Shown: one piece after another, positions 1 through 64,000 of the stretch
Layout of the letters: every line of letters begins with the position of its first letter
Position numbering within the stretch: position 1 is the stretch's first letter
Source of the DNA: Patescibacteria group bacterium
GTDB lineage: Bacteria > Patescibacteriota > Microgenomatia > Daviesbacterales > UBA10151
Direction of reading: 5' to 3'
DNA: 64,000 nt
Assembly (NCBI GenBank): GCA_023379125.1
Contig: JAMCSY010000004.1
Span: 58,479-122,478 of the forward strand
The notes under the pieces: model-generated
Told to the model about the DNA's origin: nothing
What the model saw: only the letters and a program-made list of their open reading frames with translations
The model's database searches: none
Translations under genes and position numbers: made by a program

Positions 1-9
1 AAGAACAAT

Positions 10-36
10 CCCTCGGCCGGAGGATTTTTCTTTTTG
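10..36 (+). terminator. Weak hairpin plus T-tract, possible rho-independent terminator for a gene upstream of the window
   Basis: ccctcggccggagg is followed by atttttctttttg; the stem is imperfect. Confidence 0.3.
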
Positions 37-69
37 TTGCGGGGACTATCTGACATTAGAAACTTTTAT

Positions 70-885
70 TTAGCTTCCTAACGGTCCTTTGCTCTTATTC
101 CAACACTTCCATTGCTGAGAAACCTTCTGTAAATAGAGCTCATAATTGAATATTTTATTCTTTTGTATATCACAACCATTTTCGCAATCTCGCAAAGAGA
201 CTCCATAAGAGTATATATCGCCATTTTGACCCGTCGAGTTTTGAATAAACCATTTTAAGCCATATTTTGCTACTAGACCTCTATCCAAACCGCAATCTAT
301 ACCTAAATTATTGATCTGATCCCAATTTTCTTTCACATATGCTTTCATATAGCTTTCAAACAAATTAAAAGCTTGTGCCATATTTTTTTGATCTTCTTCA
401 TTTTCTAATGGTACAAACATATCTCCAATATCTACTGTTTGTCCTGGTTGACCTCCTACATATTGCGCTAAAGCTGTATTCTCGATTTTACCTGAAATGC
501 TTGTTGTAAACCCTACATAGACTCCACAGTGATCTCCTTCTTTAACCTCAGCTCTACAAAGAAAACTCCCACTAGCGGAACTTTCACAGGTTGTGTTTAA
601 CCCTGTCTCGCAACTAAAAGTGACCTTGGGATTAGAAATTATATTCTTTGTCTGAACATCCTTGGCGTAACCTTTAATAATCATCTCTTTGGACAGAGTC
701 TTACCCAATCGTTGATCTATTAGCTGAGAAGGTGTGGGGTAGGTTGGAGAAGAGTTTCTCGTTAGTGGTGGAGTTGGTAGAGTATTTGTTCTAGTAAAAT
801 AATAAACCCCTCCTGCCACCCCAAGTAATAATAAAATCCCAACAACCATAATGAGAGAAGTAAATCCTTGTTGAGATGTTCTCAT
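70..885 (-). CDS. Hypothetical secreted or membrane-anchored Cys-rich protein
   Basis: 271-aa ORF with an N-terminal hydrophobic helix (IMVVGILLLLGVAGGVYYF), a Pro/Thr linker and several Cys; no recognisable catalytic motif. Confidence 0.45.
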   Translation of the reverse strand: MRTSQQGFTSLIMVVGILLLLGVAGGVYYFTRTNTLPTPPLTRNSSPTYPTPSQLIDQRLGKTLSKEMIIKGYAKDVQTKNIISNPKVTFSCETGLNTTCESSASGSFLCRAEVKEGDHCGVYVGFTTSISGKIENTALAQYVGGQPGQTVDIGDMFVPLENEEDQKNMAQAFNLFESYMKAYVKENWDQINNLGIDCGLDRGLVAKYGLKWFIQNSTGQNGDIYSYGVSLRDCENGCDIQKNKIFNYELYLQKVSQQWKCWNKSKGPLGS

Positions 886-967
886 AAGTATATCTTATCG
901 CAAAAAGGGTTTCTCATTCCAGCCCTCGTTTTGATATAGTTGAGGCAATTTTTAAAGCTAAAATATT

Positions 968-1042
968 TGGTTGCGGGGGTTGGATTCGAACCAACGACCT
1001 CGAGATTATGAGCCTCGCGAGCTACCACTGCTCTACCCCGCG
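968..1042 (-). tRNA. Initiator tRNA-fMet (anticodon CAU)
   Basis: Reverse complement reads CGCGGGG-TA-GAGC-AGTGGTA-GCTC-G-CGAGG-CTCATAA-TCTCG-AGGTC-GTTGG-TTCGAAT-CCAAC-CCCCGCA-A-CCA. The C1:A72 mismatch and the CGCGGGG...CCCCGCAACCA ends are hallmarks of the bacterial initiator tRNA; CCA is encoded. Confidence 0.8.
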
Positions 1043-1090
1043 CTGTTACACCAAGCATTATAAGCTGACAAAGCTCTAATGTCCAACCTC

Positions 1091-1447
1091 TTAGTGGAAA
1101 AAGAGCTTGAACCAGCCTTGATAGTAAGGCACTGGCGTGGGGGTAGGTGTTGGTTGATTTTGCTTTAAGACTTGGTCTACCTCACTTGGTGGAATGATCA
1201 CTACTGTTTCTCCTGATCTGGCCAAATTAAGCTTGTCTCTAGCCTGCTGTTCAATAAATTGTGGACTATCAAGTTGCGATAGCTGCTCTTTTAGCTCCTC
1301 ATTTTTATCTTGTAATCTAGTTAATTCATCAACTGATTGGTCTAACCTTTGACCAGCCTGGAGTGAATCAAATACTTGCCTGCCGAGGTTGTAGAAGATA
1401 GCCCCAAAGATGAGCAAAAATAGGCATAAAATAACTTTTCTAATCAT
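1091..1447 (-). CDS. FtsB/DivIC-like septum formation initiator
   Basis: 118 aa with an N-terminal TM helix, a coiled coil (LTRLQDKNEELKEQLSQL) and the family-typical IEQQARDKLNLARSGETVV motif. Confidence 0.6.
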   Translation of the reverse strand: MIRKVILCLFLLIFGAIFYNLGRQVFDSLQAGQRLDQSVDELTRLQDKNEELKEQLSQLDSPQFIEQQARDKLNLARSGETVVIIPPSEVDQVLKQNQPTPTPTPVPYYQGWFKLFFH

Positions 1448-1634
1448 ATTCTCTGATCAGTAAATTCAGATTGACATTACCACCCTATATTAGTAAAATA
1501 TAAGCTGCAAAGTAAATTTTGCAACTTGCGAGAACTTCGCAACTATTAAAATCGTTGTTTTAATAGCATTTCGTTCTCTAGAGCCATAGAAACTATCTTT
1601 TACTAATATAATTATTTAATATAACACTAACTTT

Positions 1635-2504
1635 ATGACCAGTTTAACAGAAGCCAGACAACAATTTATTGATTATTTAAAAAGCCGCAGTAGGTCTTCT
1701 GCTACCATTCTTGCTTATGGTAAAGATGTGGAACAACTCGTAGTTTACCTCAAATCATTGGAAATTGACGATCCCCAAGCCGTTACTACTGAACAGTTAC
1801 GTAACTTTATGCAAAAGCTCGCACAAGAATCTTATACTCTCAAGTCCATCTCACGCAAAACCAATTCTACTAAAACTTTTTTTAAATTCTTAAAGACTCA
1901 AAATATTATCGAAATTGACCCAGCTACCTCTTTGGAACATCCTATTTTTGAAAATAAACCACCTAGAATTTTATCTAAATTAGAATACCGCGCTTTAAGG
2001 GACGCAGCCCGTGGTGATATTCGCATGTCAGCAGTGATTGAACTATTATTGCAAACAGGCGTTCGAATCGGCGAGCTGGCTAAATTGATCGTTAGCGATC
2101 TGACTTTAGAAGGAGAAAGTCCTAATATTCACATCCGCCCAGAAGAGGGTTCTGTGGAAAGGAATATCCCCTTAACCAAACCAGTCATTGATGCTTTAAC
2201 CAAATATTTAGAAATCAGACCTAAAACTCCTAATAAGGCTCTTTTTGTCACCAAAACAGGCAGGCCTTTATTGGTCAGAAATATCAGGACAGCTATTGAT
2301 CGCTACTTTAAACTAGCAGGAATCACTGGAGCCAAAGTTAACGATTTAAGACATACCTGGGTTGCTTCACAACTGGGCTCAGGCATTTCTTTAACTCTAG
2401 TTTCCAAACTAGCTGGACACCGAAGAATCTCTACCACAGAAAAGTATTTACAATACGTTCCAGGCAGAACTACTGAAGATAAAGTTAAACTAGAAGAATT
2501 ATAA
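1635..2504 (+). CDS. Tyrosine recombinase, XerC/XerD (phage integrase) family
   Basis: N-terminal SAM-like core-binding domain; C-terminal catalytic residues R...H..R...Y (LRHTWVASQL ... GHRRISTTEKYLQY). Confidence 0.8.
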   Translation: MTSLTEARQQFIDYLKSRSRSSATILAYGKDVEQLVVYLKSLEIDDPQAVTTEQLRNFMQKLAQESYTLKSISRKTNSTKTFFKFLKTQNIIEIDPATSLEHPIFENKPPRILSKLEYRALRDAARGDIRMSAVIELLLQTGVRIGELAKLIVSDLTLEGESPNIHIRPEEGSVERNIPLTKPVIDALTKYLEIRPKTPNKALFVTKTGRPLLVRNIRTAIDRYFKLAGITGAKVNDLRHTWVASQLGSGISLTLVSKLAGHRRISTTEKYLQYVPGRTTEDKVKLEEL

Positions 2505-3089
2505 ATGGCGGAGTTTGAACAGCAGTTACAAGGCACAGCAGTCTTGATCAATGAGCTTGCTCGGGTACATACTGTAGAAACTGCAAAATTCCTTCATCCT
2601 CGCAATTGGAGAGATTATTCTGATCTTAAACTTCCAAATGGCTTTCTCCCTCTGGAATCTGTGTCAAATGATGTAAAAGTAGCGACTGAGCTAACTGAAA
2701 GAATCCGGCGATTCGGATCGGTCCACAACCCATATCTAGATCAATATATACCCTTCATTTGGGAAAGATATGGAATTGAAACTGGAGAACCAAAGACACT
2801 CAAGCAAATAGCTCAAAGTCATAACATAAGCGTTCGAGCTGCGTGGGAGGCCACAGATAGAACAGTCTGGACTATATTCGTTGAAACCAAAGATAAGATT
2901 ATTGTTAGCTTGTTGCCGTTTTTATTACAAGACCAAGTTCAAGCGTTATTAGCTAGATCAATGATAGATACATCTAGAGTTGTCACAGCAACCTTATTAA
3001 CTGCCATAGACAAGGATTATATACGCGAGCTTTATTATCCAGGAGTTATATCTAGTATTAACATTATAAATAAATATCTGCTTGGCTAA
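2505..3089 (+). CDS. Hypothetical protein, translationally coupled to the recombinase gene
   Basis: 194-aa ORF whose ATG immediately follows the recombinase stop (TAAATGGCG); no recognisable domain. Confidence 0.4.
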   Translation: MAEFEQQLQGTAVLINELARVHTVETAKFLHPRNWRDYSDLKLPNGFLPLESVSNDVKVATELTERIRRFGSVHNPYLDQYIPFIWERYGIETGEPKTLKQIAQSHNISVRAAWEATDRTVWTIFVETKDKIIVSLLPFLLQDQVQALLARSMIDTSRVVTATLLTAIDKDYIRELYYPGVISSINIINKYLLG

Positions 3090-3130
3090 TAAATTGACGA
3101 CATTGATCAAAATCTCTACTCACTAACGCG

Positions 3131-3146
3131 CAGTAAGACATTTGTG
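3131..3146. repeat. Direct repeat copy 1 (cagtaagacaYttgtg); its reverse complement resembles the tRNA-Ile anticodon arm
   Basis: 15 of 16 nt identical to the copy at 3332-3347. The reverse complement aaatgtcttactg mimics aaatgtcttatac of the tRNA at 3251-3322. Confidence 0.5.
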
Positions 3147-3184
3147 GGCGGACTAAGTGAAGCTTTCCTTCTGCTTCGCAAAAC

Positions 3185-3233
3185 GTAGGATTTGAACCTA
3201 GAACCAAATGCGTATGACAAGTTGCATTTGTCC
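3185..3233 (-). pseudogene. Partial tRNA copy (anticodon arm and T arm only)
   Basis: Minus-strand ggacaaatgcaacttgtcatacgcatttggttctaggttcaaatcctac matches the 3' half of the neighbouring tRNA-Ile but lacks the D arm and acceptor stem. Confidence 0.55.
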
Positions 3234-3250
3234 TGAAAACTTTTTGATAG

Positions 3251-3322
3251 TGGAGCCGCTAGGATTTGAACCTAGAACCAAATGTGTATAAGACATTTGC
3301 TCTACCATTGAGCTACGGCTCC
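3251..3322 (-). tRNA. tRNA-Ile (anticodon UAU)
   Basis: Reverse complement reads GGAGCCG-TA-GCTC-AATGGTA-GAGC-A-AATGT-CTTATAC-ACATT-TGGTT-CTAGG-TTCAAAT-CCTAG-CGGCTCC-A; positions 34-36 are TAT; CCA is not encoded. Confidence 0.65.
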
Positions 3323-3331
3323 AAAAGTTTT

Positions 3332-3347
3332 CAGTAAGACACTTGTG
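3332..3347. repeat. Direct repeat copy 2 (cagtaagacacttgtg)
   Basis: Matches the copy at 3131-3146; flanks the tRNA-Ile and the tRNA fragment. Confidence 0.5.
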
Positions 3348-3399
3348 CTGACCAGTTGAGTTATCCGCCCAAGATCAGGCTAATTTTAACAAAAAAAGC

Positions 3400-3645
3400 T
3401 TAGAGGTGTAAGTAGTTACCCAACATCGTCAGTAGCGCAGCAATGATGATCGAGGAAGGTAGTGGAATATAGAACTGAGCATATTCTTTGTTAAAATGGA
3501 TATCCCCAGGCAGTCTGGGCAACTTTGGCATAATATTCCACAGCAATGTCATCAGCAAAAAAGTTAAGCTAAAAACATAAAATCCTCTACTCAACTCTTG
3601 CCAAATTTGCGTTAAAATTGTGGTTTGTGGTGAAGTTGAGATCAT
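3400..3645 (-). CDS. Small two-TM membrane protein; its start overlaps the stop of the upstream T4SS ATPase (possible VirB3-like partner, speculative)
   Basis: 81 aa with two hydrophobic helices; 4-bp overlap (ATGA) with the end of the ATPase gene. Confidence 0.4.
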   Translation of the reverse strand: MISTSPQTTILTQIWQELSRGFYVFSLTFLLMTLLWNIMPKLPRLPGDIHFNKEYAQFYIPLPSSIIIAALLTMLGNYLHL

Positions 3646-6044
3646 AATTGGGCCCTCCGGGTAATTTCTGCCTCAACCTCGACCATATCTCGTCCGTAAG
3701 TTAGCCTCGATAACTCCTTAATGGCGTTGGCAATATCTGGTCTTTTCATCGAATTCCAGGTGTTAAAATCAATATCTACCCTCATGGAAAATGGTGGTAC
3801 AGGTTCACCTTTGACCTGGGTTTTAACATAAACATGCCAAGCTTCAATATTGACTAAATCTGATTCTGTAAAAGTTGGAGTAAACTCATGCTGCAAGAAA
3901 TTGGCATCAGTCACTCCCACCCGGTAAGAAATTAAAGTCCCCACGTTACCAAAAATAGCATTTTTGATATCCTCAGGAATCTGCCCAATAAACTGATTGG
4001 CCACAATTAAGTTTAATCTATACTTCCTCGCTTCAGACAAAATTGTGGCAAAGGTATCAGTTGCAAAATTTTGAAACTCATCAACATAAAGATAAAATGG
4101 TTTCCGTTGCTCTTCTGGTAAATTAGCACGAGACATAGCAGCTGCCAAAATTTTGGGAACCAAGATTAAACCTAAAAAATTCGAGTTTTCCTCTCCCATT
4201 CTTCCCTTGGATAAATTAACGATTAAAATCTTCCCTTCATCCATAATTTGCCTTAAATCAAAAGAGGATTTACTCTGACCAATGATATTTCGCAGCATTT
4301 TATTTGTGACAAAACGGCCAAATTTGGAAACGGTATAATCCAAAACTTCTGATTTATGAAAATCCTGCGTGTGGGCAATCTGGTCTGTCCAATATCTTCT
4401 AACTATTGGATCATTAACCAGAGGCAGCAGTTCTTTGACAAACTCAGGATCCTGCATAATCCTCATCACTTCTACAAAAGTATTACCTGGTTTGGCCATT
4501 GCTGTGAGCATGGCATTTCTAACTCCATGCTCAAACCTGGGGCCAATAATTCCAGTTTTGTTGGGATCATAAAGTTTATACATCAGACCTAAAATTTCGG
4601 TGGTAATAAAGTGCTTTTCATCTTCTGAGTGAGCTTCAATCATGTTCATACCAAATGGGCGTTCAGTATCTCCGGGATCAAAATAGATAACATCCTTAGC
4701 TCGTTGTGGTGGAATCAAAGATAATAATTCTTCAGCCGCATCACCGTGAGGATCAATAAAAGCTAGGCCCTTACCAGCTAGAATATCTTGCAACATCAAA
4801 GTTTTGAGCAGAGTAGTCTTACCAGTACCAGTACGACCAATAATATACATATGTCGTTGCCGATCTTCTTCGCTAATATAGACAGGCCTTTCAATACCGC
4901 GAAAAACAGATTTTCCTAGATAAAGCCCACTGGTGGGAATTTTTTCTGAGGCTGGAGCAGCTCGAGCTGGCAAAAAGTCCAGGTAAGGTGTTTGAATTAT
5001 CTTGCTAGGAAAATGAAAAACTGAGGCAATCTCATCCGGAGTAAGAACTGGCGGTTTAGTAGTCAGCGGCATAAAGCGATAAATAAAGTCAGTCATAAAC
5101 CCTTCTTCAGCATTTTTTATTGGTAATTTAAAAAGTTGGGCAAAAGGTAAAATTAATTGCTTGAAAAAACCATCTTTCAAAGAAGCTGAGGAAAAATTAT
5201 TATACGGCCCAGCAAATTGCTCAAAAGCTGCCTTTAAATTGGTCAAATGAGCTTTAGCACTTTCTTTGGAAGTTGAGGAAGTAACAAGCCTGATCACTGT
5301 ATCAAAGCCAGGTTTACCGAGTTTATTTTCCACTGCCTCTAACTGTTTAGCATCAGGAGCAGGCTTAGGGCTATCTGGCTTGCCTGGATCTTTTTCCTTT
5401 TTTAGCCAAGCTTTACCTGCATCTTTCCACTTACCATCAGAGGGAGCAATTATGACTTGTACTGCTGCTCCTTCACCAGGTTGCATTTTAGCCAAAGCTG
5501 AGGTTAACGCCGAGAGTGGATCAGTTGGTAAATCACGGTAAGTCTTGATTGGATAATAGTCAGCTGATTTTAATTTGAGTTGTGCATAAGCTGTTTCGCC
5601 TTTTTCGGTAAAAATATTATATTCAGGTACTTTTTTAATCAAAGCATCAGGATAAGCACCGTGGATTTGTTTTTCGATCAGATCTTCCATTGATTTATGG
5701 ACACTGATATAAAACTTAATTGATTCATGTAGGGCCACAATTTCAAAAGACAAAAAAGCTTGTGGTTTAAGTCCTAAGAATCCAGTGTTTTTCTTAATAG
5801 AGTTCAGTGTCGAAATTAGTTGCTCAGTCGCATCAATCTTGACTTCATTATCTTTGGGGACAGACACTTGCAGTAAAATTGCTTCCAGTGAAGATTTTTC
5901 TCGACCACGCCCTTTCAGCAAAGCAGCAATATACTTCCATAAATACAGTAGCAGCAATACAATCACTGATACAGCCAAAAAGCCTAAAGTGACTGTGGTT
6001 AAAAAACCAGTTAGGTCAAATTGCGGAGCATTAGATACTTCCAT
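3642..6044 (-). CDS. VirB4/TraC-family type IV secretion ATPase (VirB4/VirD4 P-loop superfamily)
   Basis: 800 aa with an N-terminal TM helix, Walker A GRTGTGKTT, IDPHGD, Walker B-like LYVDEFQNF and RK...ANQ motifs typical of the T4SS/FtsK-HerA ATPase fold. Confidence 0.7.
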   Translation of the reverse strand: MEVSNAPQFDLTGFLTTVTLGFLAVSVIVLLLLYLWKYIAALLKGRGREKSSLEAILLQVSVPKDNEVKIDATEQLISTLNSIKKNTGFLGLKPQAFLSFEIVALHESIKFYISVHKSMEDLIEKQIHGAYPDALIKKVPEYNIFTEKGETAYAQLKLKSADYYPIKTYRDLPTDPLSALTSALAKMQPGEGAAVQVIIAPSDGKWKDAGKAWLKKEKDPGKPDSPKPAPDAKQLEAVENKLGKPGFDTVIRLVTSSTSKESAKAHLTNLKAAFEQFAGPYNNFSSASLKDGFFKQLILPFAQLFKLPIKNAEEGFMTDFIYRFMPLTTKPPVLTPDEIASVFHFPSKIIQTPYLDFLPARAAPASEKIPTSGLYLGKSVFRGIERPVYISEEDRQRHMYIIGRTGTGKTTLLKTLMLQDILAGKGLAFIDPHGDAAEELLSLIPPQRAKDVIYFDPGDTERPFGMNMIEAHSEDEKHFITTEILGLMYKLYDPNKTGIIGPRFEHGVRNAMLTAMAKPGNTFVEVMRIMQDPEFVKELLPLVNDPIVRRYWTDQIAHTQDFHKSEVLDYTVSKFGRFVTNKMLRNIIGQSKSSFDLRQIMDEGKILIVNLSKGRMGEENSNFLGLILVPKILAAAMSRANLPEEQRKPFYLYVDEFQNFATDTFATILSEARKYRLNLIVANQFIGQIPEDIKNAIFGNVGTLISYRVGVTDANFLQHEFTPTFTESDLVNIEAWHVYVKTQVKGEPVPPFSMRVDIDFNTWNSMKRPDIANAIKELSRLTYGRDMVEVEAEITRRAQL

Positions 6045-6050
6045 AATTAA

Positions 6051-6398
6051 TTATTTGTTAAGCTTGGCTCCTTTCATTTGGGCATATTTTGTTTTAAGTA
6101 AATCTAACCAACTCCTACTTTCAGAAATCCCCACATCTTTATCATTTGCTAAATCAGCAGTCACTTCGGCAAAATCGCCACCATCATCAGGATGATTATT
6201 GACCCAAGGCAAAGAAACGTCTACTGTTTTAGGGTCAACAGGCGTGCTTGCTGTCCCAGGTTGCAAGTTAGCAGCTGGTACCTGTTCTCCTACCAAACTA
6301 CTTACTGGCTCTTCCAGCGCTTTATGCAAAGTAGCCAGTTCGGCATTAGTCTCCGTTACTGACATAATTGGGACAGTTTCTTTTTGGGCAGCATCCAT
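6051..6398 (-). CDS. Hypothetical acidic protein immediately upstream of the T4SS ATPase
   Basis: 115-aa ORF; its stop lies 7 bp from the ATPase start. Confidence 0.4.
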   Translation of the reverse strand: MDAAQKETVPIMSVTETNAELATLHKALEEPVSSLVGEQVPAANLQPGTASTPVDPKTVDVSLPWVNNHPDDGGDFAEVTADLANDKDVGISESRSWLDLLKTKYAQMKGAKLNK

Positions 6399-6433
6399 AC
6401 TCTATAATTATATACCTAAAAGAAGATTGATTT

Positions 6434-7369
6434 TTAATGAGGTAGGTGATGGGCTAGATAATCCTCAACATCCAAAGTTGCCTGACAACCAGCTCCTGCA
6501 GCAGTTACTGCCTGACGATATTTAAAATCCGCCACATCTCCAGCCACAAAAACTCCTTCAATAGAAGTTTTTGTCATATCGTGCACTACTATGTAACCTT
6601 GTTCCCCTATCTCCAGTTGGCCTTTTAAAAAATCAGTGCTTGGTTTGTGACCAATGGCAACAAAAACTCCATTAATACTCAACTGAGAAATTTGATTAGT
6701 TTGGTTGTTTTTAATTTTGACACCACTGACACGATCTTCACCCAATACCTCAATTACTTCACTGTTAGTTAAAAATTTAACATTTGGTTTGGATTTAATA
6801 ATATCTTGAATGGCTAGCTGTGCTCGAAAAGTATCACGACGATGGACAATTGTCACACTCTTACAAATTTTAGACAAATACTGTGTTTCACGAAAAGCTG
6901 CATCTCCACCACCAACTACTATGACATCCTTATCCTTGAAAAATGGCCCATCACAAACAGCACAAGCAGAGACACCTTTACCAATTAATCTCTGCTCTGA
7001 AGGTAACCCTAACCATTTGGCATTAGCCCCAGTTGCCACAACCACACTTAAAGCGTGCAGGGTTTTAGTCTCAGTTTTGATTTCAAAAGGCTGCTGTTGA
7101 AAATTGACCGCAACGGCTGATTCATCAATAAAACGTGTCCCCAATTTTTCAGCTTGGGCCCGAAATTTCATCATCAGATCTGGTCCTTGCACACCATCAG
7201 GAAAACCGGGGTAGTCTTCAACATCAGAAGTGATCATCAACTGCCCACCTGGAGAATCACCAGAAATAACCATTGGTTGTAAGTTTCCCCGAGCAGCATA
7301 AATAGCAGCTGACAATCCAGCTGGGCCCGAGCCAATAATAACTAGTTTCTCAACTTGGTTGTCCATCAC
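6434..7369 (-). CDS. trxB: Thioredoxin reductase
   Basis: FAD-binding GSGPAGLSAAIYAAR, redox-active CAVCDG and the NADPH-binding GGGDAA motif. Confidence 0.9.
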   Translation of the reverse strand: MMDNQVEKLVIIGSGPAGLSAAIYAARGNLQPMVISGDSPGGQLMITSDVEDYPGFPDGVQGPDLMMKFRAQAEKLGTRFIDESAVAVNFQQQPFEIKTETKTLHALSVVVATGANAKWLGLPSEQRLIGKGVSACAVCDGPFFKDKDVIVVGGGDAAFRETQYLSKICKSVTIVHRRDTFRAQLAIQDIIKSKPNVKFLTNSEVIEVLGEDRVSGVKIKNNQTNQISQLSINGVFVAIGHKPSTDFLKGQLEIGEQGYIVVHDMTKTSIEGVFVAGDVADFKYRQAVTAAGAGCQATLDVEDYLAHHLPH

Positions 7370-7383
7370 ATCATTATACTATG

Positions 7384-7674
7384 CTATTTAGTTGTTTTAT
7401 CAGCAGCCGCAGAAGCGGTTTTATTCGGGGTAGGAGTTGCCGAAGGCGTAGCTGTAATTGTCACAGAAACCATTGGAGTTGGTTCACTAGTCTCTTGATA
7501 AGGAGTTGGTGTGATGCTAATTGCATTTTGTGGAGTTTGGAATTTTCCCTTCAGCCAAATCAAATAGCCTATCATCAAGATAATTAGTAAAATCACTACC
7601 AAAATAGTCAAGCTTTTATGCATATTGGTCAAGCAGGTTGGGGCAATTGTATTTATTTGAATCTGAAAAATCAA
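7384..7674 (-). CDS. Small membrane protein with a Thr/Pro-rich extracellular tail
   Basis: 96 aa with one TM helix and a TPTPYQETSEPTP low-complexity region. Confidence 0.4.
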   Translation of the reverse strand: MIFQIQINTIAPTCLTNMHKSLTILVVILLIILMIGYLIWLKGKFQTPQNAISITPTPYQETSEPTPMVSVTITATPSATPTPNKTASAAADKTTK

Positions 7675-7733
7675 GACTCCTTGATTTTCCTAGTGTTGCA
7701 AAATAATTTAAGCTAGGCTACCATTGACAAAGC

Positions 7734-8243
7734 ATGCTGAAAGCTAAGCTATCTGGTTTATTTACCCTACTTCTCTTAGTGCTTATCAGTCCACAGCCAA
7801 CCCTGGCTGTCTGTCCAGTTTGTACCGTTGCCGTCGGTGCTGGTTTGGGTTTATCTCGCTATCTAGGTATCGATGATTCTATCTCAGGTATCTGGGTTGG
7901 TGGCTTAGTACTTTCTATGTCTTTTTGGCTGATTAGTTGGCTTAAAGCAAGACGCTGGCAATTTAGATTTATGAGTCTGCTGATTATCATCTTGATGTAC
8001 GTTGTAACTTTGGCCCCACTTTGGATCAGTGGTATTATTGGGCACCCTTATAACAGGCTACTAGGTATTGATAAGCTGATTTTTGGAGCTGCTGTGGGCA
8101 CGCTGGCTTTTGCCATTGGTATGGTTGCTGATAAACAAATTAGAGAAATTATGGGACATCAACTATTTTATTATCAAAAAGTAGTTTTGCCCGTAGCCTT
8201 ACTCACAATCATGAGTGTAATACTATTTTTTGTTCCCAAATAA
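7734..8243 (+). CDS. Integral membrane protein, hypothetical
   Basis: 169 aa with a signal-like N-terminus and four or more hydrophobic helices. Confidence 0.45.
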   Translation: MLKAKLSGLFTLLLLVLISPQPTLAVCPVCTVAVGAGLGLSRYLGIDDSISGIWVGGLVLSMSFWLISWLKARRWQFRFMSLLIIILMYVVTLAPLWISGIIGHPYNRLLGIDKLIFGAAVGTLAFAIGMVADKQIREIMGHQLFYYQKVVLPVALLTIMSVILFFVPK

Positions 8244-8251
8244 GATCTAAA

Positions 8252-8794
8252 ATGGCCAAACAAAATCAAGATATCAACATATTACTTAGCAAAGTTCAGG
8301 CTGTTACTAAACAAAAAGAACTGGATTTATCTTCAGACGAAGACTTGTCTGTAGCTATTATGAATTTAATTTCTATTGAAGAACACCTTTTTTTCACTTC
8401 TCAAAAAACTGGTAAAAGTGAGTACATTAATTTGCTAGATGAGGTCAGAGAAATGCGCAAAAGTTTACTGAAGGAGATTATTAAAGATTATGAGGGTGAA
8501 GTTTGGTGTATTTCCAAACATTTACTAGCTGCCTCCATGAGACTGATGGAAGTTGGGACTAAAGAACTGACTAAGAAAAATAAAACAAAAGCTGAAGAAT
8601 TTTTTGCCAAAGCCTATCAGCTTTATTCTCTATTCTGGGGCATTAATTTAAAAATTGTTAAATTAACTGATAATCAAAGCAGTAATGAGCAGATTAATTT
8701 AATTAATGATCATAATAATAAAACTACTAAACTTTCAGTTTTGGACAAATTAGGAGCTGTTGTTCAAAAAGCAATTGATTGTTGTAAAGAATAG
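8252..8794 (+). CDS. Hypothetical protein
   Basis: 180-aa ORF placed 9 bp after the upstream gene. Confidence 0.4.
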   Translation: MAKQNQDINILLSKVQAVTKQKELDLSSDEDLSVAIMNLISIEEHLFFTSQKTGKSEYINLLDEVREMRKSLLKEIIKDYEGEVWCISKHLLAASMRLMEVGTKELTKKNKTKAEEFFAKAYQLYSLFWGINLKIVKLTDNQSSNEQINLINDHNNKTTKLSVLDKLGAVVQKAIDCCKE

Positions 8795-9495
8795 TTTCTC
8801 AAATTTGCTACTTCGGTAGCAGTTAATCTCCTAAACTTTCCTTCAGCCAGACTATCCAAAGACAATGAGCCAATCGCCACTCTTTTTAAATTCAGTAGAT
8901 TTAAACCCAAAGATCCTAACATTCTTCTCACTTGCCTATTTTTACCTTCATACAAAGTAATTTGCAAAAGGGTTGTGTGGCTTTCTTCTGTTAAAATTTC
9001 CACCTGCGCTGGAGCAGTTCTGCCATCTTTTAAATACACTCCCACTCTTAATTTATTCAGCTGGTCTGGCTCAATATTGCCCAAAATTAAAGCCTGATAT
9101 GTCTTGGGCACTTCAAATTTAGGATGGGTTAGTAAATTAGCTAAATCACCATCATTAGTCAGTAAAATCAGTCCCTGAGTATTTTGGTCAAGCCTACCTA
9201 CTGGATAAACTCGAATTGGCAGATTAACCAAATCGACTACTGTGAGTCTTTCATGCTCGTCAGCTACCGTAGAAACTACCCCTTTGGGTTTATTGAGCAT
9301 CAAATAAATCAGCTTAATATTTCTACCAACTCGCTGATTATCTACTAAAATTTCATCTTGGTCAGAAACCAACTGGCCCACAGAAGCTTTCTTCTGATTC
9401 ACCATCACCCTACCATCTTCCACTAGACTGGCTGCTTTTCTCCTGGAAGCCACTCCCAAAGAAGCCAGGTATTTATTAATATTTTCCTGTTTCAT
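8764..9495 (-). CDS. rRNA pseudouridine synthase, RsuA/RluB family
   Basis: N-terminal S4 domain (NKYLASLGVASRRKA) and the catalytic VGRLDQNTQGLILLTNDG motif. Confidence 0.8.
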   Translation of the reverse strand: MKQENINKYLASLGVASRRKAASLVEDGRVMVNQKKASVGQLVSDQDEILVDNQRVGRNIKLIYLMLNKPKGVVSTVADEHERLTVVDLVNLPIRVYPVGRLDQNTQGLILLTNDGDLANLLTHPKFEVPKTYQALILGNIEPDQLNKLRVGVYLKDGRTAPAQVEILTEESHTTLLQITLYEGKNRQVRRMLGSLGLNLLNLKRVAIGSLSLDSLAEGKFRRLTATEVANLRNYSLQQSIAF

Positions 9496-9576
9496 CTGAA
9501 TATGAGTATAACAAAGTGAACAGATTTTAGATTCAACAAGACTAGAGTAGTTTAGCCTTATTTGATAGAAAACAGC

Positions 9577-9933
9577 TTACCTCCTAATACAAACAAGCAT
9601 AGCCCTACCACCACTACTAACAGTCTCTTGCCAGATATCTGTTAAACCTGCACTTGTTCCACAATAGTAGCCAGTATCATTATAGTTCCAGCGAACAGAA
9701 CCTACCTGCTTAGTCAAGTCTGTAGCACGACAGGTATAAATATCTATCCCAGCTGGAGTAGTGACTTCTTGGGAAATAGTTGTAGCTATCGGGTTACCGC
9801 TAGCACCTAACATTCCACACTCCACACCACGGGTAACCATTGCCCCATCAGCTGAAGTAGGAGCTGCTGTTGCTAAAAAGAGAGCTGGAGCAAGTACTAG
9901 CCCTAATAATTTTTCTTTTGGCACTTCAATCAC
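9577..9933 (-). CDS. Small secreted Cys-containing protein, hypothetical
   Basis: 118 aa with a signal-peptide-like N-terminus and six Cys. Confidence 0.4.
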   Translation of the reverse strand: MIEVPKEKLLGLVLAPALFLATAAPTSADGAMVTRGVECGMLGASGNPIATTISQEVTTPAGIDIYTCRATDLTKQVGSVRWNYNDTGYYCGTSAGLTDIWQETVSSGGRAMLVCIRR

Positions 9934-9976
9934 CTCCTTTATTTACTAAGCATATTAAACAGGATCATTTTTATAC

Positions 9977-11164
9977 TTAGCCTACCCAATACCAATTTAT
10001 AAAAAATATAGATGTCAGAAAAATACCTATAAGAAAGATTCCCGCTAAAATCAAATATGGACCTTTTTTTAATAAATTAGCCAAGTAAATATAGAGGGGA
10101 AACGAAACAGTTTGTAATCGACTAAAGGACATGTTATTAACCAGTAATGGAGTAACAAAAATAGCTAAGCTAATCCACCAAAGAGAACTTGGTAAAAAGT
10201 TCTTACTCTTTATCAATAATATAGTCACCACAATCATCATCAAGCTGTCAATTTGAGAAGCATGAAAACTATGGAAAGGTAGCGATGGAAAAAGAGCGAG
10301 TTTTAATAAATTGTCAAGCAAGGGAATTGGGCTTAACATACTATTTAGCCAAATATGTCTGACAGTTAAAAAATAAAAAGGATTTTGTGTTTTGATAAAA
10401 CAAAAAATCAGCCAAAGCACGAGTGGTAATATCACAATTCCACATAGTAACAAGCCAGAGAAAAACTTTAGTTTATTAGCACGCAGTCTTTGGAAAAGTA
10501 CCACCAAATACCAGATATTGAGTAGCCAGCCGTTACCTTTGGTTATATTCATAAAAGCCAAGAGTGTTGCTGATATTAATAATTTTTGTTTAATCATGAA
10601 ATAGCCAAACCAAATTAAAGTTAATAGTTGCAAATTTTCTACATAATAACTTCTAAAAAAAATAGATAAGGGAAACACAAAAAGTAAGAAAACTGTTTTT
10701 AAGGCTAGGCTTGGAGAAAAGAGTTTACCAACAACCCAGTATAAGCTAATAAAGTTTATAACTATTAGTAAATTAGTAGTTATGAAAGCAGCAGTCTCAA
10801 TATTTGGAAAAAATAAATTAGCCAACCTAAGAAGTAGTGGCCATAATGGAAAGAATCCATAGCTCATTCCTCCCATCACATTGGGATCTTGATAATTCTG
10901 CAGAGTCGGATTCTGTGGGTAACCATCAACAGCTATTTTTAAGTACCATTGTGCATCCCAAACAGCCAAACTATTAATCAAATCAAAACCCTCTGATTTT
11001 ATTCTGTTATCTTGGATGTAGTGCTGAGAGTTATACCGGTAATTAAATAAATTAATTGGTAACCATTTGTGACTGACAAGAATAAATGAATAAAGCAGTA
11101 GATTCAGGATAATAAAAATTACTAGCGCCAGAATAAACTTATAGTCAATGCTAGTACTTCCCAA
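9977..11164 (-). CDS. Polytopic membrane protein, possibly a GT-C-fold glycosyltransferase
   Basis: 395 aa with ten or more hydrophobic helices and the aromatic-rich loops typical of lipid-linked sugar transferases; no firm motif. Confidence 0.4.
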   Translation of the reverse strand: MGSTSIDYKFILALVIFIILNLLLYSFILVSHKWLPINLFNYRYNSQHYIQDNRIKSEGFDLINSLAVWDAQWYLKIAVDGYPQNPTLQNYQDPNVMGGMSYGFFPLWPLLLRLANLFFPNIETAAFITTNLLIVINFISLYWVVGKLFSPSLALKTVFLLFVFPLSIFFRSYYVENLQLLTLIWFGYFMIKQKLLISATLLAFMNITKGNGWLLNIWYLVVLFQRLRANKLKFFSGLLLCGIVILPLVLWLIFCFIKTQNPFYFLTVRHIWLNSMLSPIPLLDNLLKLALFPSLPFHSFHASQIDSLMMIVVTILLIKSKNFLPSSLWWISLAIFVTPLLVNNMSFSRLQTVSFPLYIYLANLLKKGPYLILAGIFLIGIFLTSIFFINWYWVG

Positions 11165-11352
11165 AAAAAGTATGCCAGGTTGTTTAGTGTGTTTTGGTAT
11201 CGATTTCAGACTAGTCCTTTCTTTGTAAGATTAGTTTAAAAAAACAAGTGATGCAATGGCTACAAGTCATACAGTACGTCTTGCTTGTTGACAATCAGTT
11301 AGACCCTTTCTACTATTGACTAAGAATCCCATTTTGAGATTTAGGTTGGTTA

Positions 11353-13164
11353 ATGATAAATAATCTTCTTAATAAGGTTTTACTGCAACCCTCCCCTCTT
11401 CCAATTCGAAGTTATGGATCAATTGAAGTGATTGGTGATCAGCTTCACATTCATCACACTAACAGAGGCAAAGTTAAATCTTACACCATTAATTTAGATG
11501 GCAAAGATATCGAAGATAAGATTAAAAATGAGATCGCTAAAATCTCTACTCAAAATCACAAATTGGTTGCAGTATCTTTCCACGAGCATGAATTGCATAA
11601 AAAAGTAGCTTCTAAACTCTGGGTTGAGGAAGATATTGTGTCTTTTCTCATTAATGACAAATCCCACCATAGCACCACTACATTAGAAAGAGATCTAAAA
11701 TATATCGCTACTAGTTTTGATAAAGATAACGTGGCCCAAATTAGAATCAGTCCGGAAAACGAAGTAGAGATAACTGACTTAGTCTCTTTGGCTGATTACC
11801 AAAAAATTACCAGCAGAGCTGAGTATTCAAAATTATTATCCCTGGCTAAAAGTTTTTATCATCGCCGTTTAATTTATATTAATGCAACACCTCAAGGCGG
11901 TGGAGTAGCTTTAATGCGTCATGCTTTAATTAGACTTTTTAGATTACTTGGAGTGGATGCTCATTGGTTTGTTCTCAAGCCTAATGCTGCAGTATTTAAT
12001 GTGACCAAGAGAAAATTTCATAACATTCTACAAGGAGTGGCTGCTGCGGATTTGGTCTTAAATGATCAAGATAAGCACTTATATAACCAGTGGATTAAAG
12101 AAAATGCTTTAATTTTTCAAGCAGAATTTAAAAAAGCTGATGTGGTGGTAATTGACGATCCGCAGCCTGCGGGACTAATTCCCTATATCAAGGAAGCAAA
12201 CCCTCAAGCCAAAATAATTTATCGCTCGCATATTCAAATTGAAACTAAACTAGTTGACCAAGCAAATAGTCCTCAAGCTAAAACTTGGCAATTTATTTGG
12301 GAAAATGCCCATTTAGCAGATATTTTTGTTAGCCATCCAGTACCTGATTTTGTCCCAAAAGATGTGCCTTCTCAAAAAGTTGTTTATATGCCTGCTACCA
12401 CTGATCCCTTAGATGGTCTGAACAAACCACTCACCGATCATCAGATTACTTACTATCTCCAGCTTTTTAACAAACTTTTAAAAGAAGAAAGTCAAACACC
12501 ACTGAATCCCAAAAAAGATTATTTGATTCAAATTGCTCGTTTTGATCCATCTAAAGGGATCCCAGATTTATTGGAAAGCTATTTATTACTTACACAGAGA
12601 TTAGCAAAAGGGCACATCGAGAGACCACAACTGGTAATTACTGGCAATGGTTCAGTTGACGATCCAGACCGCGCTCCTGTTTTCGAGCAAACTCTGGCAA
12701 TTATTAATAGCCCCAAATATAAACATCTCAAAAACGACATTAAAGTAGTCAGGCTTCCACATATTGACCAGCTGCTCAACACCTTATTGAGAAAAAGTAA
12801 AATTGCCCTACAACTTTCTATTAAAGAAGGATTTGAAATAAAGATTACTGAAGCGCTCATGAAGAGCAAACCAGTGATTGCTTATCGCAGCGGGGGGATG
12901 CCCCTGCAGGTTGAAAATAAAGTAACAGGTTTTCTGGCTCAACCTGGTAATACTAAACAAGTGAGTGATTATCTTTTTGATCTGCTAACCAACACCAGTC
13001 TTTATCAACATATGAGCTGGGCTGCCGAGAATTATTATGACCACTCATTGCTAACTATTCCGAATGCTATTCGTTGGCTAGAATTAAGCCTGCAACTATT
13101 GGGGAAAAATCTTAAAGACCTTGATACATCCAAGAGGTTAGATTCCCCTGTGCAATCCATTTAA
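11353..13164 (+). CDS. GT4-family glycosyltransferase, TreT-like (trehalose-synthase-like), with an N-terminal extension
   Basis: NATPQGGGVALM glycine loop plus the C-terminal Glycos_transf_1 signature (FDPSKGIPDLL ... EGFEIKITEALMKSKPVIA). Confidence 0.55.
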   Translation: MINNLLNKVLLQPSPLPIRSYGSIEVIGDQLHIHHTNRGKVKSYTINLDGKDIEDKIKNEIAKISTQNHKLVAVSFHEHELHKKVASKLWVEEDIVSFLINDKSHHSTTTLERDLKYIATSFDKDNVAQIRISPENEVEITDLVSLADYQKITSRAEYSKLLSLAKSFYHRRLIYINATPQGGGVALMRHALIRLFRLLGVDAHWFVLKPNAAVFNVTKRKFHNILQGVAAADLVLNDQDKHLYNQWIKENALIFQAEFKKADVVVIDDPQPAGLIPYIKEANPQAKIIYRSHIQIETKLVDQANSPQAKTWQFIWENAHLADIFVSHPVPDFVPKDVPSQKVVYMPATTDPLDGLNKPLTDHQITYYLQLFNKLLKEESQTPLNPKKDYLIQIARFDPSKGIPDLLESYLLLTQRLAKGHIERPQLVITGNGSVDDPDRAPVFEQTLAIINSPKYKHLKNDIKVVRLPHIDQLLNTLLRKSKIALQLSIKEGFEIKITEALMKSKPVIAYRSGGMPLQVENKVTGFLAQPGNTKQVSDYLFDLLTNTSLYQHMSWAAENYYDHSLLTIPNAIRWLELSLQLLGKNLKDLDTSKRLDSPVQSI

Positions 13165-13504
13165 TTGCTTTTTCTACCTCAAATTTACACAAACCCTCAT
13201 CATAACTACAAGTTGTCTGAGCAGCTAAAGTTTCATCCAAAATAGTCAAAGTCGGTAGAGCACGCGGATTGGCTATTTGACCTAAGGCCCAAATAGCGTT
13301 ATTTCTTTCGCGGAAAGTGTTTTGTTCCGAAGAGACTAAACTCAACAACGCTTCAACACAGTCTCCGGGGTATAAACTTTTTGCCCGTTGGCAACTAGAC
13401 TCAACTTGACGATGGATTGTATAAAGACCCAAACCAAGAAAAAGCACTGACAGAAGTAAGACTGAGGTGGATAAAACCAACACCAACTTCCTAGTGATGG
13501 CCAT
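13112..13504 (-). CDS. HEAT-repeat (PBS-lyase-like) protein with an N-terminal TM helix
   Basis: NNAIWALGQIANPRALPTL HEAT-like repeat; hydrophobic N-terminus. Confidence 0.45.
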   Translation of the reverse strand: MAITRKLVLVLSTSVLLLSVLFLGLGLYTIHRQVESSCQRAKSLYPGDCVEALLSLVSSEQNTFRERNNAIWALGQIANPRALPTLTILDETLAAQTTCSYDEGLCKFEVEKAIKWIAQGNLTSWMYQGL

Positions 13505-13528
13505 CTTTAATAAATTATAGCATGCAGT

Positions 13529-13957
13529 TTAGGAATTTTTAATCTGTTTTGCCCAAGTAGCCACTTTTTCTAACTCCCCTTCTCTAAGAGGGCCTTCTTT
13601 ACCCTCAACAACAAAACCAATGGGTTTGACTACTGCTTTACCACCAAGACTGACTAATTTTTCTTCAATCTTATCAGCTGCACTACCAGCAAAAAAGATT
13701 TTTACTCTAGTATCAAATGCCGCTATTTTAATATTTTGCAAGCAGTTAGACTGCCAAGAATCTAGTAGTTCAGACATTGGTTCAGCTGGACGCCAACCAT
13801 GGATGGGACAGCCTACTACTAATACCCCTATTCCCTTTAGAAAATCTGGTTCAAAATCTGCTACTTCAACAGCTTGACCCTTAAGTACTTGAGCAATTTT
13901 CTCTGCCACTTTTTGAGTGTTGCCAAACAAAGAGTTATAGATAACCAGCGTTTTCAT
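13529..13957 (-). CDS. Flavodoxin-like protein
   Basis: MKTLVIYNSLFGNTQKVAE matches the flavodoxin FMN-binding N-terminal signature. Confidence 0.65.
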   Translation of the reverse strand: MKTLVIYNSLFGNTQKVAEKIAQVLKGQAVEVADFEPDFLKGIGVLVVGCPIHGWRPAEPMSELLDSWQSNCLQNIKIAAFDTRVKIFFAGSAADKIEEKLVSLGGKAVVKPIGFVVEGKEGPLREGELEKVATWAKQIKNS

Positions 13958-14004
13958 GGTGGTATTGTACCTTTGCTATCTAAAAAAGGCAAAAATGAAC
14001 CCCT

Positions 14005-14083
14005 CCCCACTGCAAGCAGTGGGGTATCCCGCAAGCGGGACAAGTTCTTCTGTGAACCATTCATTCTCGAATCAAGATTCGAG
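14005..14083 (-). other. Three consecutive CUUG-tetraloop hairpins in the intergenic 3'UTR/5'UTR; structured RNA or compound terminator
   Basis: On the minus strand: ctcgaat-CUUG-attcgag, tcccg-CUUG-cggga, ccccactg-CUUG-cagtgggg, followed by the U-rich ttcatttttgcctttttt. Confidence 0.45.
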
Positions 14084-14093
14084 GTATTCTGGT

Positions 14094-14360
14094 TCAAGAA
14101 TAAGTCTTTTTACCCTTGGAGACTTGTTTGGCTACCCAAGCAATAATATAAATCCCCACATAAAGGTCTAAGAAACCATAGACAAAGCCAATCAGACTAC
14201 CCCACAAAGAGATATTAAAGCCAGGATAAATACTCACCCAAATATCCAAGAAGGCCCGACCATAGCCGGTATAGGCACATGCCAAGGTGGTTAAGAACAT
14301 TATTGCTCCCCAGATAAGTCCTCCAGTAAGCGCCCACCTATGTAATCTTTTATTCATCAC
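14094..14360 (-). CDS. Small membrane protein
   Basis: 88 aa with two or three TM helices. Confidence 0.4.
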   Translation of the reverse strand: MMNKRLHRWALTGGLIWGAIMFLTTLACAYTGYGRAFLDIWVSIYPGFNISLWGSLIGFVYGFLDLYVGIYIIAWVAKQVSKGKKTYS

Positions 14361-14550
14361 TCCTCACCCCCCTCTTTTTTAAGCATACACTCAGCCAAAA
14401 AGATGATGCAAATTAAAAAAGGTAATTTTTAATCTTTTTCTTAGCGCACCCACCACATCCCATTACTTAATCGGTTCTGTCTTAGTTAAGTTAATAAACA
14501 ATCCTCAAGTTAGTGAGGATGTTAAGGTCATAATAGAATCAAGAAGTAGC

Positions 14551-14868
14551 TCAGATCGAGGATAAACCGGAAAAAAGCAGAGTTAGTGCCAGGATTGTTA
14601 CTCCAGCAAAAATTACCACTGTTTTTAAGAACAAATCCACTGCTTCTTTTTTCTTTCCCTCTATAAACAACATACCTGGTTGGTATAAAAATAGATAACC
14701 CATCACCGCTGCTGATAAAGTAAACAGGGAAACCACAGCAATCGGGGCGAGGATGGAATGGTCGGGTCCAGCTGATCGTCCACCCCAGGTCATTACTGAA
14801 GCAATTATCACAATGTATAAAGTGGCAGCAAAGGCATTAATTAAGGGATTTTTTGTCATCTGATACAT
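14551..14868 (-). CDS. Small membrane protein
   Basis: 105 aa with three TM helices. Confidence 0.4.
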   Translation of the reverse strand: MYQMTKNPLINAFAATLYIVIIASVMTWGGRSAGPDHSILAPIAVVSLFTLSAAVMGYLFLYQPGMLFIEGKKKEAVDLFLKTVVIFAGVTILALTLLFSGLSSI

Positions 14869-14933
14869 ATTATACCTTATTTATCAAATGAAGTATCAGC
14901 TTTGGCTGAAAAGGTACTATGACCACAATATTT

Positions 14934-15311
14934 TTAGATTTTATAGGTACTTTTACCCCAACTTACAAGCAGGGGCAGTAAAAAAACTAAAATATAATAT
15001 ACATAAACATCCAATTTATAGTATCCATCCGCTGGTTTGAGGAATTGTACTAAAAAGAGATAGTCAAACAAAATTGCGATTAAAACCCAGATCAAGCTTA
15101 TTTTGCAGAAATAGGAGAATGCCTCACTTTTAATCTGCCTGAGCAAAACCCACAAGGTCACAGCAGTACCAATGGGTAAAATGATCCACCCAATCAAAAC
15201 ATTTGGCATCAACATAAACAAAATACTACCCAAAATGATTGCGCTGCTACCTGAATAAGGCACCCATTCACCAAAATATTTTTCCATTACACAGTCATGG
15301 TACTCTTTCAA
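14934..15311 (-). CDS. Small membrane protein
   Basis: 125 aa with four TM helices. Confidence 0.4.
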   Translation of the reverse strand: MKEYHDCVMEKYFGEWVPYSGSSAIILGSILFMLMPNVLIGWIILPIGTAVTLWVLLRQIKSEAFSYFCKISLIWVLIAILFDYLFLVQFLKPADGYYKLDVYVYYILVFLLPLLVSWGKSTYKI

Positions 15312-15445
15312 ATAATCTTCATCAAACCTTCCCAGTATAAATCAACTGTGTCTTGGCTGGAGCAAAAGCGACTCTTTCGAGTGAGCACGCTTAGTACTAA
15401 TTATCAGCACAAAAGAGATAAAGATTCTTATTGCCTAGCCTTTTA

Positions 15446-15474
15446 TTGACAAGAATATCGAGCATGGCTATACT
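15446..15474 (+). promoter_or_regulatory. Sigma-70-type promoter
   Basis: TTGACA, a 17-bp spacer, then TATACT, about 30 bp upstream of the 15506 ORF. Confidence 0.5.
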
Positions 15475-15505
15475 CCACTTATCTTAATTATTGAATTAAC
15501 TAAGG

Positions 15506-16360
15506 ATGGAAACTTTTACCACAACTCCCGAAGAAGCTACAGAAATTCGTGACATTTCGCAAGGAAGCATAGAGATTGCTGTAGATCAAGTATCCAAATC
15601 AGCCAACAAAAGATTCACCGAGGGTGCAACCAAAACTCTTTTTAGAGTAAATAGGCAGCAAGCAATCGCCTTAGCTTTGGTATCAGGCCTATCTTATCCA
15701 ATCGGTAGAACAGAATTAGCAAAAGTGGCTGGCCAGGCCTATGATTTATATGCTGCCATACCAGCAGGTGCTTACTATCTGGAAGAGGGGAAGTTCCCCT
15801 CCTTAGATCCTCAAGAAATTAAGTCTAGACACCAGCACGGCTACAATGACTGTTTTTTTGTAGCCCAGAAATATTATGATGGTGTGGTAATCAGCAACTT
15901 CCCACGCGGATCAATGATCAGCACCGTTGATAGGTCAGTCCAAATTTCCTGGGATCTTTTAAAACAAGGATGGGGTCCATGGGGGAGTAGTTTTACCACC
16001 TTCTACTCTGAAGCAAAGGTTGTTGCCAAGAAGCCATTAGAAGAATATCTGAAAGAGGGGTTTAAAATTTTTGCCGGAAAAAGGTTCTGTGCCACTTTAT
16101 CCCGCTATCAGATGTGGCAACTGGGCGGTTATCCACTAAGTGGTTTAAGAAAGTTAACCACAGCAGAAGATTTCATAGGCTATACTGAAAGGTTTTTAGG
16201 AAGATCTGAGGTTTTATTACCACCTATTGAGGAAGTGTACTCTTTAGGAATCCATAAAGCAGAGCAGATGACACTGGAAGAAATTTTAGCAGAAGTATCT
16301 AGGAGGGTTGCGGCCAATCAGATATCTACAAAAAGATTACTTGCTTCAGGAACCTACTAA
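15506..16360 (+). CDS. Hypothetical protein
   Basis: 284-aa ORF with its own promoter; no recognisable domain. Confidence 0.5.
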   Translation: METFTTTPEEATEIRDISQGSIEIAVDQVSKSANKRFTEGATKTLFRVNRQQAIALALVSGLSYPIGRTELAKVAGQAYDLYAAIPAGAYYLEEGKFPSLDPQEIKSRHQHGYNDCFFVAQKYYDGVVISNFPRGSMISTVDRSVQISWDLLKQGWGPWGSSFTTFYSEAKVVAKKPLEEYLKEGFKIFAGKRFCATLSRYQMWQLGGYPLSGLRKLTTAEDFIGYTERFLGRSEVLLPPIEEVYSLGIHKAEQMTLEEILAEVSRRVAANQISTKRLLASGTY

Positions 16361-16484
16361 CTTAATTAGATTCTCTCATCTTCTTATCCCTTGACAGTGT
16401 ATGTTCCAAATTACTGATTCCTGTTTATTGTGCATGACTTTATTATAGTTTGCTTTTGACACTAATAGGAGTAGGATCGATTTT

Positions 16485-16778
16485 TTATCTTTTTGAAGAG
16501 GTAACTTTACCAAAAATAAATACTATCAAACTTAGAAGAAAGCATATCGCAACAGTAAACAAAATAAAATTCACTGCATAATCAAGCAATTGACGGCCTA
16601 ATGTTCTTGAGCCAATAACGGTGATATCCCGAGGCACGAAGTTAAAGGCATAAAGTTCCAATAAAATGGCCGCTACGACAGAAATTATTAATTTTAACCT
16701 AAGACTCAGCATATTTAAGGATAGCACAGTAGCCTTAGTCTTTGCTATCAAAAATAGAAGAAAGAGCGTACATCGCAA
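16485..16778 (-). CDS. Small membrane protein
   Basis: 97 aa with three TM helices. Confidence 0.35.
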   Translation of the reverse strand: MRCTLFLLFLIAKTKATVLSLNMLSLRLKLIISVVAAILLELYAFNFVPRDITVIGSRTLGRQLLDYAVNFILFTVAICFLLSLIVFIFGKVTSSKR

Positions 16779-16950
16779 TATAGTCTAAGCGTATCACATA
16801 GATTTTAATCTAGTGATTAGATTTTTCAGCTAAAATATATGCTCCACCTAATTGACAGACTTAGAAAATATTTTTCCATTACAAATTATGATAATCTAAA
16901 TCAGTATCGCAGAAGGTTTCTCTTTCTGTGGTAAATTTTAAAATGGAAAT

Positions 16951-17139
16951 ATGTTAAAGATTATCCGGATTATCTTAACTGTTATTTTGCTACTTCCCAC
17001 TATTTTTTTCCTTATTTTTATGCTTGGAGAAGTTTTTAGTGGAGACTGGAGTGGATTTTCTCATTTAATCCAAGCAGCACCTTTTATTGTGCTTATTTAC
17101 CTGATCTGGAAATTCCCTATTCTCAAGAAGAAACATTAG
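16951..17139 (+). CDS. Small membrane protein
   Basis: 62 aa with two TM helices. Confidence 0.3.
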   Translation: MLKIIRIILTVILLLPTIFFLIFMLGEVFSGDWSGFSHLIQAAPFIVLIYLIWKFPILKKKH

Positions 17140-17182
17140 CCAGTTACCACTTTCACCAAAATTATGGGAGGTTGAAAATTGC
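17138..17182. repeat. 45-bp direct repeat copy 1; encodes only the last 14 codons of a paralog of the 18822 gene
   Basis: accactttcaccaaaattatgggaggttgaaaattg is shared with 18822-18867. On the minus strand it reads stop-KSNFQPPIILVKVVTG-stop. Confidence 0.6.
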
Positions 17183-17222
17183 TTTTTTAAGAATCTGCAG
17201 AAAATTTCGAGGCGGTATTTAA

Positions 17223-18122
17223 TTATTTAATTGCGCTAACAATTCGTTTTATCCAGTCCAAGCCGTTTTGATATGGTGTAATAGAACTACTCACTTGATA
17301 ACCTGTAACTTTTTCTACAAATCTAACTCTTTCCTTAAGGATATCCTGTAAATCATTTTCAGAGTTAAGATATGTCAAATGGTCATTAATATTAAAATTG
17401 GGGACCAAATTACTCAGCGAGCCTACTAAAGCACCATCTGTGGTTATCAAAGGTAAACAAAGATTCTGGTTCAGAGTTCTCGCTACAACATCAACCTGAG
17501 GATGGTAAATCATCTCCCCATTTTGTCCTACTTTTCCCTTGACTAGCCAATTTCCTGTGTATCCAAAAAATGGGTACCATTCTCCTTGATTTTTACCACT
17601 CGTACCGTTTTTAGACTTATAAAAAGGTAGGTGAATATTGCCAACCCTAGCGAGCACAAAGAGACGATGGTGCATACCATAAAATAATTGAGCACCCGAT
17701 GTTTCCAATAAGACAGTAGCTAAGGCATCTTTATTTATATAAATTGCCTGATATTCAGAACCTCTGCTTGTTTGACAGCGTACAACCACTTCTCCACTTC
17801 CGATTTTTGCTGGCTGTGTATCAGCTGGAAGAGATACTGAGCCCAACTCATGTCTGAGCTTTAAGCCAGAAAACTCTTTATCCAACTCCTCATATCTTGA
17901 GGTAGACGTAATATAGAATTTTCTGCCTTTTCCATCCTGTACAATTGCTTGAACAGGTGTGGTATGACCACCTTCGGAAAATCTAATGGAACTTCCGATT
18001 TTAATAGGATCAACCAATTTACCAGCAACCACTTTCCCCTCGGGAATACCAGATGATAGTCCGTTAGCAATTGATCTTTTCACAAAAACCTTTATCTCTC
18101 CGCTTTCAATGCAACTGGACAT
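17223..18122 (-). CDS. Hypothetical protein
   Basis: 299-aa ORF; no recognisable domain. Confidence 0.5.
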   Translation of the reverse strand: MSSCIESGEIKVFVKRSIANGLSSGIPEGKVVAGKLVDPIKIGSSIRFSEGGHTTPVQAIVQDGKGRKFYITSTSRYEELDKEFSGLKLRHELGSVSLPADTQPAKIGSGEVVVRCQTSRGSEYQAIYINKDALATVLLETSGAQLFYGMHHRLFVLARVGNIHLPFYKSKNGTSGKNQGEWYPFFGYTGNWLVKGKVGQNGEMIYHPQVDVVARTLNQNLCLPLITTDGALVGSLSNLVPNFNINDHLTYLNSENDLQDILKERVRFVEKVTGYQVSSSITPYQNGLDWIKRIVSAIK

Positions 18123-18309
18123 AGACGCATTATAATAATTCTGAGCTTAAATATCAAACTATAGGACTTATCTCCAGCAAACCTTAACTTATCGAACCTA
18201 GATTTAAGTCATCAAGATTCCGTCGCTGAATTAAGGTAAAGGTGGTTAGAGAGAAGGCAGCTAAAATTCTATTCCGCCCTGTAATAATGTTTATGAAACC
18301 TCTTTGTGT

Positions 18310-18744
18310 TTACAATACTTTGGTTTGCCAACGATAATAATAGGAAGTTTTCTCGTAGCCTAATCGAGCGTAGTAATCTTGTAACTCTTCATTATTTTGA
18401 TCTACTAAAATATGTACCTCGTTATGACCTCGATCTTTTAATCTCCTCTCTGCTTCCTGGAGTAGTTTAGGACCAATACCCTGTTTTCGTTCTCGTTCTA
18501 TTACCGCTAAACGGAAAATCATAGACATTCTTCCATCCTCAACAATCATAACCGTACCCACAACTTGATTAGATTTCACTGCTACCATAATTGATTCAGG
18601 GTCTCTATGGATTTTAGCCACAAACTTATCTTCTGTATCGAAAGGTTCATAAAACATGTCTGCCTCGTCATAAATACTTCTAACCTGAGGGTAGTCTTCT
18701 AGCAGATAATTGCGTACTCTGACTTCAGCTTCTTGGTCCGTCAT
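18310..18744 (-). CDS. GNAT-family N-acetyltransferase
   Basis: Acetyl-CoA-binding motif RLAVIERERKQGIGPKLL. Confidence 0.8.
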   Translation of the reverse strand: MTDQEAEVRVRNYLLEDYPQVRSIYDEADMFYEPFDTEDKFVAKIHRDPESIMVAVKSNQVVGTVMIVEDGRMSMIFRLAVIERERKQGIGPKLLQEAERRLKDRGHNEVHILVDQNNEELQDYYARLGYEKTSYYYRWQTKVL

Positions 18745-18821
18745 AAAATGTATTATAATCCAAAGATGGCGAATTTTTGACGTTTTTCCTTTCAGTTTTT
18801 ATTAAAATAACAAAACTGAAA

Positions 18822-19232
18822 TTAGCCAACGACCACTTTCACCAAAATTATGGGAGGTTGAAAATTGTGCAAAGCATCTAAAAGTTGGTGAATTGGCTCT
18901 AACTGCTGATTACTGTCCCATTCACGACTTGTCATAAAATCACCATAAACCTCAACTTTGTGTGCCAGCGGAGCAGTCTGTGGTAATGCCTTTGGCCTAG
19001 TACGTGTTCGCCATTTAAACTCATTATCAAGATCATGGATGATGTTTTTATCAATTAGCTCATCTGCCCGATCAAGTACAGTTTTTTCAAACGAACGTCT
19101 TTGCTCCCCAATGACTGGGACTCTCCAAAAAAATCTCAGTAGCACATCATCCAGACTACCCTCAATAGACCATTCTATGGTAAATGGATGGCGTTTAGGT
19201 TGTGTGAGTTGAGGATCTAATTCTGTAGACAC
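18822..19232 (-). CDS. Hypothetical protein; its 3' end lies in 45-bp repeat copy 2
   Basis: 136-aa ORF ending ...NFQPPIILVKVVVG. Confidence 0.45.
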   Translation of the reverse strand: MSTELDPQLTQPKRHPFTIEWSIEGSLDDVLLRFFWRVPVIGEQRRSFEKTVLDRADELIDKNIIHDLDNEFKWRTRTRPKALPQTAPLAHKVEVYGDFMTSREWDSNQQLEPIHQLLDALHNFQPPIILVKVVVG

Positions 19233-19357
19233 AGTAGGGCTAAATATAGCACCACTATAAGATTATTTCAATTTGAACACTGGATTTTTAGACCTGGCTA
19301 TAATTATCAAACTAACTTTTACCCCATCGTAATATTGACATTGAGAATAGCTGACAT

Positions 19358-19525
19358 ATGATAAAAGTAATGGTCAGAGGTAACTTTATTGGCGCCGCAA
19401 TTGTGGCCATAATATATACAATTTATATTTTAATGAGGCCTCTACCCACCAGAGCGGAAACCATTATTGCCTTGATTGTCCTGAATGCTTTAACCATTGT
19501 GCTAATATCTTTTGCTTTCAAGTAA
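19358..19525 (+). CDS. Possible small membrane protein (55 aa), absent from the ORF track
   Basis: ATG at 19358; two hydrophobic helices (MIKVMVRGNFIGAAIVAIIYTIYILMRP...IVLISFAFK). Confidence 0.25.
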   Translation: MIKVMVRGNFIGAAIVAIIYTIYILMRPLPTRAETIIALIVLNALTIVLISFAFK

Positions 19526-19578
19526 GCCTCGGTAAGTTGCCAGTTTGCAATTTTTCTTTTAGTCAAATCTGTTTGTGC

Positions 19579-19896
19579 TTAATTACTGCCAGAGTTTTTT
19601 TGGCGTTTACTGAGCACATATTGTACTGAGGGACTGATTGGCTTATCTGTCCGGTGAATACAACCAATCCAGCAACAAGGTCTGCGCATGCCTTCTTTGA
19701 GCTCCGCAATAACCCTTTTGACATGCTCATCTCTGGTTTTTTGCTGTTGAACGGAGATTGTCCAGCAAATCCATTCATTGCGCGCAAGCGGGGTCAAGCT
19801 TTCCCAAATTGCTAATGCTTTTGCATCAGCAACCAAAGCTTTGCTTAAATCCTCTGGAATTTCATGCACTACTCCCCCTGAAACACTTTTAGTCAT
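19579..19896 (-). CDS. YdeI/OmdA-like (bacteriocin-protection) domain protein
   Basis: DLSKALVADAKALAIWESLTPLARNEWICWTISVQQQKTRDEHVKRV resembles PF13376. Confidence 0.5.
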   Translation of the reverse strand: MTKSVSGGVVHEIPEDLSKALVADAKALAIWESLTPLARNEWICWTISVQQQKTRDEHVKRVIAELKEGMRRPCCWIGCIHRTDKPISPSVQYVLSKRQKNSGSN

Positions 19897-19980
19897 GGAG
19901 ATATTTTACCACTGTCCTAACTCTCAGCACAGAATACAAAAATCTGAAGCTAAATTAGCTTAACTCCTTAAATAGGTTAG

Positions 19981-20304
19981 TCATTCAATTTTTCTCTTTT
20001 CATTGTCTAGTTTAATTGCCATTGCCAGTACCAAAAGTGCATTCCTCACTCTTGGACTATTTCCACCACCAAAGCTAGAACGAAATCTTAATAAATCTCC
20101 GGGCATTTCAGTAATAGTATTGACCCAAACATCACCTGCTACAGAATCAATCAGGACACTGAGCTGACCCACAGAAGATCCATCATGATCATCATGCAAA
20201 CGCGAATAAGTAGTATCAGTTTCTAATTCTTGAGGCCAAAATGGAGTTTCCAAAATTCTGTGGATGGCCTGAATCATTTCCTCTCTATCTAGCTCCCTGG
20301 ACAT
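19981..20304 (-). CDS. Hypothetical protein
   Basis: 107-aa ORF. Confidence 0.4.
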   Translation of the reverse strand: MSRELDREEMIQAIHRILETPFWPQELETDTTYSRLHDDHDGSSVGQLSVLIDSVAGDVWVNTITEMPGDLLRFRSSFGGGNSPRVRNALLVLAMAIKLDNEKRKIE

Positions 20305-20341
20305 AGCGCAATTCTATCATAACCGAACAGGCAGGAAGAGT

Positions 20342-20785
20342 TTATTTGTGTGAATTAACAGCTTTCCAGGTTCTAAAATCAATTCCAGGATGCTGTTCGG
20401 CTGTTTCTTGCCACTGCCTCCACTCTACTTGGGTAGCTGTTACTACTGCATTTAGTCTTGTTCCTAACACTGTAGATTCTCCATAAAATCCACCTTCCCC
20501 CCTCCAACCTCCTGTTCTGCCTGGGGTAAAGGGAACTGAATATTCATTGTCAAATAGATTAAAACATTTAATCTCTAATACTTCACCTTGCTCATCAAAC
20601 TCTACTCGTAAAGCAACCTCACCATTAAAGACAGTACCGTCATACTGCTCTCTTAATAATTGGGGAGTAATACTTAAATCTTTAGGGATTGGGTCATATA
20701 ATCGAGGTCTCGAGGGAATCTGCTCCCCATTAGGTCTTTCTGCTGACATAAAGGTAATTTTAGCAGACTTGAAGTTAAAAAACAA
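20342..20785 (-). CDS. Hypothetical protein
   Basis: 147-aa ORF. Confidence 0.45.
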   Translation of the reverse strand: MFFNFKSAKITFMSAERPNGEQIPSRPRLYDPIPKDLSITPQLLREQYDGTVFNGEVALRVEFDEQGEVLEIKCFNLFDNEYSVPFTPGRTGGWRGEGGFYGESTVLGTRLNAVVTATQVEWRQWQETAEQHPGIDFRTWKAVNSHK

Positions 20786-20976
20786 ACTATAAGCCTTAGC
20801 TCGAAGATTGTAACGTTAATATAACCAGTCAATTTTTGCGCATATTCAAAGTTTTCGAAGATTTTAGGTTTAGTAGTCAACTACGAGGAGAAATGGAAAA
20901 AGTACGGCCAACAATAGTTATCGCACACCGAAAAGTGTCTTTACTCATTGCACCGCTTTAAGTAGTATTAAATAGG

Positions 20977-21636
20977 ATGATAAAAAGCAGCGATAAACAA
21001 ATTTCAATTGCGGGATTTTTAGGAGTATTCATTTTTATAATCTCAATATTTGTTGCGACAAAATACTCCCACTCATTTCAAAACTGGTATACCACAAATG
21101 AATTTTTTGATTGGCACAATATGGCGATCAGCCACATTGGGGTAAGCAATCTTGCTATTCCTTTTACGATAATCGTCTGCCTTGTTAGCTTGCTGATAAT
21201 CTATTTCATAACTGGTGTCAAAAAACATTATAAAAACAAAGGATTGTTAAAACATGGAACATCTTGGATCATTACTGGATTTATTGCCTTAATGTTAGCT
21301 TTTATATTCCTGCTATATAAGCCAAATTCCACCATGTCAATTGCGATTCATTTCTTGTTTGCAATAGTTTACTTTACTAGTATTCCAGTCGGAATAGTAA
21401 TGATAGGGATCCATTTTGTTAAAAAAAGGCAAGCATATCTTGGATATTCCTCTTTGATATTGGGGATTTTGGCATTTATATTTGGCCCAATAATTTGTAT
21501 GGGCTCAAGCATTTTGTTCGGAGATAAAGGTGTGGCAATACCAGAATTTATACAGATTGTTTGTGAGGATCTTTGGATAACGCTTCTTGGAATTGATATT
21601 CTTAAAAACAAGAAAGTGCCTCTAGAAATCTCATAA
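20977..21636 (+). CDS. Integral membrane protein
   Basis: 219 aa with six TM helices. Confidence 0.45.
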   Translation: MIKSSDKQISIAGFLGVFIFIISIFVATKYSHSFQNWYTTNEFFDWHNMAISHIGVSNLAIPFTIIVCLVSLLIIYFITGVKKHYKNKGLLKHGTSWIITGFIALMLAFIFLLYKPNSTMSIAIHFLFAIVYFTSIPVGIVMIGIHFVKKRQAYLGYSSLILGILAFIFGPIICMGSSILFGDKGVAIPEFIQIVCEDLWITLLGIDILKNKKVPLEIS

Positions 21637-21874
21637 ACATCAGTTCAAGTAAAGCAACAAATCCCAACCCAAATGCAGGTTATATTAAGTATTTAATAGG
21701 TTTACAATTCAAGTCTAATTTATCTTTGCTCCGCGAGTCTAGAATTAGTATAAGCGATAAAGTTATTGATGCTCTAGAGAACTTAAAGTATATTGGAGAA
21801 TTAAGACAGAGGTGGCTGGAAATTAAAAGATTGCAAAGCGTAAGTTCTTTAACAATTTAGTTTTTACCAAGCCA

Positions 21875-22102
21875 CTATCTGTTGAGTTTATTTAATCCAG
21901 CATAATATCCTGCAAAAAAGAGAAGAATACCCATCAGTACAAGTGGCAGAACAATAAAAAGTGGTCTAACTTGCGGGGTTGCTGCAAGGGGCGCAGTAGA
22001 AGCTGCTGAAACAGAAGCGAGAACAGTTAGAATAATTGATTTGCGCTTATTATCCATACAGTTATTTTTATCTGTTTTTCTAATTATAGAACTTCTTTGC
22101 AA
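21875..22102 (-). CDS. Small membrane protein
   Basis: 75 aa with two TM helices. Confidence 0.3.
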   Translation of the reverse strand: MQRSSIIRKTDKNNCMDNKRKSIILTVLASVSAASTAPLAATPQVRPLFIVLPLVLMGILLFFAGYYAGLNKLNR

Positions 22103-22143
22103 GAAGCGAAAGTTGTAATAAAAGGAGTTAATGGGGTATTAGA

Positions 22144-22515
22144 CTATTTAAAATTTTTCCAAACTGGCTTTATTGCTAAATATAAAATTCCAAACATAAT
22201 AACGTTTACCAATAGAACCATTGACATACTTATAATTATTTGGCTTATATTGGATACAATGTAAAATTCATTAATTCCCGTTATGAGAAAAATTACAATT
22301 GCTGAGGATAGTAAGAATGGAACTCCTCTCTTTCTCCATCTAAGTAGCTGGACTACCGCAAATATTTGCAAAAAGCCAGCAGCAATCCCAATAAGACTAA
22401 TGTAGTTTTTAGTAAGACGTATCATAGGAAGATATGTGAGAGAATCGACCGTAAGTGCGACAGATAATAGAAGCATTACGATGAGCCATATTGTTAGAAA
22501 TTTTGGTCTTTTCAT
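22144..22515 (-). CDS. Small membrane protein
   Basis: 123 aa with four TM helices. Confidence 0.4.
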   Translation of the reverse strand: MKRPKFLTIWLIVMLLLSVALTVDSLTYLPMIRLTKNYISLIGIAAGFLQIFAVVQLLRWRKRGVPFLLSSAIVIFLITGINEFYIVSNISQIIISMSMVLLVNVIMFGILYLAIKPVWKNFK

Positions 22516-22516
22516 T

Positions 22517-22960
22517 TTATTTTTCTACAATTTCCCTCACAATTTTACCAATAAGCTCAAACGGAAATGGTTTGTCTAGTGGGAAATGAAAAGATGCCCT
22601 GGTAACTTGGTAGTCTTTTAACAGTTCCAATGATTTTCCTGCACGAGTTGGGGGTAAGTAAACGGCAATATAATTTTTAGATAAGCCAAAGTATATTAAT
22701 CGACTTTTAAAACCAGAACCGCCATATTCATAAAATGGCATACCATAGCTAATTTTTTCATGGGCTTTTGGCGCTGCTTTTATTATTTCTTGGCGAAGTT
22801 TAGTTAATGTTGCTTGAATTTCCTTAGGCGCCTGGGTAATATAAGAATCCACATCTTTTGGTATTTGCTTATTTTTCATTATAGTAAAAGTATAACAAAA
22901 AGTTATAATAAACTGCTGGAAGGGTGTCTGAAATAGCCTAATTATAATGCTCCACCTCAT
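22517..22960 (-). CDS. DUF1801/YdhG-like protein
   Basis: VDSYITQAPKEIQATLTKLRQEIIKAAPKAHEKISYGMPFYEYGG matches the YdhG-like family. Confidence 0.55.
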   Translation of the reverse strand: MRWSIIIRLFQTPFQQFIITFCYTFTIMKNKQIPKDVDSYITQAPKEIQATLTKLRQEIIKAAPKAHEKISYGMPFYEYGGSGFKSRLIYFGLSKNYIAVYLPPTRAGKSLELLKDYQVTRASFHFPLDKPFPFELIGKIVREIVEK

Positions 22961-22983
22961 GGATAACGTGCGAACCTATTATC

Positions 22984-23730
22984 TCACTGCTTAATAAAAT
23001 TATTACTTTTTCCCAAGTTACACTCTTCGCATAGTGTTTGTAAATTCTCTATTGTGCTTTTACCTCCTTTTGAAAAAGGAATCATATGGTCAATGTGAAG
23101 TTTGGTACCTATATCTGTAGCTGGGCTTTTTCCACAAAATACACATCTAAATTGATCTCGCGACAACACTTTTAATCTTAGACTTAAAGATATTGTTCTT
23201 GAATCAGAGGAGCTCCGTACGTATTCTCTTTCCATACCCCCAACCTGTTTAACTTCTTTAGTAAGTTCACTTTTATTATTGTCATCTGAAACAGTTACGT
23301 TCCCTGATTTTGATTCGATAAATTTGAGACAAGCATTTTGCCAACTACCGAAATGTCGAGGATAAGTATCGTAGCTTATTTTATAATCACTCCCAAGCCA
23401 CTCATCTTTAGATGGTTGATGACCGATTTTTATCCATATGCGTTCCATCTCGCCGAAAAGTTCTTTATCTGAATAGCTAGTTCTTCTCGACGTAAGTTTA
23501 AAATCTATTCCTTTACTATGTAAATGTTTCACTAGGAAATTCATGGCATTTTGCCAAGAGCCAAATTCTCGATAAACGGTATAACTACTAATAGACGCTA
23601 CCTTATCAAAGTCGTCTTGCCTGAAGTCGGTATAATTATTATTCCTTGCAACAGTTTCGAGTTCGGAAATAATACGATCCCTTTTTATTTTGCTTCCCTG
23701 ATATTTCCTTAATTCAAATTTGAAACTCAT
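22984..23730 (-). CDS. HNH endonuclease with two N-terminal homing-endonuclease-associated repeats
   Basis: C-terminal CVFCGK...HIDHMIPFSKGG...NLQTLCEECN HNH motif; a duplicated ...FGSWQNA... repeat in the N-terminal half. Confidence 0.7.
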   Translation of the reverse strand: MSFKFELRKYQGSKIKRDRIISELETVARNNNYTDFRQDDFDKVASISSYTVYREFGSWQNAMNFLVKHLHSKGIDFKLTSRRTSYSDKELFGEMERIWIKIGHQPSKDEWLGSDYKISYDTYPRHFGSWQNACLKFIESKSGNVTVSDDNNKSELTKEVKQVGGMEREYVRSSSDSRTISLSLRLKVLSRDQFRCVFCGKSPATDIGTKLHIDHMIPFSKGGKSTIENLQTLCEECNLGKSNNFIKQ

Positions 23731-23747
23731 AATAAAATTATTCGATT

Positions 23748-24638
23748 TTAATAGTTTTGAGGCGACTCTACGTAACCATCAAAAATAGCGGCCTCGATCT
23801 CATGCTTCTTTGGGTTATCGTCATCGAACGCATCCTCAACCATCTTTAGATCTAATAACGATTCGTCTTTAACTTTTTCAAAAGCTCCGGCGCTTAAAAA
23901 ATTACCATAAAAGTTTCTCTGGGGATTTACTACATTTTGTTCAAGTTGAATATCGAAATTATTCTTTAAATATTCCGTGATTTTGATATACACTGCTTCC
24001 GCTAGGCCATTATAAAGCTGTTGATTCTGAATATTACCGTGAATTAGTTTATGGCGTAAGCCAGTGCCATAGAGATAGAGTTTATCGTATAGCTCATTGC
24101 CTAAAATTGCTTTTAAAGCATTTTGATCTGTTCTCACTCTACCGTTTGCTCTAATCTCTCCTGCAAATCCTTCAGCAGCTCCAAGAAGCATCGTTAATCG
24201 AGTGATCGCCGTCATAGAATTTGCAGCTTCCATAATATAAAAGAGACCGTTTTTGTTAGGAATAGATTGAAATTTGGGCAACTGTTCGATCTCTTGTGTG
24301 TCAAAATGAAGCCCTGTGTGGCTAACTCCCTTGACGTAGTATATATAAATAATATTTTCAGGATTATGAGTTTTTTTAAATATGAAATAACTATTTGCAG
24401 CTAAACGGAACGCGCATTGAGATACCACTGAAAACTTTTCTACCTCAGGAATTAGCTCTGTAATAAACTTATACCTTGCTTCACCGGCATTATTGGCGCT
24501 TATGATTTTCGACGCAACCCACGCATCACAATTCCACCATTCGTTAGTGTAGGAACTGAAGTTATATCCTCCTGAGTTAAATCCCTGAATAAGTTCGGCT
24601 ACAGTTGCAATTTTATAGCTGATAAGATAATCGTTCAT
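23748..24638 (-). CDS. Hypothetical protein, middle gene of a four-gene operon
   Basis: 296 aa; start/stop overlap with the upstream gene (ATGA at 24638). Confidence 0.5.
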   Translation of the reverse strand: MNDYLISYKIATVAELIQGFNSGGYNFSSYTNEWWNCDAWVASKIISANNAGEARYKFITELIPEVEKFSVVSQCAFRLAANSYFIFKKTHNPENIIYIYYVKGVSHTGLHFDTQEIEQLPKFQSIPNKNGLFYIMEAANSMTAITRLTMLLGAAEGFAGEIRANGRVRTDQNALKAILGNELYDKLYLYGTGLRHKLIHGNIQNQQLYNGLAEAVYIKITEYLKNNFDIQLEQNVVNPQRNFYGNFLSAGAFEKVKDESLLDLKMVEDAFDDDNPKKHEIEAAIFDGYVESPQNY

Positions 24639-26089
24639 TATTTTTGTTTTCGATACAACTCTTCGTTTACAATTACTCCGTCATCTGTTTTTTGAATGTA
24701 CGGTTCGTGATGAGAGTCAGGGACGAAACCAAATCCTGAAGCATAAATGTCTTGGATAATAGATCCAGCAATCTTTTCTGATTTAATTAAATCCTCGGTA
24801 TCATAAGGTCCAAACTGCCAATTATCCTTTTTCTGAGTACCGACATTTGAACGAATAAAATTATTTACGGTCAATACAAGCGAGTATTTGCCTCCATTTT
24901 TCGTTATAAATCCAATTTCCACATCATAAGATAATCGTTCTTTATCAATGATCCCAGCATTAATTAATGCCTTGATAAATAAAAAGAAACTATTCACATA
25001 TTCAACAAAAGCAAAGGCGTTTAATAATTTTTTACCCTCATTCTTCTCGTCGTCTTGAAGACCCCAATCAAGAAACTCTTGTATATTAGCTCCTGCAGCA
25101 ACAATCCCATTTTTCGTAACTTTAAGTATCTTCCTATTACCGTTCATAACCTCCCAACTGTTTCCCTCGGGTTGAGGATATTCACTGTAGGCAACACTTA
25201 AATCCCAACCCATATTCCTTAATATGGGCGGATTCTTCATATGGTGATATATCGATCCATCTGACTTATCCCAGAAGTTATTGAGAGTTACCCCTCTTGT
25301 GGGAGTAGCAACCATATAAAAGACATCTGCCTCGGCATCAAGTTTATTGATAAATTCCTCGACTATTCTTTTTTTTTGTTCTACGTCTGGAGGTTGAATC
25401 GCGGATTTAGTCTGAGATTCCTCTATCCGATCCGCTATTGCAGATAGTCGACTTATTTGATTTTCAACACTTACGTTAGTCATGGAACCCGATAAAACAC
25501 CGGCCACATATTCTTGAAACTTGTGGGCGTCGACTAGTTGAATGTTTTTTGCGCCATCTCGAGTATATATTCCATAAACCTGCCCTTTAAGTACAATCTC
25601 TTCTTTTGGATTCCATTGGTCTTGAGGAATGATGAAGGGGTATAAGCCCATATCTTTGGCGTTGGGTATCTTAATCCACAACACTTCTTTATCTTTACTC
25701 ACAAACCCCGATGCAATCTTTTCTCTGGGAAAACGAGGTACTAAACCATCAGACAGTATATCCAGCCACCGTTCAATATCTAAAGCTTTTGCTTCTATTC
25801 CACAAACAGATTTTACATACTCAACCTGTCTGCCTTTAACGGTATCGGGAACCAAACCAATTAGCAAATATCCACCCCCGCTATTGGAGATTGAGGAAAT
25901 ATCCTTTAATAGCTCTGTTCTGGATTTATATTTAGCCCAGTCTTTTCCTGATTTTTCTTCTTCGAAGTAGGGTTTTTCTCGAAACTCGAAATAAGAAGTT
26001 TCTAACGCACCAATAAAAAGGCTCGGGTCATTATTCTTAATTATTTCCTCTATCTCTTGGATAGATAGAAGCTTCGTTGTAACTTCCAT
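24638..26089 (-). CDS. Protein with an N-terminal AlbA_2/Schlafen-like (divergent-AAA) DNA-binding domain and no P-loop
   Basis: The N-terminal ~100 aa (IQEIEEII...ELLKDISSISNSGGGYLLIGLVPDT) match the PF04326 pattern; there is no Walker A anywhere in the 483 aa. Confidence 0.5.
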   Translation of the reverse strand: MEVTTKLLSIQEIEEIIKNNDPSLFIGALETSYFEFREKPYFEEEKSGKDWAKYKSRTELLKDISSISNSGGGYLLIGLVPDTVKGRQVEYVKSVCGIEAKALDIERWLDILSDGLVPRFPREKIASGFVSKDKEVLWIKIPNAKDMGLYPFIIPQDQWNPKEEIVLKGQVYGIYTRDGAKNIQLVDAHKFQEYVAGVLSGSMTNVSVENQISRLSAIADRIEESQTKSAIQPPDVEQKKRIVEEFINKLDAEADVFYMVATPTRGVTLNNFWDKSDGSIYHHMKNPPILRNMGWDLSVAYSEYPQPEGNSWEVMNGNRKILKVTKNGIVAAGANIQEFLDWGLQDDEKNEGKKLLNAFAFVEYVNSFFLFIKALINAGIIDKERLSYDVEIGFITKNGGKYSLVLTVNNFIRSNVGTQKKDNWQFGPYDTEDLIKSEKIAGSIIQDIYASGFGFVPDSHHEPYIQKTDDGVIVNEELYRKQK

Positions 26090-26097
26090 AGTTCATA

Positions 26098-26361
26098 TCA
26101 AAAGGGCAGAAGCTTCCCCGCACTCACGTTGAGAGCTTTAGCAAGCTTATAGAGATTAATAAGAGATGGGTTCCTTACTCCTCTCTCAATTTGCCCAATA
26201 TAGGTAAAGTGCATACCGGCTTTATCGGCTAGCTCTTCCTGGGTCCACTCCTTTTCTTGCCTAAGTTTCCTTAGGTTTTGGCCAAAGGCCTTACGTATAT
26301 CTATCATACCCAATAAAACTACAAAAATGAAGACGATGTATCCAGAGACGATAAGTCTCAA
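26098..26361 (-). CDS. XRE-family HTH transcriptional regulator (true start probably at the internal Met near 26307)
   Basis: LRKLRQEKEWTQEELADKAGMHFTYIGQIERGVRNPSLINLYKLAKALNVSAGKL; its stop is 8 bp from the downstream gene. Confidence 0.75.
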   Translation of the reverse strand: MRLIVSGYIVFIFVVLLGMIDIRKAFGQNLRKLRQEKEWTQEELADKAGMHFTYIGQIERGVRNPSLINLYKLAKALNVSAGKLLPF

Positions 26362-26396
26362 TTTTGTTATAATGGGTTATTGGAAGGAGGTGTTAT

Positions 26397-26681
26397 ATGA
26401 ACACACTATTAAAAACAAGATGCACTAAAGGTCATTTAGTTATATATGAGGATCGCGTAGCCATAGAGCTAAACGGTCTTGGTTTTAGCAATACGAACTC
26501 TCTTACTTATAAGCAAATAACCGGCGTTGAAGTTAAGACCACGATGGCTAAAATCCCAATTCTCTCTAAAGGAGCTGCTACCATAAAAGTGTATGCTACC
26601 GGCGATCAAAAATTGGAAGCCTCTTTTGTAACGTTAGATGATGCTAAAAGGGCTGAAGAACTTATAAGGCAGCGCATATAA
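26397..26681 (+). CDS. Hypothetical small protein, divergent from the XRE regulator
   Basis: 94-aa ORF with a GGAGGT RBS 8 bp upstream. Confidence 0.45.
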   Translation: MNTLLKTRCTKGHLVIYEDRVAIELNGLGFSNTNSLTYKQITGVEVKTTMAKIPILSKGAATIKVYATGDQKLEASFVTLDDAKRAEELIRQRI

Positions 26682-26695
26682 AGTGATACAACATG

Positions 26696-26711
26696 TGCGA
26701 CACGTGTCGCA
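26696..26711. promoter_or_regulatory. Perfect 16-bp palindrome (TGCGACACGTGTCGCA), likely an operator
   Basis: Perfect inverted repeat. The 8-bp palindrome ATCGCGAT at 26714-26721 follows, placed just before a sigma-70-like promoter. Confidence 0.5.
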
Positions 26712-26736
26712 TTTATCGCGATAATACGGTCTATTC

Positions 26737-26765
26737 TTGACATTACTTACTTTAATTGTTAATCT
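26737..26765 (+). promoter_or_regulatory. Sigma-70-type promoter
   Basis: TTGACA, a 17-bp spacer, then TAATCT. Confidence 0.45.
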
Positions 26766-26897
26766 GAATATATATTAGCCCAGTCGCCCAGTGATATAGG
26801 CGCATACGAGGCACAAACCGAATCTCATTAGTCTTTTGACTGTTTGAGAACGGATATCACATAAGTTGATATTCGTTTCTTGGCAGTCTTTTTTTAT

Positions 26898-26923
26898 GGC
26901 ACCCAAGAAGCGGGTGCCTTTTT
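26898..26923 (+). terminator. Rho-independent terminator-like hairpin
   Basis: GGCACCC-aagaagc-GGGTGCC followed by TTTTT; the next ATG is 3 bp after it. Confidence 0.5.
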
Positions 26924-26926
26924 AGT

Positions 26927-27139
26927 ATGGAAATGAAGACTAATACACAACTACCGATATCTAATAGCCGACTTAGGTTATCTCCTAAAGCTATATCCGA
27001 TTTTCAACAAGCTTTTTTTGAAGAATACGGCATAAGAATCTCCGAACAAGAAGCTAATACTTGCGGTTTAAGGCTCCTTAGATTAGTCAAACCTGTTTAT
27101 AAACCCATTCCAGTCAAAAGTTATGGAAAATCCAAGTAG
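26927..27139 (+). CDS. Hypothetical small protein
   Basis: 70-aa ORF. Confidence 0.35.
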   Translation: MEMKTNTQLPISNSRLRLSPKAISDFQQAFFEEYGIRISEQEANTCGLRLLRLVKPVYKPIPVKSYGKSK

Positions 27140-27365
27140 CACTTATCGAACAAAAGATCTGTATCTTGCTTCCTATCTATTTTCGGAAGGAATCGAGTTA
27201 TCGGGATCAGACAGAGTCGGATCAGTATATTGGTTCGTCTTTGCAAATAAAGTTGAATGCGAACGCCTAGCAAATCTCTACTGGACAGATCGAGCCAACT
27301 CGAAAATTAAGTCGTTTGTAGAAGCCATACGGTCTTTGAAGGACATTATTTTCGCTAAACCTTAA
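27123..27365 (+). CDS. Small phage/mobile-element-type protein; paralog of the 40823 ORF
   Basis: KDLYLASYLFSEGIELSGSDR...VYWFVF...LKDIIF aligns with DSYLLACYLLSESCQLVSIDR...MVFIFQ...LKAMIY at 40823-41068. Confidence 0.5.
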   Translation: MENPSSTYRTKDLYLASYLFSEGIELSGSDRVGSVYWFVFANKVECERLANLYWTDRANSKIKSFVEAIRSLKDIIFAKP

Positions 27366-27378
27366 TCAGACTAATGAG

Positions 27379-27825
27379 ATGAATATGGACAACATGGATA
27401 GAAACAAGCTAATTGAACGTTATAGACAGCGTTCAGAAGCAAATAAAGGAATTGAAAATCATTTTTTATGGACAAGGGTCAATTTTTCGACCGCAAGAGA
27501 TGGTCATATCCGAAAGCTTGGAGCAAACGCGTTTGCAGTCTTTATGGTAATTCGTACTTATATGGATAAAGAAAAAATCGCTTATCCGTCGCTTGCACGA
27601 ATAGCTTATCAGTCAAACTTAAGTGTTCGAACGGTAGAAAAAGCATTAAATAAGCTCGTCGACGAGGGTTGGATTAAAAAGGTAGGCAGAATGATCGATA
27701 AAGGTAAGTTCGGAAATACAAGATATCTAATACTCCAACATGATCTTATAAGAGGGACTGATGACCCGAGTTTTATGAGTAAGCCAATAGCAAATATTGC
27801 CAATGGTAATCAAGGCAACCAATAG
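27379..27825 (+). CDS. Winged-helix DNA-binding protein (replication-initiator/DnaD-like HTH)
   Basis: SLARIAYQSNLSVRTVEKALNKLVDEGWIKKV looks like a winged-helix motif. Confidence 0.4.
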   Translation: MNMDNMDRNKLIERYRQRSEANKGIENHFLWTRVNFSTARDGHIRKLGANAFAVFMVIRTYMDKEKIAYPSLARIAYQSNLSVRTVEKALNKLVDEGWIKKVGRMIDKGKFGNTRYLILQHDLIRGTDDPSFMSKPIANIANGNQGNQ

Positions 27826-27952
27826 CAAAAAACCAACTATGGATAAATACCAAGTAAGTATTATCTATGTTTTAAGAACTATTAATAAGAATAATTGTTT
27901 TATATATAAAAAGAAGAAAAGTTTACAAAATTGACACTATAAAAAAAGAGAT

Positions 27953-28453
27953 ATGGCAAACGAACTAGTCAGAGAAAAAACGAAGCAAAAGTTTCTAGAT
28001 ATCCTCTCCGAAGAGGCAGGAGGTAATATCAGCGAGGCTTGTAAAGCAGTTGGTTTTAGCAGGCAAGCCATTAATGAATGGCGGTTAAACGACCATAGCT
28101 TTGATAATCGAGTACAACAGGCAATCTTAAACGGAAAAGAGGATCTAGCTGATTTAGCAGAAACACATCTACAAAAAAGAATTCGTAATGGGGACACAAC
28201 AGCAATTATTTTTACACTTAAATCTTTAAGACGAACATTTTTTGGGGAAAGAATTGAAGTCGAAACGGCAAAAAAGAGCAACAATGGTCGAGCTATTAGT
28301 TTAACTCCTGGCTTTTCAAAAACTCTGTTAGCAATCGGTTTAAAGCAAGCCCCGACTAACGTTCTTACCGAAGAGCAAAGAAAACAACTTAATGGATTAG
28401 TTGGAATTTTTGAAGATTATTATGATAATCTTAATGAAGACGATAAGTCTTAA
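27953..28453 (+). CDS. Terminase-small-subunit-like HTH protein
   Basis: GGNISEACKAVGFSRQAINEWRLNDHSFDNRVQQAI resembles terminase small subunit / Psq-type HTH proteins. Confidence 0.45.
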   Translation: MANELVREKTKQKFLDILSEEAGGNISEACKAVGFSRQAINEWRLNDHSFDNRVQQAILNGKEDLADLAETHLQKRIRNGDTTAIIFTLKSLRRTFFGERIEVETAKKSNNGRAISLTPGFSKTLLAIGLKQAPTNVLTEEQRKQLNGLVGIFEDYYDNLNEDDKS

Positions 28454-28459
28454 TTCAAT

Positions 28460-30289
28460 ATGAATAAATTCTTTATATATTGCCGAAAATCTTCAGAACA
28501 GGAAGATAGACAAGTTTTATCTTTACCTGGGCAAGCTCGAGAACTGCAAGAATACGCCAAAAGGGAAGGTTTGACGATTGTCGATACTTATCAAGAATCA
28601 AAAAGCGCACATTGGGCTGGCAGAATTGACTTTAATAACATGCTTATGAGGATTAGAAGCGGTGAAGGTAACGGAATAATAGTCTGGGACGAATCTAGAA
28701 TAGCTAGAAACGCTTTAGATAGCGGTACCGTAATCTATATGATCGATCTTCAGGAAATTGTAGAGATTAGGAAGCCTGGAAAAGTATATAAAAACACCCC
28801 TGACGATAAAAGTTGGTTAGCTATGTGTTTTATGATGTCTAAAAAGGAATCAGACGATAAAGGTGTGAGTGTAAAGAGAGGGCTAAAAACTAAAGCAGAA
28901 AAGGGTTATTTGCCTAGTGGAGCTAAAGCAGGTTATATGAACGATAAATATGCGGAAAAAGGTAATAAAACACTCTTAGTAGATCCCGTCAGATTCCCAC
29001 TTATAAAAAAGACGTGGGAAATGTTCTTAACTGGAATTTACAGCCCTCCACAAGTATTAAATAAGCTAAATGACGAATGGGGGTACAGAACTCCCCAACA
29101 TAAACGCATAGGTGGTAAACCAATGACAAGAAGTCAGATATATAAAACTTTAGCCGACCCTTTTTATTATGGAGTATTTGAATATCCCGAAGGTAGTGGA
29201 AATTGGTATCAGGGCAAACATGAACCCATGATAACCAAAGATGAGTTCGATAGAGCGCAAATGCTTCTTGGCAAAAAAGGTAGGCCAAGACCTAAAACCC
29301 ATGATTTTACCTATACAGGCTTACTTACTTGTGGCGAATGCGGAGCGATGATTACTGCTGAAGAAAAATATCAAGTCATATGTCCTGTTTGTAAATTAAA
29401 GTTTGCCTCTCTCAATAAAGATAGCTGTCCGGAGTGCAAAACAAGAATTGAAGATATGATTAAACCAACACTTCTTCACTACACTTATTACCACTGCACC
29501 AAACGTAAGAAAAAAACATGCTCACAGCTAGGCATTCGTCTCGAAAAAATGGAGGCTCAAATTGAGGGATTATTATCCCGAATCCAAATATCAGAGCGCT
29601 TCAAAAATTGGGCGATTAAGTATTTAAATGAACTGAACGTTATTGAAACTGAAGATAGAGACGTGATCTTAAAATCACAACAAGAAGCTTATGATGATGT
29701 GGTTAAACGAATTGATAACTTAATAAAGCTTAAGATCTCACCTCAAAACACCGATGGTTCATTACTCTCCGATGATGATTTTAAGAGACAAAAAGAGGAT
29801 TTAATGAAAGAAAAGTCTACGTTACAAGAAAAACTCGGAGACACAGACAATCGTATAAATAAGTGGGTAGAGTTATCAGAAAAAACGTTCAACTTTGCAT
29901 GCCATGCTCGCTATTGGTTTGCTAATGGCGACACAGAAACGAAAAAGCAGATATTAATGGGGATAGGTTCGAACCTAACGCTAAAAGATAAAACTGTGCT
30001 TGTAGACCTAGAAAAACCATTACAGTTTATAGAAGAAGCTAAAAACGAAGTACCGGAAATATCACCAATGTTCGAACCTACAAAAAAGGGCCTCACTGAG
30101 ACCCAATTAGGGGTTTTATATTCTCAAAATCCAACTCTGCTCCCTAGCCCTAAGGATATTATACTGCCCCAATTTGAGGCTATTTTAAAGGCATTTACTA
30201 ACCCTATTTGGATGGGAGAAATGCGCGTTCGATGGAATGAAATTAAGAAATTAAGCCGAGAACCTAATCCGGCACTTGTAGTAGCATGA
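28460..30289 (+). CDS. Large serine recombinase (integrase)
   Basis: N-terminal resolvase catalytic domain (IYCRKSSEQEDRQVLSLPGQ), recombinase domain, Cys4 zinc ribbon (CGECGAM...CPVCK...CPECK) and a C-terminal coiled coil. Confidence 0.85.
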   Translation: MNKFFIYCRKSSEQEDRQVLSLPGQARELQEYAKREGLTIVDTYQESKSAHWAGRIDFNNMLMRIRSGEGNGIIVWDESRIARNALDSGTVIYMIDLQEIVEIRKPGKVYKNTPDDKSWLAMCFMMSKKESDDKGVSVKRGLKTKAEKGYLPSGAKAGYMNDKYAEKGNKTLLVDPVRFPLIKKTWEMFLTGIYSPPQVLNKLNDEWGYRTPQHKRIGGKPMTRSQIYKTLADPFYYGVFEYPEGSGNWYQGKHEPMITKDEFDRAQMLLGKKGRPRPKTHDFTYTGLLTCGECGAMITAEEKYQVICPVCKLKFASLNKDSCPECKTRIEDMIKPTLLHYTYYHCTKRKKKTCSQLGIRLEKMEAQIEGLLSRIQISERFKNWAIKYLNELNVIETEDRDVILKSQQEAYDDVVKRIDNLIKLKISPQNTDGSLLSDDDFKRQKEDLMKEKSTLQEKLGDTDNRINKWVELSEKTFNFACHARYWFANGDTETKKQILMGIGSNLTLKDKTVLVDLEKPLQFIEEAKNEVPEISPMFEPTKKGLTETQLGVLYSQNPTLLPSPKDIILPQFEAILKAFTNPIWMGEMRVRWNEIKKLSREPNPALVVA

Positions 30290-30855
30290 TTAACTTAAAA
30301 GACCCTAATGTTAAATTGGATAAAAACGGCTTACCAAAAATAAAGCCTCTAACTGACGCGCAAAAGAAAAAGTTTGAAGAATGGGATAAAGAAGCGGCTA
30401 AACCGGTACGACCTGACGGAATAGCTAAAGACCCCGCACTAAGGGAAGCAAGAGGCTTATACGTCGATAACGGCTTATATGTTCAATCCTCCGTCCACTA
30501 TAACGATGCCGATTATGTTCCAAAAGTTAGAAATGAACTTATTCAAGAGTTTAACGCAACAAATAAGGCAGAATTATTGTTGGTTGATATGGTTACAAAC
30601 GCTTATTTTGGCTATATGCGATCATCAAAAGCGCTTATGCTATTTATCGAGGACAATGATGGTCGAAGGGATTTCGATAGTCAAACCTGGATAAACATGA
30701 TGAAGGAGCTAGGAAAAATAGTTGATATGGCTAATAGGCACTTTACAACGTCTTTAACTTGCCTTAAAGAGTTCCGCCAGCAACCAGTTAAAGTTAAAGT
30801 ACATGCTAAAGAAGCTTTCATAGCTAATAATCAGCAGTTTAATAAAAATGCTTAA
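30286..30855 (+). CDS. Hypothetical protein
   Basis: 189-aa ORF overlapping the recombinase stop. Confidence 0.4.
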   Translation: MINLKDPNVKLDKNGLPKIKPLTDAQKKKFEEWDKEAAKPVRPDGIAKDPALREARGLYVDNGLYVQSSVHYNDADYVPKVRNELIQEFNATNKAELLLVDMVTNAYFGYMRSSKALMLFIEDNDGRRDFDSQTWINMMKELGKIVDMANRHFTTSLTCLKEFRQQPVKVKVHAKEAFIANNQQFNKNA

Positions 30856-30875
30856 TGATTTAGGAAAATATTTTT

Positions 30876-31214
30876 ATGAGCCGCCTCTCTGTTGAAGAAT
30901 GTCAAAAGTTGTATATCACTAGCCTTAAAAACTCCTTAACTAGCGGAATAATTCTTGATATAAACGGCGTACCGGTTAGTTTAGTAACTACAAAATGCCA
31001 TTATGGCGGTGTACGGTTTTGGTTCTCTTGCCCTGGTTGCCATAAGAGAGTTGGGGCTTTATACCGTAAACCTCTTGCTCAATATTTTTTATGCAGGCAT
31101 TGTTTAGGATTAGTTTATCAGCTTACTATTAAGCGCCGTTCAAAGGATGAGGGTTGGATAAAATTACTTCATTCTTTCCGAAATTTACCTGTTTATCATA
31201 AAACTAGTGCATAA
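30876..31214 (+). CDS. Small zinc-ribbon protein
   Basis: CPGCHKR...CRHC forms a CxxC...CxxC motif. Confidence 0.4.
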   Translation: MSRLSVEECQKLYITSLKNSLTSGIILDINGVPVSLVTTKCHYGGVRFWFSCPGCHKRVGALYRKPLAQYFLCRHCLGLVYQLTIKRRSKDEGWIKLLHSFRNLPVYHKTSA

Positions 31215-31268
31215 TAAAAGTAGTAGGATTGTCTTTTAAAAGTCTGTATACTAAATATAGGTGCCATT

Positions 31269-31958
31269 ATGGATGAATTTACTTTTGTAAAACTTCTAAA
31301 ACAAATTTTCACCCAGGAAGGCTTCTTAGCAAAAAGAGAAATAGGAGTAGGTTATGGAGTTGCTGATTTAGTTTTAATCAAAAACACGGCCATAAACAGC
31401 AATAACTGCTCAATCAGAAAAAACCATAAACAATACACTCCACTCCTAAATGAAAAGTATTTCCAAACGTTAAAGGTGTTACCTGACGAAAATGACCAAG
31501 ACAAATCCCTCCCATTTAGTCTTATAGCTAAACAAACAAACTTCTCCGAAAGCTACTTGCGTTACACCATCCTTAAAAAATTGGAAAGGCACGGTTACGT
31601 TAAAAAGGACGGCAATAAAAAGTATTTTAAAGTTAACGGTTGGTTGCCAATAGCCAATGAGGTAATAGCTATTGAGGCTAAACTGAAGGATTGGAAAAGA
31701 GGCGCGATACAAGCAAATAGGTATAGGGCATTTGCTAATAAGGTTTATTTAGCTATTCCTAAAGAAACGGAACGATTAGTTGACAAAAAATTCCTAAAGA
31801 AAATTAACGTCGGCTTAATTATTTTAGACGTAGAGAAAAATGCTAAAAGAACGGTTATCGCTAGTAAGAAGTTTAAACCCTTAGACGAATATAAACACCA
31901 TTTAGCGGCAGAATATTTCTGGAATAAAAGAGAGTTAATAAATTTTACCCAAATTTAG
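31269..31958 (+). CDS. Hypothetical protein
   Basis: 229-aa ORF. Confidence 0.4.
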   Translation: MDEFTFVKLLKQIFTQEGFLAKREIGVGYGVADLVLIKNTAINSNNCSIRKNHKQYTPLLNEKYFQTLKVLPDENDQDKSLPFSLIAKQTNFSESYLRYTILKKLERHGYVKKDGNKKYFKVNGWLPIANEVIAIEAKLKDWKRGAIQANRYRAFANKVYLAIPKETERLVDKKFLKKINVGLIILDVEKNAKRTVIASKKFKPLDEYKHHLAAEYFWNKRELINFTQI

Positions 31959-32384
31959 CTTCTCTAGGCTGTCTATAAACCTTTTCCCCGTTACCGCTCT
32001 GATACCATCATAGTTTTTAATATCCAAAACGTCCTTATCCCCAGAAATTATTATTTGAGCGCCGCATGCTTTAGCAACTCGAAACCAAATATCATCGTCT
32101 TTATCACGGGTAATACTCACTCCTTCCAGCACTTCGTATGGTTCAACGATTTTTATAAGCGATCGGTAATCAAGAACTAACTTTTCAGGAGTATATATTT
32201 GTTTTTTCCAATATTTTTGGACCCTTTTAACTAGGATTTTTTCCTTAAATTCAGCAAAGGTTTCCTCACTGCCATACAGCACTATTTTCTTTGCTAAGGA
32301 CAAGTTAAGTATTTTCCGAGGATATCCGGGAAACCCTAACATACCGGAGAGCATTATGTTTGTGTCTGGAACTACTTTTATCAT
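31935..32384 (-). CDS. PIN-domain nuclease (PIN_3 family toxin-like), last gene of the R-M operon
   Basis: MIKVVPDTNIMLS ... DKDDDIWFRVAKACGAQIIISGDKDVLDI matches the PIN_3 acidic-residue pattern. Confidence 0.65.
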   Translation of the reverse strand: MIKVVPDTNIMLSGMLGFPGYPRKILNLSLAKKIVLYGSEETFAEFKEKILVKRVQKYWKKQIYTPEKLVLDYRSLIKIVEPYEVLEGVSITRDKDDDIWFRVAKACGAQIIISGDKDVLDIKNYDGIRAVTGKRFIDSLEKLNLGKIY

Positions 32385-33574
32385 TGTTCATTATCAAGTT
32401 CATTTAGTAATTGATTTAGGGAAGCTTCATCACTTTCAGTCATATATTCCCAATCACTAGCAGTATCAAGAACAGCAATCCATCGTTGTAAGTGATCGGT
32501 TTTAAACGGCGAGGCGTAATCCCTAACATATTGGCCAACAAGCGATACCGCACTTTGAAGACTACTTTTCATTAACTTAATACGCTCTTCACGACTAAGA
32601 GGCGCTAAACTATCCATCACCGCCATTCGTCTTTCAAGGAAATGCAACTTCTTATTTTTCGCGTCATTTGGTATACCACCATTACAGTAAGAGCAACTAC
32701 ACTGATAACCGATTTTCTTAAGCTCGACATCGTTAGCGTAATCAAATATTTCCGGTACATATGTCCAGCCACCATTTCTTCCAAATCCCTTTTTACGAGC
32801 CTCAAGGTTTTTAACGGAAAATGTTTCACCGGCACCTAAACCGCTTGAAAAACCACTTCCCCCTATTGCGCTAAGTACCTCGCCGAAACCACCAAGGTGT
32901 TTGGTAAATACATATTTGTCTTTGGATAATTGGAATACTAAATCAGCTAAACCGATGAGGTGGTCTAAGTCTGCCTTACGGGCATCAAGGTCGTTAATAG
33001 TAACAAAATATCCAGCAATTTTGTCTTTAAAGTCGCCGCTGTACATGTCAACCACATAGTTCCTGACCTGTGGCCTCAACAAAACTCCGCCGCCGAGGTT
33101 AATACTGGCAAAAACCGGTTTCTGAATATGCTGCTCTTCTAAATACCTTAAAGTTTCGGAAAGTAGAGTTAAATTAAGGGTAAATTTAATATCATCGGTG
33201 TCCTCGCTATAAAAAGCAGGTGCAACAATAACACAGGCATTGGCGTTAACTTGAGAGGTAACCGCCGGAATTATTACCTTATTTAACCTTTCAGTAGCGT
33301 TACTATAAAGAGTTTCGGGGACAATATTGTCGCCGTAAGACAGCTTTTTATAATTCTTTTTGTTCCGTGCGCCGGGATAAAGTAATTGAACCGTTGCAGG
33401 ATCAACGATAATAGGTTCTCCCAATTCAACGGCTTTTTGCGCTACCACAGGCCGCCACACAGTGTGATGTAAGTCCATCAATACCACTGGAACTTCAATT
33501 CCAGCTTCAAATATGCTTAAATCCGCAATTTTCGGTATAAAAATCGGCAATTTGCTAAATAATTGGTCGCTCAT
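32381..33574 (-). CDS. Hypothetical 397-aa protein between hsdS and the PIN gene
   Basis: Overlaps both neighbours by 4 bp; Gly-rich segment GGFGEVLSAIGGSGFSSGLGAGE; CSCSYCNGG. Confidence 0.5.
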   Translation of the reverse strand: MSDQLFSKLPIFIPKIADLSIFEAGIEVPVVLMDLHHTVWRPVVAQKAVELGEPIIVDPATVQLLYPGARNKKNYKKLSYGDNIVPETLYSNATERLNKVIIPAVTSQVNANACVIVAPAFYSEDTDDIKFTLNLTLLSETLRYLEEQHIQKPVFASINLGGGVLLRPQVRNYVVDMYSGDFKDKIAGYFVTINDLDARKADLDHLIGLADLVFQLSKDKYVFTKHLGGFGEVLSAIGGSGFSSGLGAGETFSVKNLEARKKGFGRNGGWTYVPEIFDYANDVELKKIGYQCSCSYCNGGIPNDAKNKKLHFLERRMAVMDSLAPLSREERIKLMKSSLQSAVSLVGQYVRDYASPFKTDHLQRWIAVLDTASDWEYMTESDEASLNQLLNELDNEQ

Positions 33575-34926
33575 AATTGTTCACTACTAAATGTCTTTGA
33601 TAACACAGCTTGTGTTAACTTTGCAACTTTTAACTCAGCTCTTTCAATTTGTTTCTCAACTTGGTTAGCAATATCAAAGTAAAATTTTACTTGGCGTACT
33701 ATTTCTTCCTGTTCTGCTAGAGAACAAAATGGTACTTCAAACTTTCCGAGTTTTTGAGCATTGATGTTTGATTGACTGACACCGTCCGTCTTTACTTGAT
33801 AGCAGAAATCGCGGGCATACTGTGAATTAAGGCAATAATTTAAATATTCGGAATTAAGCTCAGGAAAATTGTTTATTTTTATAAGGTATCCGGCAAATAT
33901 TGCCTCATGTTCACCTCTGTAAATACTTGTTTTGCCAACTAACTCGGGACTATTCGTACGATTAAACAGTACGTTGCCGGTTTTCAGTTTATATTTTTCA
34001 ATTTCGTCTGGGTCTGATGTGTAGACCAAACTTTCCCAATCAATTTCACCATTTTGTAAATTACCCATACGTAACACGGGTATTTTTCCTTCGGGGTTTG
34101 ACTTCGCCGAGGTTCCATACTGAAACCCTTCGCAAAGTTTATCCAATGCTACAAGTTCCCACTCATCGGGCAAATCAGCGATATTATTTTCTTCCTCGTA
34201 AGAATATATCGTTTCAATTTTCTTTTTCTCTGTACTCGTGGCCTTGCTTAGCCGTCGAGCTTTAAGGTCGTCAACTACCTTTTTGGTTGATTCTTGTTGG
34301 TTTTTTTCTCTCCACTCCTCAGTAAGCCTGCCTGTTATCGCGGCGGATATAATGGCTTGTCGAAATTTCTGTACCAATTTTTTGGCCTTTTTAATCCCTT
34401 TAAGCGAAAGACTAATTTTATTAATATCATTTTCTAACTTTTCTGCTACGATGTGCTGAAGTGCGATGTCCTCTGGATATGAAATTTCTAGTTCTTCGAA
34501 TGCCCGTTTTGAAATACCCGTAAAGGTTGAACCCTGTCCTTTTTCTTCAAGGAGAGGTTTTACAACTTGAGCAAAATAAAAAAGAAATATACTATCGATT
34601 CGATTGTTTGGCCTTAAGGAAGCTAAACCTCTACCAATACAGCACTTTTCCGCAGCCATGTTTACATCACCTATGGGAGCTCTTACCGATACTAATACAT
34701 CCCCTTTTTCTGCTATTTTTTTAGGTTCGTTGGTATAAACCGTTACTTTTGGGTATTTAATTCCAAAATCCTTATTTCCTTGGAAAAAAGGTAGACCATT
34801 GCCTTTTTTGTTATACGAAGACGATGGGGGCGATTGTCCCATTATAATTTGAGCAACGTCTGGTAGTGGATTAGTTACCCAAACATCATTAGGTCTATTT
34901 TGTTGTTCCGTTTTCGAGTTCTGCAT
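33571..34926 (-). CDS. hsdS: Type I restriction-modification specificity subunit
   Basis: 451 aa with two target-recognition-domain-like halves separated by conserved helical spacers; sits directly after hsdM. Confidence 0.75.
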   Translation of the reverse strand: MQNSKTEQQNRPNDVWVTNPLPDVAQIIMGQSPPSSSYNKKGNGLPFFQGNKDFGIKYPKVTVYTNEPKKIAEKGDVLVSVRAPIGDVNMAAEKCCIGRGLASLRPNNRIDSIFLFYFAQVVKPLLEEKGQGSTFTGISKRAFEELEISYPEDIALQHIVAEKLENDINKISLSLKGIKKAKKLVQKFRQAIISAAITGRLTEEWREKNQQESTKKVVDDLKARRLSKATSTEKKKIETIYSYEEENNIADLPDEWELVALDKLCEGFQYGTSAKSNPEGKIPVLRMGNLQNGEIDWESLVYTSDPDEIEKYKLKTGNVLFNRTNSPELVGKTSIYRGEHEAIFAGYLIKINNFPELNSEYLNYCLNSQYARDFCYQVKTDGVSQSNINAQKLGKFEVPFCSLAEQEEIVRQVKFYFDIANQVEKQIERAELKVAKLTQAVLSKTFSSEQL

Positions 34927-36325
34927 ATATTTGCTCTAAACTATTGGTTGCTTCCTTTAGCTCTGATAAAGCATCGGTTATAAGCTCTTCCGGCTCACCA
35001 ATTTCTTCACTATCCTCAATGTCCTCCTCCTTGAGCCACTTAAAACTATCAAGTTTGTAATTTTTGTCCTTTACCTGTTGCATCGTAAATTTCTTCCAAC
35101 GATTTTCATTTGAGTCGTTTTCATTTCGCGATGATTGCCCATTCGCATTTTCGCCATAACATTTTTCAAACTCGGTAAAGTGTGCCGGAGTTAATGGTCT
35201 GTCTTTTTTAGTAATTCCCGGCACATTTGTACGCGCGTCATATATCCAGACATTTTCAGTCGGCATACCCTTAACAAAAAACACAACATTAGCTTTTACA
35301 CCCTGGCTGTATGGGGTGAATGTTCCTCGGGGTAAACGTAAAATTGTATGCAAATTACAGTCCTGCATTAGAAGTTTAAATACTTCCGCTGCTTGGTCGC
35401 CGAAAAGTACGTTGTCCGGTAGCACAACGGCCGCACGGCCACCTGGTTTAAGGATTGTTAGTATGTGCTGGACAAAATTTAGTTGCTTATTACTTGTACC
35501 TACAGTAAAGTCCTGGCGTTCGGGTATTTGGTTAGCGCCTTTAGTACCGAATGGAGGATTAGTTAGGACTACATCGTAACGATCGCCCTTATCAGGTTCA
35601 TAAATAGAGTCGCCTAAGCGGATATGTGATTCAATACCGTGTAAGTATAGGTTCATTAACGCTAGTCTTCGCGGTCTTGCTACTAATTCAGTTCCAAAAT
35701 AAGTCTTTTTCCTTATCCGTTCTAAGTCTTCACGGTTAATCGCGCTTCCTGTTTGTTGTAAAAACCATTCGTAAGCGCTTAATAAAAAGCCGCCTGTTCC
35801 AGCTGCCGGATCACATATAGTAAAGTCTTTGGCTGTCCGAGGATCAGGCTTCATTACACTAACTATGGATTGAATTAAAACACGCGGGGTAAAGTATTGG
35901 CCTGCGCCTTTTTTACCTTCGGCGGCTGACTTTTCCAGCAACCCTTCGTAAGCTTGGGCTTTAACATCAATGTTTAATCCTGTCCATTCAATTTCATCAA
36001 TCAAGTCTATTAACCTTTTCAGGTTTACCGGCTTAGTAAATTTTGATAATGCCTCGGCAAATATTGCGCCTAATAATCCTTCCTGTTTGGCTAATCCGCG
36101 TAAAAGCTCACTATAAAAATCGGTTAACTCTGTACCGGCTTTTGATTTCAATACTGACCATGAATACTCTTTAGGAATTACTGCTCCTCTTTCCTCAGCC
36201 ATTTTAAGAAACAGTAAATAAGTTAGCTGTTCAACGTAATCGCCGTAATCCATCCCGTCATGGCGGAGAACATGGCAGTATCCCCATAATTTGTTAACAA
36301 TGTTTGTGTTAGTTTGCATAGGCAT
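34895..36325 (-). CDS. hsdM: Type I R-M N6-adenine DNA methyltransferase subunit
   Basis: LTNPPFG catalytic motif, AdoMet-binding DPAAGTGGFL and an HsdM N-terminal domain. Confidence 0.9.
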   Translation of the reverse strand: MPMQTNTNIVNKLWGYCHVLRHDGMDYGDYVEQLTYLLFLKMAEERGAVIPKEYSWSVLKSKAGTELTDFYSELLRGLAKQEGLLGAIFAEALSKFTKPVNLKRLIDLIDEIEWTGLNIDVKAQAYEGLLEKSAAEGKKGAGQYFTPRVLIQSIVSVMKPDPRTAKDFTICDPAAGTGGFLLSAYEWFLQQTGSAINREDLERIRKKTYFGTELVARPRRLALMNLYLHGIESHIRLGDSIYEPDKGDRYDVVLTNPPFGTKGANQIPERQDFTVGTSNKQLNFVQHILTILKPGGRAAVVLPDNVLFGDQAAEVFKLLMQDCNLHTILRLPRGTFTPYSQGVKANVVFFVKGMPTENVWIYDARTNVPGITKKDRPLTPAHFTEFEKCYGENANGQSSRNENDSNENRWKKFTMQQVKDKNYKLDSFKWLKEEDIEDSEEIGEPEELITDALSELKEATNSLEQIYAELENGTTK

Positions 36326-39011
36326 ATACCTGTGGCATACTTGCGTTTAGCTCGCTTATAAACGGTAATAACTTATTGTCAAAATCATCGTTAATGCGCT
36401 TAAAATTGCCGCCTAAGTTAATAAATATCGGCATATCGTCAAAGTCTTCCGGCTCAATGGTTAGGTTTTCAACTAAATGTAGTTTTATTAGCTCCAACCA
36501 TTTTCGTTGCTTATCGGTTAGGTTTTTACCACCGATTACTTTTTCCATTGCCAGGTCTACACGTTCTTTAGCCGATAACAACGGCTCGTCTTTAGCGGCG
36601 TGTTTGACCATAGAAATAATATCAGCTAAGGGGTATTTATAAGCGCGGCGTAGGTTACTTTCGGTAAAGCGCTCCGGTTGTTCGGCTAATGATTGTCTAA
36701 GTTCTTTCAGCGCTTCGGTATTCCATGCCTGCGGCTTTTGTAAAACTATACTTATAGCTTCAATATGCTCTGGGTTGTCCTTTACAAACTGCTCAAATTG
36801 TTGGATATAATCCTCAGGTTTTAACTCGCGCCCGTCAGTTGTCCTAAACACATACTGCGATCCAACGGTGTCTTCCTGTTCAATCGCCCTTATAAACCGT
36901 TTTGGCGGCCTTGGGTAGTTTTTCAGTAGGTCAATAAACTTAGGATCGGTTAATACTTTCAACGTACCCACTCTATCCTCCGCCAGTTTATCAGGTAAAT
37001 TTTTTGCAAAAGCGCTTATATCACCATCAGTAATATACTTCGCAAACATTTCCCGGCCTTCGGCGGTAATGTTTTTGGCTATTCGTTGTAGTCTTTTAAC
37101 TAAACATCGGGTGTTGTATTCAACATCAACGTTGTTATTAATCGCGTTTATTATTTCCTCAATCGTACGGGTAGGGTTAACCGGCGTTACTTGGGTAATA
37201 CCGGTACTATTTTTAAAGGCTTCTAGTAGGGTTCCGTCAAAACAGTCAAATACGGTAAAGTGAGTTTTGGGTGGTGTGCCTAACCCATTAGGGAAATTAC
37301 TGCATAAACGCGTACCGCGTCCAAGCATTTGTTCAAACAAAATGCGGGACTTTACCGGCCTTAAAAATATAATGTTTTCTATTGCCGGTATATCAACTCC
37401 GGTTGAAAGCATATCAACGGTTACTACTATGTGCGGCTCTGGGCGATTTCTAAACTCTTTGATACGGGTTAACGGCCTATCAACTGTTGGTGAACCGGTT
37501 ATTTTCTGAACAAAAGCATCGCCTCTGCCAAATACATCACGGCAAATATCAACGAGTTGATCGGCATGGGAAGTGTGGGATAAATCGTTATCAGCAAATA
37601 TTAAAGTCTTTGGAAAACGGCCGGTTTCTTCCTCTTGTTGTAAAGCGTACTTTGCAAACTCTTGGATTATTTTGCGGTTACTATCAGGTGCGGTAATATC
37701 CCGCTCAACTTCAGTAACTTCAAAATGGCGTTCATCCTCAAGTAAATCAAGCTGTTGCGCGCCGGTATTCGGATCAACTTGTTCAACTTCTTCCCCCTCT
37801 TTTAAGGTAATCCCCTCAAGGCGGACACCGGAGGAAATTTTGACAGCATCATAATCAACTAAGTAACCGTCTTGTACTGCTTGTTCATAGGTATAACGGT
37901 AAGCAATTTCTTTAAAATAACTTGTGGTATGGGCGGCAGGAGTAGCGGTTAATCCGATTTTAACAGCGTCAAAATGGTCTAAGACACCGCGCCATTTGCT
38001 TATTTCTTGTGAAGTATAACCGCGGTGGCATTCATCAGCGATAATCGTATCAAAAGCGTTAATCGGCATATCAATTTTATCGGCATCATCATCGGGATCG
38101 TAATCACCGCTATAACTAAACATACCCTCTCGGCCGTAAAGGTTTATTTGCATCCGTTGGATCGTTGAAACATAAACAAAAACTTGGTTTCCGTCAGGAT
38201 CAGTTAAGTAAGCGGTTGGGATTACATTAAAATCAACCTTTTCATTACTGTCAAAATCATCAATTTTAAAACGTTGGCTATACACCTGATAAATTTGGTT
38301 AAACTTCAAACCGTTTTCTGCCTCATAAGCGGCAAACTCCATGACGGCTTGGGCGGCTAAGGCTTTTCTATCAACTAAAAATAGTATTCGTTTACTTGTA
38401 CCGGACTTTAATAAACGATAAATAAGCGAAGCTACGGTAAAGGTTTTGCCTGTACCGGTTGCCATAGCGACAAGCATTGAACGCTTATTATCGGTAATCG
38501 TTTTTTCGATCGCGGTTATAGCATCACGTTGATAATAGCGTAGCTTTCCCTCTGCGGGTGGGTTTTGGGCAAACCATTTTGTATTTTCGTAAGCGTCATT
38601 ATTAAGGTATTCAATTAAGGCTTTAGGTGTATGGAACTCCTGTATTTGCCGAGAACGGCTAGGGTTATGTCTTAAGTCTTGGAACCATATAACCTCACCG
38701 TTAGTTGAGTATATAAACGGAACCTCAATTCCGCTTTGCCCAGCTCCTTTAACGTAGCGCTGAGCTTGTTGGAGAACATTTTGGGGACCTAAGGATATTT
38801 TCTTAGCTTCAACGAAAGCGACTAGCTTCCCATTAGCAAAAAGTGCGTAATCAACCGGTCCGGTTGCCGTCATGTATTCTTCAACGGCGGTTTTGTGTAA
38901 GTTTGTGGTGTCTAAACCTTCCTCATAACGGATTATTTTATCCCAACCCGACTTTTTAAGTTTTTCGTCGATCCACTTCTTACGAGTGGTCTGCTCGTCG
39001 ATAATTTCCAT
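36309..39011 (-). CDS. hsdR: Type I restriction enzyme R subunit (helicase-nuclease)
   Basis: Walker A MATGTGKTFT, DEAH-box IIADECHRG and the helicase C-terminal QMLGRGTR motif. Confidence 0.9.
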   Translation of the reverse strand: MEIIDEQTTRKKWIDEKLKKSGWDKIIRYEEGLDTTNLHKTAVEEYMTATGPVDYALFANGKLVAFVEAKKISLGPQNVLQQAQRYVKGAGQSGIEVPFIYSTNGEVIWFQDLRHNPSRSRQIQEFHTPKALIEYLNNDAYENTKWFAQNPPAEGKLRYYQRDAITAIEKTITDNKRSMLVAMATGTGKTFTVASLIYRLLKSGTSKRILFLVDRKALAAQAVMEFAAYEAENGLKFNQIYQVYSQRFKIDDFDSNEKVDFNVIPTAYLTDPDGNQVFVYVSTIQRMQINLYGREGMFSYSGDYDPDDDADKIDMPINAFDTIIADECHRGYTSQEISKWRGVLDHFDAVKIGLTATPAAHTTSYFKEIAYRYTYEQAVQDGYLVDYDAVKISSGVRLEGITLKEGEEVEQVDPNTGAQQLDLLEDERHFEVTEVERDITAPDSNRKIIQEFAKYALQQEEETGRFPKTLIFADNDLSHTSHADQLVDICRDVFGRGDAFVQKITGSPTVDRPLTRIKEFRNRPEPHIVVTVDMLSTGVDIPAIENIIFLRPVKSRILFEQMLGRGTRLCSNFPNGLGTPPKTHFTVFDCFDGTLLEAFKNSTGITQVTPVNPTRTIEEIINAINNNVDVEYNTRCLVKRLQRIAKNITAEGREMFAKYITDGDISAFAKNLPDKLAEDRVGTLKVLTDPKFIDLLKNYPRPPKRFIRAIEQEDTVGSQYVFRTTDGRELKPEDYIQQFEQFVKDNPEHIEAISIVLQKPQAWNTEALKELRQSLAEQPERFTESNLRRAYKYPLADIISMVKHAAKDEPLLSAKERVDLAMEKVIGGKNLTDKQRKWLELIKLHLVENLTIEPEDFDDMPIFINLGGNFKRINDDFDNKLLPFISELNASMPQVYAYAN

Positions 39012-39026
39012 AAATTTTTATGCTTA

Positions 39027-39218
39027 TTATTTATTTTTATTTTTTTCTATAAACCGTTCTATATCCTCAGGCTTATAACGCCTATCACCACGTACACTTA
39101 CCTTGACGGCGGGAAGTTTACCTTCCTTATCCCATCGGCGCAGGGTTTCAGGGTTAACCCCTAATATTTCTGCTGCCTCGCGAATTTTCAGTAACCTCAA
39201 CTTTTTACCGGTAGTCAT
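39027..39218 (-). CDS. Xis/AlpA (MerR-superfamily) excisionase-type HTH protein
   Basis: LLKIREAAEILGVNPETLRRWDKEGKLPAVKV; its stop lies 16 bp before the hsdR start. Confidence 0.65.
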   Translation of the reverse strand: MTTGKKLRLLKIREAAEILGVNPETLRRWDKEGKLPAVKVSVRGDRRYKPEDIERFIEKNKNK

Positions 39219-39338
39219 AATTACAATTAACTACAAATACTTATACATCATTTTATCGCATTAAGCTGGAGTTTTCTATGGGTTTTGAGGAACGACAAAA
39301 CTCCTCCTTTAAGAGGGATTGTCTTTACATAAGTTTGA

Positions 39339-39641
39339 TTATTTCCGGATTTCGTTAAGGACGAAGTCTTGTACCTTTTCCGCCCAGTTTTTTGGGATTT
39401 CTACCTCGGCTAATAATGTCCCTCTACCGTTTAACTTAACAACATTTTTTCCCATTCCGCCTTTATCCAAACTAACCGATTCGATGTCTGCCTTCACTAC
39501 TCGGAATGATTTACCGTAAATACTTTGGTAAGAAATATAGTTATCATTGGCTTTAAAAGTGTAGCCACCCATCCCAAAAGACAATTTTCGTTCGTTTTTA
39601 TTGTTATTTCCAAAACCAAATAAGCCCATTATTTTTTTCAC
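39339..39641 (-). CDS. Hypothetical small protein
   Basis: 100-aa ORF. Confidence 0.4.
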   Translation of the reverse strand: MKKIMGLFGFGNNNKNERKLSFGMGGYTFKANDNYISYQSIYGKSFRVVKADIESVSLDKGGMGKNVVKLNGRGTLLAEVEIPKNWAEKVQDFVLNEIRK

Positions 39642-39745
39642 CTCCCTTCGTCAAACATTAACTACGTCTTTTTATAAGGAGGCGGGCAACAAAAAGCTCC
39701 CCGCCAGCGATGGCTTTCGCCACCCACGCAGGTTTCCCCACGCGA

Positions 39746-39794
39746 CCGTGCAAGGTGCTCTGACGAGGAGCTTCCTACCTTGCACGGTATTTTT
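39746..39794 (+). terminator. Long GC-rich hairpin plus U-tract inside a locally GC-rich 150-bp non-coding patch
   Basis: CCGTGCAAGGT...ACCTTGCACGG is an 11-bp stem enclosing the GCTC-tgacgag-GAGC hairpin, followed by TATTTTT. Confidence 0.45.
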
Positions 39795-39912
39795 AGCCAT
39801 GCCTCTTGCGAGGTTTAGGCGTAAGTAAATTTGGAAACTTACCTCACGTTAATTATACATAATTCTACAGGCTCCGGTATAATCGGATAAGGTAATAAGG
39901 ATAAAAATAAGA

Positions 39913-40629
39913 ATGAAAAATACACGGATAATTCTGAATAAATATCACTATATTCTTAGGGCAATTAGTTTGTCTGATAAATACAAAAGAGCACTAAACG
40001 AAATTACCGCTGATGCTAAATCAATAGGATGCCCACTTCCGGTTAAGGGCTTTATTAAAGCGAGTGATTATACAAACTGGCAGGAGCAAATAGAAAAGCA
40101 CGGGCGAACAGCTCATGATTACGCTCAAAACGTATTGAAATTATTTAACCTGAAAACTAACGATGAGCTATTAACAGGCCGGTTATGCATGATGATGTTC
40201 TTAAATGTTAAAGCTCCTCCGACCATTGGAACAATTGGTTATTCTGCTGACTTAGACAACGAAAAAAACGAGGTCAACATTAAGTTAACTTTTTATCCTT
40301 GGACAACTAAAGAAGACTTTGACGGATTGGAAATTTGGAAAGACGTTGAATCATTTAGGAAAATGTTGCTCACCCCACGGCATGTAACAAAAAATAAGGA
40401 ATGGAAAACTTTTGAACGCGATTTAAAAGTTTATCACCGATATCAGCAACTTCAGAAACAATATCCAAAAGAAAAATCAGTCGTTCATATACTCCTAAAT
40501 GACAAAAAATTTGAAAAGTTTTACGAAAGCGATGATCAAGCAAATGATTTAGCAATAGTATCGGAACAAATATATAAAATAATAAAACGTTGCAGAACAA
40601 CATTAGGAAATAACTTTTCTACCGTTTAA
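39913..40629 (+). CDS. Hypothetical protein
   Basis: 238-aa ORF. Confidence 0.45.
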   Translation: MKNTRIILNKYHYILRAISLSDKYKRALNEITADAKSIGCPLPVKGFIKASDYTNWQEQIEKHGRTAHDYAQNVLKLFNLKTNDELLTGRLCMMMFLNVKAPPTIGTIGYSADLDNEKNEVNIKLTFYPWTTKEDFDGLEIWKDVESFRKMLLTPRHVTKNKEWKTFERDLKVYHRYQQLQKQYPKEKSVVHILLNDKKFEKFYESDDQANDLAIVSEQIYKIIKRCRTTLGNNFSTV

Positions 40630-40822
40630 TCACCCCTCATTAGACTTCCGTGAGTTTTGGTCATCCGTACATCAGAATTAAGGTGTTATGGATACCGATA
40701 AGGATAAAGAAATTCAAGTAGCTATTCAAAAAGCGGCTGAACAATGGGTAAACCTCATGATGATGTTTTTACGAAGTAAACGCACCAAAAGAGGTTCAGC
40801 GAATAAAAAATAAATAATTAAT

Positions 40823-41068
40823 ATGGATAAAAATACATTTTCTACCGACTCTTACCTCCTTGCTTGTTACCTCCTTAGTGAATCCTGCCAACTTGTTTCC
40901 ATTGATCGTACTAATCCACGAAGAATGGTTTTTATTTTCCAAGAGTCTAAACGCCGAAAAGAACTTACTGATAATTTTTTAGCATATCAAGCAAGTATCG
41001 AGCCTCACCGGTTTCATAGTGCTCAAAGGGATTTAAAAGCGATGATTTATCAACGAACGACTGGGTAG
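40823..41068 (+). CDS. Small phage/mobile-element-type protein; paralog of the 27123 ORF
   Basis: Shares the motif order of 27123-27365 (see that entry). Confidence 0.5.
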   Translation: MDKNTFSTDSYLLACYLLSESCQLVSIDRTNPRRMVFIFQESKRRKELTDNFLAYQASIEPHRFHSAQRDLKAMIYQRTTG

Positions 41069-41106
41069 TTAATATACCCACGAAAAATAAGAATAAGCAT
41101 AAAAGT

Positions 41107-41514
41107 ATGGGCAAATTATTAGAGCTAGTAACAATAAAAATAAATTTCAAAATGCAGGGCAATTTTTTAGCTACCGTCACTTTAAATTGGCAAGACGAAT
41201 TCGAAGTTCGTTATTGTCGAATATACCGGTCAGGAGCAGGAAAAATATTCTTACAACCGCCGGCTTTAGGAAATGCAAATTGGGTAAAGTGTTTCGGAGT
41301 ACTTAATTATGATGACTGGAAATGGCTAGAAAAAAAGGTAATTGATCAGTTTAAAGAAGAATTAAAAGAAAAAATCGGCGAAGGAACATTTTCGCCCGCC
41401 GTTTTAAAAAGGATTGAGGAATCGGAGGAGGAAATCGTTAATCCTAATGACATACCGGACAATTTAGGAGAAACCGATATTAACTCTATTCCTACTTATA
41501 AGAACAAACAGTAA
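41107..41514 (+). CDS. Hypothetical protein
   Basis: 135-aa ORF with an acidic C-terminus. Confidence 0.4.
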   Translation: MGKLLELVTIKINFKMQGNFLATVTLNWQDEFEVRYCRIYRSGAGKIFLQPPALGNANWVKCFGVLNYDDWKWLEKKVIDQFKEELKEKIGEGTFSPAVLKRIEESEEEIVNPNDIPDNLGETDINSIPTYKNKQ

Positions 41515-41570
41515 CTATATAGTAACTAAGTAACTATATGTATATATGAGTAAAAAGGGAGTTTACATTA
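41510..41570. repeat. Iteron-like short direct repeats (AGTAACTA three times, plus AGTAAAAAG twice)
   Basis: cagtaactatatagtaactaagtaactatatg...gagtaaaaagg...agtaaaaagag. Confidence 0.4.
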
Positions 41571-41621
41571 GTAAAAAGAGTATATAGAATTAAGTAATAG
41601 TATGTATAAGTAATTAAGGCT

Positions 41622-41828
41622 ATGAATAAAATGAATTATAGAGAAATATTAGGAGAAGCAAGAGCAGTACACTTTGCTATGCATAGAGGCGCTATTACTT
41701 ATGAAAAAGCGGTCGAGTTAACGAAACCTTTACTGGGAATTCTTAATGTTAAGGCTACGGAAATAGCCAAGCGGTATAAAATTCGGCCGCGATTATTAAA
41801 ATTTCAGGATTTAGGAAGAACTATATGA
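41622..41828 (+). CDS. Hypothetical small protein
   Basis: 68-aa ORF. Confidence 0.35.
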   Translation: MNKMNYREILGEARAVHFAMHRGAITYEKAVELTKPLLGILNVKATEIAKRYKIRPRLLKFQDLGRTI

Positions 41829-41876
41829 TACATAAAGCGCGTCAGGTGTCGCACTCATTATCAGTTAATTAAAAAT

Positions 41877-43401
41877 ATGAAAAATTGTTTTATTTACCTA
41901 CGAGTTTCAACCGAAGAACAAGCTAAGGAAGGCTTTTCAATCGAAAACCAGAAAAGAGCCTGTATTGAATTTGCAAAATCAAAAGGATATCACGTTAAGC
42001 GTGTTTTTATTGATGACGGAAAGAGCGCTCGAACTACCGACAGAGCCGCTTTACAAGAAATGCTTAAGTTAGCTAAGGGACAGGAGGTTCAAAATGGATA
42101 ACCAATTACTAATAGACGCAATAATCATTTATAAAATCGACCGATTTGCTCGAAATGTTGGCGATTTTTCCGACATGTATAAAGAACTTAAAAATAAGGG
42201 AATTAAGTTAATATCCGTTAATGAGGGTGATTTGATGGAGGGAACAAGCCTTATACCCAACATTTTCGCTAGTGTGGCTCAATGGGAAAGTGAAGTTAAC
42301 AGCATGAGAACGCGAGACGCGTTAACACAAAAGTTCCGAGAGGGTTGGCAACCTACTCCTCCTCCTATCGGTTATCGAAGTGTTGGAGCTGATCGCGAAC
42401 GCAAGACTTGCGAACCGGATCCTTATACTGCCCCAATCATACGAGAGCTTTTTGAAATATATTCAACTGGAAACTATTCGATTTACGATTTACAAAATTG
42501 GCTAGCCGAGCGAAACATATCCTCTAAAAGCGGTACAAACTTAGGACATAGCGTTATCGATACGATTCTAACCAATCCTTTTTATTACGGATGGATCAGG
42601 TGGCATGGTGAAGGGAAAATGGGTAAGCAAGCGCCGCTTATAAGCAAGGACTTATTCGATACGTGCCAATATGTTTTAGCTAAACATCGTAATTTTTTAA
42701 TGCGAAAACGGCTCCACCAATTTTTACTTAGAGGCTTTGCTTATTGTAGTGAGTGTGGACAGAGGTATACCGCTGAATGGCATTTTAAACCCAGGTTTAC
42801 TAGAAGAAACGGCAAAATAGCTTATTACCATTGTCCCAAAATGAACCGTAACGGATGTCCCGCTCCTTATGTTGAAGTATCGGAACTTGAGGAACTTGTT
42901 AGAAATACCGTTAAATCAATTCAATTTAGCCAAGAATTTGTTGATGCGGTAGTAGCAAAAGCTAAGGAGTTTGTAGACGATAGCCGTAAACGGGCAACTT
43001 CTGAAACTCAAGGCTGTATTAATCAGCGAATAGCTCTTGAAAACCGGCGTAATAAGCTAGAAGACGCTTTATTAGACGGAACTATTGATCGGGTGGTATT
43101 TAAGAGAAAACACGATGAAATACAGGAACAGCTGGGTTTTATTGATAGCCGAATTAGGGAAATAGAAACAAACTCACGGGTGGATATAAAACTAATTGAG
43201 GACGTTCTTAACTTTACAAGGGATATTGGCAGGACCTATGACGAAGCGGAAGAATTTCTACAACGACACTTCTTAAGGTTTTTCTTTGAAAAAATTATTG
43301 TAAAAGAGAGGAAAATTGAGAGGGTTATTTATACGCCGGTTATAGCTACTTTAGTAGAAAACCGTCAGGTTATAATAAAAAACCTTATGCTCCTCCGGTA
43401 G
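41877..43401 (+). pseudogene. Large serine recombinase interrupted by a +1 frameshift near 42094-42101
   Basis: The 74-aa ORF (YLRVSTEEQ catalytic Ser) continues in the 435-aa ORF (KIDRFARN ..., recombinase domain, zinc ribbon CSECGQ...CPKMNRNGC) in the +1 frame. Confidence 0.65.
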
Positions 43402-43461
43402 GATTCGAACCTACAACCTTGTCGTTAACAGCGACCTGCTCTACCGTTGAGCTACAGAGGA
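43390..43461 (-). tRNA. tRNA-Asn (anticodon GUU)
   Basis: Reverse complement reads TCCTCTG-TA-GCTC-AACGGTA-GAGC-A-GGTCG-CTGTTAA-CGACA-AGGTT-GTAGG-TTCGAAT-CCTAC-CGGAGGA-G. The UCCUCUG start resembles canonical bacterial tRNA-Asn. It overlaps the recombinase stop by 12 nt. Confidence 0.8.
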
Positions 43462-43672
43462 ATATCCTTGCTACGTTTGGAATTTTATCATCTTACTTAT
43501 TTGAAATCTAGCCTATCTGTTAGACTTTTGCCTTGACTTGAGGGGCTGAAAAAAGGTATAATAACACGTTTGTGCTAGAACTTTCCTAGTTTTCTTCATA
43601 GGAAAAGCGCTCTGTCTTCCTAGAGCAAGGTAAATTTTACCAATAAGCACACTTGGTCTTAAAGATTTAGCT

Positions 43673-44539
43673 TTGAGAAAGAAAAAGGAAGGAAATGCTT
43701 CGTTAGTTGGCTTTTTAGCCTTAGTGTTTCCTTATTTTGTAATTGAGTCAAGGAGTGTTTTTTATATGGAAAGAACAGAATTAAATCGCCGCAATTTTAT
43801 TATTAAAACAAGCCTCGCCGTAACTGGGGCTGCTATTACTGGGCCTTTAGCTGCCCATGCCGAAAGCTTGCATTCCCCTCTTCCAGATGCAGCGCCACCT
43901 CCAGAGCCTTTACCAAATCTAGCAGAGTATTTAAAAGAAATTGAACCAATTAGACTCTCTTATCAATCAACCATAGCCAATGATGAGCTTTTTAGTGTGA
44001 TTAAAAATTTACCCACTCAGAAAAGGATTGACCTGTTTAATCAATATTTTCCCATGTATGAGGCAGCCCACCGTGCGTACAATGTCCCAGTTATCCGTTT
44101 ATTTGTTATCCATTTACGGGAAACTGCTGCTTCTACTCATCCCCGACCTGATAATTTATCAGCCAGAGGAGGTATGCAAAGAAATCCTGAGTTCTATCCG
44201 GACGAGAAGGCAGTTAAAGCAGCCGAAGGCTGGCATCGTCTGAGCCAGTTAAAGCAAAATTACGACCATAACGGCCGTTCCGAAACTCGGGATTATCAGG
44301 AAATCATGTTTGCTGCTTGGAAATTGAGAAAAGATGCTAATAACGCAATCATCAAGCAATCCTACCTAACTGACACCCAAGCTTTAGACGAAGCTCAAAC
44401 CACTTATTGTGATGCAACAGAAGCCAGATTTCGTAATAATCATATTGGGCAAATTCAAGATTATTATGATCAGCACAAAAATGATCTTAATTATGATTAC
44501 CACCAAGCGAAAATTCAACAAATCTTGGAGATGAAGTAG
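43673..44539 (+). CDS. Secreted protein with a twin-arginine-like signal (likely start at the Met near 43766)
   Basis: MERTELNRRNFIIKTSLAVTGAAITGPLAAHA resembles a Tat signal peptide. Confidence 0.45.
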   Translation: MRKKKEGNASLVGFLALVFPYFVIESRSVFYMERTELNRRNFIIKTSLAVTGAAITGPLAAHAESLHSPLPDAAPPPEPLPNLAEYLKEIEPIRLSYQSTIANDELFSVIKNLPTQKRIDLFNQYFPMYEAAHRAYNVPVIRLFVIHLRETAASTHPRPDNLSARGGMQRNPEFYPDEKAVKAAEGWHRLSQLKQNYDHNGRSETRDYQEIMFAAWKLRKDANNAIIKQSYLTDTQALDEAQTTYCDATEARFRNNHIGQIQDYYDQHKNDLNYDYHQAKIQQILEMK

Positions 44540-44540
44540 G

Positions 44541-45632
44541 CTATTCTAGATAATCACGGAGTTTTTTTGCTCTGGTAGGATGCCTTAATTTTCTGATCGC
44601 TTTGGCCTCAATCTGTCTAATTCTTTCCCTGGTAACCCCAAACTCTTTTCCAACTTCTTCTAAGGTCCTTTGCTTACCATCTTCTAGACCAAACCTTAAT
44701 TGTAAAACCCTTTTTTCTCTGGGAGAGAGTGAATCTAAAACCTCCTCAAGGTGACTTCTTAAAAGTGCTCTCGTGGCTTGCTCATCTGGTTTTAAGCCCG
44801 GTGCTTCAATAAAATCACCTAGCTCTGAATCTTCCTCATCCCCTACCTTGGTAGCCAAAGATGCTGGTTCTTGAGAAACTTTAATGATTTCTCTGGCTTT
44901 GGCAGCATCTATTCCCAACTCTTTGGCTACTTCTTCTGGAGTTGGTTCTCTACCCAAATCCTGCATCAGCTTTCTTTGGGCTCGATTAAAGCGATTAATT
45001 GTTTCCACCATATGGACTGGAATTCTGATAGTGCGAGCCTGATCTGCTAAAGCTCTGGTGATTGCCTGCCTAATCCACCAAGTAGCATAAGTGGAGAATT
45101 TAAAACCTCTTTTCCAATCATATTTATCCACTGCCCTCATTAGTCCCATATTGCCCTCCTCAATTAAATCCAAAAGACTCATTCCCCGACCAACATATTT
45201 TTTAGCAATGGAAACCACCAATCTTAAATTAGCAGAGATTAGTTTATCTTTAGCCCTTTGATCACCTTTTTCCACTCTTTGGGCCAGATCAATTTCTTCA
45301 GCAGCAGAAAGCAGTTGAACTCTGCCAATCTCTCTTAAATATTGCCTAACTGGATCAGTGACCGAACCTTCTTCCAAAGAAGCTAGCATTTCTAACTCTT
45401 TTTCTAAATCAGTGGAAGCCTTTTCACTTTCGGCTAACTCTTCAGCAGTGGTTTCAAAAACATCAATATTGCCATCAATTAACTTCAGATAAAAGTCATC
45501 TAACGCCTCCAGAGCATCTTCTGGCTGAGGAAAAACCTGCAAAATCTCATCTTGAGTCACAAAACCACGCTCGTGACCAAGCTTCAGTAGTTTTTTATCA
45601 TCAAGTTGTTGTGCTTTCCCGTTTTTAGCCAT
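44541..45632 (-). CDS. rpoD: Primary sigma-70 factor
   Basis: Region 2 ([37 protein letters not shown]), region 3 and region 4 ([16 protein letters not shown]). Confidence 0.9.
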
Positions 45633-45736
45633 TTATGTGAAGACAAATTTGGACATATCCTTTACCAACCTCAATAGACTTACTGTCAAATTGTCCTTAA
45701 CAATCTCCTTTTGTTTTATTAGTTAACGACTATGAC

Positions 45737-47515
45737 TTAAAGATTTTTCAATTTAACTGATAAATCCCTAAATCTTCTGTTTAATGTTTCCAATTGTTCT
45801 ATTCTACCAAAAAGCTGAGCATTTTTAATTTCCCGAGACAGCTTCTCCAGCGAAGCCTTCACGAGGGCCTTTTTTAAAGCAGCCACTACAATTTCTATCT
45901 CTTTTTTCCAATTATCAGCAGACTCTAACTTTTCATCAATCTCCACCAAATACAATCTATCAGCAACTGGGACCAACTCTTTTGGTAAACCTTTGACAAA
46001 TTCACTGATATTAAAAGCTTTCGCTTTAAAAGAAATCGCGTCTAAATATAACACCAACAGGACATAAATGGAACGGTTTACTTCTGACAAAAAGAGTGTT
46101 TCCGGAAACTGCGGCACATAAGTTAAGTTGGATGGAATCTTTAGCAGTAGGGCCAGTAGGTATTCTTCCAACAAATCACGACGATTAGGTAAACCTAAAG
46201 TTTGTTCAGCCGTAGTCTTTAGTAGACTACTATCAAAGCTAGGTGAGGCAACTTTTAGACTTGACTTCCTAATTTCCCGTCGCAACAGATCTTCTGGCAT
46301 ATTGAGTAGTGCGGCCAGTTTTTGAGTGTAGTACTCACGAGTCATCGTCTCATTAATTTTACCCCAGATGGGCAAGAGTTCAGCGGCAATTTTTTTCTTA
46401 CCTTCGGCATTACTGGGATTAAACCGTAGACTGATTGAGTTTAAATAATAATCATAGACAGGCTCTGCTTTGGCTACAGCTTGGATAAAATCTTGCGGAT
46501 TGCCCACCACCATATCGGCTGGATCTTTGCCACCTTTTATCTCAATTACTTTGGTATTCAAACCTGCCCCATCAAGCAACTCAATACTTCTTCTAGCTGC
46601 TGAGTCTCCTGCCACATCTTTATCAAAAGACAAACAGACATCTTCTGCATATTTAGCAATTAATTTTATCTGTTCATCAGTTAAAGCAGTACCTTGAACT
46701 GCCACTGTATTTTCTACACCAGCTTGATAAGGCATAATCATATCTAGCAAACCTTCCACTAAAATAACTTGTTTTTTGCTTCTAATTGTCGCTTTGGCAA
46801 AGTTTAATCCAAATAAAAAGTGACTCTTATCAAAAATTGGTGTGACAGGAGTATTTAAATATTTCGGCTCACCTTGAGCTAAAATCCTGCCTGAGAAGCC
46901 CACGACCTCATCCTTAAGATTAATTAAAGGAAAGATTACTCGACCACGAAAGCGATCGTAAACAGAGTTACGCGACGGCACAACCAAACCAGCTTCGACC
47001 ATTTCTGCATTTTTAAAACCTCTTTTTTTCAAAAAATTAGTCAGACTATCCCAGGAATTAGGAGCATAGCCTAATTTGAATTTTTTGATAGTTTCATCCG
47101 TCACCCCTCTTTGGTGCAGATAAGACAGTGCTTTTTGGCCCAACTTATGCTCAGTCAGAATATAATGATAAAATTGAGCAGCTTTTTGGTTAGCTGCTAT
47201 TAATCTCTCTTTTTGGTCAGTTTGAGCATGAGCCTGACGCTTAAGAGTTACCCCTGCTTTTTTGGCTAAAGTTTCTAAGGCTTCAGAAAAATCTACTCCT
47301 TCTTTCTCCATCAAAAAACGAAAGATATCTCCACCTTTTTGACAGCCAAAACAATGCCAAATACCACGTTCCGGTGAAACTACAAACGAAGGGGTTTTTT
47401 CTTGGTGAAAGGGACAATTAGCTTTAAAATTGACACCAGTTTTTTTCAGGGGCAAATACTCTGCAATCAAATCAACAACATTAATCCGTTCCTTAATTAA
47501 TTCAAGATCATCCAT
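45737..47515 (-). CDS. dnaG: DNA primase
   Basis: Zinc finger CPFHQEKTPSF...HCFGC and TOPRIM (ILVEGLLD, DKDVAGD). Confidence 0.9.
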   Translation of the reverse strand: MDDLELIKERINVVDLIAEYLPLKKTGVNFKANCPFHQEKTPSFVVSPERGIWHCFGCQKGGDIFRFLMEKEGVDFSEALETLAKKAGVTLKRQAHAQTDQKERLIAANQKAAQFYHYILTEHKLGQKALSYLHQRGVTDETIKKFKLGYAPNSWDSLTNFLKKRGFKNAEMVEAGLVVPSRNSVYDRFRGRVIFPLINLKDEVVGFSGRILAQGEPKYLNTPVTPIFDKSHFLFGLNFAKATIRSKKQVILVEGLLDMIMPYQAGVENTVAVQGTALTDEQIKLIAKYAEDVCLSFDKDVAGDSAARRSIELLDGAGLNTKVIEIKGGKDPADMVVGNPQDFIQAVAKAEPVYDYYLNSISLRFNPSNAEGKKKIAAELLPIWGKINETMTREYYTQKLAALLNMPEDLLRREIRKSSLKVASPSFDSSLLKTTAEQTLGLPNRRDLLEEYLLALLLKIPSNLTYVPQFPETLFLSEVNRSIYVLLVLYLDAISFKAKAFNISEFVKGLPKELVPVADRLYLVEIDEKLESADNWKKEIEIVVAALKKALVKASLEKLSREIKNAQLFGRIEQLETLNRRFRDLSVKLKNL

Positions 47516-47621
47516 AGGTTAAAACAATTACCCAATCGCCCGAAATTAGATCGCGGCCACAAGGAATTGTTGGGCGCATTTTACACCAAACCATACCCGA
47601 AATCAATAGTATTTATATTGA

Positions 47622-48080
47622 TTGAAAAATCATTCGGGTATTGTTAGTATATCAAATAACATGCATTTAACTAATCGAGAATTAGCAATTTTAGGAGCAT
47701 GTTTATATTCTTGTGAAGGAACTAAAGCTAGGTTAGTAAAAGGTAGAAAACAAAAACATTTCGCCGTTGAATTTACTAACAAAGACCCACAGCTCATTAA
47801 GGCATTCTTATTATTTCTAAGAAACAGTATCAAGGCTGAAGAGGATCGTATTAAGGCTCAGTTATTCATTTATTCAGACTTAAGCGAGTCAGATCTTATT
47901 AGTTACTGGTCACACCTTTGCAACATTCCAATTTGTAGGTTTAATAAATCAATCGTACTAATACAGAGGAACCATAAATACAAACCTAACCCTTTAGGAA
48001 CAATGAAAATTAGATATACCCACAAACAACATTATCTAGAAATTCAAGGTATAATAGATGAACTTTTCAAACAGTTCTAG
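47622..48080 (+). CDS. Hypothetical protein, possibly a degenerate LAGLIDADG-like homing endonuclease
   Basis: 152 aa; ELAILGACLYSCEGTK weakly resembles a LAGLIDADG core. Confidence 0.3.
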   Translation: MKNHSGIVSISNNMHLTNRELAILGACLYSCEGTKARLVKGRKQKHFAVEFTNKDPQLIKAFLLFLRNSIKAEEDRIKAQLFIYSDLSESDLISYWSHLCNIPICRFNKSIVLIQRNHKYKPNPLGTMKIRYTHKQHYLEIQGIIDELFKQF

Positions 48081-48166
48081 GAGAGGTGTCTGAGTGGTCT
48101 ATAGAGCAGACCTGGAAAGTCTGTATATCCGTAAGGGTATCGAGGGTTCGAATCCCTCCCTCTCCG
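48080..48166 (+). tRNA. tRNA-Ser (anticodon GGA)
   Basis: GGAGAGG-TG-TCTGAGTGGTCTATAGAGC-AGAC-CTGGAAA-GTCT... with a long variable arm, GAGGG-TTCGAAT-CCCTC, CCTCTCC-G. Confidence 0.8.
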
Positions 48167-48278
48167 CAGGTTTCAGGTTCCCCGATTTATCAGGGGTTCT
48201 GAAAGCTACGAGAGGTTGAGGTGTTTAGAATGCTTTAGCGGTTCGGCAATCCTGCGCAAATCCGCAGGATTGAGATTC

Positions 48279-48296
48279 ATCCCTCCCTCTCCGCAG
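48279..48296. repeat. 18-bp direct repeat of the tRNA-Ser 3' end (att-like scar)
   Basis: atccctccctctccgcag is identical to tRNA positions 48152-48169 and lies 110 bp downstream. Confidence 0.55.
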
Positions 48297-48344
48297 ATTT
48301 TGCCAGGATTATTTATCTTCCCCATTCCCTGGTAGAATTAATTA

Positions 48345-49856
48345 ATGAGATCAAATTTACTCCCCTGGGTTTGGGTTTTAGCAATTATTTTTGTTTTTGC
48401 TGTCTTTTGGACAGAAAGCTTTTATTATTTAGATCCAGACTTTGGCTGGCATCTAAAAATGGGACAGCTGATTATCAACTCTGGAGTTCCACAAACTGAT
48501 CCTTTTTCTTACACCATGCCTAGTTTTCCCTTTATTGATCACGAGTGGTTTTCTGATGTGGTAATTTACAAAATTTACCAGCTAGCTGGAAGGAGTGGTT
48601 TGGCAACTATTTATAGCTTAATTGCTCTTACCTCATTATTAATACTTATCCCGGAGAAAAAAAAGTTGTTATCTTTGGGGGTTTTTTTATTAGGGGCTGC
48701 CGTATTGCTTTCTTTTGTGGGCATCAGACCCCAGGTGCAATCCTGGTTATTATGGTCACTTGAGTTGCTAATCTTATTTAAACAAGTAAGGTTTGCAAAG
48801 ATTAAGTTTGCCTTGCCATTTCTCTTTTTAATCTGGGTTAATCTACATGGAAGTTTTGCAATTGGATTGATCCTATTGGGGGTTGCTTTACTAGTCAGAC
48901 TGATCCAACACAAACTAGTCATCAGTGATTTAATTGTCTTTATTCTGTCAACTCTGGCCACATCTTTTAATCCCTATGGATTAAGAATCTGGGTGGAAAT
49001 TTGGCGCAGTTTTTCCGATGCCTCACTACATTGGTCAATTGCTGAATGGACACCAACATTAATCCATTTTTATCCTGCAATTATCTTTTTTATAGCTAGT
49101 TCTACAGCTTTGCTAGTTTATAATTTAAAGAAAATACCGTTACTTAATCTGTGTTTATACTCTGTTCTGCTGGTAGCCGGACTTTCCTCAATTAGGCATA
49201 TTCCTTTGTGGCTAGTTATTGCTATACCTAATTTACTACTCTCTATACAATTGCTGTTTGATCAGATTGGCAAGGACTCAACCTCCTTATCCAGGCTAAA
49301 TTATGTCATCAACCTATTTGTTTTTATCTGCTTAATTATTTTTTTGACCCAATCAAAGATTATGGTTAATCAAATTCCCAATTTTAGCGAGCAAGCCTAT
49401 CCGCAACAAGCAGTAATTTATTTAACCAATCATCCTACCTCTAACCAACTTTTTGCTCCCTATCAATGGGGTGGATATTTAATTTGGCAGTTACCTCAAC
49501 AAAAAGATTTCATCGATGGGAGGATGCCTAGTTGGCGCTGGAATGCTCCTGTGGGAGAAAGTAACTATGCCTTCAAAGACTACCAGGAAATGACTACTAA
49601 TAAACAAGCATTGTTGGACAATATTAAAAAATATCATATTCAGACAGTTCTTTGGCCTGTTCCTCAAAAAACTCAAACCAACTTGATTGATCAATTAACT
49701 AAACCAATCACCACATCCCTGAGATTATTACTACATCTGCAGAATAATTCTCAATTAGTACAACCAAGCTACTCTATCCCAGATATTCTCAAAGAGAGTG
49801 GCTGGCAAATCACCTATCAAGACTCTGTGGCTGTTATCTTGATTAAACAACCTTAA
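48345..49856 (+). CDS. Polytopic membrane protein, possibly a GT-C/YfhO-like glycosyltransferase
   Basis: 503 aa with twelve or more TM helices and a C-terminal soluble domain. Confidence 0.4.
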   Translation: MRSNLLPWVWVLAIIFVFAVFWTESFYYLDPDFGWHLKMGQLIINSGVPQTDPFSYTMPSFPFIDHEWFSDVVIYKIYQLAGRSGLATIYSLIALTSLLILIPEKKKLLSLGVFLLGAAVLLSFVGIRPQVQSWLLWSLELLILFKQVRFAKIKFALPFLFLIWVNLHGSFAIGLILLGVALLVRLIQHKLVISDLIVFILSTLATSFNPYGLRIWVEIWRSFSDASLHWSIAEWTPTLIHFYPAIIFFIASSTALLVYNLKKIPLLNLCLYSVLLVAGLSSIRHIPLWLVIAIPNLLLSIQLLFDQIGKDSTSLSRLNYVINLFVFICLIIFLTQSKIMVNQIPNFSEQAYPQQAVIYLTNHPTSNQLFAPYQWGGYLIWQLPQQKDFIDGRMPSWRWNAPVGESNYAFKDYQEMTTNKQALLDNIKKYHIQTVLWPVPQKTQTNLIDQLTKPITTSLRLLLHLQNNSQLVQPSYSIPDILKESGWQITYQDSVAVILIKQP

Positions 49857-50400
49857 GTAAAACTAAAAATTCCTGATTCCCTGCTCCCCCTAAAATTGGT
49901 GAATCAATTACTTGGAGAATTTTAAAATTCAAGGCTTCTAGATTATTTAAAACTTGTTGTTTAATTTCCCCCACTTGATCTGCTGGAACTAATCCCTTTT
50001 TAGTGGCTTGAGGTAACTCATAATGGGGTTTGAGCAAAGCAATGATCTGTCCATCTGGTTGTAAAAATTTTTTAACCACTGGTAAAACCAATTCTAATTT
50101 TGTCCAACCAGCATCAATAGTTACCAAATCAACTTTTTCTGGCAAACTTGCCAGGTGCAAAATATTAGTTCTCTCCATGACCACTACTTGAGGGTTTTGT
50201 CTTAACTTCCAAGCCAGTTCTCCATAAGCAGTATCTAAGGCATAAACTTTTTGAGCTCCGTTTTGTAACAAGCAGTCTACAAAGCCTCCTGTTGAAGAAC
50301 CGACATCTAAAACAGTCTTTTTAGCTGGACTAAGTTGGAATTTATCCAAAGCTGCTTGTAACTTCAGCCCACCTCGAGAAACAAATCTATTTTGCTCCAC
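49843..50400 (-). CDS. TlyA-family rRNA 2'-O-methyltransferase (FtsJ-like), lacking the S4 domain
   Basis: VSRGGLKLQAALDKF...VLDVGSSTGGFVDCLLQNGAQKVYALD. Confidence 0.65.
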   Translation of the reverse strand: MEQNRFVSRGGLKLQAALDKFQLSPAKKTVLDVGSSTGGFVDCLLQNGAQKVYALDTAYGELAWKLRQNPQVVVMERTNILHLASLPEKVDLVTIDAGWTKLELVLPVVKKFLQPDGQIIALLKPHYELPQATKKGLVPADQVGEIKQQVLNNLEALNFKILQVIDSPILGGAGNQEFLVLLKVV

Positions 50401-50803
50401 TTTTTATCTCCAGAGCTTTTTTTAGTAGAGTTTTATCTTGAGAAAAACTTAACTGCTTCAGGGCTTGCTCAGGCTCAAGCCAAACCACTTCTTCTACTTC
50501 CCAATCATGATCCACAATATCACCTGAGATATAATCCATTAGGAATAGTGCGACTATTTTAAAAACCTTTTCTTTACTTTCCGGATGCGTGTAAACATAT
50601 TTTGAATCACCAATTTTTTGAACAATTTCCGCCACCACTCCTGCTTCTTCTCTCACCTCACGTAAGGCTGCGTCTGCACCCTTTTCTCCTTTTTCAATAT
50701 TACCCTTAGGAAATCCCCAAGTTAGCTTGGAAGAGCTTTGTGTTAACAAAACCTTTCCTGCTTGATTAAAAACAATACCACCTGCTGAAAATTCTCTATT
50801 CAT
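50387..50803 (-). CDS. NUDIX hydrolase
   Basis: Nudix box GFPKGNIEKGEKGADAALREVREEAGV. Confidence 0.8.
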   Translation of the reverse strand: MNREFSAGGIVFNQAGKVLLTQSSSKLTWGFPKGNIEKGEKGADAALREVREEAGVVAEIVQKIGDSKYVYTHPESKEKVFKIVALFLMDYISGDIVDHDWEVEEVVWLEPEQALKQLSFSQDKTLLKKALEIKSGAK

Positions 50804-50814
50804 CTTAGAGCTAG

Positions 50815-50886
50815 TGCCCCCGGAGGGAATCGAACCCTCATATCAAGATCCGGAATCTCGTGGTCTATCCATTAGCCTACGAGGAC
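50815..50886 (-). tRNA. tRNA-Arg (anticodon CCG), imperfect D stem
   Basis: Reverse complement reads GTCCTCG-TA-GGCT-AATGGATA-GACC-A-CGAGA-TTCCGGA-TCTTG-ATAT-GAGGG-TTCGATT-CCCTC-CGGGGGC-A. Confidence 0.55.
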
Positions 50887-50892
50887 AAAAGG

Positions 50893-50980
50893 CGGTGGGG
50901 GTGAGATTCGAACTCACGGTCCATCAAAGATAGACAGCGGTTTTCGAAACCGCCGCACTAGGCCACTATGCGACCCCACC
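50893..50980 (-). tRNA. tRNA-Ser (anticodon CGA)
   Basis: Reverse complement reads GGTGGGG-TC-GCA-TAGTGGCCTAG-TGC-G-GCGGT-TTCGAAA-ACCGC, a long variable arm, GTGAG-TTCGAAT-CTCAC-CCCCACC-G. Confidence 0.7.
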
Positions 50981-50988
50981 ACAACTTG

Positions 50989-51061
50989 CGCGCCCGGCGG
51001 GACTCGAACCCACAACCGCCAGATCCGCAATCTGGAGCTCTATCCATTGAGCCACGGGCGC
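50989..51061 (-). tRNA. tRNA-Arg (anticodon GCG)
   Basis: Reverse complement reads GCGCCCG-TG-GCTC-AATGGATA-GAGC-T-CCAGA-TTGCGGA-TCTGG-CGGTT-GTGGG-TTCGAGT-CCCGC-CGGGCGC-G. Confidence 0.7.
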
Positions 51062-51142
51062 AATTATTAGTGTGACTAAGTTTGACTTGGCACACGCGTA
51101 AATTATACCTAAGTAAGATGGTGAAAACAATTTGAAGACGAA

Positions 51143-52588
51143 CTATTGATTAGCAAACTTATCAGCCAAGAGCTGCTCTAAATCAGTATTCTTACCATCA
51201 TAGCCTAACGCCCAAATCCCTACTCCTCTTAAATGCTTTTGATTAACAAAGTCATATTTGATACCCAAGGATCGAGCATTTTCATAATGCACCACTCTAA
51301 TTTGCCCAGTTTTTGGATCAACATAAGAATACCAGGGAGATTGAGCATTTTCATCCCAATTGATTTTCATTCCCTGAGAAGCATCAGCAATTTCTGCATA
51401 AGAATAAACTCCCACATCACTGGAGTTTTTATTAACCTGGCTATTCTGACTGGCATCGGAAACAGGCCAATCATAACCGTAATAGCCAAAAGCTAGAATC
51501 AACTTTTCTGCTGGTACTTTTTCTAAATAGCTACTCATCAAACCTACCACTGAGTTATTATAGCCTTCCATGGGAGCCAAGGGTCCAGCTTGGGAAGAAG
51601 CAGGTGTATGTACGTCATAACCCATTACAACTAAAGCGTCGCTATTTTGAGCCAACATTTCTACATCTTCTAGGGTAGTTACTGAGGCTGAGTTTAAATA
51701 TGTATTTATTGTGAGCATTGATTTAGGATACTGTCTTTTCATCTCTTTATTTAAATTAGACATGAGTATCGAAAAGCCATCAATGATTTTTTGATCAGGG
51801 GTACCTACATATTCAAAATCAATATTGAGTCCATCTAGGGATTTCGAGTTCATTAGATAAAGAGCGGTATGAATAAAGTTTGCTGCTGCATCTGGAGACT
51901 GAGCAAGCTTGGTAATATTGTCATTATTAAAACATTTTAAAGTCAGAAAAACCTTAATCCGGTTCTTCTTAGCCTTCAAGATAAACTGGTCTAGATTCTG
52001 ATCATCTTGCCAAGTCTGCCAAGCCTGGGTATCTTTATCGCTCTGGCTACTTTTTACCACATTACCATTTCCATCAACTTCTAAACCAAAAAAACTGATC
52101 ATCGTTAGCATTCTAATATCAATTTGGTCTGATTGATCTACCATCCAGTAAGGTAAGTAACCAAAAATGTCTTTTTTAATTTGCCCATTTAAAGTCAGCT
52201 TGCCAGTATAGTATGGCGTACTCTGAAAAATTCGGCCTGGCTCAATTACCTGATCAGAGATAACTACTTGATCACCACTACCTGGAGCAGCCAATCTGGG
52301 TTGGGAATTATCTACTAAAGTTTGGGCAGAAGGAGCCGAGGGGCTGTTTTGCTGAAAATGGCCAAGTAAATTAGCCCGCCAAGCAACCACAAAAATAACC
52401 ACGAACAACACTACTCCCCCCAAAACCATGCTCAATCCCAAATTAAACTCCATCAATCTTTTCATCTGTCCTAATTCTTGTTCTTGCGGTGTCGGAGTTG
52501 GGTAATTTTGGCCAGAATAAGAAACCACAGGAACTGTCGGCGAACTTTTGCGGAAACGATCTAAAAAAGGAATTTTAGGTATTATCAC
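51143..52588 (-). CDS. Glycoside hydrolase family 18 (chitinase/peptidoglycan-hydrolase-like) with an N-terminal TM anchor
   Basis: GH18 catalytic motif DGLNIDFEYV (DxxDxDxE); a TM helix near residue 50. Confidence 0.6.
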   Translation of the reverse strand: MIIPKIPFLDRFRKSSPTVPVVSYSGQNYPTPTPQEQELGQMKRLMEFNLGLSMVLGGVVLFVVIFVVAWRANLLGHFQQNSPSAPSAQTLVDNSQPRLAAPGSGDQVVISDQVIEPGRIFQSTPYYTGKLTLNGQIKKDIFGYLPYWMVDQSDQIDIRMLTMISFFGLEVDGNGNVVKSSQSDKDTQAWQTWQDDQNLDQFILKAKKNRIKVFLTLKCFNNDNITKLAQSPDAAANFIHTALYLMNSKSLDGLNIDFEYVGTPDQKIIDGFSILMSNLNKEMKRQYPKSMLTINTYLNSASVTTLEDVEMLAQNSDALVVMGYDVHTPASSQAGPLAPMEGYNNSVVGLMSSYLEKVPAEKLILAFGYYGYDWPVSDASQNSQVNKNSSDVGVYSYAEIADASQGMKINWDENAQSPWYSYVDPKTGQIRVVHYENARSLGIKYDFVNQKHLRGVGIWALGYDGKNTDLEQLLADKFANQ

Positions 52589-52627
52589 TTATAAATTATT
52601 GTAGGGTGTTTATACTCTAAACACAAA

Positions 52628-53188
52628 CTATTTTTTGCTAACTGAGGTTTTCTCCAGAGGGAAATGTCTTTGTAATGATTCTGCCCAAGTATCAACTAAA
52701 CTTTTTGGGGCAATTTCTTGGTATGGAAGATACCGCGCCACTATATTTCTCACTTCATCTTTAGTTAATTGCCCAATTAAAATCATTAACTGAGCAGGGA
52801 ATCGCAGTCTAGTCAAAACATTTAAAATAGCTTTACCCTCCTTCTCGGAAAACCAAAAACTATCTAGATCATCCCAGAAGTAAAAAGTATCTCCAATTGT
52901 CACTCCTTGCGTGGAGATTTTAAATTCTATATCCTCAGGAGGCACAAATCCTAAAACATAGGTAACAAAGCTAAAAGCTAAAAGTGCGCCTATAAGCAAA
53001 AACTCTTTGGCAATTATTGAGATAAAGATTAGCAAAACTACAATAATCGCGATCGTTCGGTAGTATGAAAAATCTTTTTTACGGTAAGGGCGCGAGGGGG
53101 CTTTCCATTCAAGCAAAGTTCTAACTGGATCATTGTCAGATTCGTCCTTTGTTAACTCAGGCTTTGTCTTTTTGAAAACTTTTGGCAT
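52628..53188 (-). CDS. Membrane protein, hypothetical
   Basis: 186 aa with two TM helices. Confidence 0.4.
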   Translation of the reverse strand: MPKVFKKTKPELTKDESDNDPVRTLLEWKAPSRPYRKKDFSYYRTIAIIVVLLIFISIIAKEFLLIGALLAFSFVTYVLGFVPPEDIEFKISTQGVTIGDTFYFWDDLDSFWFSEKEGKAILNVLTRLRFPAQLMILIGQLTKDEVRNIVARYLPYQEIAPKSLVDTWAESLQRHFPLEKTSVSKK

Positions 53189-53254
53189 CTACAGTGATTA
53201 TATACTATTTTTGCTAGATTACCTTACTAGATTTTGTTACAATTAGCCTGCTTT

Positions 53255-53341
53255 GGAGAGGTCGCATAGTGGCCTAGTGCGGCGCAGTGCTAATGCGCTG
53301 TCCTCGTAAGGGGACCGTGGGTTCGAATCCCACCCTCTCCG
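53255..53341 (+). tRNA. tRNA-Ser (anticodon GCU)
   Basis: GGAGAGG-TC-GCA-TAGTGGCCTAG-TGC-G-GCGCA-GTGCTAA-TGCGC, a long variable arm, TTCGAAT, CCTCTCC-G. Its D arm is identical to that of the tRNA-Ser(CGA). Confidence 0.7.
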
Positions 53342-53355
53342 CTGACCAACCCCAT

Positions 53356-53442
53356 GGAGGGGTCGCCTAGTGGTTTATGGCGGAAGTCTTGAAAACTTCT
53401 AAGGGTGAAAGCCCTTCGTGGGTTCGAATCCCACCCCCTCCG
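53356..53442 (+). tRNA. tRNA-Ser (anticodon UGA)
   Basis: GGAGGGG-TC-GCC-TAGTGGTTTATG-GCG-G-AAGTC-TTGAAAA-CTTCT, a long variable arm, GGG-TTCGAAT-CCCAC-CCCCTCC-G. Confidence 0.75.
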
Positions 53443-54135
53443 CTATCTGGCTAAAGTCACTGCCCAAACTCGGTTGACTCCGGCCCTCTTGAGAACATAA
53501 CAGCACTCTTTTAGGGTAGAACCAGTAGTCCAAACATCATCTAGTAATAAAACATTCTTATTCTTGATATCTTCCTGTCCTATAAGAGTAAAGGCATTTT
53601 TGATATTCTGCTTTCTTTGCCAAGCAGATAAACCCACTTGCTGTTTAGTTGATCTTGATCTTAATAGCAGCTCTTGAGATTTAATACCTAATTTACTGGA
53701 TAAGATTTGGCAAAGTTTCTCAGACTGATTAAAACCACGCCAATTTTGCCTAGCTTTATATAATGGAACTGGCATAAGTAACCAACTTTCCACTCCAGTT
53801 TTTTTAATCTCTTCGATAAAAAATGGGCTATTTTTTGACCAGTATTCGATTAGTAAACTAGCTAAGGTTTGAGCCAAGGAATAGGCAAAATGATACTTGA
53901 AAGTCTGAATTAGTTTTTTTAGAGACCCTTGATAGACTCCTAAACTCCATAATCCGTCCAGACCATATTTTCTATGACAGAGGGGATGAGTTGCTCCACC
54001 AACAGCTACTCTTTCACAGTTAGGACAAACAAGGTCTGCTTGGTAGATTGCCTGCTGACATTTTAGGCACAAATCAGTCCCAAACTGACCGCAACAGGCA
54101 CAAGTTTTAGGTAAAATTAACTCTAAAAGACTCAT
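53443..54135 (-). CDS. comF: ComF-family competence protein (phosphoribosyltransferase domain)
   Basis: N-terminal double zinc ribbon (CACCGQ...CLKC...CPNC...HPLC) and a C-terminal PRTase loop VLLLDDVWTTGSTL. Confidence 0.75.
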   Translation of the reverse strand: MSLLELILPKTCACCGQFGTDLCLKCQQAIYQADLVCPNCERVAVGGATHPLCHRKYGLDGLWSLGVYQGSLKKLIQTFKYHFAYSLAQTLASLLIEYWSKNSPFFIEEIKKTGVESWLLMPVPLYKARQNWRGFNQSEKLCQILSSKLGIKSQELLLRSRSTKQQVGLSAWQRKQNIKNAFTLIGQEDIKNKNVLLLDDVWTTGSTLKECCYVLKRAGVNRVWAVTLAR

Positions 54136-54176
54136 TATTTTGATTTTATGCCTATTATCTGCTAAAATACACAGTT

Positions 54177-54567
54177 GGGGACGTACAGATTCGACGTAAT
54201 TTGCACCTTAACAATCGCAAGCCGCTCAAGCAAACTTAAGCGCAAAATATGTTTGCAGAAATTATGCTAAGGATAAATTAGCATCCCGAGTGCAAGGCCT
54301 GATGGCCTTAATGGGTCAAGGGCAATTTGCCCCAGCCCTCGCATAAGGTATCTTAGGACAATCTCTACTTGGTGGAAGTTCTAGGGTATGTACAAAGCCA
54401 AGTTGCAAATTTCTTGAGTCAGATTCAACTTAAGATTTTCTAAGATAATTGAATCAAGTATTGACTTCCTGCTGATAGGTTACATTCAGTACTTATAAAT
54501 ATATCAGCTAAGCTTGTAGAAATTGTTTTGAAGTAAGTTCGCACAGGGGTCACTCCCCTCGTCTCCA
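54177..54567 (+). ncRNA. ssrA: tmRNA (ssrA)
   Basis: 5' GGGGACGUACAGAUUCGACG matches the Bacillus-type tmRNA 5' end; 3' ...AGGGGUCACUCCCCU-CGUCUCC-A pairs with the 5' GGGGACG; an internal tag ORF ends ...GQGQFAPALA-UAA near 54344; smpB is adjacent. Confidence 0.7.
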
Positions 54568-54704
54568 CACTACGTTGTTCATGGGTATTCACAACTACGC
54601 GTGGCAAGCCACTTTAATTACAACTCATACTCAGAAATTAATGAAGTAGTGTGTCCCGCGAAGCCTTGGCGAAGTGTGACAGTAAAACCTGTTAAAATAT
54701 TTAC

Positions 54705-54941
54705 GTGTACTATACCTATATTCTTCGACTATGCGACGGTTCCTTCTATCATGGTTTCTCCAATAATCTAAAATCACGTATAGAAGAACATAAGCGAGGT
54801 ACTGTTATTTCTACTAAGAATTTAAGACCACTAAGGCTAACTTTCTATGCTGCTTTTGATACTAAAAACAAAGCATTGGAGTTCGAAAAATATCTTAAAA
54901 ATAGCTCTGGGTTTGCTTTTCGTAATAAGCATTTTATCTAA
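54705..54941 (+). CDS. GIY-YIG nuclease-domain protein (YhbQ/UPF0213-like)
   Basis: YYTYILRLCDGSFYHGFSNNLKSRIEEHKRG...LRLTFYAAFDTKNKALEFEKYLK. Confidence 0.65.
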   Translation: MYYTYILRLCDGSFYHGFSNNLKSRIEEHKRGTVISTKNLRPLRLTFYAAFDTKNKALEFEKYLKNSSGFAFRNKHFI

Positions 54942-54952
54942 ACGCTACCCTT

Positions 54953-55393
54953 CTATTCCTTCCCTCTCAGTTCCTGCTCTATTCTCCTTTGGTGATCTTT
55001 TTCTTTGAGTGCTTTTCTTTTATCAAATTCTTTTTTGGACTTACCCAAGCCGAGTTGAATCTTAATCAAGTTATTTTTATCATACATAGCTACTGGCAAA
55101 AGCATCATGTTTTTAGCAGATAATTTTCCAATTAAACTTTGAATTTGGGTCTTATGCAAAAGCAATCGGCGTGACCGCGTTGGCTCATAACCTTGTCCTG
55201 AATAGTTTTGATATCTGGGAATGTTGGCATTGATTAAATAAACTTGGTTGTTTAGAATCCGCACCGAGGCCTGAGATAAATCTATTCGTCCCGCTCTAAT
55301 CGATTTTACTTCAAAACCATAAAGTTGAATCCCTGCTTCCAGAGATTCTAAAATATGATAATTATGCCAAGCTTGCCGGTTAACAATTCGCAT
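54953..55393 (-). CDS. smpB: SsrA-binding protein
   Basis: IVNRQAWHNYHILESLEAGIQLYGFEVKSIR...LLLHKTQIQSL...KKEFDKRKALKEKD. Confidence 0.9.
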   Translation of the reverse strand: MRIVNRQAWHNYHILESLEAGIQLYGFEVKSIRAGRIDLSQASVRILNNQVYLINANIPRYQNYSGQGYEPTRSRRLLLHKTQIQSLIGKLSAKNMMLLPVAMYDKNNLIKIQLGLGKSKKEFDKRKALKEKDHQRRIEQELRGKE

Positions 55394-55442
55394 CTTCCAG
55401 CCTAGCTTAACTTTTTAGGCTCAAATTAGCAAGAAAGAGATC

Positions 55443-57284
55443 TTAGGTTTTTAGCTCAATTTGATAAATTTTACTCCCCGAAAGTAGGTAAATCTTTTTA
55501 TTCTCTTCATCCACTACCAAGTCTGTAAAAACTCCTAAACGGTCTGATTGGTACTGAGCTACATAGTTACCATTTTTATCCACTACCACAATGCGATTGT
55601 TGCCATTATCTAAAATATAAACATTGTTAGTTTTGTCAGAAACAAAGAAACTTTGTGGGTTACTAAGCGGTTTGTCTAAACCATTGAGGGTAAATTGGTC
55701 CTGATTACCCTGGGTAAACTTGAGAATAGTCCCACTACTGTTTAAAACCCAGATTGAGGCATCAATTTGCATTCTAATGCTTTGCGAAAAATCAGCACTC
55801 ACTCCTTCATTCAAGTAATTTCGTTTGTCTGAATAGCCATCAGTAATAGCAATATACTTCCAGATCTGATTTTTATTTTTATCCAGCAGATAAATGTTCC
55901 CGCCAAAACCATAAATATCAGCAATTTGTCCCCAGTCTGTGTCAGGAGCAATTACCGTAGATAAGTCTCCACTTTGCAAATCAACCCTAATAACCCCTTT
56001 ATTTTGTGAGTAGACAAAGCCATTTTGCCCATTAATGGTTACAAGTTTTGCCTGACCTAATTTATCCGAGCCCGCTAAGATTTGATGTGACTTAGAGTCC
56101 AGATTGATTGAAGCCAAGGTGCCTTCTTTTTGATCAAGTATTAATAAATCTCCTAAAGATAGCGACATATTTACGGCTTGCATATCTTGCTTAACTAAAG
56201 ACAAGTCCAGCCATACTGGCAGATCGCTAATTTGCCAAATTTTTAAAATTTCGGCGGAACTACCGTCTATTTGTTTTTGTAAATTGGTTGCTGCACTATC
56301 TTGAGGCTTAATTTTAAGAGCCCCAGCAACAGATTGTTTAGCTAAACTCAAATTTTTGATTGCTCCCCTTTGGTCACTATCTTTTTGATTCAGAGCTTGT
56401 TGATATTCAAGATTGGCTTGATTTAGATAATCATTAAACTTGCTTGATTGTTGATTGGGAAATTTGTGGGTATAAAGATAATACCCGCCTACTCCAATCA
56501 GCACAATGGCTATCGCTATGAGATATCTATACAACTTACCAGATCTTAGTAATGGCTTGATTGATAAGTTTAGCTTGGGAACCGCGGGGCGAAAAAAGAT
56601 ATTGCCCAAGCTCGATTGTTTACGTAAATCTTGTCCTGATATACCTACGATTGGTAATTCCGGTTCTTGAGTGGGTACTTCTTCCTCTATGATAATAGCC
56701 GCCAGGGGGTTAACTGTTCCAGGAGGCAAAAAATCAGTAATACTGCTTTCCCAAATGTCTACTGGCATGTTCTTCAGGGACCTTAATTCATCACCCAGCA
56801 CTTCTTTGAAACTGGCTGTAGATAAGGTTACTCTATCCCCTTGTTCTAAAAAACCTGAAATTAATTGCTCACCACTCCCAACATCATTGAGCCTAATTAA
56901 ATCCTCGCCTCGATATAAATCAGCATTCATCCGATCACCCACTACCATTAAATAAAGGACATTTTTACCCGCACTATCACTCTCAGTCGCAGCAACTAAT
57001 ATTTGGGTATTCTCTGAGTCAACCAAAGATTTTTTGATCGTTTGGACAGTCTCGTTAATCCGTTCACTGATTCCTAGCTCAGAAGAATAAAAGACGTCTT
57101 CAGCTTCTGATAAAGCTAGCCTAGTGCGTGTAAAAGCATCATCAAGACTGGCTAAGACAAGTAGATATAAGCCAGGTTCGACTCGGCTTTGTTCTGTAGC
57201 GGGTATACTTAAGGGTTTATTTACTAAAGCTAAGGCTACTTCTTGATCAGAATTTAAGCCTACAACTTTCGCCGTCTTTAACAT
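55443..57284 (-). CDS. Membrane-anchored protein with C-terminal beta-propeller-like (NHL/YVTN-type) repeats
   Basis: 613 aa with a TM helix near residue 255 and repeated ...NNRIVVVDKNGNYV / ...KKIYLLSGSKIYQI blades. Confidence 0.4.
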   Translation of the reverse strand: MLKTAKVVGLNSDQEVALALVNKPLSIPATEQSRVEPGLYLLVLASLDDAFTRTRLALSEAEDVFYSSELGISERINETVQTIKKSLVDSENTQILVAATESDSAGKNVLYLMVVGDRMNADLYRGEDLIRLNDVGSGEQLISGFLEQGDRVTLSTASFKEVLGDELRSLKNMPVDIWESSITDFLPPGTVNPLAAIIIEEEVPTQEPELPIVGISGQDLRKQSSLGNIFFRPAVPKLNLSIKPLLRSGKLYRYLIAIAIVLIGVGGYYLYTHKFPNQQSSKFNDYLNQANLEYQQALNQKDSDQRGAIKNLSLAKQSVAGALKIKPQDSAATNLQKQIDGSSAEILKIWQISDLPVWLDLSLVKQDMQAVNMSLSLGDLLILDQKEGTLASINLDSKSHQILAGSDKLGQAKLVTINGQNGFVYSQNKGVIRVDLQSGDLSTVIAPDTDWGQIADIYGFGGNIYLLDKNKNQIWKYIAITDGYSDKRNYLNEGVSADFSQSIRMQIDASIWVLNSSGTILKFTQGNQDQFTLNGLDKPLSNPQSFFVSDKTNNVYILDNGNNRIVVVDKNGNYVAQYQSDRLGVFTDLVVDEENKKIYLLSGSKIYQIELKT

Positions 57285-57321
57285 AGTATGTCTTTAGATT
57301 TTGATCTTTGGTTTTCAAAAT

Positions 57322-57597
57322 CTATTGGAAGAGCAGGCCAAATAATAAAATCACAATACCTAAGGCAACACCAGCATGCAAAATGGAAAAAGCCCGCAAG
57401 AATGGTGAAACTTCCGTAATCAAAGTTTCAGTCATCAAGGAAACTTGTCTGACCACAATTAAACTAAAGATAAAATAAAGTCCAGATAATATTAGTAAGG
57501 CAACTTTCACTACCCACCAAAAGCTACTTAATGCCAGCAGGGTAGTCGATGAAGAAGTAGTATCAACTAACATCGCTGTGGTGTCCTCCTTGTGCAT
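57322..57597 (-). CDS. Small membrane protein
   Basis: 91 aa with three TM helices. Confidence 0.35.
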   Translation of the reverse strand: MHKEDTTAMLVDTTSSSTTLLALSSFWWVVKVALLILSGLYFIFSLIVVRQVSLMTETLITEVSPFLRAFSILHAGVALGIVILLFGLLFQ

Positions 57598-58168
57598 TTT
57601 CTTGCAACTCCTGAATTCGATTTGCTACTAAATCAGGGTGCGGAATCGCAGCAAAATAGATTTGTTGCCTTTCCGCTGCAGTTTCCACTCTCACATCACC
57701 AAAATTAAACAACGAACGCAAAAACCCCTTCATGCTAGTATTAGCACTTTGTACATCTTCTAACAGCACCTCGGTTGTGTTGCGGTTGAGCAAATTTACA
57801 AAACTGATATCAGAAAGGTGCTCGTTAGTTACAATATAGATGTTAAAGTACCAAAAAAGGTATGCTTCTAGAACATAAGCTAGAATTAATAAATACCATA
57901 AAATTAACAAGGTTGCTTGGACATTATTAGGAACTACCATTGCCAGATTAAAACTAAGAGCCAGTAAAGGGATAACCTTTGGAATAAACAGGGGAATTAA
58001 AAGTCCAATTATCGCTGTAACCACCCAAGGAACATTGACCACCCAATGTTGTCTGACCAAAATTTCAATATGTTCATCTGGATCCTGATCCAGAAAACGC
58101 ATTCTGGCTGGATGGTCAAAAAAAGCTGGAAATAATGATAAACTCATCTTGTCAGGATAATAGCACAA
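57563..58168 (-). CDS. Membrane protein with a bacterial PH (bPH_2, YdbS/YdbT-like) domain
   Basis: Two TM helices followed by NEHLSDISFVNLLNRNTTEVLLEDVQSANTSMKGFLRSLFNFGDVRVETAAE. Confidence 0.5.
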   Translation of the reverse strand: MCYYPDKMSLSLFPAFFDHPARMRFLDQDPDEHIEILVRQHWVVNVPWVVTAIIGLLIPLFIPKVIPLLALSFNLAMVVPNNVQATLLILWYLLILAYVLEAYLFWYFNIYIVTNEHLSDISFVNLLNRNTTEVLLEDVQSANTSMKGFLRSLFNFGDVRVETAAERQQIYFAAIPHPDLVANRIQELQENAQGGHHSDVS

Positions 58169-58206
58169 AGCTTAGTGCTCGCAAAGCTTTTTTAGCTAAA
58201 ACTAGC

Positions 58207-59967
58207 TTATCTTTTTTCAATCGTAAATAAAGGTCCTACAATATTAATATTAGATGGTGCGCGTAAATTAAAGTAGTTTTTAAAATCAGTACCTGAAAAG
58301 TCTCTAGAACCCGCATCACCAGAGATATGTACAGTAGTAGTTGCTCCACTACTAAAATCTGCATCAACTGAGCCACTATCTATACTATTAAAGGGAGTAG
58401 TCCCGCGACTACGTAGTTCCTGTTTAACACGACCGGCATCCCAAGTATCTACTCCATCCGGGTTTGGTTTATCAACTTGAGATAAATGCTGCTGAGTTGA
58501 AGAGTCCGCTTTGGCCAAAATTAACACATTAACAATATCCGCTAGCTCATCAGGTTTGAGCCAAGCAGTACCTGAATAAGCAGATCTACTGCCCCAGTCA
58601 CAATAAAACCAGGGAGAGGAATGATCATAAGCCTTACTTTGTAAATCTGCAAAGCTACTCACTGAACCATTAGCATCAACACCTGTCTTGGTATAAGCAG
58701 TACTATTCCAACCTACATCAGAGGAACTATGATAATAACCACCAGCTGTTGAGGAAAACCATGCTTTGATTGGTTGACCACCAGAAGTGAGTACTTGACC
58801 TGCTGTAGCATTGACAGCATCAATCCAACGACTACTATTTAACTCTTGTTTAACAACTTGGCAAGATTGAGAGGGACAAATACTTGAAGATCCATTGTTA
58901 GTATAAGCTAAGGCATAACTGCGGGCAGCAATTGCTTGAGCCTTCAAAGCTTCCATCGGCCAATCAGCAGGCACTTCATAAACATGCTTCACATATTCTT
59001 CAATATTCCAATTAGTATCAAAAGACTGGCCATACTCATTAGTCCCTGCAACATGAATAGTAATTCCCTGATTATATCCAGAAGCAAGATCAGCATTAAA
59101 ATAGGTATGTAGAATATCGCTATAGTTTTGTCCTGCCTGTGCTCTACCTAATGCCCCATATTGATTAAGACCAACCCGATGCGGCACTCCATATGTAAAT
59201 AAGGCAAATTTAGGACTAAATCCTGGATCTTTACCATTAGTCAAATCAGACGAGCAACCACCTTTAGTGGTATAAGCCGAGGTTGGAAGTCCTAGGCTAG
59301 CTAATTTTTGGGCAATGAGTTGTTGCTGACGAGCCGATAGTTGAGCAATTTGGGTACTTAAATCAGCTTGATAAGCTTTCGCCTTAGTAATTTCCCCATT
59401 AAGAAAAGTAGCATTTTCATCAACTTGCTTTTGCAAGACAGCTAGACTAGCCTTGTCTTTTTCCAACTTATCTTTTTGATTAGAGAGATCAATCATCTCT
59501 GCTGTGACATCCATAATAATTTTTTGATCTTCTTGGGTGGTCGCTTGACGATAACTCAACTCTCTAAAGATATCCCCGGAATTAGACTGAGAAAAAATCA
59601 CCGTCAGAGGATCTGTCAAAAAAGATCGGATATAGTAAGATCTTACGCGCGAATTTAATAAAACCTGTTGAACAACTAATTTATCTTCACGGACTTGTAA
59701 ATCTTGTTCCTTAGCTGCAATTGAAGCTGATAAACTCTGCAACCTAACTTGAATTGAAGCCAGTTGAGTCCTCAGAGTATCTAATTGTCCTTCAAGAGGT
59801 TTTGTGGCATTCACAGACATCTCTCTGGCCTTATTTAAAGCATCAATTTGTTTTTGCAAATCATCAATTTCATCAGCCTTGGTTGGGCTGGTAACAAAAG
59901 GGGCAAATAAGACTAGACAGGTCAAGAAACCTAAGATGGCACTTGCAAACAGGTGACGCTTTTTCAT
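58207..59967 (-). CDS. SpoIID/LytB-domain protein with an N-terminal signal and long coiled coil (EnvC-like architecture)
   Basis: Signal peptide, about 250 aa of coiled coil, then the SpoIID/LytB signature EEYVKHVYEVPADWPMEALKAQAIAARSYA. Confidence 0.6.
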   Translation of the reverse strand: MKKRHLFASAILGFLTCLVLFAPFVTSPTKADEIDDLQKQIDALNKAREMSVNATKPLEGQLDTLRTQLASIQVRLQSLSASIAAKEQDLQVREDKLVVQQVLLNSRVRSYYIRSFLTDPLTVIFSQSNSGDIFRELSYRQATTQEDQKIIMDVTAEMIDLSNQKDKLEKDKASLAVLQKQVDENATFLNGEITKAKAYQADLSTQIAQLSARQQQLIAQKLASLGLPTSAYTTKGGCSSDLTNGKDPGFSPKFALFTYGVPHRVGLNQYGALGRAQAGQNYSDILHTYFNADLASGYNQGITIHVAGTNEYGQSFDTNWNIEEYVKHVYEVPADWPMEALKAQAIAARSYALAYTNNGSSSICPSQSCQVVKQELNSSRWIDAVNATAGQVLTSGGQPIKAWFSSTAGGYYHSSSDVGWNSTAYTKTGVDANGSVSSFADLQSKAYDHSSPWFYCDWGSRSAYSGTAWLKPDELADIVNVLILAKADSSTQQHLSQVDKPNPDGVDTWDAGRVKQELRSRGTTPFNSIDSGSVDADFSSGATTTVHISGDAGSRDFSGTDFKNYFNLRAPSNINIVGPLFTIEKR

Positions 59968-60199
59968 ATAATTTTTAGCTTTCTACAACTTAGTTTATTC
60001 TGAGTAAATAATATAAATATATAAGTATAGTAACTTGAAGATTACACAAATTCTATCACATGTTAGTTTCAATGAACTACTACAGACTTATACTCCCTCT
60101 GTTGGTAGTTGTTCTACTTGCTTACCTTCACCTATTAAGAACAGCAGTCAGAGGGAGGCTAGTTGCAAAAAACCCCTAATTCAGGCTAAGCTTAAGGTA

Positions 60200-60562
60200 A
60201 TGCCTAGACTGTCCAAAGTAGTTGCTTTTTTAATATTGTGCTGTGTTTCGTTTACCAATCCCTTCCCTGTATTGGCTGCCGGAGATGTTGATACAGCTTT
60301 TGGACCTATCCCCACGGATCCAACCGGTTTTGTACAAACTATCCTGAAGTTTGCTATCGCTGTAGGAGGTGGTGTTGCTCTAATCTTGATGGCATTAGGA
60401 GCAATCCAAATGATTACTTCTACAGGTAATCCGGAAGCTGTCAAAAAAGGTCAAGAACAATTTACTTCAGCCATCATTGGTCTCTTATTCATCATATTTT
60501 CTGTAATGCTTTTACAAATCATTGGTGTTAGCATATTAAATATACCGGGATTTACACCATGA
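60200..60562 (+). CDS. T4SS-type (TrbC/VirB2-like, PF18895-like) pilin paralog 1; the ORF-track start at 60035 is probably an upstream extension
   Basis: Signal peptide MPRLSKVVAFLILCCV...AAGD, a hydrophobic helix, the conserved TSTGNPEAVKKGQEQFTSAIIGLLFIIFSV core and a second helix. Confidence 0.55.
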   Translation: MPRLSKVVAFLILCCVSFTNPFPVLAAGDVDTAFGPIPTDPTGFVQTILKFAIAVGGGVALILMALGAIQMITSTGNPEAVKKGQEQFTSAIIGLLFIIFSVMLLQIIGVSILNIPGFTP

Positions 60563-60942
60563 GAGAATTAGCCTTAACATTACCTGGAGGAAGTAGTCCA
60601 ATTGAGCCACCTGCTAATTTTGATACTGCAACTTTTAGTAGTCTAGCTTCCTCAGTTTCTGCATTCCTGAATCTAATCTTTACAGTTGTTGCCTTTTTAA
60701 TGTTTTTTTGGCTCATCTGGGGAGCTTTTCAGTATATTTTTGCCGGAGGAGATAAGGACAAACTGGCTGCTGCACGTAAGAGACTAACATATGCAATCGT
60801 TGGGTTTTTAATCGCCGCAATCGCTTTTCTTGTTGCTCCGTGGGTTGAAAATATTTTTCAACCAGCTAATGTCAATGTGCAGGATGTCAGCTCTCCACCA
60901 ACTTTAGATTTTTCTAATCCTGGTGGCGGAGGAAGCTGGTAA
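60559..60942 (+). CDS. T4SS-type pilin paralog 2
   Basis: A hydrophobic helix, AGGDKDKLAAARKRLTYAIVGFLIAAIAFLV and a Gly-rich tail. Confidence 0.55.
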   Translation: MRELALTLPGGSSPIEPPANFDTATFSSLASSVSAFLNLIFTVVAFLMFFWLIWGAFQYIFAGGDKDKLAAARKRLTYAIVGFLIAAIAFLVAPWVENIFQPANVNVQDVSSPPTLDFSNPGGGGSW

Positions 60943-61225
60943 AATGGACTTGAGCACACAATATGGTTTTGGCAATATTACATCGCTTGGCCAAGGCGTT
61001 AGTTTGCTTACTATGCCAGCTTTTTCCATTGCCTCAGTTGCCGTCATCCTCTATTTCCTTTTTGGTATTTTTAAACTAATTTCCTCCGGTGGAGACAAGA
61101 ACGCTGTGGCCAGTGCTAGAAATATGATTACTCACGCTATTATTGGATTTTTAATCTTAATGTTGGTATTCTTAATTATAAAGTTTATCCCGGAAGCTTT
61201 TGGTATAAACTTAGGAATCTTTTAA
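60923..61225 (+). CDS. T4SS-type pilin paralog 3
   Basis: SSGGDKNAVASARNMITHAIIGFLILMLVFLI. Confidence 0.55.
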   Translation: MAEEAGKMDLSTQYGFGNITSLGQGVSLLTMPAFSIASVAVILYFLFGIFKLISSGGDKNAVASARNMITHAIIGFLILMLVFLIIKFIPEAFGINLGIF

Positions 61226-61229
61226 AACA

Positions 61230-61628
61230 GTGTCTAAGTTAATTGCGGCAAATTTTGATAGTGTGATTGGTGGAGTTACCCCTCCTCCTGCTTTACAAAA
61301 TCTTACTTCACAAGGTGGAGCAGGTGGTATCAGCTCATTTCTAAGTAATCTAATTCAACTAATTTATGTCGCAGCTATTCTTATTTTTGTCTTCATGGTC
61401 ATCTTTAGCGCTGTGCAATGGGTGATGTCTGGTGGAGACAAAGACAAGGTAGCTGCCGCGAGGAGTAGGTTAACTACTGCAGTTATCGGTATTATTCTCT
61501 TAGCAATCGCTTTTGTAATTATTAATGCCCTGGGGAATATTACCGGATTTGTTTTCTTTAATGGTCAGACTATTTTTGGTGATTTGCAATCAGGGAGTAA
61601 TGTTCCAGGGTACCCAGGACGTCCTTAG
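61230..61628 (+). CDS. T4SS-type pilin paralog 4
   Basis: MSGGDKDKVAAARSRLTTAVIGIILLAIAFVI. Confidence 0.55.
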   Translation: MSKLIAANFDSVIGGVTPPPALQNLTSQGGAGGISSFLSNLIQLIYVAAILIFVFMVIFSAVQWVMSGGDKDKVAAARSRLTTAVIGIILLAIAFVIINALGNITGFVFFNGQTIFGDLQSGSNVPGYPGRP

Positions 61629-61681
61629 TAAGTGAAGAATCATAACAATCAGGCTATTGACAAGATGTTAGAATACACTTT

Positions 61682-62089
61682 ATGATTAATTTAATGAAAA
61701 AAGCTATCGTTGCAACAAGTGCAATTATTTCACTCGTTAGCACAACAGTTACTTATGCTGCAGGAGAAATTGTTAACGTCCAGCCTCCAACCGGCAAAGG
61801 AATTGCCGCTAATACCGGAGTTGGTACGGTAATTACAAATATTATTAACCTGGTTTTTATTGTAGCGATTTTGTTAGTGTTATTCATGTTAATTTCTGGC
61901 GCAATTACCTGGATTACCTCTTCTGGAGATAAAGAAAAGGTTGGTCAGGCAAGAGGGCGAATTATTAATGCTTTAATCGGACTTGCTATTTTGGCTTTGG
62001 CTTTCTTAATTCTTAACGTCGCTGGGAATTTGATCAACTTTAATCTTAGTAATCTACAGCTAAATCCATTAAATACCCCAAATCCCTAA
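61682..62089 (+). CDS. T4SS-type pilin paralog 5
   Basis: Signal peptide ...TVTYAAGE; TSSGDKEKVGQARGRIINALIGLAILALAFLI. Confidence 0.55.
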   Translation: MINLMKKAIVATSAIISLVSTTVTYAAGEIVNVQPPTGKGIAANTGVGTVITNIINLVFIVAILLVLFMLISGAITWITSSGDKEKVGQARGRIINALIGLAILALAFLILNVAGNLINFNLSNLQLNPLNTPNP

Positions 62090-62164
62090 TTAGAAAATAA
62101 AGATCAGGAAGGAAGAGACTTTCCAATTATTGAACTATTATTTTTTTAATGCTAAGCTGTAGCT

Positions 62165-62455
62165 ATGCTTGGTCCTGCTGGTCCACAACAGCTACAAGAA
62201 ATGATCCAGCGACTTATTAACCTCTCAGTGGGGTTAGCTTTTATAGTTTTGACAGTCGTTCTATTAATTGCTGGTTTAAAATATTTAACTTCAGGTGGTG
62301 ATCCCAAAGCACTAGCTTCAGCTGGAAACACAATTACCTGGGCACTTTTAGGAATCGTATTTATGATCCTCGCTTGGTTAATCTTACTGTTAATCGAAAA
62401 ATTTACTGGGGTCAACGTTACCCATTTTTGCATTCCTGGAACCAGTGGCTGTTAA
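62165..62455 (+). CDS. T4SS-type pilin paralog 6
   Basis: TSGGDPKALASAGNTITWALLGIVFMILAWLI. Confidence 0.55.
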   Translation: MLGPAGPQQLQEMIQRLINLSVGLAFIVLTVVLLIAGLKYLTSGGDPKALASAGNTITWALLGIVFMILAWLILLLIEKFTGVNVTHFCIPGTSGC

Positions 62456-62467
62456 TTCTTAGTACTC

Positions 62468-63880
62468 ATGAGAATAAAACTTATTCTAAATATATTTATT
62501 TTGCTAGTCTCTTTTATCATTTTAGTTGGTTCAATAATGTTCTCTAAGGGAACAGTTTTCGCTCAAGGTACAGAACCTACCCCAGTGCCCTGTGATCACA
62601 CCTTCCATCACGACAACTATAGTTGTGATAACAACCAGATTATTGATAACCAATCAAATGGTTGTGGTGAGCATACTTCCTCAGTTAAGGAAGATTGTAG
62701 TACCAAAAATGGTGATGTTGATTTTATTTGTGTTTCTGGACAAGGAGAGTGCTATAAATACTATCATGCAGTTTTAGAAATTCAGCCCAACAACCCCGAA
62801 CTTGGTGATAACAATGTCCAGGTTAGTCTGCATAGTACTTACTCTTGTTATAACGGGGACAATAATTTTATTTTAGACTTAGGTTCAGGAATGAGATCAA
62901 TTAACAATTTTGACCAATCATGTAATCTAGTTTTTCAAAACTGCCGCCAAACAGCTTATGGTGACTTGCGCTGTTTATGGACCGGAACTTGCGTAGCCAA
63001 GGGTTTACAGTCTAACTATAATGCGACTTTCTCTTCAGAAAAAAGCACTTTTAACCCTTATGGAGTTGAATACTATCCCCTGCAAGTAGGTGATTGTAAT
63101 GCAAGTTTTAATTATTCAATCGTCAACGCACAAACTTGCCAGGCAGACCCAGCTGATGCGATGAATGTAACAGATCCAGTCGCCACCCAAGATGCTTTCT
63201 TGTTTAATAGTCAAAAAATTGTTGCCCCAAGCCTTCGCGGAGATCGATTAAATGCCAAAGCTATGATGCAAGGGTTAATGCCAGATTCAATTAATAATGA
63301 AATCAACAATAACCTTGTTTCACAAGACAACTCTGGTGATATATGGCCTCAGGTTGGAACTCAGGTTGGTTTTTTCAATACCTTAATAGGAAGAATTTTA
63401 TGTAACGTTCCAATATTAAGAACACTCTTATATTGCCCAATTTATGAAAACCTTGCAACAGATCACTACTTATTTAACAACACAGACCAAACTACTTTAT
63501 TTGCGAGTCAATCAGCCGCACTAGCTGCAACTTCCAATCCTCCAAATCTAGACTTGGAGCCTGTTAAACCTAGCTGCTATCTGAAGGATATTGAATTACA
63601 AAGTGGTGAATTCACTCAGGGAAACATAAAACTGGACACAATCGATACTGACATGGCTCAAACCGTATACGGTGAAGGAATGCCCACTTTTTCAAACTAC
63701 ACTACCTATGCCCCAAGCATTGGTTCTTTAGGAATAGATGCAACAAAAAACAATATCAGTTTAGAGGGAAAGGTTTTTTACGGTGACCAGCGCATGTTGC
63801 AAGTTAACCTAAATCAAAAACTCTTTAATCAGACAAATTATCCAGATGGTGTCGTTCCATTCAACGATGCTAGTTATTAA
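62468..63880 (+). CDS. Secreted Cys-rich protein downstream of the pilin array (candidate pilus-associated adhesin, speculative)
   Basis: Signal/TM N-terminus; about 24 Cys spread across 470 aa; no catalytic motif. Confidence 0.45.
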   Translation: MRIKLILNIFILLVSFIILVGSIMFSKGTVFAQGTEPTPVPCDHTFHHDNYSCDNNQIIDNQSNGCGEHTSSVKEDCSTKNGDVDFICVSGQGECYKYYHAVLEIQPNNPELGDNNVQVSLHSTYSCYNGDNNFILDLGSGMRSINNFDQSCNLVFQNCRQTAYGDLRCLWTGTCVAKGLQSNYNATFSSEKSTFNPYGVEYYPLQVGDCNASFNYSIVNAQTCQADPADAMNVTDPVATQDAFLFNSQKIVAPSLRGDRLNAKAMMQGLMPDSINNEINNNLVSQDNSGDIWPQVGTQVGFFNTLIGRILCNVPILRTLLYCPIYENLATDHYLFNNTDQTTLFASQSAALAATSNPPNLDLEPVKPSCYLKDIELQSGEFTQGNIKLDTIDTDMAQTVYGEGMPTFSNYTTYAPSIGSLGIDATKNNISLEGKVFYGDQRMLQVNLNQKLFNQTNYPDGVVPFNDASY

Positions 63881-64000
63881 TTGGATAGTTGCATAAAATC
63901 TAAATATTCAGTACGCTTGTACTTAGAAAATCTATGTTTAAATTTAAAATACTAAGTAGTATCTTACTAACCCTAATTACTATACTGTTTTTTTCTCATA

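Follow-up and report, generated by a model that had tools for sequence, protein, structure and literature searches.

The window, by which we mean the whole stretch of 64,000 nucleotides of Patescibacteria DNA analyzed here, carries near 3 kb an intact tRNA-Ile(UAU) gene enclosed by the pieces of a broken gene of the same identity, together with two imperfect 16-bp direct repeats, a promoter-like site and a gene for a Xer-like tyrosine recombinase (Table 1).

Table 1. Features of the tRNA-Ile(UAU) locus, in window coordinates
Feature	Position	Strand	Basis or remark
Xer-like tyrosine recombinase (predicted)	1635..2504	+	Pfam Phage_integrase + SAM_1
Second 16-mer copy CACAARTGTCTTACTG	3131..3146	-	Repeat search; 0/100 shuffles
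Acceptor 3' strand TCCGCCC + discriminator A of displaced gene (TCCGCCCA)	3145..3152	-	Same as L007/L011/L093 3' ends
32-nt filler	3153..3184	-	Read from sequence + alignment
3' half copy starting at U36, TAC GCATT TGGTT CTAGG TTCAAAT CCTAC	~3185..3215	-	nhmmer, alignment
Terminal hairpin GACAA-ATGCAAC-TTGTC	3216..3232	-	1 nt short of right junction
Right-flank strand AAAAGTTTTCAG, partner of 3323-3334	3233..3244	-	Inverted repeat I1, fold
Intact (inner) tRNA-Ile(UAU)	3251..3322 (ARAGORN start 3250)	-	ARAGORN; Rfam RF00005, 77.2 bits
Left flank of insert CTGAAAACTTTT, 5' strand of helix around inner tRNA	3323..3334	-	Inverted repeat I1, fold
5' half of displaced resident tRNA-Ile(UAU), 36 nt	3335..3370	-	Identity to relatives' intact tRNAs
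Promoter-like site CTTACA, 18 nt, TG-n-TAAAAT	3383..3412	-	12 nt upstream of outer 5' half

The inner tRNA forms a full-length cloverleaf covering positions 1-71 of the Rfam model RF00005 and scores 77.2 bits, where the gathering threshold is 29. Its acceptor stem is GGAGCCG/CGGCTCC, followed by discriminator A, and CCA is not encoded. The TAT anticodon (3290-3288) lies in a 7-nt loop, CTTATAC (3292-3286), which has the U33 and the purine at position 37 of a tRNA-Ile(UAU). ARAGORN (tat, minus strand) and Rfam agree in this with the preliminary description of the locus, which had reported an intact tRNA-Ile with a UAU anticodon. The same description had called such a tRNA uncommon. This is true of bacteria at large, among which tRNA-Ile(UAU) is rare (PMC3575796), but not of the lineage of the host, where it is the norm, conserved and syntenic across the whole radiation at 94 distinct loci. 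Mycoplasma mobile likewise has a UAU anticodon encoded in a bacterial genome and reads AUA without TilS (PMC3575796); here, in contrast, we are dealing with a conserved syntenic trait of a radiation. AUA makes up 24% of the Ile codons in the window, no TilS domain was found in the large ORFs of these 64 kb of the genome, and the sole CAU tRNA within the window (968-1042) is initiator-like.

The outer 5' half consists of the acceptor strand GGGCGGA, a decayed D arm, the anticodon stem strand AGTGT and the loop sequence CTTA, ending at A35. Its first 16 nt, unique in the window (0.03 matches expected), are identical at 15/16 positions to the intact tRNAs of the related loci L007, L011 and L093. 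On the other side of the inner gene, the TCCGCCCA strand (3152-3145) is complementary at 7/7 positions to GGGCGGA at 3370-3364, and the two strands pair in both the MFE and the centroid folds. To judge by their sequence, the 5' half and the TCCGCCCA strand are one tRNA-Ile(UAU) gene, split between anticodon bases 35 and 36. Sister Daviesbacteria have an intact version of this outer tRNA at the same position: in L007 and L011 an intact GGGCGGA...TCCGCCCA tRNA-Ile(UAU) immediately follows the same 800-aa gene, and in L084 and L085 a GGGCGGA-type tRNA stands behind the same type of promoter. The TGTTAAAAT box also precedes the outer 5' halves of L009 and L010. The promoter-like site would therefore be that of the displaced gene, and it probably now drives the inner tRNA.

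The remaining pieces are less orderly. The copy of the anticodon and T arms that had been noticed 3' of the tRNA, with neither D arm nor acceptor, is present: 30 nt of anticodon-3', variable and T-arm sequence match the inner tRNA (3260-3289) at 97% identity, correspond to tRNA model positions 34-64 in nhmmer, and lack the acceptor strand. The GCATT stem strand of this 3' half complements the AGTGT strand of the 5' half if two G-U pairs are counted. Being so close in sequence to the inner tRNA, and having no acceptor strand, the 3' half may nevertheless stem from partial duplication on the spot or from gene conversion, and not from the outer gene. The last 11 nt of the filler (GCTTCACTTAG) may represent a decayed T loop and T stem, which they resemble.

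Between the two halves lies an insert of ~120 bp whose cargo is one complete tRNA only. It begins with CTGAAAAC and ends with TTGTCA, and its junctions with the outer gene read CTTA|CTG and TCA|TAC. A 12-bp inverted repeat (I1: 15 nt, 93% complementary), predicted to pair in the fold, brackets the intact tRNA, and the resulting leader/trailer duplex has a z-score of -2.5. The inserts in general, those of relatives (see below) included, are ~120-200 bp long, carry no integrase or cargo gene, and have flanks totaling ~50-90 nt. The two flanks of an insert are mutually complementary and only the right end has a hairpin, an arrangement that we compared with MITE and IS200/IS605-type derivatives. 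This terminal hairpin touches the right junction in 15 of the 17 inserts examined, and most inserts end in G. Inserts of type 1 have the junctions CTT|TAGCG and GGGG|TAAAG, so that A35 is absent, or one T extra, at the CTT-TAG junction; those of type 2 have the 4-nt TATA at both junctions, and neither type 1 nor the window insert shows a duplication. The GTTRRRY core of integron cassettes is absent from the window and type-1 junctions. RNAalifold recovers the cloverleaf, the leader/trailer helix and the hairpin H1; 11 pairs persist despite two-sided changes. Leader/trailer complementarity with z < -2 occurs in 16/90 loci, for the most part nested ones or loci otherwise belonging to the same metagenome clade. 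H1 was rejected as an insert-specific element; in one clade the unsplit tRNA-Ile genes also have it, as part of their native trailer. Conservation and covariation of the flanks could reflect a role in RNA processing instead of mobility.

The 16-bp direct repeats (3332-3347 and 3131-3146; 15/16 identical) had been described as flanking a block of about 200 bp. They exist and delimit a block of 201 bp, with 185 ORF-free bp between them, but the upstream copy is the tail of the 36-nt 5' half. The two matches, against 0.03 expected, were reached in 0/100 shuffles. The repeat comprises the 5' strand of the anticodon stem and 3 nt of insert flank (CTTA|CTG); since these 3 nt are included, it is the junction of 5' half and insert that was copied, rather than the tRNA core. 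No junction duplicate of this kind was found in 14 other nested loci, and the second 16-mer was accordingly rejected as a general att-like feature.

The block itself is real. Its 330 bp show not a single difference between the NCBI MAG contig and two Logan assemblies, which derive from other sequencing runs, and because three independent assemblies agree, an assembly artefact is excluded. One Logan contig (L003) does break off within the tRNA, the way contigs end at repeats; nests are nonetheless found in many unrelated projects, including on megabase contigs such as L015, and a metagenome chimera formed at repeated tRNA sequence is extremely improbable.

We fetched the loci of relatives through anchors adjoining this locus, obtaining 94 distinct tRNA-Ile(UAU) loci and, for recombinase synteny, 80 genome loci. 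At least 14 of the 94 show the succession of 5' half, intact tRNA and 3' half (half copies at E <= 0.01). Its polarity is invariable, with 10/10 5' halves upstream and 10/10 3' pieces downstream of the intact gene, and the 5' halves end, and all 3' pieces but one start, at model positions 31-42. The outer tRNA of L015 has complete base pairing and is split as CTTA|...|TAA, and L127 is a perfect nest of equal quality. In L127 and L132, where both halves come from one tRNA, the outer stem is fully complementary. L137 is nested three deep, A[B[C]], with the inner tRNA of L127 as its B, and serial 5' halves occur in L010, L030 and L133. Other outer genes are visibly dead: the D arm has decayed in the window, L107 and L118 have acceptor mismatches, and halves are missing in L010 and L106. 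Genes for elongator tRNA-Met(CAU), neighbors of the locus, are split likewise by inserts carrying tRNA-Met, and the flanks of these inserts, TAG(C)GAACTTT...AAAGTTCGC-hairpin, also occur on the Ile type-1 insert. One and the same left flank, TAGCGAACTTTGACAAAGCT, is found inside outer tRNAs whose acceptor stems differ.

The units turn over fast among close hosts and are shared between distant ones. In L106, L107 and L118 the recombinase genes are 94-97% identical and the units only 65-80%, whereas in L107, L127 and L132 the hosts are only 72-73% identical and the units 84-90%, the conserved tRNA body inflating all of these unit identities. In the former trio both the inner and the outer acceptor stems differ and the orientation is opposite. 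A simple inversion was rejected as an explanation of this difference in orientation; the promoter parts lack homology, which therefore indicates module replacement. In genomes that are otherwise streamlined, the locus stands out as a hypervariable hot spot.

These comparisons bear on a rival explanation, in which slippage, unequal crossing-over or partial duplication of one resident gene was followed by divergence, with no mobile agent involved. The near identity of the window's 3' half copy to the inner tRNA would fit such a local accident, and the second 16-mer resembles the start of a 201-bp tandem repeat. However, the inner and outer acceptor stems differ at 5/7 positions with compensating changes on the opposite strand, the same insert flanks recur in different hosts and in different outer tRNAs, and breakpoint and polarity are strictly uniform across lineages. 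To a large extent, one cassette has thereby already been seen within outer tRNAs that are clearly unrelated. We consider an origin of this kind very unlikely.

The preliminary description had instead interpreted the serial 3'-end fragments as scars of repeated integration and excision at a tRNA attB and had pointed to the Xer-type recombinase nearby. Spelled out, this view has larger elements moved in and out by that enzyme, with the 16-bp repeats as att sites. A tyrosine recombinase does lie where it was claimed, 627 bp from the nearest 16-bp repeat (some 600 bp had been estimated), and it appears catalytically plausible. It remained below the NCBIfam equivalog cut-offs for XerC (153.8 against 335 bits), XerD (145.6 against 330) and XerA (148.2 against 220), as well as below that of the integron integrase model (54.5 bits against 265), and the predicted protein is a member of the Xer-like family short of XerC/XerD equivalog level. 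Such scars would agree with the direct repeat around the 201-bp block, and the anticodon loop is a known crossover site of some integrase subfamilies. Fragments of tRNA genes left by element integration are common: integrative elements targeting tRNA genes carry a tRNA segment that rebuilds the gene, and attL/attR fragments result (PMC9897764). The nests resemble these elements in their tRNA target, in incoming DNA that preserves a working tRNA, and in the displaced pieces that remain. They differ in that the insert brings a tRNA in full where those elements bring a 3' segment, has neither an integrase of its own nor a gene-carrying body, and splits its target into closely flanking 5' and 3' halves that can be nested recursively.

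Other observations also weigh against att scars. One of the window's fragments is an upstream 5' half, and in relatives, where the same polarity rule holds, the break lies in the anticodon loop with fragments on both sides. The kilobase-sized element expected between the repeats is replaced by an insert of cassette size, with no cargo gene between the fragments, and the 16-mer copies a junction in a way that has no counterpart in the 14 other nests. The recombinase, for its part, stands beside tRNA-Ile(UAU) in 36/80 genome loci (39-75% identity), among them clean unsplit genes such as those of L007 and L011, and none was found within 4-5 kb of the clear nests L015 and L010. As far as this distribution indicates, it is a vertically conserved syntenic neighbor, whether fragments are present or not, and its candidacy as a cis-acting agent is weakened. 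Repeated insertion into a tRNA gene target thus finds support in outline, while serial att scarring by the neighboring enzyme seems improbable.

Several further candidates in the surroundings were considered. A dif site at the locus was rejected, as the GC skew shows no switch near 3 kb. The 194-aa ORF between recombinase and tRNA had no match in Pfam, NCBIfam or PHROGs and, by tblastn, no counterpart at any other locus. Elsewhere in the window, two large serine recombinases are encoded, and no tRNA-Asn 3'-end repeat that could bound their island was found. A search of IMG/VR with the tRNA-3'-end-plus-H1 pattern for a viral or plasmid vector gave a single match, which we attribute to chance because the contig is unrelated and visibly G+C-rich.

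Alternatively, the outer tRNA might be functional, the insert with its embedded tRNA being removed from the RNA in the manner of an intron so that both tRNAs mature from one transcript. The folding of the flanks places the two junctions side by side, with compensatory changes; most inserts have the terminal G; and pairing is complete in the L015 and L127 outer tRNAs. Group I introns occur in bacterial tRNA anticodon loops, position 35/36 being a reported site in Patescibacteria (PMC13011429), and we found them in the anticodon loops of neighboring tRNA-fMet genes of relatives. With these introns the inserts share the phylum, the anticodon-loop target (here 35|36) and horizontal spread, but they have no catalytic core, function is restored by the embedded replacement gene and not by splicing, and the outer genes decay. 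A group I core (RF00028) was detected neither in 2950-3550 (E <= 10) nor in five nested loci (E <= 1), and with permissive thresholds Rfam returned tRNA alone, and no intron or ribozyme, for the window locus and those five; as a positive control, the group I introns in the relatives' tRNA-fMet genes scored 52-90 bits. Splicing is further opposed by the shortness of the flanks, by the type-1 junctions, from which a 7-nt CUUAUAA loop cannot be restored, and by the many visibly dead outer genes. Archaeal split, permuted and multi-intron tRNA genes are similar in that the break lies at or near the anticodon loop and helices unite the halves; however, archaeal halves join into functional tRNAs via a bulge-helix-bulge, whereas the halves described here appear dead, and inspection of the window, L015 and L127 junctions revealed no such motif (two 3-nt bulges and a 4-bp helix). 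We regard the intron-like alternative as unlikely.

According to our analysis, the locus is best read as several tRNA-Ile(UAU) genes, differing in age, stacked at one place, and serial insertion of small tRNA-carrying cassettes into the anticodon loop of the cognate gene is its probable origin. The nested layout across related ultra-small bacteria suggests cassettes that destroy the tRNA gene and substitute their own copy. Anatomy, recurrence, polarity and breakpoint are matters of observation, as are the rapid turnover in close hosts and the sharing between distant ones, and we infer that insertion took place at the DNA level. In the window, the original gene of the lineage (GGGCGGA/TCCGCCC) would have been struck in the anticodon loop, between A35 and U36, by a cassette of ~120 bp comprising a short left flank, a foreign tRNA-Ile(UAU) with GGAGCCG, a pairing right flank and a terminal hairpin. 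The insertion would have killed the resident gene, and AUA decoding would have passed to the cassette tRNA, the promoter of the resident gene now driving it and the dead 5' half forming its leader. The dead halves presumably decayed afterwards, and at least one later rearrangement may have produced the filler and the second 16-mer; these leftovers and the 3' half without acceptor strand, which makes the window copy untidy, count against the serial-insertion reading, as does the irregular type-1 junction. Double and triple nests would arise because each cassette brings a fresh, intact anticodon loop that is open to another strike. Cargo and target would agree, Ile with Ile and Met with Met, because a cassette whose cargo differs from the destroyed gene does not survive, which presumes that these tRNA genes are probably single-copy in these genomes.

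The agent may act in trans. One candidate is a nuclease that would cut the DNA of the CUNAUAA loop, with subsequent repair from a nested donor allele in a homing-like manner; another is a site-specific recombinase. More tentatively, and at somewhat less than even confidence, we suggest that the inserts form a new class of non-autonomous cassette that homes to 35|36 of the CUNAUAA loop of tRNA-Ile(UAU) and elongator tRNA-Met, destroys the gene and leaves the host dependent on the carried tRNA. They might then be selfish elements of the addiction type, or else layered fossils left by an arms race against an anticodon-loop DNA nuclease, and the enclosing helix and terminal hairpin might be the recognition structure of the putative enzyme.

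A further parallel is found at the tRNA-Thr locus of Caldiarchaeum subterraneum, where a 5' tRNA fragment, a 1.8-kb element encoding a recombinase and a full tRNA follow one another (PMC3293823). In both cases a mobile insertion has left a 5' fragment ahead of a complete gene for the same tRNA, and the locus is heterogeneous at the population level. The archaeal case differs in its 1.8-kb element with a recombinase of its own and in introns spliced by the archaeal endonuclease, and neither nesting nor an enclosing helix is reported for it (PMC3293823). No description of the present layout, that is, of nested or tRNA-carrying insertions in tRNA genes, was found in full-text searches of the literature.

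For genome annotation, half-tRNAs beside tRNAs in Patescibacteria should not be taken for ordinary att sites. If a dedicated enzyme exists, its target would be very short, defined and located in a conserved gene. Insertions in essential single-copy tRNA genes are normally tolerated by means of a self-splicing intron or of a carried copy of the missing 3' segment. The nests would represent a third route to tolerance, in which a whole spare gene is carried and the old gene is left dead around it, and they may offer a concrete bacterial model for the disruption of tRNA genes and for the origin of half-tRNA genes, a long-standing question of tRNA evolution.

Read on the minus strand, the locus at 3420-3120 of the window holds a complete (inner) tRNA-Ile(UAU) gene within a short insert that separates the halves of another (outer) tRNA gene (see table). 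The intact gene, the partial copies and the 16-bp repeat of the preliminary description were all recovered, and the block is identical in three assemblies, an NCBI MAG contig (GCA_023485375.1) and two Logan assemblies of other runs; an assembly error is extremely improbable. The upstream repeat is present as described, but it is more than a repeat, being part of a real 5' half that pairs, in the MFE and centroid folds, with an acceptor partner 220 nt downstream.

Features of the locus, its surroundings and the related loci (window positions unless a locus, L, is named)
Feature	Position	Strand	Remark
Promoter-like site, extended -10 box	3412-3383	minus	CTTACA, 18 nt, TG-n-TAAAAT
tRNA 5' half, 36 nt	3370-3335	minus	acceptor GGGCGGA, decayed D arm, anticodon stem AGTGT, loop bases CTTA
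Left flank, 12 nt	3334-3323	minus	CTGAAAACTTTT
Complete tRNA-Ile(UAU)	3322-3251	minus	ARAGORN; Rfam 77.2 bits
Right flank	3244-3233	minus	AAAAGTTTTCAG, complementary to left flank; inverted repeat
Small hairpin	3232-3216	minus	GACAA-ATGCAAC-TTGTC
tRNA 3' half, 30 nt	3214-3185	minus	first base U36; 97% identity to inner tRNA
Filler, 32 nt		minus	between 3' half and acceptor 3' strand
Acceptor 3' strand	3152-3145	minus	TCCGCCC + A
Second 16-mer copy	3146-3131	minus	16-mer spans 5' half/insert junction
194-aa ORF	2505-3089		starts at recombinase stop codon (TAAATG)
DUF2905 gene	3400-3645		between DUF8128 gene and tRNA locus
DUF8128 protein, 800 aa	3642-6044		
tRNA-fMet	968-1042		without intron
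Intron-bearing tRNA-fMet	L007:10342-10546; L103:1673-1865; L101:970-1166; L091:1726-1984; L141:1847-2037; L157:189-386; L018:7094-7287; L162:112-306		
Split tRNA-Met(CAU)	L115:931-1100; L113:690-1000; L135:694-900; L133:816-1060; L109:868-1005; L118 near 210; L127 near 838		L115: minus
Self-complementary trailer and TTAATT hairpin	L108, L114, L117, L124, L130, L133, L134; L137:3340-3390		~10-70 nt after tRNA-Ile 3' end in the first seven
tRNA-Ile module with promoter	L107:3779-4139; L118:2901-3341; L110:3546-3788		L118, L110 reversed relative to L107
Probable integrated island	24638-43461		
Schlafen/AlbA_2 protein	24638-26089		
Large serine recombinase 1	28460-30289		
Type I restriction-modification system	32381-39011		
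LOOT RNA	39709-39821		
Large serine recombinase 2	42094-43401		overlaps 3' end of tRNA-Asn (43389-43461)

Sister genomes (L007, L011) carry an intact tRNA-Ile(UAU), acceptor GGGCGGA/TCCGCCCA, behind the same DUF8128/TraD-like gene (800 aa), following its stop codon, and L084 and L085 have an intact gene of the GGGCGGA type behind a promoter of the window's kind. Of the first 16 nt of the window's 5' half, 15 agree with the sister-type genes, the 3' end is an exact match, and the 5'-half pattern occurs once in the window (expected 0.03). This match and uniqueness identify the outer pieces as the lineage's original tRNA-Ile(UAU) gene, broken after A35. The acceptor stem of the inner gene is a different one, GGAGCCG; L005 and L087 have a gene of this type as their only tRNA-Ile, and in L015 it is the outer gene. 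The window's 3' half lacks an acceptor strand and is near-identical to the inner gene. The near-identity would fit local duplication as the source of such copies and the unlike stems speak against it; we regard it as quite improbable. With its filler and second 16-mer, the window's nest is an old, untidy example.

The preliminary description called the UAU anticodon uncommon. A genomically encoded tRNA-Ile(UAU) is indeed unusual for bacteria at large (PMC3575796); in this radiation, however, it is the norm. The window organism belongs here, as a Daviesbacteria-like bacterium of the Microgenomates (Patescibacteria). In the window, AUA accounts for 24% of Ile codons (1.7% of codons overall), and a tRNA-Ile(UAU) gene is therefore needed. 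The sole CAU tRNA in these 64 kb is initiator-like, and no TilS domain was found in their large ORFs.

The comparison covered 80 genome and 80 metagenome loci, fetched with the neighbouring proteins and all around this one neighbourhood. tRNA-Ile(UAU) was present in 48 and 50 of them, respectively (94 distinct loci), and a profile search (E <= 0.01) revealed flanking half copies in 14 of the 94. In these 14, 5' halves lay upstream (10/10) and 3' pieces downstream (10/10), and the ends of the 5' halves and the starts of all 3' pieces but one fell at model positions 31-42. The window itself, L144, L042 and L035 were below the threshold, as were relic 3' ends in L004, L005, L092, L098, L099, L100 and L141. 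In L015 the outer tRNA is fully base-paired and split CTTA/.../TAA around the intact inner tRNA; L127 is similar, L137 is a triple nest whose middle gene equals the inner gene of L127, and L010 and L030 have two serial 5' halves each. A few kb away, elongator tRNA-Met(CAU) genes show the same kind of split, here by inserts carrying an intact tRNA-Met; L133 has three such 5' halves one after another. These genes lie near the same recombinase and are broken in the anticodon loop, and their flanks are homologous to the type-1 Ile insert.

A35 is the last base of most 5' halves, and U36 the first base of most 3' halves. The left flank pairs with a stretch 3' of the tRNA in each insert, and in 15 of 17 a hairpin stops 0-3 nt short of the right junction. 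RNAalifold recovered the enclosing helix, the cloverleaf and hairpin H1 from eight type-1 units, with 11 pairs preserved despite changes on both sides. The Ile type-1 and Met inserts share the flank sequence TAG(C)GAACTTT...AAAGTTCGC-hairpin. A second type is represented by L009, L042, L125/L126 and the inner insert of L137; it has TATA at each of its two junctions, and its 40-nt right flank is conserved between distant hosts. In some inserts (e.g., L110, L115 and L128), the enclosing helix can be recognised as the eroded acceptor stem of an even older layer. In one clade, unsplit genes have H1 in their native trailer as well. The trailer of the unsplit tRNA-Ile in one clade includes a segment complementary to the 3' end of the tRNA itself (CACGCCCACCA/TGGTGGGTGTG); after it comes a conserved hairpin whose loop is TTAATT and whose stem covaries (e.g., GCC/GGC versus GTC/GAC).

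In Rfam, the insert and its flanks match no family besides tRNA. In eight related loci, the neighbouring tRNA-fMet gene is interrupted between U33 and C34 by a group I intron (RF00028, 52-90 bits). That the insert itself is an intron spliced from between the halves is unlikely.

The modules turn over rapidly: in L106, L107 and L118 the recombinase genes are 94-97% identical and the tRNA-Ile modules only 65-80%, and the acceptor stems of both inner and outer genes differ. In L118 and L110 the whole module, promoter included, lies in the opposite orientation to that of L107 in the same intergenic gap (recombinase genes 89-97% identical). A plain inversion was rejected: the module was replaced, not flipped, since the promoter parts are non-homologous. 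Conversely, L107, L127 and L132, with recombinase genes only 72-73% identical, share units at 84-90%. The conserved tRNA body inflates this figure, although identity is complete or almost complete in the left flank as well. One cassette is found within outer genes of different acceptor stems, the outer stem being fully complementary in L127 and L132 and having two mismatches in L107 and L118. The two outer halves of L107 derive from different tRNAs, which suggests exchange between two anticodon-loop sites.

The recombinase (289 aa, Xer-like) scores under every NCBIfam equivalog cut-off. Its homologues (39-75% identity) adjoin tRNA-Ile(UAU) in 36 genome loci, within a conserved order (DUF8128 gene, tRNA-Ile, recombinase, DivIC, tRNA-Met) that includes clean unsplit loci, and the nests of L015 and L010 have only housekeeping genes around them. 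Its adjacency is therefore conserved synteny and not evidence of action, although the enzyme may act in trans; classical att scars are an improbable account of the fragments. The 194-aa ORF has no family match, and neither it nor the DUF2905 gene has a tblastn match in the 160 related loci, so the tRNA-Ile hot spot has also taken up protein-coding cargo in the window species. The DUF8128 gene precedes tRNA-Ile(UAU) throughout Microgenomates; its protein has weak TraD/VirD4/HerA-type ATPase matches and may be a coupling ATPase of Patescibacteria type IV secretion or DNA-uptake machinery. Within the separate probable island, GC skew is locally reversed at 27-31 and 40-43 kb, and the tRNA-Asn 3' end is not repeated elsewhere in the window.

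The layout belongs with insertions into tRNA genes in which function is rescued. Its nearest known parallels are integrative elements that target tRNA genes and bring a segment of tRNA along (PMC9897764), the tRNA-Thr locus of Caldiarchaeum, where a 1.8-kb recombinase element separates a 5' fragment from the full gene downstream of it (PMC3293823), and the group I introns of anticodon loops in tRNAs of Patescibacteria (PMC13011429). By comparison, the present insert is tiny and gene-less, carries a whole replacement tRNA, encloses it in a helix and nests recursively; full-text literature searches returned no description of such a layout.

In the best-supported explanation, small cassettes, each with a complete cognate tRNA, were inserted serially into the anticodon loop at the DNA level. 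Between the two tRNAs concerned, this loop (CUUAUAA, CUCAUAA) differs at position 34 only, which fits one sequence-specific agent. The data are compatible with both a homing-like route, in which the loop DNA would be cut and repaired from a nested donor allele via tRNA-half homology, and site-specific recombination; the shared odd junction CTT-TAG beside recipient-specific stems would follow from the former. On insertion the resident gene would be lost and its halves would erode slowly, whereas each cassette would restore an intact target, hence the nesting. In genomes whose tRNA genes are probably single-copy, selection would match cargo to target.

Follow-up and report, generated by a model that had tools for sequence, protein, structure and literature searches.

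A 47-nucleotide gene-end repeat around two small genes in a Patescibacteria genome: a probable relic of past recombination or insertion

The stretch of DNA that we analyzed (the window, 64,000 nucleotides from the metagenome-assembled genome of an uncultured member of the Patescibacteria, or CPR) carries the 3' end of one small gene twice, as a direct repeat on either side of a GNAT acetyltransferase gene and a gene for a 299-aa protein. The likeliest explanation is that an old event of recombination or insertion left a scar here, rather than that the two genes form a working mobile cassette. For the repeat itself, the reading as a recombination scar and not as part of an active element has, in our estimate, roughly an even chance of being right. 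The evidence consists of the repeat and the coding register of its two copies, their boundaries, the lack of mobility genes between them, the host-like composition of the DNA that they enclose, and the variable synteny of the locus.

The repeat is 47 nt long, with copies at 17135-17181 and 18821-18867 that are identical at 44 of the 47 positions and whose starts lie 1686 nt apart. Its exact core is a 36-mer (accactttcaccaaaattatgggaggttgaaaattg) found at 17146-17181 and 18832-18867. An earlier note on this DNA had correctly seen a repeat pair here, but had given it 45 nt; the string quoted in it does occur twice, yet covers only the core, and copy 1 had been set at 17138-17182. The repeat exceeds chance by far: when up to three mismatches are allowed, the 36-mer has two matches in the window and none in 100 dinucleotide shuffles. 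There is no third copy of the 47-nt repeat within the window, where exact direct repeats of at least 19 nt number only four, two of them tRNA arms. The mismatches between the copies are adjacent to each other (GTT at 17143-17145 versus ACG at 18829-18831), which for three random positions among 47 has a chance of 45/16215, or about 0.003 by our own arithmetic.

Both copies are read on the minus strand. Copy 2 (18821..18867) is the functional 3' end (NFQPPIILVKVVVG and stop) of a gene for a 136-aa protein at 18822..19232, and its translation, LHNFQPPIILVKVVVG followed by the stop, is the end of that ORF. Copy 1 (17135..17181) is an orphan tail of 14 codons (NFQPPIILVKVVTG) with its TAA at 17136-17138; the frame reads DS, stop, KSNFQPPIILVKVVTG, stop, so that an in-frame stop lies three codons upstream of the tail, and it ends in VVTG. 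Translation thus confirmed what had been proposed for both copies in the earlier note, a C terminus and an orphan tail closed off by an upstream stop. The GTT/ACG difference is one between the protein endings VVG (copy 2) and VTG (copy 1). No further remnant of the 136-aa gene lies beside copy 1, tblastn of the protein against the window giving only residues 123-136, at 17180-17139. The TAA of the orphan tail overlaps by two bases the TAG stop (17137-17139) of a convergent ORF for a hydrophobic protein of 62 aa (16951..17139, plus strand), which is a gene call in the NCBI record. Overlapping convergent stops form a compact layout that is typical of an original gene end and expected for one. 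The VTG ending is a natural variant in the 136-aa family, one member of which (P0024) ends so, and the orphan accordingly has the appearance of a real allele's tail.

The outer limit of the repeat homology lies one base beyond the stop codon. Past it the flanks are unrelated, with the 62-aa ORF following copy 1 and a hairpin and the GNAT gene following copy 2. A homology that ends one base past the stop, in combination with consecutive mismatches, suggests that two versions of the gene tail, standing in different contexts, recombined with each other. Campbell-type recombination and homology-facilitated illegitimate recombination insert a segment and duplicate the short homologous anchor, and in such homology-driven insertions the length of the repeat is set by the homology and so varies from event to event. 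We propose that the 136-aa gene once had a 3' end in two versions and in different contexts, most likely as alleles in closely related cells and possibly as paralogues. Downstream of one version would have stood the convergent 62-aa ORF, and downstream of the other the hairpin and the genes for GNAT and the 299-aa protein. The homologous tail would then have served as the anchor for a recombination that brought the GNAT-299 segment in behind the 136-aa gene. It could have taken place through a Campbell-type single crossover of a circularized fragment, or through homology-facilitated illegitimate recombination of linear DNA taken up by the cell, the far end of which would have joined 14 codons before the stop. 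By either route the 136-aa gene would have come out intact and its original last 14 codons would have been stranded beside the 62-aa ORF, as a tail that would no longer be functional.

The same boundaries bear on whether the repeat could have arisen blindly at insertion, either by the filling of a 47-bp staggered break or by a template switch in which replication copied an ectopic segment and then the last 47 nt a second time. The 36 identical bases would fit two copies made from one template, and together with the three mismatches they could alternatively reflect one multi-base mutation after a simple duplication, the adjacent differences being possibly a single mutational event. Variable repeat lengths, 47 nt here and 19 nt in a neighboring repeat (see below), would also be as in template switching. 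We nevertheless regard a blind origin as quite improbable, since the end of the repeat within one base of the stop codon would be a coincidence: such an end is unexpected for a blind staggered cut and is what one would expect of a repeat limited by the homology of two gene copies. In addition, the VTG variant is a natural family ending, and known transposases make target-site duplications that are far shorter than 47 bp. Of the two origins offered in the earlier note, recombination between versions of the gene tail agrees better with the data than does a target-site duplication made blindly.

Logan unitigs (k=31) break exactly inside the 36-mer, as is expected for a true repeat, and the graph forms a loop: one unitig (L092) is exactly 17152-18861, both of its ends consisting of 30 nt of repeat sequence, and another (L096) ends within the repeat. 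Such a loop could mean that in the true chromosome the 136-aa gene, the VTG tail and the 62-aa ORF follow one another, and that the 1686-bp GNAT-299 unit is a separate small circle, or belongs to another strain, and was threaded in via the 36-mer. An artefact of this sort seems extremely improbable. The integrated order is the same, at 100% identity, in two assemblies that differ by a 20-kb island; the bases flanking the core (GTT versus ACG) tell the paths apart, and reads of at least 100 nt and k-mers of at least 55 should span a 36-nt repeat.

Between the copies lie the two ORFs claimed by the earlier note, both on the minus strand. The gene at 18310..18744 encodes a GNAT N-acetyltransferase of 144 aa (Pfam Acetyltransf_1, E=1.5e-16) that scores under every NCBIfam equivalog cut-off. 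Its closest homologues share 53% identity or less and sit on tiny contigs without either partner gene. The gene at 17223..18122 encodes the 299-aa protein, to which no function is assigned; it has no Pfam match and belongs to a family with the core VGNIHLPFY...GEWYPFFG. A promoter is predicted for it at 18129..18170 on the minus strand (TTGATA-17-TATAAT, 11 of 12 consensus positions), overlapping a motif, TAAGTCCTATAGTTT, that is also present upstream of its orthologue in a syntenic relative. The GNAT gene, too, appears to possess a promoter of its own. Directly 3' of the stop of the 136-aa gene, an AT-rich hairpin (TTTCAGTTTT / AAAACTGAAA; 18790..18821, minus strand) looks like a terminator and would mark the inner edge of the inserted segment (z = -1.7 for the fold of a 136-nt stretch).

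Between the copies (17182-18820), searches with Pfam, NCBIfam and PHROGs and a repeat search revealed neither a recombinase or transposase gene nor terminal inverted repeats. The tetranucleotide distance of the segment falls at the 21st percentile of host windows. As a positive control, 91% of the windows of the 20-kb island, which lies in the window, are above the host 95th percentile. The host-like signature points to a native origin of the GNAT-299 segment or to an origin in a close relative, and a self-mobile cassette is not supported.

Several known element types produce arrangements with which this one can be compared. Integrative elements at gene 3' ends, such as prophages, ICEs/IMEs and tycheposons, have direct repeats of about 40-50 nt, and as in those elements one repeat here completes the target gene, the other is an orphan partial copy, and cargo lies between them. 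A hallmark of integrase-mediated insertion is a pair of direct repeats, each about 40 nt long, that flank the element and contain the target gene's 3' end (10.1101/2020.12.28.424599). Elements that have kept attL and attR and lost the integration genes (and the transfer genes) are known as CIMEs (PMC5704250). The 47-mer could in this manner be an att site that mimics a gene end, and the 1.69-kb unit a site-specific cassette lacking its own integrase, CIME-like or a satellite of the tycheposon type, moved by a recombinase encoded elsewhere. The window does encode recombinases, a 289-aa tyrosine recombinase (1635-2504) and, within the 20-kb island, two large serine recombinases, though nothing ties them to this site. 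The inner copy of the repeat does restore the 136-aa gene, and the neighboring segment likewise has gene-end repeats. However, no integrase, intact or decayed, is present in the unit, nor is there one next to it, and the target is a rare protein-coding gene and not a tRNA. Integrative elements usually differ from the host in composition when they are recent, though this is not obligatory, and the segment does not. The GNAT and 299-aa genes occur together nowhere else that we found, and for one of them a relative shows synteny; occupied and empty versions of the site are not on record, the pair of assemblies that differ by the island being identical here; and the tail motif is absent from the genome, metagenome and viral collections described below. 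As regards CIMEs, the segment has repeats and no mobility genes, yet it also has no decayed remnants that would show descent from an ICE or IME, and no functional element is accreted next to it at the same site. Finally, the neighboring repeat differs in sequence and length (19 nt, at a gene head), so that one site-specific system cannot explain both. Movement by a site-specific recombinase is hence decidedly unlikely.

Other element types were rejected. An integron cassette with its attC site, or an RNA structure, does not agree with the folding of the repeat, which on both strands and in both copies is no better than that of shuffles (z from -0.0 to +0.9), and the annotated neighborhood has no integron integrase. 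A transposon or IS with a target-site duplication would come with a transposase and terminal inverted repeats, but there is no transposase here and no inverted repeat at the segment ends; the duplications here are also unequal (47 and 19 nt) and far longer than is typical. A GNAT toxin-antitoxin pair of the TacT/AtaT type is unsupported because the gene upstream, where a small RHH/DUF1778 antitoxin would be expected, encodes the 136-aa protein, which has no Pfam match, and the 299-aa protein encoded downstream has none either. A defense system is equally unsupported, with no PADLOC matches and no Pfam support.

The 136-aa protein, to which no function is assigned, belongs to a very small family with a conserved C-terminal motif, [ND]F[QHE]PPxxxVK[VI]. 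It has no match in Pfam, NCBIfam, PHROG or PADLOC, and its AF2 model (pLDDT 51.6) is too poor for use. Its cluster at 90% identity has one member, and thus no full-length allele with the VTG ending is on record. A full HMMER scan of 1.84 billion representatives resolved the family into three clusters, found next to RsmH, next to ribosomal protein S9 and on a 1.3-kb contig, respectively. These contexts are unrelated to one another and lack the 62-aa ORF, the GNAT gene and the 299-aa gene. A protein-guided search of metagenome contigs for relatives of the 136-aa protein recovered none. The degenerate back-translation of the tail (AAYTTYCANCCNCCNATHATHYTNGTNAARGT) had 0 matches in species-representative genomes (596 Gb, a collection that does not include the source genome) and 0 in JGI metagenomes and IMG/VR, and the search of a plasmid collection also gave 0 matches.

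The locus downstream of OmdA is variable among relatives. In one of them (L001), OmdA is followed by a gene for a 137-aa protein and then by a PIN toxin module. In another (L003), which is syntenic with the window (DnaG-RpoD...OmdA), a 299-aa homologue with the same promoter motif comes directly after OmdA, and this locus has neither the 136-aa gene nor the GNAT gene. A homologue of a 105-aa gene is upstream of OmdA in L001 and downstream of it in the window. Judged by its synteny in L003, the 299-aa gene is probably native to the locus, and the adjacency of OmdA and the 299-aa gene there could reflect the ancestral state of this locus, in which case it was the 136-aa gene that moved. The earlier note had suggested that a two-gene cassette had inserted into the 3' end of the 136-aa gene, that the two genes might travel together, and that relatives could show an empty site. 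The anatomy fits an insertion or recombination at this gene end, but the checks proposed in the note do not support a traveling pair: no other locus recovered for the GNAT gene or for the 299-aa gene has the two side by side. No empty site, in which the 62-aa ORF would come straight after the 136-aa gene, appeared among the contexts recovered for the 136-aa family, and none of the 80 OmdA loci fetched for the same purpose has the 136-aa gene, OmdA itself being spread widely across phyla. The donor order, in which the 136-aa gene precedes the GNAT and 299-aa genes, is in no other genome found. With neither donor order nor empty site at hand, we infer the direction of the event, an insertion rather than a loss, as well as the route of recombination. 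These absences should be interpreted with caution, since the lineage is very thinly sampled and the absence of empty or occupied sites is weak evidence.

This synteny also provides the grounds for a history of duplication followed by loss. Two copies of the 136-aa gene could once have existed, for example if GNAT-299-136 had been duplicated in tandem, or as old paralogues that gene conversion had kept similar, and the downstream copy could have lost its first 122 codons in one clean deletion. Such a process would also explain how the order 136-GNAT-299 arose from an ancestral OmdA-299-136. Tandem duplication with random loss is known to leave an orphan gene fragment beside a permuted gene order, and synteny here does vary among relatives. 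The OmdA-299 adjacency and common promoter motif in L003 suggest a native 299-aa gene, with OmdA-137 in L001; the displaced 105-aa homologue is the kind of permuted order typical of such a history; the convergent overlap of the orphan tail and the 62-aa ORF looks native; and the composition of the segment is host-like. We consider this history unlikely nonetheless. It needs at least one duplication and two deletions, against one event for insertion. Beyond the clean fragment of 14 codons, neither a remnant of a second copy nor other duplicated material can be detected, although a single clean deletion would still be compatible with this. The 41 nt downstream of the 299-aa gene are dissimilar to the region upstream of the present 136-aa gene, and the neighboring 19-nt repeat would need the same kind of history again.

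This second repeat flanks the adjacent segment of 1592 bp, which contains a 284-aa ORF (15506-16360, plus strand). Its functional copy (15273..15291, minus strand) is the start region of a gene for a 117-aa membrane protein (15287..14934, minus strand), and its orphan copy (16865..16883, minus strand) consists of a 4-nt leader, the ATG and four further codons (MEKYF), opening a 17-codon ORF. Repeats of at least 19 nt spaced by at most 2 kb occurred in 0 of 200 shuffles. The unequal lengths of the two repeats (19 and 47 nt) fit homology-guided events and not a fixed-length enzymatic duplication. Recombination of the Campbell-type or homology-facilitated kind, which we favor, shares with the present case this variation in length and the host-like nature of the inserted DNA. 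A point of difference is that 19 nt is less than the usual minimum for efficient RecA-dependent recombination. A very improbable alternative is that the two adjacent segments of about 1.6-1.7 kb, without integrases and with repeats at gene ends, are products of a still-active and undescribed capture of small circular or vesicle-borne cassettes at gene ends in the ultra-small genomes of Patescibacteria, acting via short homology or a recombinase provided in trans.

We judge the locus to be an ordinary rearrangement scar in a variable region, and the repeat reveals no new mechanism or element. Only reads that revealed excision or empty sites would give the finding more weight. If our interpretation is true, the repeat is a small, datable footprint of a change in gene order in a Patescibacteria genome, a group whose genome dynamics are poorly known because no close relatives have been sequenced. 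The stretch downstream of OmdA would then be a variable spot in which small genes are shuffled among relatives.

The direct repeat spans 47 nt (17135-17181 and 18821-18867; 44/47 identical, 1686 nt from start to start). It has an exact core of 36 nt (17146-17181 and 18832-18867), which is the string quoted in the earlier note; the repeat announced there does exist, but it is not 45 bp long and does not begin at 17138. Allowing up to 3 mismatches, the 64-kb window has two matches to the core, and 100 dinucleotide-preserving shuffles have none. Only four exact direct repeats of at least 19 nt are present in the window, and two of them are tRNA arms. On the minus strand, the later copy forms the final 14 codons and the stop of a 136-aa ORF (18822-19232, ending in LHNFQPPIILVKVVVG), and the earlier copy translates as NFQPPIILVKVVTG followed by a stop, with an in-frame stop three codons upstream (DS-stop-KS). 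Translation thus bears out the previous claims that the former encodes the C terminus of the gene and that the latter is an orphan tail. The three mismatches are consecutive, GTT (17143-17145) versus ACG (18829-18831); by our own arithmetic, the probability that three positions picked at random from 47 are adjacent is 45/16215, or about 0.003. The homology ends one base past the stop codon on one side and 14 codons before it (CAATTTT) on the other. Beyond the stop of the orphan copy lies a 62-aa ORF (16951-17139, plus strand), whose TAG stop shares two bases with the orphan TAA; the stop of the other copy is followed by an AT-rich hairpin (18790-18821) and, after it, by the GNAT gene. On both strands, the two copies fold no better than their shuffled counterparts.

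Is the arrangement itself real? Another Patescibacteria group MAG (GCA_023485375.1) encodes the 136-aa, GNAT, and 299-aa proteins with 100% identity, and its contig JAMCZV010000038.1 matches the window at 8822-22956 with 99.99% identity and the same arrangement. Logan unitigs (k=31) break within the 36-mer, as expected for a true repeat: L092 covers exactly 17152-18861, i.e., the segment plus 30 nt of repeat at each end, and L096 terminates at 17175. In the k=31 graph by itself, an integrated segment and a 1686-bp circle look alike, but both full assemblies put the segment in the chromosome, and we regard an assembly artefact or an episome as extremely improbable.

The 136-aa family is extremely rare. 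A word-indexed search retrieved a single relative (P0002, 66% identity), three clusters emerged from a full HMMER scan over 1.84 billion cluster representatives, and across two big protein libraries the family amounts to the window protein and four relatives, each in a different genomic context. All five sequences end in a conserved strand, [ND]F[QHE]PPxxxVK[VI], and this C-terminal strand is their best-conserved part. The predicted structure of the window protein is too poor to use (pLDDT 51.6). The C terminus of another relative, P0024 (VKIVTG), has the ending of the orphan copy; the 90%-identity cluster of the window protein has one member, and no full-length allele of its gene with a VTG end is on record. 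The DNA of the homologous tails in three other loci (L001, L093, and L094) shows many synonymous differences, whereas those in the window share 36 nt without a single difference, which argues that they share a recent common origin.

Comparison of the loci downstream of the conserved OmdA gene revealed three different arrangements. In the window, OmdA is followed by a 55-aa convergent ORF, the 136-aa gene, the GNAT gene, the 299-aa gene, the orphan tail, and the 62-aa ORF. In L001, it is followed after 11 nt by a 137-aa gene, encoding the 66% identical family protein, and a convergent PIN toxin module. In L003, which has the synteny DnaG-RpoD-...-OmdA, it is followed after 94 nt by a homologue of the 299-aa protein (65% identity, against about 70% for OmdA), without the 136-aa and GNAT genes. 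The 55-aa hydrophobic ORF (19358-19525, plus strand) is 71-75% identical to OmdA-adjoining ORFs in two distant MAGs (L014 and L077), so it is a genuine small membrane protein, conserved and linked with OmdA. The OmdA-299 synteny, together with a homologue of a 105-aa gene in permuted position in L001, favours duplication followed by loss. However, this scenario requires more steps and has left no other remnant: in a tblastn search of the window, the 136-aa protein matched only with residues 123-136 at 17180-17139, and the orphan tail thus has no decayed gene body next to it. We consider it unlikely, and a blind long duplication quite improbable. The suggested empty site, with the 136-aa gene directly facing the 62-aa ORF, was found neither in L001 and L003 nor in 80 further OmdA loci, which lack any 136-aa homologue; nor did a donor arrangement or a second occurrence appear in the loci and collections searched, this lineage being very thinly sampled. 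The degenerate tail pattern had no match in species-representative genomes, JGI metagenomes, and IMG/VR.

The segment between the copies (17182-18820) carries the GNAT gene (18310-18744; Pfam Acetyltransf_1, E=1.5e-16, below every NCBIfam equivalog cut-off) and the 299-aa gene (17223-18122), which has its own promoter-like site (TTGATA-17-TATAAT, 18157-18129). The exact 15-mer TAAGTCCTATAGTTT upstream of the latter (18156-18170, minus strand) overlaps the -35 region and recurs in L003 (at about 9947-9961) with the same promoter layout, so that gene and promoter form an orthologous unit near OmdA in two lineages. This 15-mer is a possible operator or promoter element. Its 13/15 variant at the beginning of a 147-aa ORF (20784-20798, minus strand) is a two-mismatch match within chance expectation. 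On the function of the enclosed genes, hits came from PHROG 32390 (E=4e-24), whose 1957-position profile has no known function, from a 979-aa structural protein of Cellulophaga phage phi4:1 (Foldseek, E=7.5e-12), and from four IMG/VR contigs. In the other loci recovered, the two genes do not travel together, a check proposed in the earlier note: the remaining 299-aa homologues (36-44% identity) have unrelated neighbourhoods without GNAT, and the nearest GNAT homologues (at most 53%) lack both partner genes. The GC content of the segment is unremarkable and its tetranucleotide distance to the host background ranks at the 21st percentile among same-size host windows, which points to a native origin or to one in a close relative. 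An integrative cassette of the CIME or satellite kind would account for the att-like anatomy, as described for integrative elements, but the segment has no integrase, showed neither polymorphism nor recurrence, and is host-like in composition, making it rather improbable.

A 20.4-kb stretch of the window (22957-43386) is absent from the sister contig, otherwise 99.8-99.99% identical, and resembles an integrative island that is polymorphic within a Patescibacteria genome lineage; 91% of its windows exceed the host 95th percentile of tetranucleotide distance. It adjoins the 3' end of tRNA-Asn(gtt) (43389-43461, minus strand), with a short ATGCTCC repeat common to the junction, and encodes two large serine recombinases (28460-30289 and 42094-43401), type I restriction-modification (HsdR 36309-39011, HsdM 34895-36325, HsdS 33571-34926), an HNH endonuclease (22984-23730), and a Schlafen/AlbA_2 protein (24638-26089). 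Elsewhere, a 289-aa tyrosine recombinase (1635-2504; Phage_integrase and SAM_1 domains) is encoded near tRNA-Ile(tat) (3250-3322, minus strand). The T-arm region of this tRNA has a partial second copy at a distance of 74 nt (an exact 25-mer, at 3186 and 3260), an att-like partial tRNA duplication. An 800-aa HerA/TrwB-like ATPase is encoded at 3642-6044. The exact 18-nt repeat ATCCCTCCCTCTCCGCAG (48152-48169 and 48279-48296) is another partial-tRNA repeat: its first copy takes in the 3' end of tRNA-Ser(gga) (48080-48167), and the second lies 127 nt downstream.

Adjoining the GNAT-299 segment, an exact 19-nt direct repeat, AAAATATTTTTCCATTACA (15273-15291 and 16865-16883), brackets 1592 bp with a 284-aa ORF. 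On the minus strand it comprises 4 nt of leader, the ATG, and four codons (MEKYF); the first copy starts a 117-aa gene called in the NCBI record (15287..14934), and the orphan copy opens a 17-codon ORF. Among 200 order-2 Markov shuffles, four had an exact repeat of at least 19 nt and none had one spaced by up to 2 kb. The 62-aa ORF thus lies between two orphans, a gene head and a gene tail, and each of these is separated from its intact gene, farther out, by a segment of about 1.6-1.7 kb. The two neighbouring repeats differ in sequence and length (19 versus 47 nt).

We give about even chances to the 47-nt repeat having arisen by recombination between two versions of the 136-aa gene from different contexts, with their homologous tail as the anchor. 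Several features fit such an event: the repeat stops at the stop codon, the orphan copy ends in a natural variant and overlaps compactly with the convergent 62-aa ORF, there is no mobility gene, no inverted repeat, and no fold like that of an att site, the segment resembles the host in composition, and the neighbouring repeats are of unequal length. It may have proceeded by a Campbell-type crossover of a circularised fragment or, alternatively, by homology-facilitated illegitimate recombination with DNA of a close relative; either route would leave the original tail of the gene stranded. That Patescibacteria actively capture small cassettes at the ends of genes seems very improbable, and no sign of activity was found. 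Duplicated gene ends around inserted DNA are already a well-known type of scar, and this one is a new instance from a poorly sampled lineage.

What the first reader, a model, noticed from the sequence alone, without database searches (positions are those of the whole stretch)
22900..43461. Composite island abutting tRNA-Asn with two related integrative modules, each carrying a large serine recombinase
tRNA-Asn overlaps the stop of a large serine recombinase, and that recombinase is frameshifted. Leftwards from it lie phage-like small genes, the R-M operon and a second module: operator palindrome, DUF paralog 27123, wHTH, terminase-small-like protein, then an intact serine recombinase at 28460. 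Each module holds one copy of a paralogous small protein (27123-27365 and 40823-41068). That fits two related elements inserted in tandem or nested, rather than one. Many ORFs here have phage or mobile-element character, and the core genes (rpoD, dnaG) resume immediately to the right of the tRNA.
Basis: partly seen in the sequence, partly recalled or inferred. Interest (0 to 1): 0.55.

Follow-up and report, generated by a model that had tools for sequence, protein, structure and literature searches.

The report
Two stacked integrative elements at tRNA-Asn
A 20.4-kb insertion beside a tRNA-Asn gene in an uncultured candidate-phyla-radiation (CPR) bacterium is two small defence-carrying mobile elements stacked one behind the other, each inserted by its own serine recombinase, at a site where older copies have decayed.

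Summary
A 99.9%-identical genome (L001) lacks exactly 20,440 bp (window 22954-43393), so this is a true insertion at the 3' end of tRNA-Asn.

It is two units. Element A is 22954-30143 (7.19 kb, intact recombinase LSR1). Element B is 30144-43393 (13.25 kb, type I R-M, LSR2 with a +1 frameshift at 42091-42094).

All three junctions share the core TGCTCC. The A|B boundary lies inside the 3' end of the LSR1 reading frame. In this recombinase family the attP site sits within the recombinase gene, so integration swaps the enzyme's C-terminal tail.

Circular contigs from other samples show which tail belongs to which enzyme: a 45-aa "F" tail to LSR2-type and a short "M" tail to LSR1-type. That makes the units (M…LSR1) and (F…LSR2) and disfavours a single composite insertion.

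Three decayed junctions at about 16.8, 20.8 and 21.7 kb, also present in L001, show older stacking at the same site.

The host is a Microgenomates (CPR) bacterium, and relatives of both recombinases sit at tRNA genes across CPR. It resembles SCCmec-type stacking, but at a tRNA in an understudied phylum.

Element B also carries a LOOT RNA, whose function is unknown.

The parts
22947..22953 (+). Left junction (attL of element A). Core ATGCTCC, with the host arm on its left and the element's 'M' arm on its right.
   Evidence: Empty site in L001. The M arm (22954-22995) matches the attP of circular L113: tcc.c.t.ATGGATAACG..GAAC.TATT.
22954..30143 (+). Element A, 7,190 bp. Cargo on the minus strand, a regulator, a plus-strand core module, and the LSR1 body up to the core.
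   Evidence: Bounded by an M arm and an LSR1-type P arm, the same unit as in L017, L095, L106 and circular L113.
22984..23730 (-). HNH endonuclease with HNH-associated repeats (cargo of A).
   Evidence: Pfam HNH_repeat and HNH. PADLOC gives weak REase_II and PtuB-like hits.
23748..24638 (-). 296-aa protein of unknown function (cargo of A).
   Evidence: No Pfam, PHROG or PADLOC hit.
24638..26089 (-). 483-aa protein with a Schlafen/AlbA_2 domain (cargo of A).
   Evidence: Pfam PF04326, E = 2.5e-7.
26098..26361 (-). Cro/C1-type HTH_3 regulator of A, divergent from the plus-strand module.
   Evidence: Pfam HTH_3, E = 3.7e-20. 72% identical homolog in the same position in L095.
26849..26877 (.). 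Palindrome AACGGATATCA-N7-TGATATTCGTT in the control region of A (candidate operator).
   Evidence: Function is inferred.
27123..27365 (+). DUF5659 protein of A.
   Evidence: Pfam PF18903. One copy per element in nearly all related loci examined.
27379..27825 (+). wHTH (HTH_36) protein, like the N-terminus of replication initiators.
27953..28453 (+). Terminase-small-subunit-like HTH protein.
   Evidence: phrog_4044, E = 1.8e-13.
28460..30289 (+). LSR1 ORF (609 aa). Residues 1 to about 561 are the recombinase of A. The last 48 residues (30144-30289) are the 'F' tail encoded by element B.
   Evidence: Pfam Resolvase and Recombinase. Homologs integrated at tRNAs stop at about residue 560. The F tail occurs on an LSR2-type enzyme in a circular element.
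30138..30143 (+). Internal junction A|B: LSR1 P arm, then core TGCTCC, then the F arm of B.
30144..43393 (+). Element B, 13,250 bp. F tail, the 189/112/229-aa genes, PIN, a 397-aa gene, type I R-M, regulators, LOOT RNA, the plus-strand module and LSR2.
   Evidence: Same (F…LSR2-type) unit in L013 and L095, and as a 9,646-bp circle in L109-L111. L102 shares homologs of the 229-aa, PIN and 397-aa genes.
30286..31214 (+). 189-aa and 112-aa gene pair directly downstream of the att arm.
   Evidence: The same pair follows the att arm in L014 and L095. No family hit.
31935..32384 (-). PIN-domain protein.
   Evidence: Pfam PIN_3, E = 9e-14.
33571..39011 (-). Type I restriction-modification operon: hsdS 33571-34926, hsdM 34895-36325, hsdR 36309-39011.
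   Evidence: Pfam. hsdM and hsdR homologs are 86% identical in the L007 element.
39027..39218 (-). HTH_17/MerR-type small protein (excisionase-like; candidate directionality factor or regulator).
   Evidence: Pfam HTH_17 and phrog_66. Its role is inferred.
39709..39821 (-). LOOT RNA (Rfam RF03000) in the divergent control region of B. It contains the perfect 12-nt inverted repeat at 39745-39788.
   Evidence: 86 bits against a gathering score of 46.4. for the repeat. Compensatory stem changes in alignment A1.
40823..41068 (+). DUF5659 protein of B.
   Evidence: Pfam.
41877..43401 (+). LSR2, a large serine recombinase pseudogene. The +1 frameshift is in the A4 run at 42091-42094, and the 3' end crosses the att core into the tRNA.
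43387..43393 (+). Right junction (attR of B). Core ATGCTCC overlapping the last 5 nt of the tRNA-Asn gene.
   Evidence: The P arm GGTTATAATAAAAAACCTTATGCTCC is identical in L007.
43389..43461 (-). tRNA-Asn(GTT), the attB target, intact.
   Evidence: ARAGORN and Rfam, 67 bits.
21727..21860 (+). Fossil junction: TTGCTCC followed by an in-frame F tail (…YIGELRQRWLEIKRL…). Also present in L001.
   Evidence: tblastn E = 2.6e-8 to the P0132 tail. Sequence shown.
20812..20928 (+). Fossil F-like tail (NITSQFLRIFKVFEDFRFSSQLRGEMEKVRP), close to the tail of LSR2-type protein P0015.
16839..16880 (+). Probable fossil junction: ATGCTCC plus an M-like arm (MLHLIDRLRKYF). 13 of its first 14 nt match the junction at 22947.
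   Evidence: The HMM score is weak (10.9 bits).

Best explanation
The 20,440 bp between 22954 and 43393 are two independent small integrative elements stacked head-to-tail at the 3' end of tRNA-Asn. Each was inserted by its own large serine recombinase (LSR).

In this family attP lies inside the 3' end of the LSR gene. The last conserved codons are the P arm. The 6-bp core TGCTCC is read as Leu-Leu/Pro. The P' arm encodes the enzyme's own C-terminal tail.

attB is the tRNA end: TGCTCC is the complement of GGAGCA, that is, the last 5 nt of the tRNA plus 1 nt.

Integration leaves the tRNA intact. It places the LSR gene against the tRNA with a truncated tail, and leaves the tail-coding arm at the far end of the element.

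The new right junction still holds the whole tRNA half-site plus the core, so a further element can insert there. Element A (M arm…LSR1) most likely came first. Element B (F arm…LSR2) then inserted between A and the tRNA. This fused LSR1's reading frame to B's F tail and destroyed A's attR.

LSR2 has since acquired a frameshift. B therefore cannot excise, and A is trapped behind it.

Decayed junctions at about 16.8, 20.8 and 21.7 kb are earlier rounds of the same process.

Cargo is mostly defence-type: type I R-M and PIN in B, HNH and a Schlafen/AlbA_2 protein in A.

Shown: the insertion, the junctions, which arm pairs with which enzyme, the circular forms of relatives, and the frameshift.

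Inferred: the order A then B, the immobilisation, and the roles of the cargo, of the HTH_17 protein and of DUF5659.
For: - **Empty site.** L001 is 99.9% identical and joins window 22946 directly to 43387.
- **Shared core.** The three junctions read aTGCTCC|acctc, cTGCTCC|ctagc and aTGCTCC|tccgg.
- **LSR2-type enzymes sit at tRNA-Asn elsewhere.** They abut tRNA-Asn with the same P arm in L007-L011, L013, L099, L100 and L102-L105.
- **LSR1-type enzymes sit at tRNAs elsewhere.** They abut tRNA-Asn (L015, L106) or tRNA-Trp (L017, L018), and their ORFs stop at about residue 560.
- **Circular LSR2-type element.** L109, L110 and L111 come from three sequencing runs. They are exact rotations of a 9,646-bp circle with a 30-nt terminal overlap, and they carry an LSR2-type enzyme with an F tail.
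- **Circular LSR1-type element.** L113 (23-nt terminal overlap) carries an LSR1-type enzyme with an M tail. Its attP closely parallels the window's reconstructed P1+M site.
- **Probable solo element.** In L017, HAD and NUDIX genes and a terminator-like sequence are followed by TGCAG plus an M arm. An LSR1-type gene at tRNA-Trp closes the element on the right.
- **Arrays with the same units.** L013 has F…LSR2-type. L106 has an LSR2-type ORF read into an M tail, followed by an LSR1-like enzyme at the tRNA. L095 has an F arm, a P2-like remnant (GGTTATAATAAG), then M…LSR1-type, then another F arm.
- **Both reconstructed attP sites keep the recombinase in frame**.
- **The F tail is under protein-level constraint.** Across 28 pairwise comparisons of 21 codons there are 200 synonymous and 236 non-synonymous codon differences; one pair shows 13 against 3.
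- **Tail statistics.** About 73-78% of 240 homologs end in tRNA-derived residues. About 13% carry an F, M, W or V tail.
- **Composition.** Tetranucleotide usage of A and B deviates from the host.
Against: - The whole 20.4 kb differs from L001 as one clean indel. One event would be more parsimonious than two.
- No genome or contig with A alone at this site was found.
- In strictly alternating arrays the tandem and 'intact internal attP' readings are formally interchangeable. The decision rests on the circular contigs and on L017.
- A circular de Bruijn contig could also come from a tandem duplicate.
- L113's terminal overlap is 23 nt, not the 30 nt seen in L109-L111.
- Dyad symmetry between the P and P' arms was not decisive: GGTTATA in P2 mirrors both the F and the M arms to some degree.
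- The order of arrival is inferred. A inserting into B's attL would give the same final structure.
- The frameshift may derive from a single read set.
- No recombination has been observed experimentally.
Confidence: 0.82

Rival explanations
1. The island is a single composite element. A 20.4-kb circle with two recombinase/attP pairs integrated once through LSR2's attP (P2 + M arm). On this reading LSR1 with the F tail is an unrecombined, intact attP carried inside it.
For: There is one clean 20,440-bp indel relative to L001. LSR1-type enzymes with an F tail recur upstream of LSR2-type modules (L013, probably L014). The LSR1 ORF is uninterrupted through the core.
Against: - The circular contigs pair the F tail with LSR2-type enzymes and the M tail with LSR1-type enzymes.
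- L017 shows an M arm bounding an apparently solo LSR1-type element next to host genes.
- All six units examined read (M…LSR1-type) or (F…LSR2-type). None reads the other way.
- Each half has the complete canonical element architecture.
Confidence: 0.1
2. The island is a degraded prophage, or a pair of phage satellites that depend on a helper phage for packaging, rather than autonomous non-viral integrative elements.
For: Element A has a TerS-like protein and a replication-initiator-like wHTH. The related element L094 carries a PriCT primase, a TerS-like protein and a large terminase. The circular 9.6-kb forms could be replicating or packaged DNA.
Against: No capsid, portal, tail or lysis genes were detected in A, B or the circles. 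Only 2 distant hits were found in IMG/VR. The LSRs are only about 24% identical to phage integrases. A satellite lifestyle is compatible with the tandem model, so this is not a true alternative for the structure.
Confidence: 0.15
3. The region is not mobile. It is an ancestral segment that was deleted in L001 by chance recombination between short repeats.
For: The flanking repeat is only 7 bp and is no more frequent than chance. GC content does not differ from the host.
Against: The breakpoints coincide exactly with recombinase-associated att arms that are conserved in other genera and in circular molecules. The tRNA is regenerated precisely. Tetranucleotide usage is foreign.
Confidence: 0.02

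Closest known systems
SCCmec / SCC and enterococcal cassette chromosome elements (ccr large serine recombinases at the 3' end of rlmH/orfX)
   Same: LSR-mobilised, non-conjugative cassettes carrying accessory cargo. They insert at one chromosomal site that is regenerated on one side. They therefore pile up in tandem as composite islands, with short direct repeats between units and with decayed remnants. (From established knowledge; PMC6222049 appeared but was not read.)
   Different: The target here is a tRNA 3' end rather than rlmH. Each unit has a single recombinase, not a ccrAB pair. The recombinases share only about 24% identity with any annotated phage LSR, and ccr proteins were not compared directly. 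attP lies inside the recombinase ORF, so tails are exchanged. The host is a CPR bacterium.
Phage large serine integrases (phiC31, Bxb1, A118, TP901-1, SPbeta)
   Same: Resolvase catalytic domain, recombinase domain and zinc-ribbon domain. Short core identity at attP and attB. The integrase gene lies next to attP at one end of the integrated element.
   Different: No virion genes are present. These enzymes target tRNA genes, which is typical of tyrosine integrases. The ORF reads through the crossover site.
tRNA-linked genomic islands and tandem island arrays made by tyrosine integrases (P4-like)
   Same: Integration at the 3' end of a tRNA gene that restores the tRNA. There is repeated use of the same tRNA, giving arrays with degraded older members.
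   Different: The enzyme class is serine, not tyrosine. The repeat is 6-7 bp rather than 15-50 bp of the tRNA end.
SSV1-type archaeal integrases, and integration-dependent immunity of cluster G mycobacteriophages (attP inside a gene)
   Same: attP lies within a coding sequence, so the gene product differs between the free and the integrated state. (From established knowledge.)
   Different: Those systems use tyrosine integrases. In SSV1 the int gene is split into two parts. In the mycobacteriophages it is the repressor 3' end that changes. Here a serine recombinase loses or swaps a 12-48-aa tail.
Phage-inducible chromosomal islands / phage satellites, and defence islands
   Same: Size of 7-13 kb. 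Content: an integrase, divergent repressor-type regulators, a replication-initiator-like gene, a TerS-like gene and anti-phage cargo. Cargo in relatives includes R-M, CBASS, Pycsar, Thoeris, Qat and Avs-like systems.
   Different: No helper phage, packaging site or induction is known. In PICIs the integrase lies next to the repressor, whereas here it is at the far end.

Membership tests
Large serine recombinase (integrase) superfamily | N-terminal resolvase catalytic domain with the catalytic serine motif | tested here: met
   PF00239 hits for LSR1 (E = 6e-18) and for both halves of LSR2. The N-termini read YCRKSSEQ and YLRVSTEEQ.
Large serine recombinase (integrase) superfamily | Recombinase domain (PF07508) followed by a zinc-ribbon domain (PF13408) | tested here: met
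   LSR2 has both above threshold. LSR1 has PF07508 above threshold. Its PF13408 score is 23 bits, just under the 25.3 cut-off, with an insertion. Both match phrog_95 'integrase' at E = 6e-78 and 4e-60.
Large serine recombinase (integrase) superfamily | Recombination between attP and attB that share only a short core, giving hybrid attL and attR | tested here: met
   There is an empty site, two outer junctions and one internal junction, all sharing TGCTCC. The arms match the attP of circular relatives. Catalysis itself was not tested.
Large serine recombinase (integrase) superfamily | 2-bp staggered cleavage at a central dinucleotide, with directionality set by an RDF | not testable with these tools
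   The symmetry analysis suggested a centre near TC of GCTCC but was not decisive. The HTH_17 and DUF5659 proteins are only candidate RDFs.
SCC-type tandem cassette arrays | ccrAB/ccrC recombinases and insertion in rlmH (orfX) | tested here: not met
   The target is tRNA-Asn. Each unit has a single LSR that is distant from annotated LSRs. It works like SCC stacking but is not a member.
SCC-type tandem cassette arrays | Several units in tandem at one regenerated site, separated by short direct repeats | tested here: met
   Junctions at 22947, 30138 and 43387, plus fossils at 16839, about 20800 and 21727.
Prophage | Virion structural and lysis genes | tested here: not met
   None were detected by Pfam or PHROGs in 22954-43393.
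Phage satellite (PICI-like) | Integrase, repressor, replication module and packaging-redirection gene, with dependence on a helper phage | tested here: inconclusive
   Element A has HTH_3, a rep-like wHTH, a TerS-like protein and an LSR. Helper dependence is not testable here.
LOOT RNA (Rfam RF03000) | Match to the covariance model above the gathering score, with covarying stems | tested here: met
   86 bits against 46.4 at 39709-39821. Six further element-borne copies. Compensatory changes in alignment A1.

The most novel reading that the evidence does not exclude
CPR bacteria may host a large, undescribed family of serine-recombinase elements in which attP sits inside the recombinase gene. 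If so, the enzyme's conserved C-terminal tail is present only in the free circle. On integration it is removed, or handed to the neighbouring element's recombinase. The tail would then act as a built-in sensor of the free versus integrated state that sets directionality or stability. The LOOT RNA, whose function is unknown, would be the elements' own control-region RNA. That might also account for an association with tRNA genes that I recall from memory and could not verify here.
Probability: 0.3. Interest if true: 0.75.

Novelty: new variant of a known kind. Interest (0 to 1): 0.6.

Why it matters
Mobile elements and defence islands of CPR/Patescibacteria are poorly described. Four full-text searches found no paper on CPR serine-recombinase elements at tRNAs, or on DUF5659.

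This locus, with its relatives, gives a worked example with base-pair junctions, an empty site and circular forms. It shows that these reduced genomes gain R-M, CBASS, Thoeris, Qat and other systems through small LSR cassettes. These cassettes stack at tRNA genes and then decay into 'core-looking' DNA.

It provides natural attP/attB pairs for two divergent LSR families that target a conserved tRNA end, which may interest recombinase tool builders.

It raises a testable idea: a recombinase whose C-terminus depends on integration state.

It also places an orphan Rfam family (LOOT) in a defined genetic context.

For annotation, it warns that an 'intact' recombinase ORF can be a chimera spanning two elements.

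Tried and rejected
- **Long tRNA-end repeat.** A search for a long direct repeat of the tRNA 3' end found none. Only the 7-bp core is repeated, and its frequency is at chance level.
- **GC content.** The GC profile shows no shift.
- **Dyad symmetry.** I used symmetry of the P and P' arms to assign arms to enzymes. This was ambiguous: P2's GGTTATA mirrors both the F arm (TATAAC) and the M arm (AACC), and P1 has no clear mirror.
- **Tail-class counts.** Counting tail classes per recombinase family gave no pairing. F, M, W and V tails occur with both families.
- **Alternating arrays.** Arrays that alternate between the two types cannot separate the two models. Only the circular contigs and L017 broke the tie.
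- **L015 left end.** No junction was found within 10 kb.
- **L017 versus L018.** There is no shared synteny on the left side.
- **Public collections.** The genome-contig scan with LSR1 gave only 4 close loci. The metagenome scan with LSR2 gave 8 loci. The IMG/VR scan gave 2 distant loci.
- **Defence annotation.** PADLOC hit only the HNH protein, and weakly.
- **LOOT literature.** The main text of the LOOT source paper does not discuss the motif, and its supplements are not held.
- **Nested insertion.** This was rejected because there is no second pair of junctions inside either unit.

Full report
**1. What is in the window**

tRNA-Asn(GTT) lies at 43389-43461 on the minus strand. rpoD and dnaG are immediately to its right.

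To its left lies a split large serine recombinase (LSR2) made of 41877-42101 and 42094-43401. Its stop codon (43399-43401) falls inside the tRNA 3' end. Removing one A from the run at 42091-42094 gives a 507-aa protein. That protein aligns end to end with hundreds of homologs of about 500 aa.

Going leftward, element B holds:
- a 68-aa and a 135-aa gene, then a DUF5659 protein (40823-41068) and a 238-aa gene;
- a control region;
- a 100-aa ORF and an HTH_17 protein (39027-39218);
- a type I hsdR/M/S operon (33571-39011);
- a 397-aa gene and a PIN gene;
- three plus-strand genes of 229, 112 and 189 aa.

Beyond these comes an uninterrupted 609-aa recombinase (LSR1, 28460-30289). It is preceded by a TerS-like protein, a rep-like wHTH, a second DUF5659 (27123-27365), small ORFs and a palindrome (26849-26877). 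Further left are an HTH_3 regulator and three minus-strand cargo genes: a Schlafen/AlbA_2 protein, a 296-aa protein and an HNH endonuclease.

The similarity between the two 'modules' is architectural. The recombinases are about 25% identical and the DUF5659 paralogs 28%.

**2. It is an insertion, with base-pair boundaries**

The exact rpoD protein occurs on a 101-kb contig of another assembly (L001, GCA_023485375.1).
- L001 1-12246 matches window 55632-43387 at 99.9% identity.
- L001 12237-21092 matches window 22956-14101 at 99.99% identity.

L001 reads …taattataATGCTCCtccggtaggattcg…. The window reads …taattataATGCTCCacctcatgg… at 22947 and …aaaaaccttATGCTCCtccggtagg… at 43387. The insert is therefore 20,440 bp, flanked by a 7-bp repeat that covers the last 5 nt of the tRNA gene.

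The repeat alone is not significant: 7 copies in the window against 6.1 expected. GC content does not change. Tetranucleotide usage of the insert does deviate: r = 0.87 and 0.82 against at least 0.97 for host pieces.

**3. Host and relatives**

Homologs of both recombinases are numerous. LSR2 had 469 hits at E ≤ 1e-20, and LSR1 had 4,388 among the 8,000 candidates scored. Where a source names them, they come overwhelmingly from Microgenomates and other Patescibacteria. Both enzymes are only about 24% identical to any annotated phage integrase.

LSR2-type genes end at tRNA-Asn in eight further distinct loci, with the same P arm (GGTTATA…TGCTCC). In L013 and L104 the neighbours are again rpoD and dnaG.

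LSR1-type genes end at tRNA-Asn (L015, L106) or at tRNA-Trp (L017, L018). More distant LSRs in Saccharibacteria and Jorgensenbacteria loci also end at tRNA genes.

**4. The recombinase ORFs cross the att core**

In integrated copies next to a tRNA, the ORF runs through TGCTCC (read as Leu-Leu/Pro). It then stops within the tRNA complement or reads on as …LPREDSNLEP….

In the window, LSR1 instead continues after CTGCTCC (30137-30143) into 48 further residues (…PQFEAILKAFTNPIWMGEMRVRWNEIKKL…). This 'F' tail is conserved in L013, L014, L094 and L095.

Among the 240 retrieved homologs, 73-78% end in tRNA-derived residues. About 13% carry one of four non-tRNA tails, which I call F, M, W and V. All four occur with both recombinase families.

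If LSR2 is read across a circular junction into the island's left end, it gains …MLHLMDNVRTYYLTA*, an 'M' tail.

The F tail shows many synonymous changes between copies: 200 synonymous against 236 non-synonymous codon differences, with one pair at 13 against 3. It is therefore a selected peptide, not just a binding site.

**5. One composite or two in tandem?**

Two readings fit the window alone.
- H1: the 20.4 kb integrated once through LSR2 (attP = P2 + M), and LSR1 with the F tail is an intact internal attP.
- H2: the units are (M…LSR1) and (F…LSR2), integrated one after the other.

Arm symmetry and tail counts could not decide between them. Arrays that alternate between the two types are formally ambiguous.

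Three lines of evidence decide for H2:
- **(a) Circular LSR2-type element.** An LSR2-type enzyme with an F tail (P0101) sits on 9,676-bp contigs from three sequencing runs. These are exact rotations of one 9,646-bp circle with a 30-nt terminal overlap. F is therefore the cognate P' arm of LSR2-type enzymes.
- **(b) Circular LSR1-type element.** An LSR1-type enzyme with an M tail (P0174) sits on a 9,588-bp contig with a 23-nt terminal overlap. Its site is …caaaatccatctttGCtccgcttaatggataacgccggaacttatt…. This closely parallels the window's reconstructed P1+M site, …caaaatccaactctGCtccacctcatggataacgtgcgaacctatt….
- **(c) Probable solo element.** In L017, HAD and NUDIX genes and a terminator-like sequence are followed by TGCAG. 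An M arm comes next, with the distal motif CGAACTTATTA at the same spacing as in the window. Cargo follows, and an LSR1-type gene at tRNA-Trp closes the element.

Arrays elsewhere read the same way:
- L013 has F…LSR2-type.
- L106 has an LSR2-type ORF read into an M tail, followed by an LSR1-like enzyme at the tRNA.
- L095 has an F arm, then a P2-like remnant, then M…LSR1-type, then another F arm.

Both reconstructed attP sites keep the recombinase in frame.

I therefore place the A|B boundary at 30143/30144. Element A is 7,190 bp and element B is 13,250 bp.

**6. How it most likely works**

Integration at the tRNA end regenerates the tRNA. The new right junction keeps the tRNA half-site and the core, so the next element can insert there. 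In every array examined the intact units lie nearest the tRNA and the decayed ones furthest away. This fits the newest unit being proximal (inference).

On that basis A arrived first and B second. B's arrival replaced the tRNA half of A's attR with the F arm. LSR1 therefore cannot excise A until B leaves. LSR2's frameshift now prevents that.

The left flank, shared with L001, carries three older junctions:
- ATGCTCC plus an M-like arm at 16839;
- an F-like tail at about 20812-20928, close to the tail of P0015;
- TTGCTCC plus a well-preserved F tail at 21727-21860.

The DUF1801, DUF998 and neighbouring 'core' genes between them are thus probably relics of earlier cargo. Their tetranucleotide usage is intermediate (r = 0.955).

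**7. What the elements are**

The common plan is:
- the P' arm;
- optionally the 189/112-aa gene pair;
- cargo, mostly on the minus strand;
- HTH_17 and/or HTH_3 regulators;
- a plus-strand module (small ORFs, DUF5659, an HTH_36/DnaD-like wHTH, sometimes a TerS-like protein, TerL or a primase);
- the LSR, then the P arm.

Cargo in relatives includes CBASS, Pycsar, Thoeris ThsB, QatABCD, an nSTAND/Avs-like protein, and type I, II and III R-M systems. These elements are therefore defence-island builders.

No virion genes were detected. Whether they replicate as episomes or are phage satellites remains open.

**8. Comparison with known systems**

The closest functional analogue is SCCmec-type stacking of LSR cassettes at rlmH. 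The target, the tRNA restoration and the decaying arrays recall tyrosine-integrase islands. An attP inside a gene recalls SSV1 and integration-dependent immunity.

I found no description of this family or of DUF5659 in the searchable literature. I rate it a new variant of a known kind.

**9. By-product**

The control region of B contains a LOOT RNA (RF03000, 86 bits, 39709-39821). Six related elements carry one too, in five of them about 80 nt from the HTH_17 gene. The long stem shows compensatory changes.

**10. Limits**

- There is no experimental evidence.
- No A-only intermediate was found.
- The circular contigs are from relatives, not from this element.
- The order of arrival, the immobilisation and the roles of the tail, HTH_17, DUF5659 and LOOT are inferences.

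Noticed in passing
window 39709-39821 (-); L100 2597-2722, L102 6419-6532, L103 118-242, L106 6450-6572 (+); L113 69-186 (-): A LOOT RNA (Rfam RF03000, function unknown) lies in the divergent control region of element B and of six related LSR elements. Five of those six are LSR2-type. In L100, L102 and L106 it lies about 80 nt upstream of the HTH_17 gene (in L103 that region is cut off). Its orientation relative to the recombinase differs between loci. The long stem covaries.
   Followed up: partly
L013 11577-11836; L106 21034-21233: In two other genera the tRNA-Asn next to rpoD carries a group I intron in its anticodon loop (Rfam Intron_gpI, 81 and 73 bits). ARAGORN misses these tRNAs. The LSR elements still insert at their 3' ends.
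   Followed up: partly
window 16839-16880, 20812-20928, 21727-21860 (also in L001): Three decayed att junctions, one M-like and two F-like, lie in the 'core' flank left of the island. The genes between them (acetyltransferase, OmdA, DUF998, DUF1801 and others) may be relic cargo of older elements.
   Followed up: partly
L109, L110, L111 (SRR31712301, SRR31712300, SRR31980947); L113 (SRR29366200): A 9,646-bp circular LSR2-type element was assembled identically, but rotated, in three sequencing runs. A contig of 9,588 bp (23-nt terminal overlap) appears to be a circular LSR1-type element. These are candidates for free or replicating forms.
   Followed up: yes
L018 10001-11176 and 11718-12212: The LSR1-type gene in L018 is interrupted by an insert of about 540 nt between residues 395 and 396. 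It could be an intron, an intein or a small insertion.
   Followed up: no
L019, L020, L022, L025: More distant LSRs (33-43% identical to LSR1) in Saccharibacteria, Jorgensenbacteria and other Patescibacteria contigs also end at or within about 115 nt of tRNA genes. tRNA targeting therefore looks general for this CPR recombinase clade.
   Followed up: partly
window 3250-3322: tRNA-Ile with the anticodon TAT, an unusual way to read AUA codons. A tmRNA lies at 54177-54570.
   Followed up: no
window 30286-31214; L014 1980-2801; L095 2510-3277: A conserved 189-aa plus 112-aa gene pair sits directly downstream of the att arm, co-oriented with the recombinase. It occurs in both LSR1-type and LSR2-type elements. 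In the circular form it would lie immediately downstream of the recombinase gene, so it may be co-transcribed with it (inference). It has no family match.
   Followed up: partly
L002 and L003 (Logan contigs), window about 43417-43434: Short-read assemblies of both source runs break inside tRNA-Asn at the island edge. This could reflect a mixed population (with and without the island) or several identical tRNA-Asn copies.
   Followed up: no
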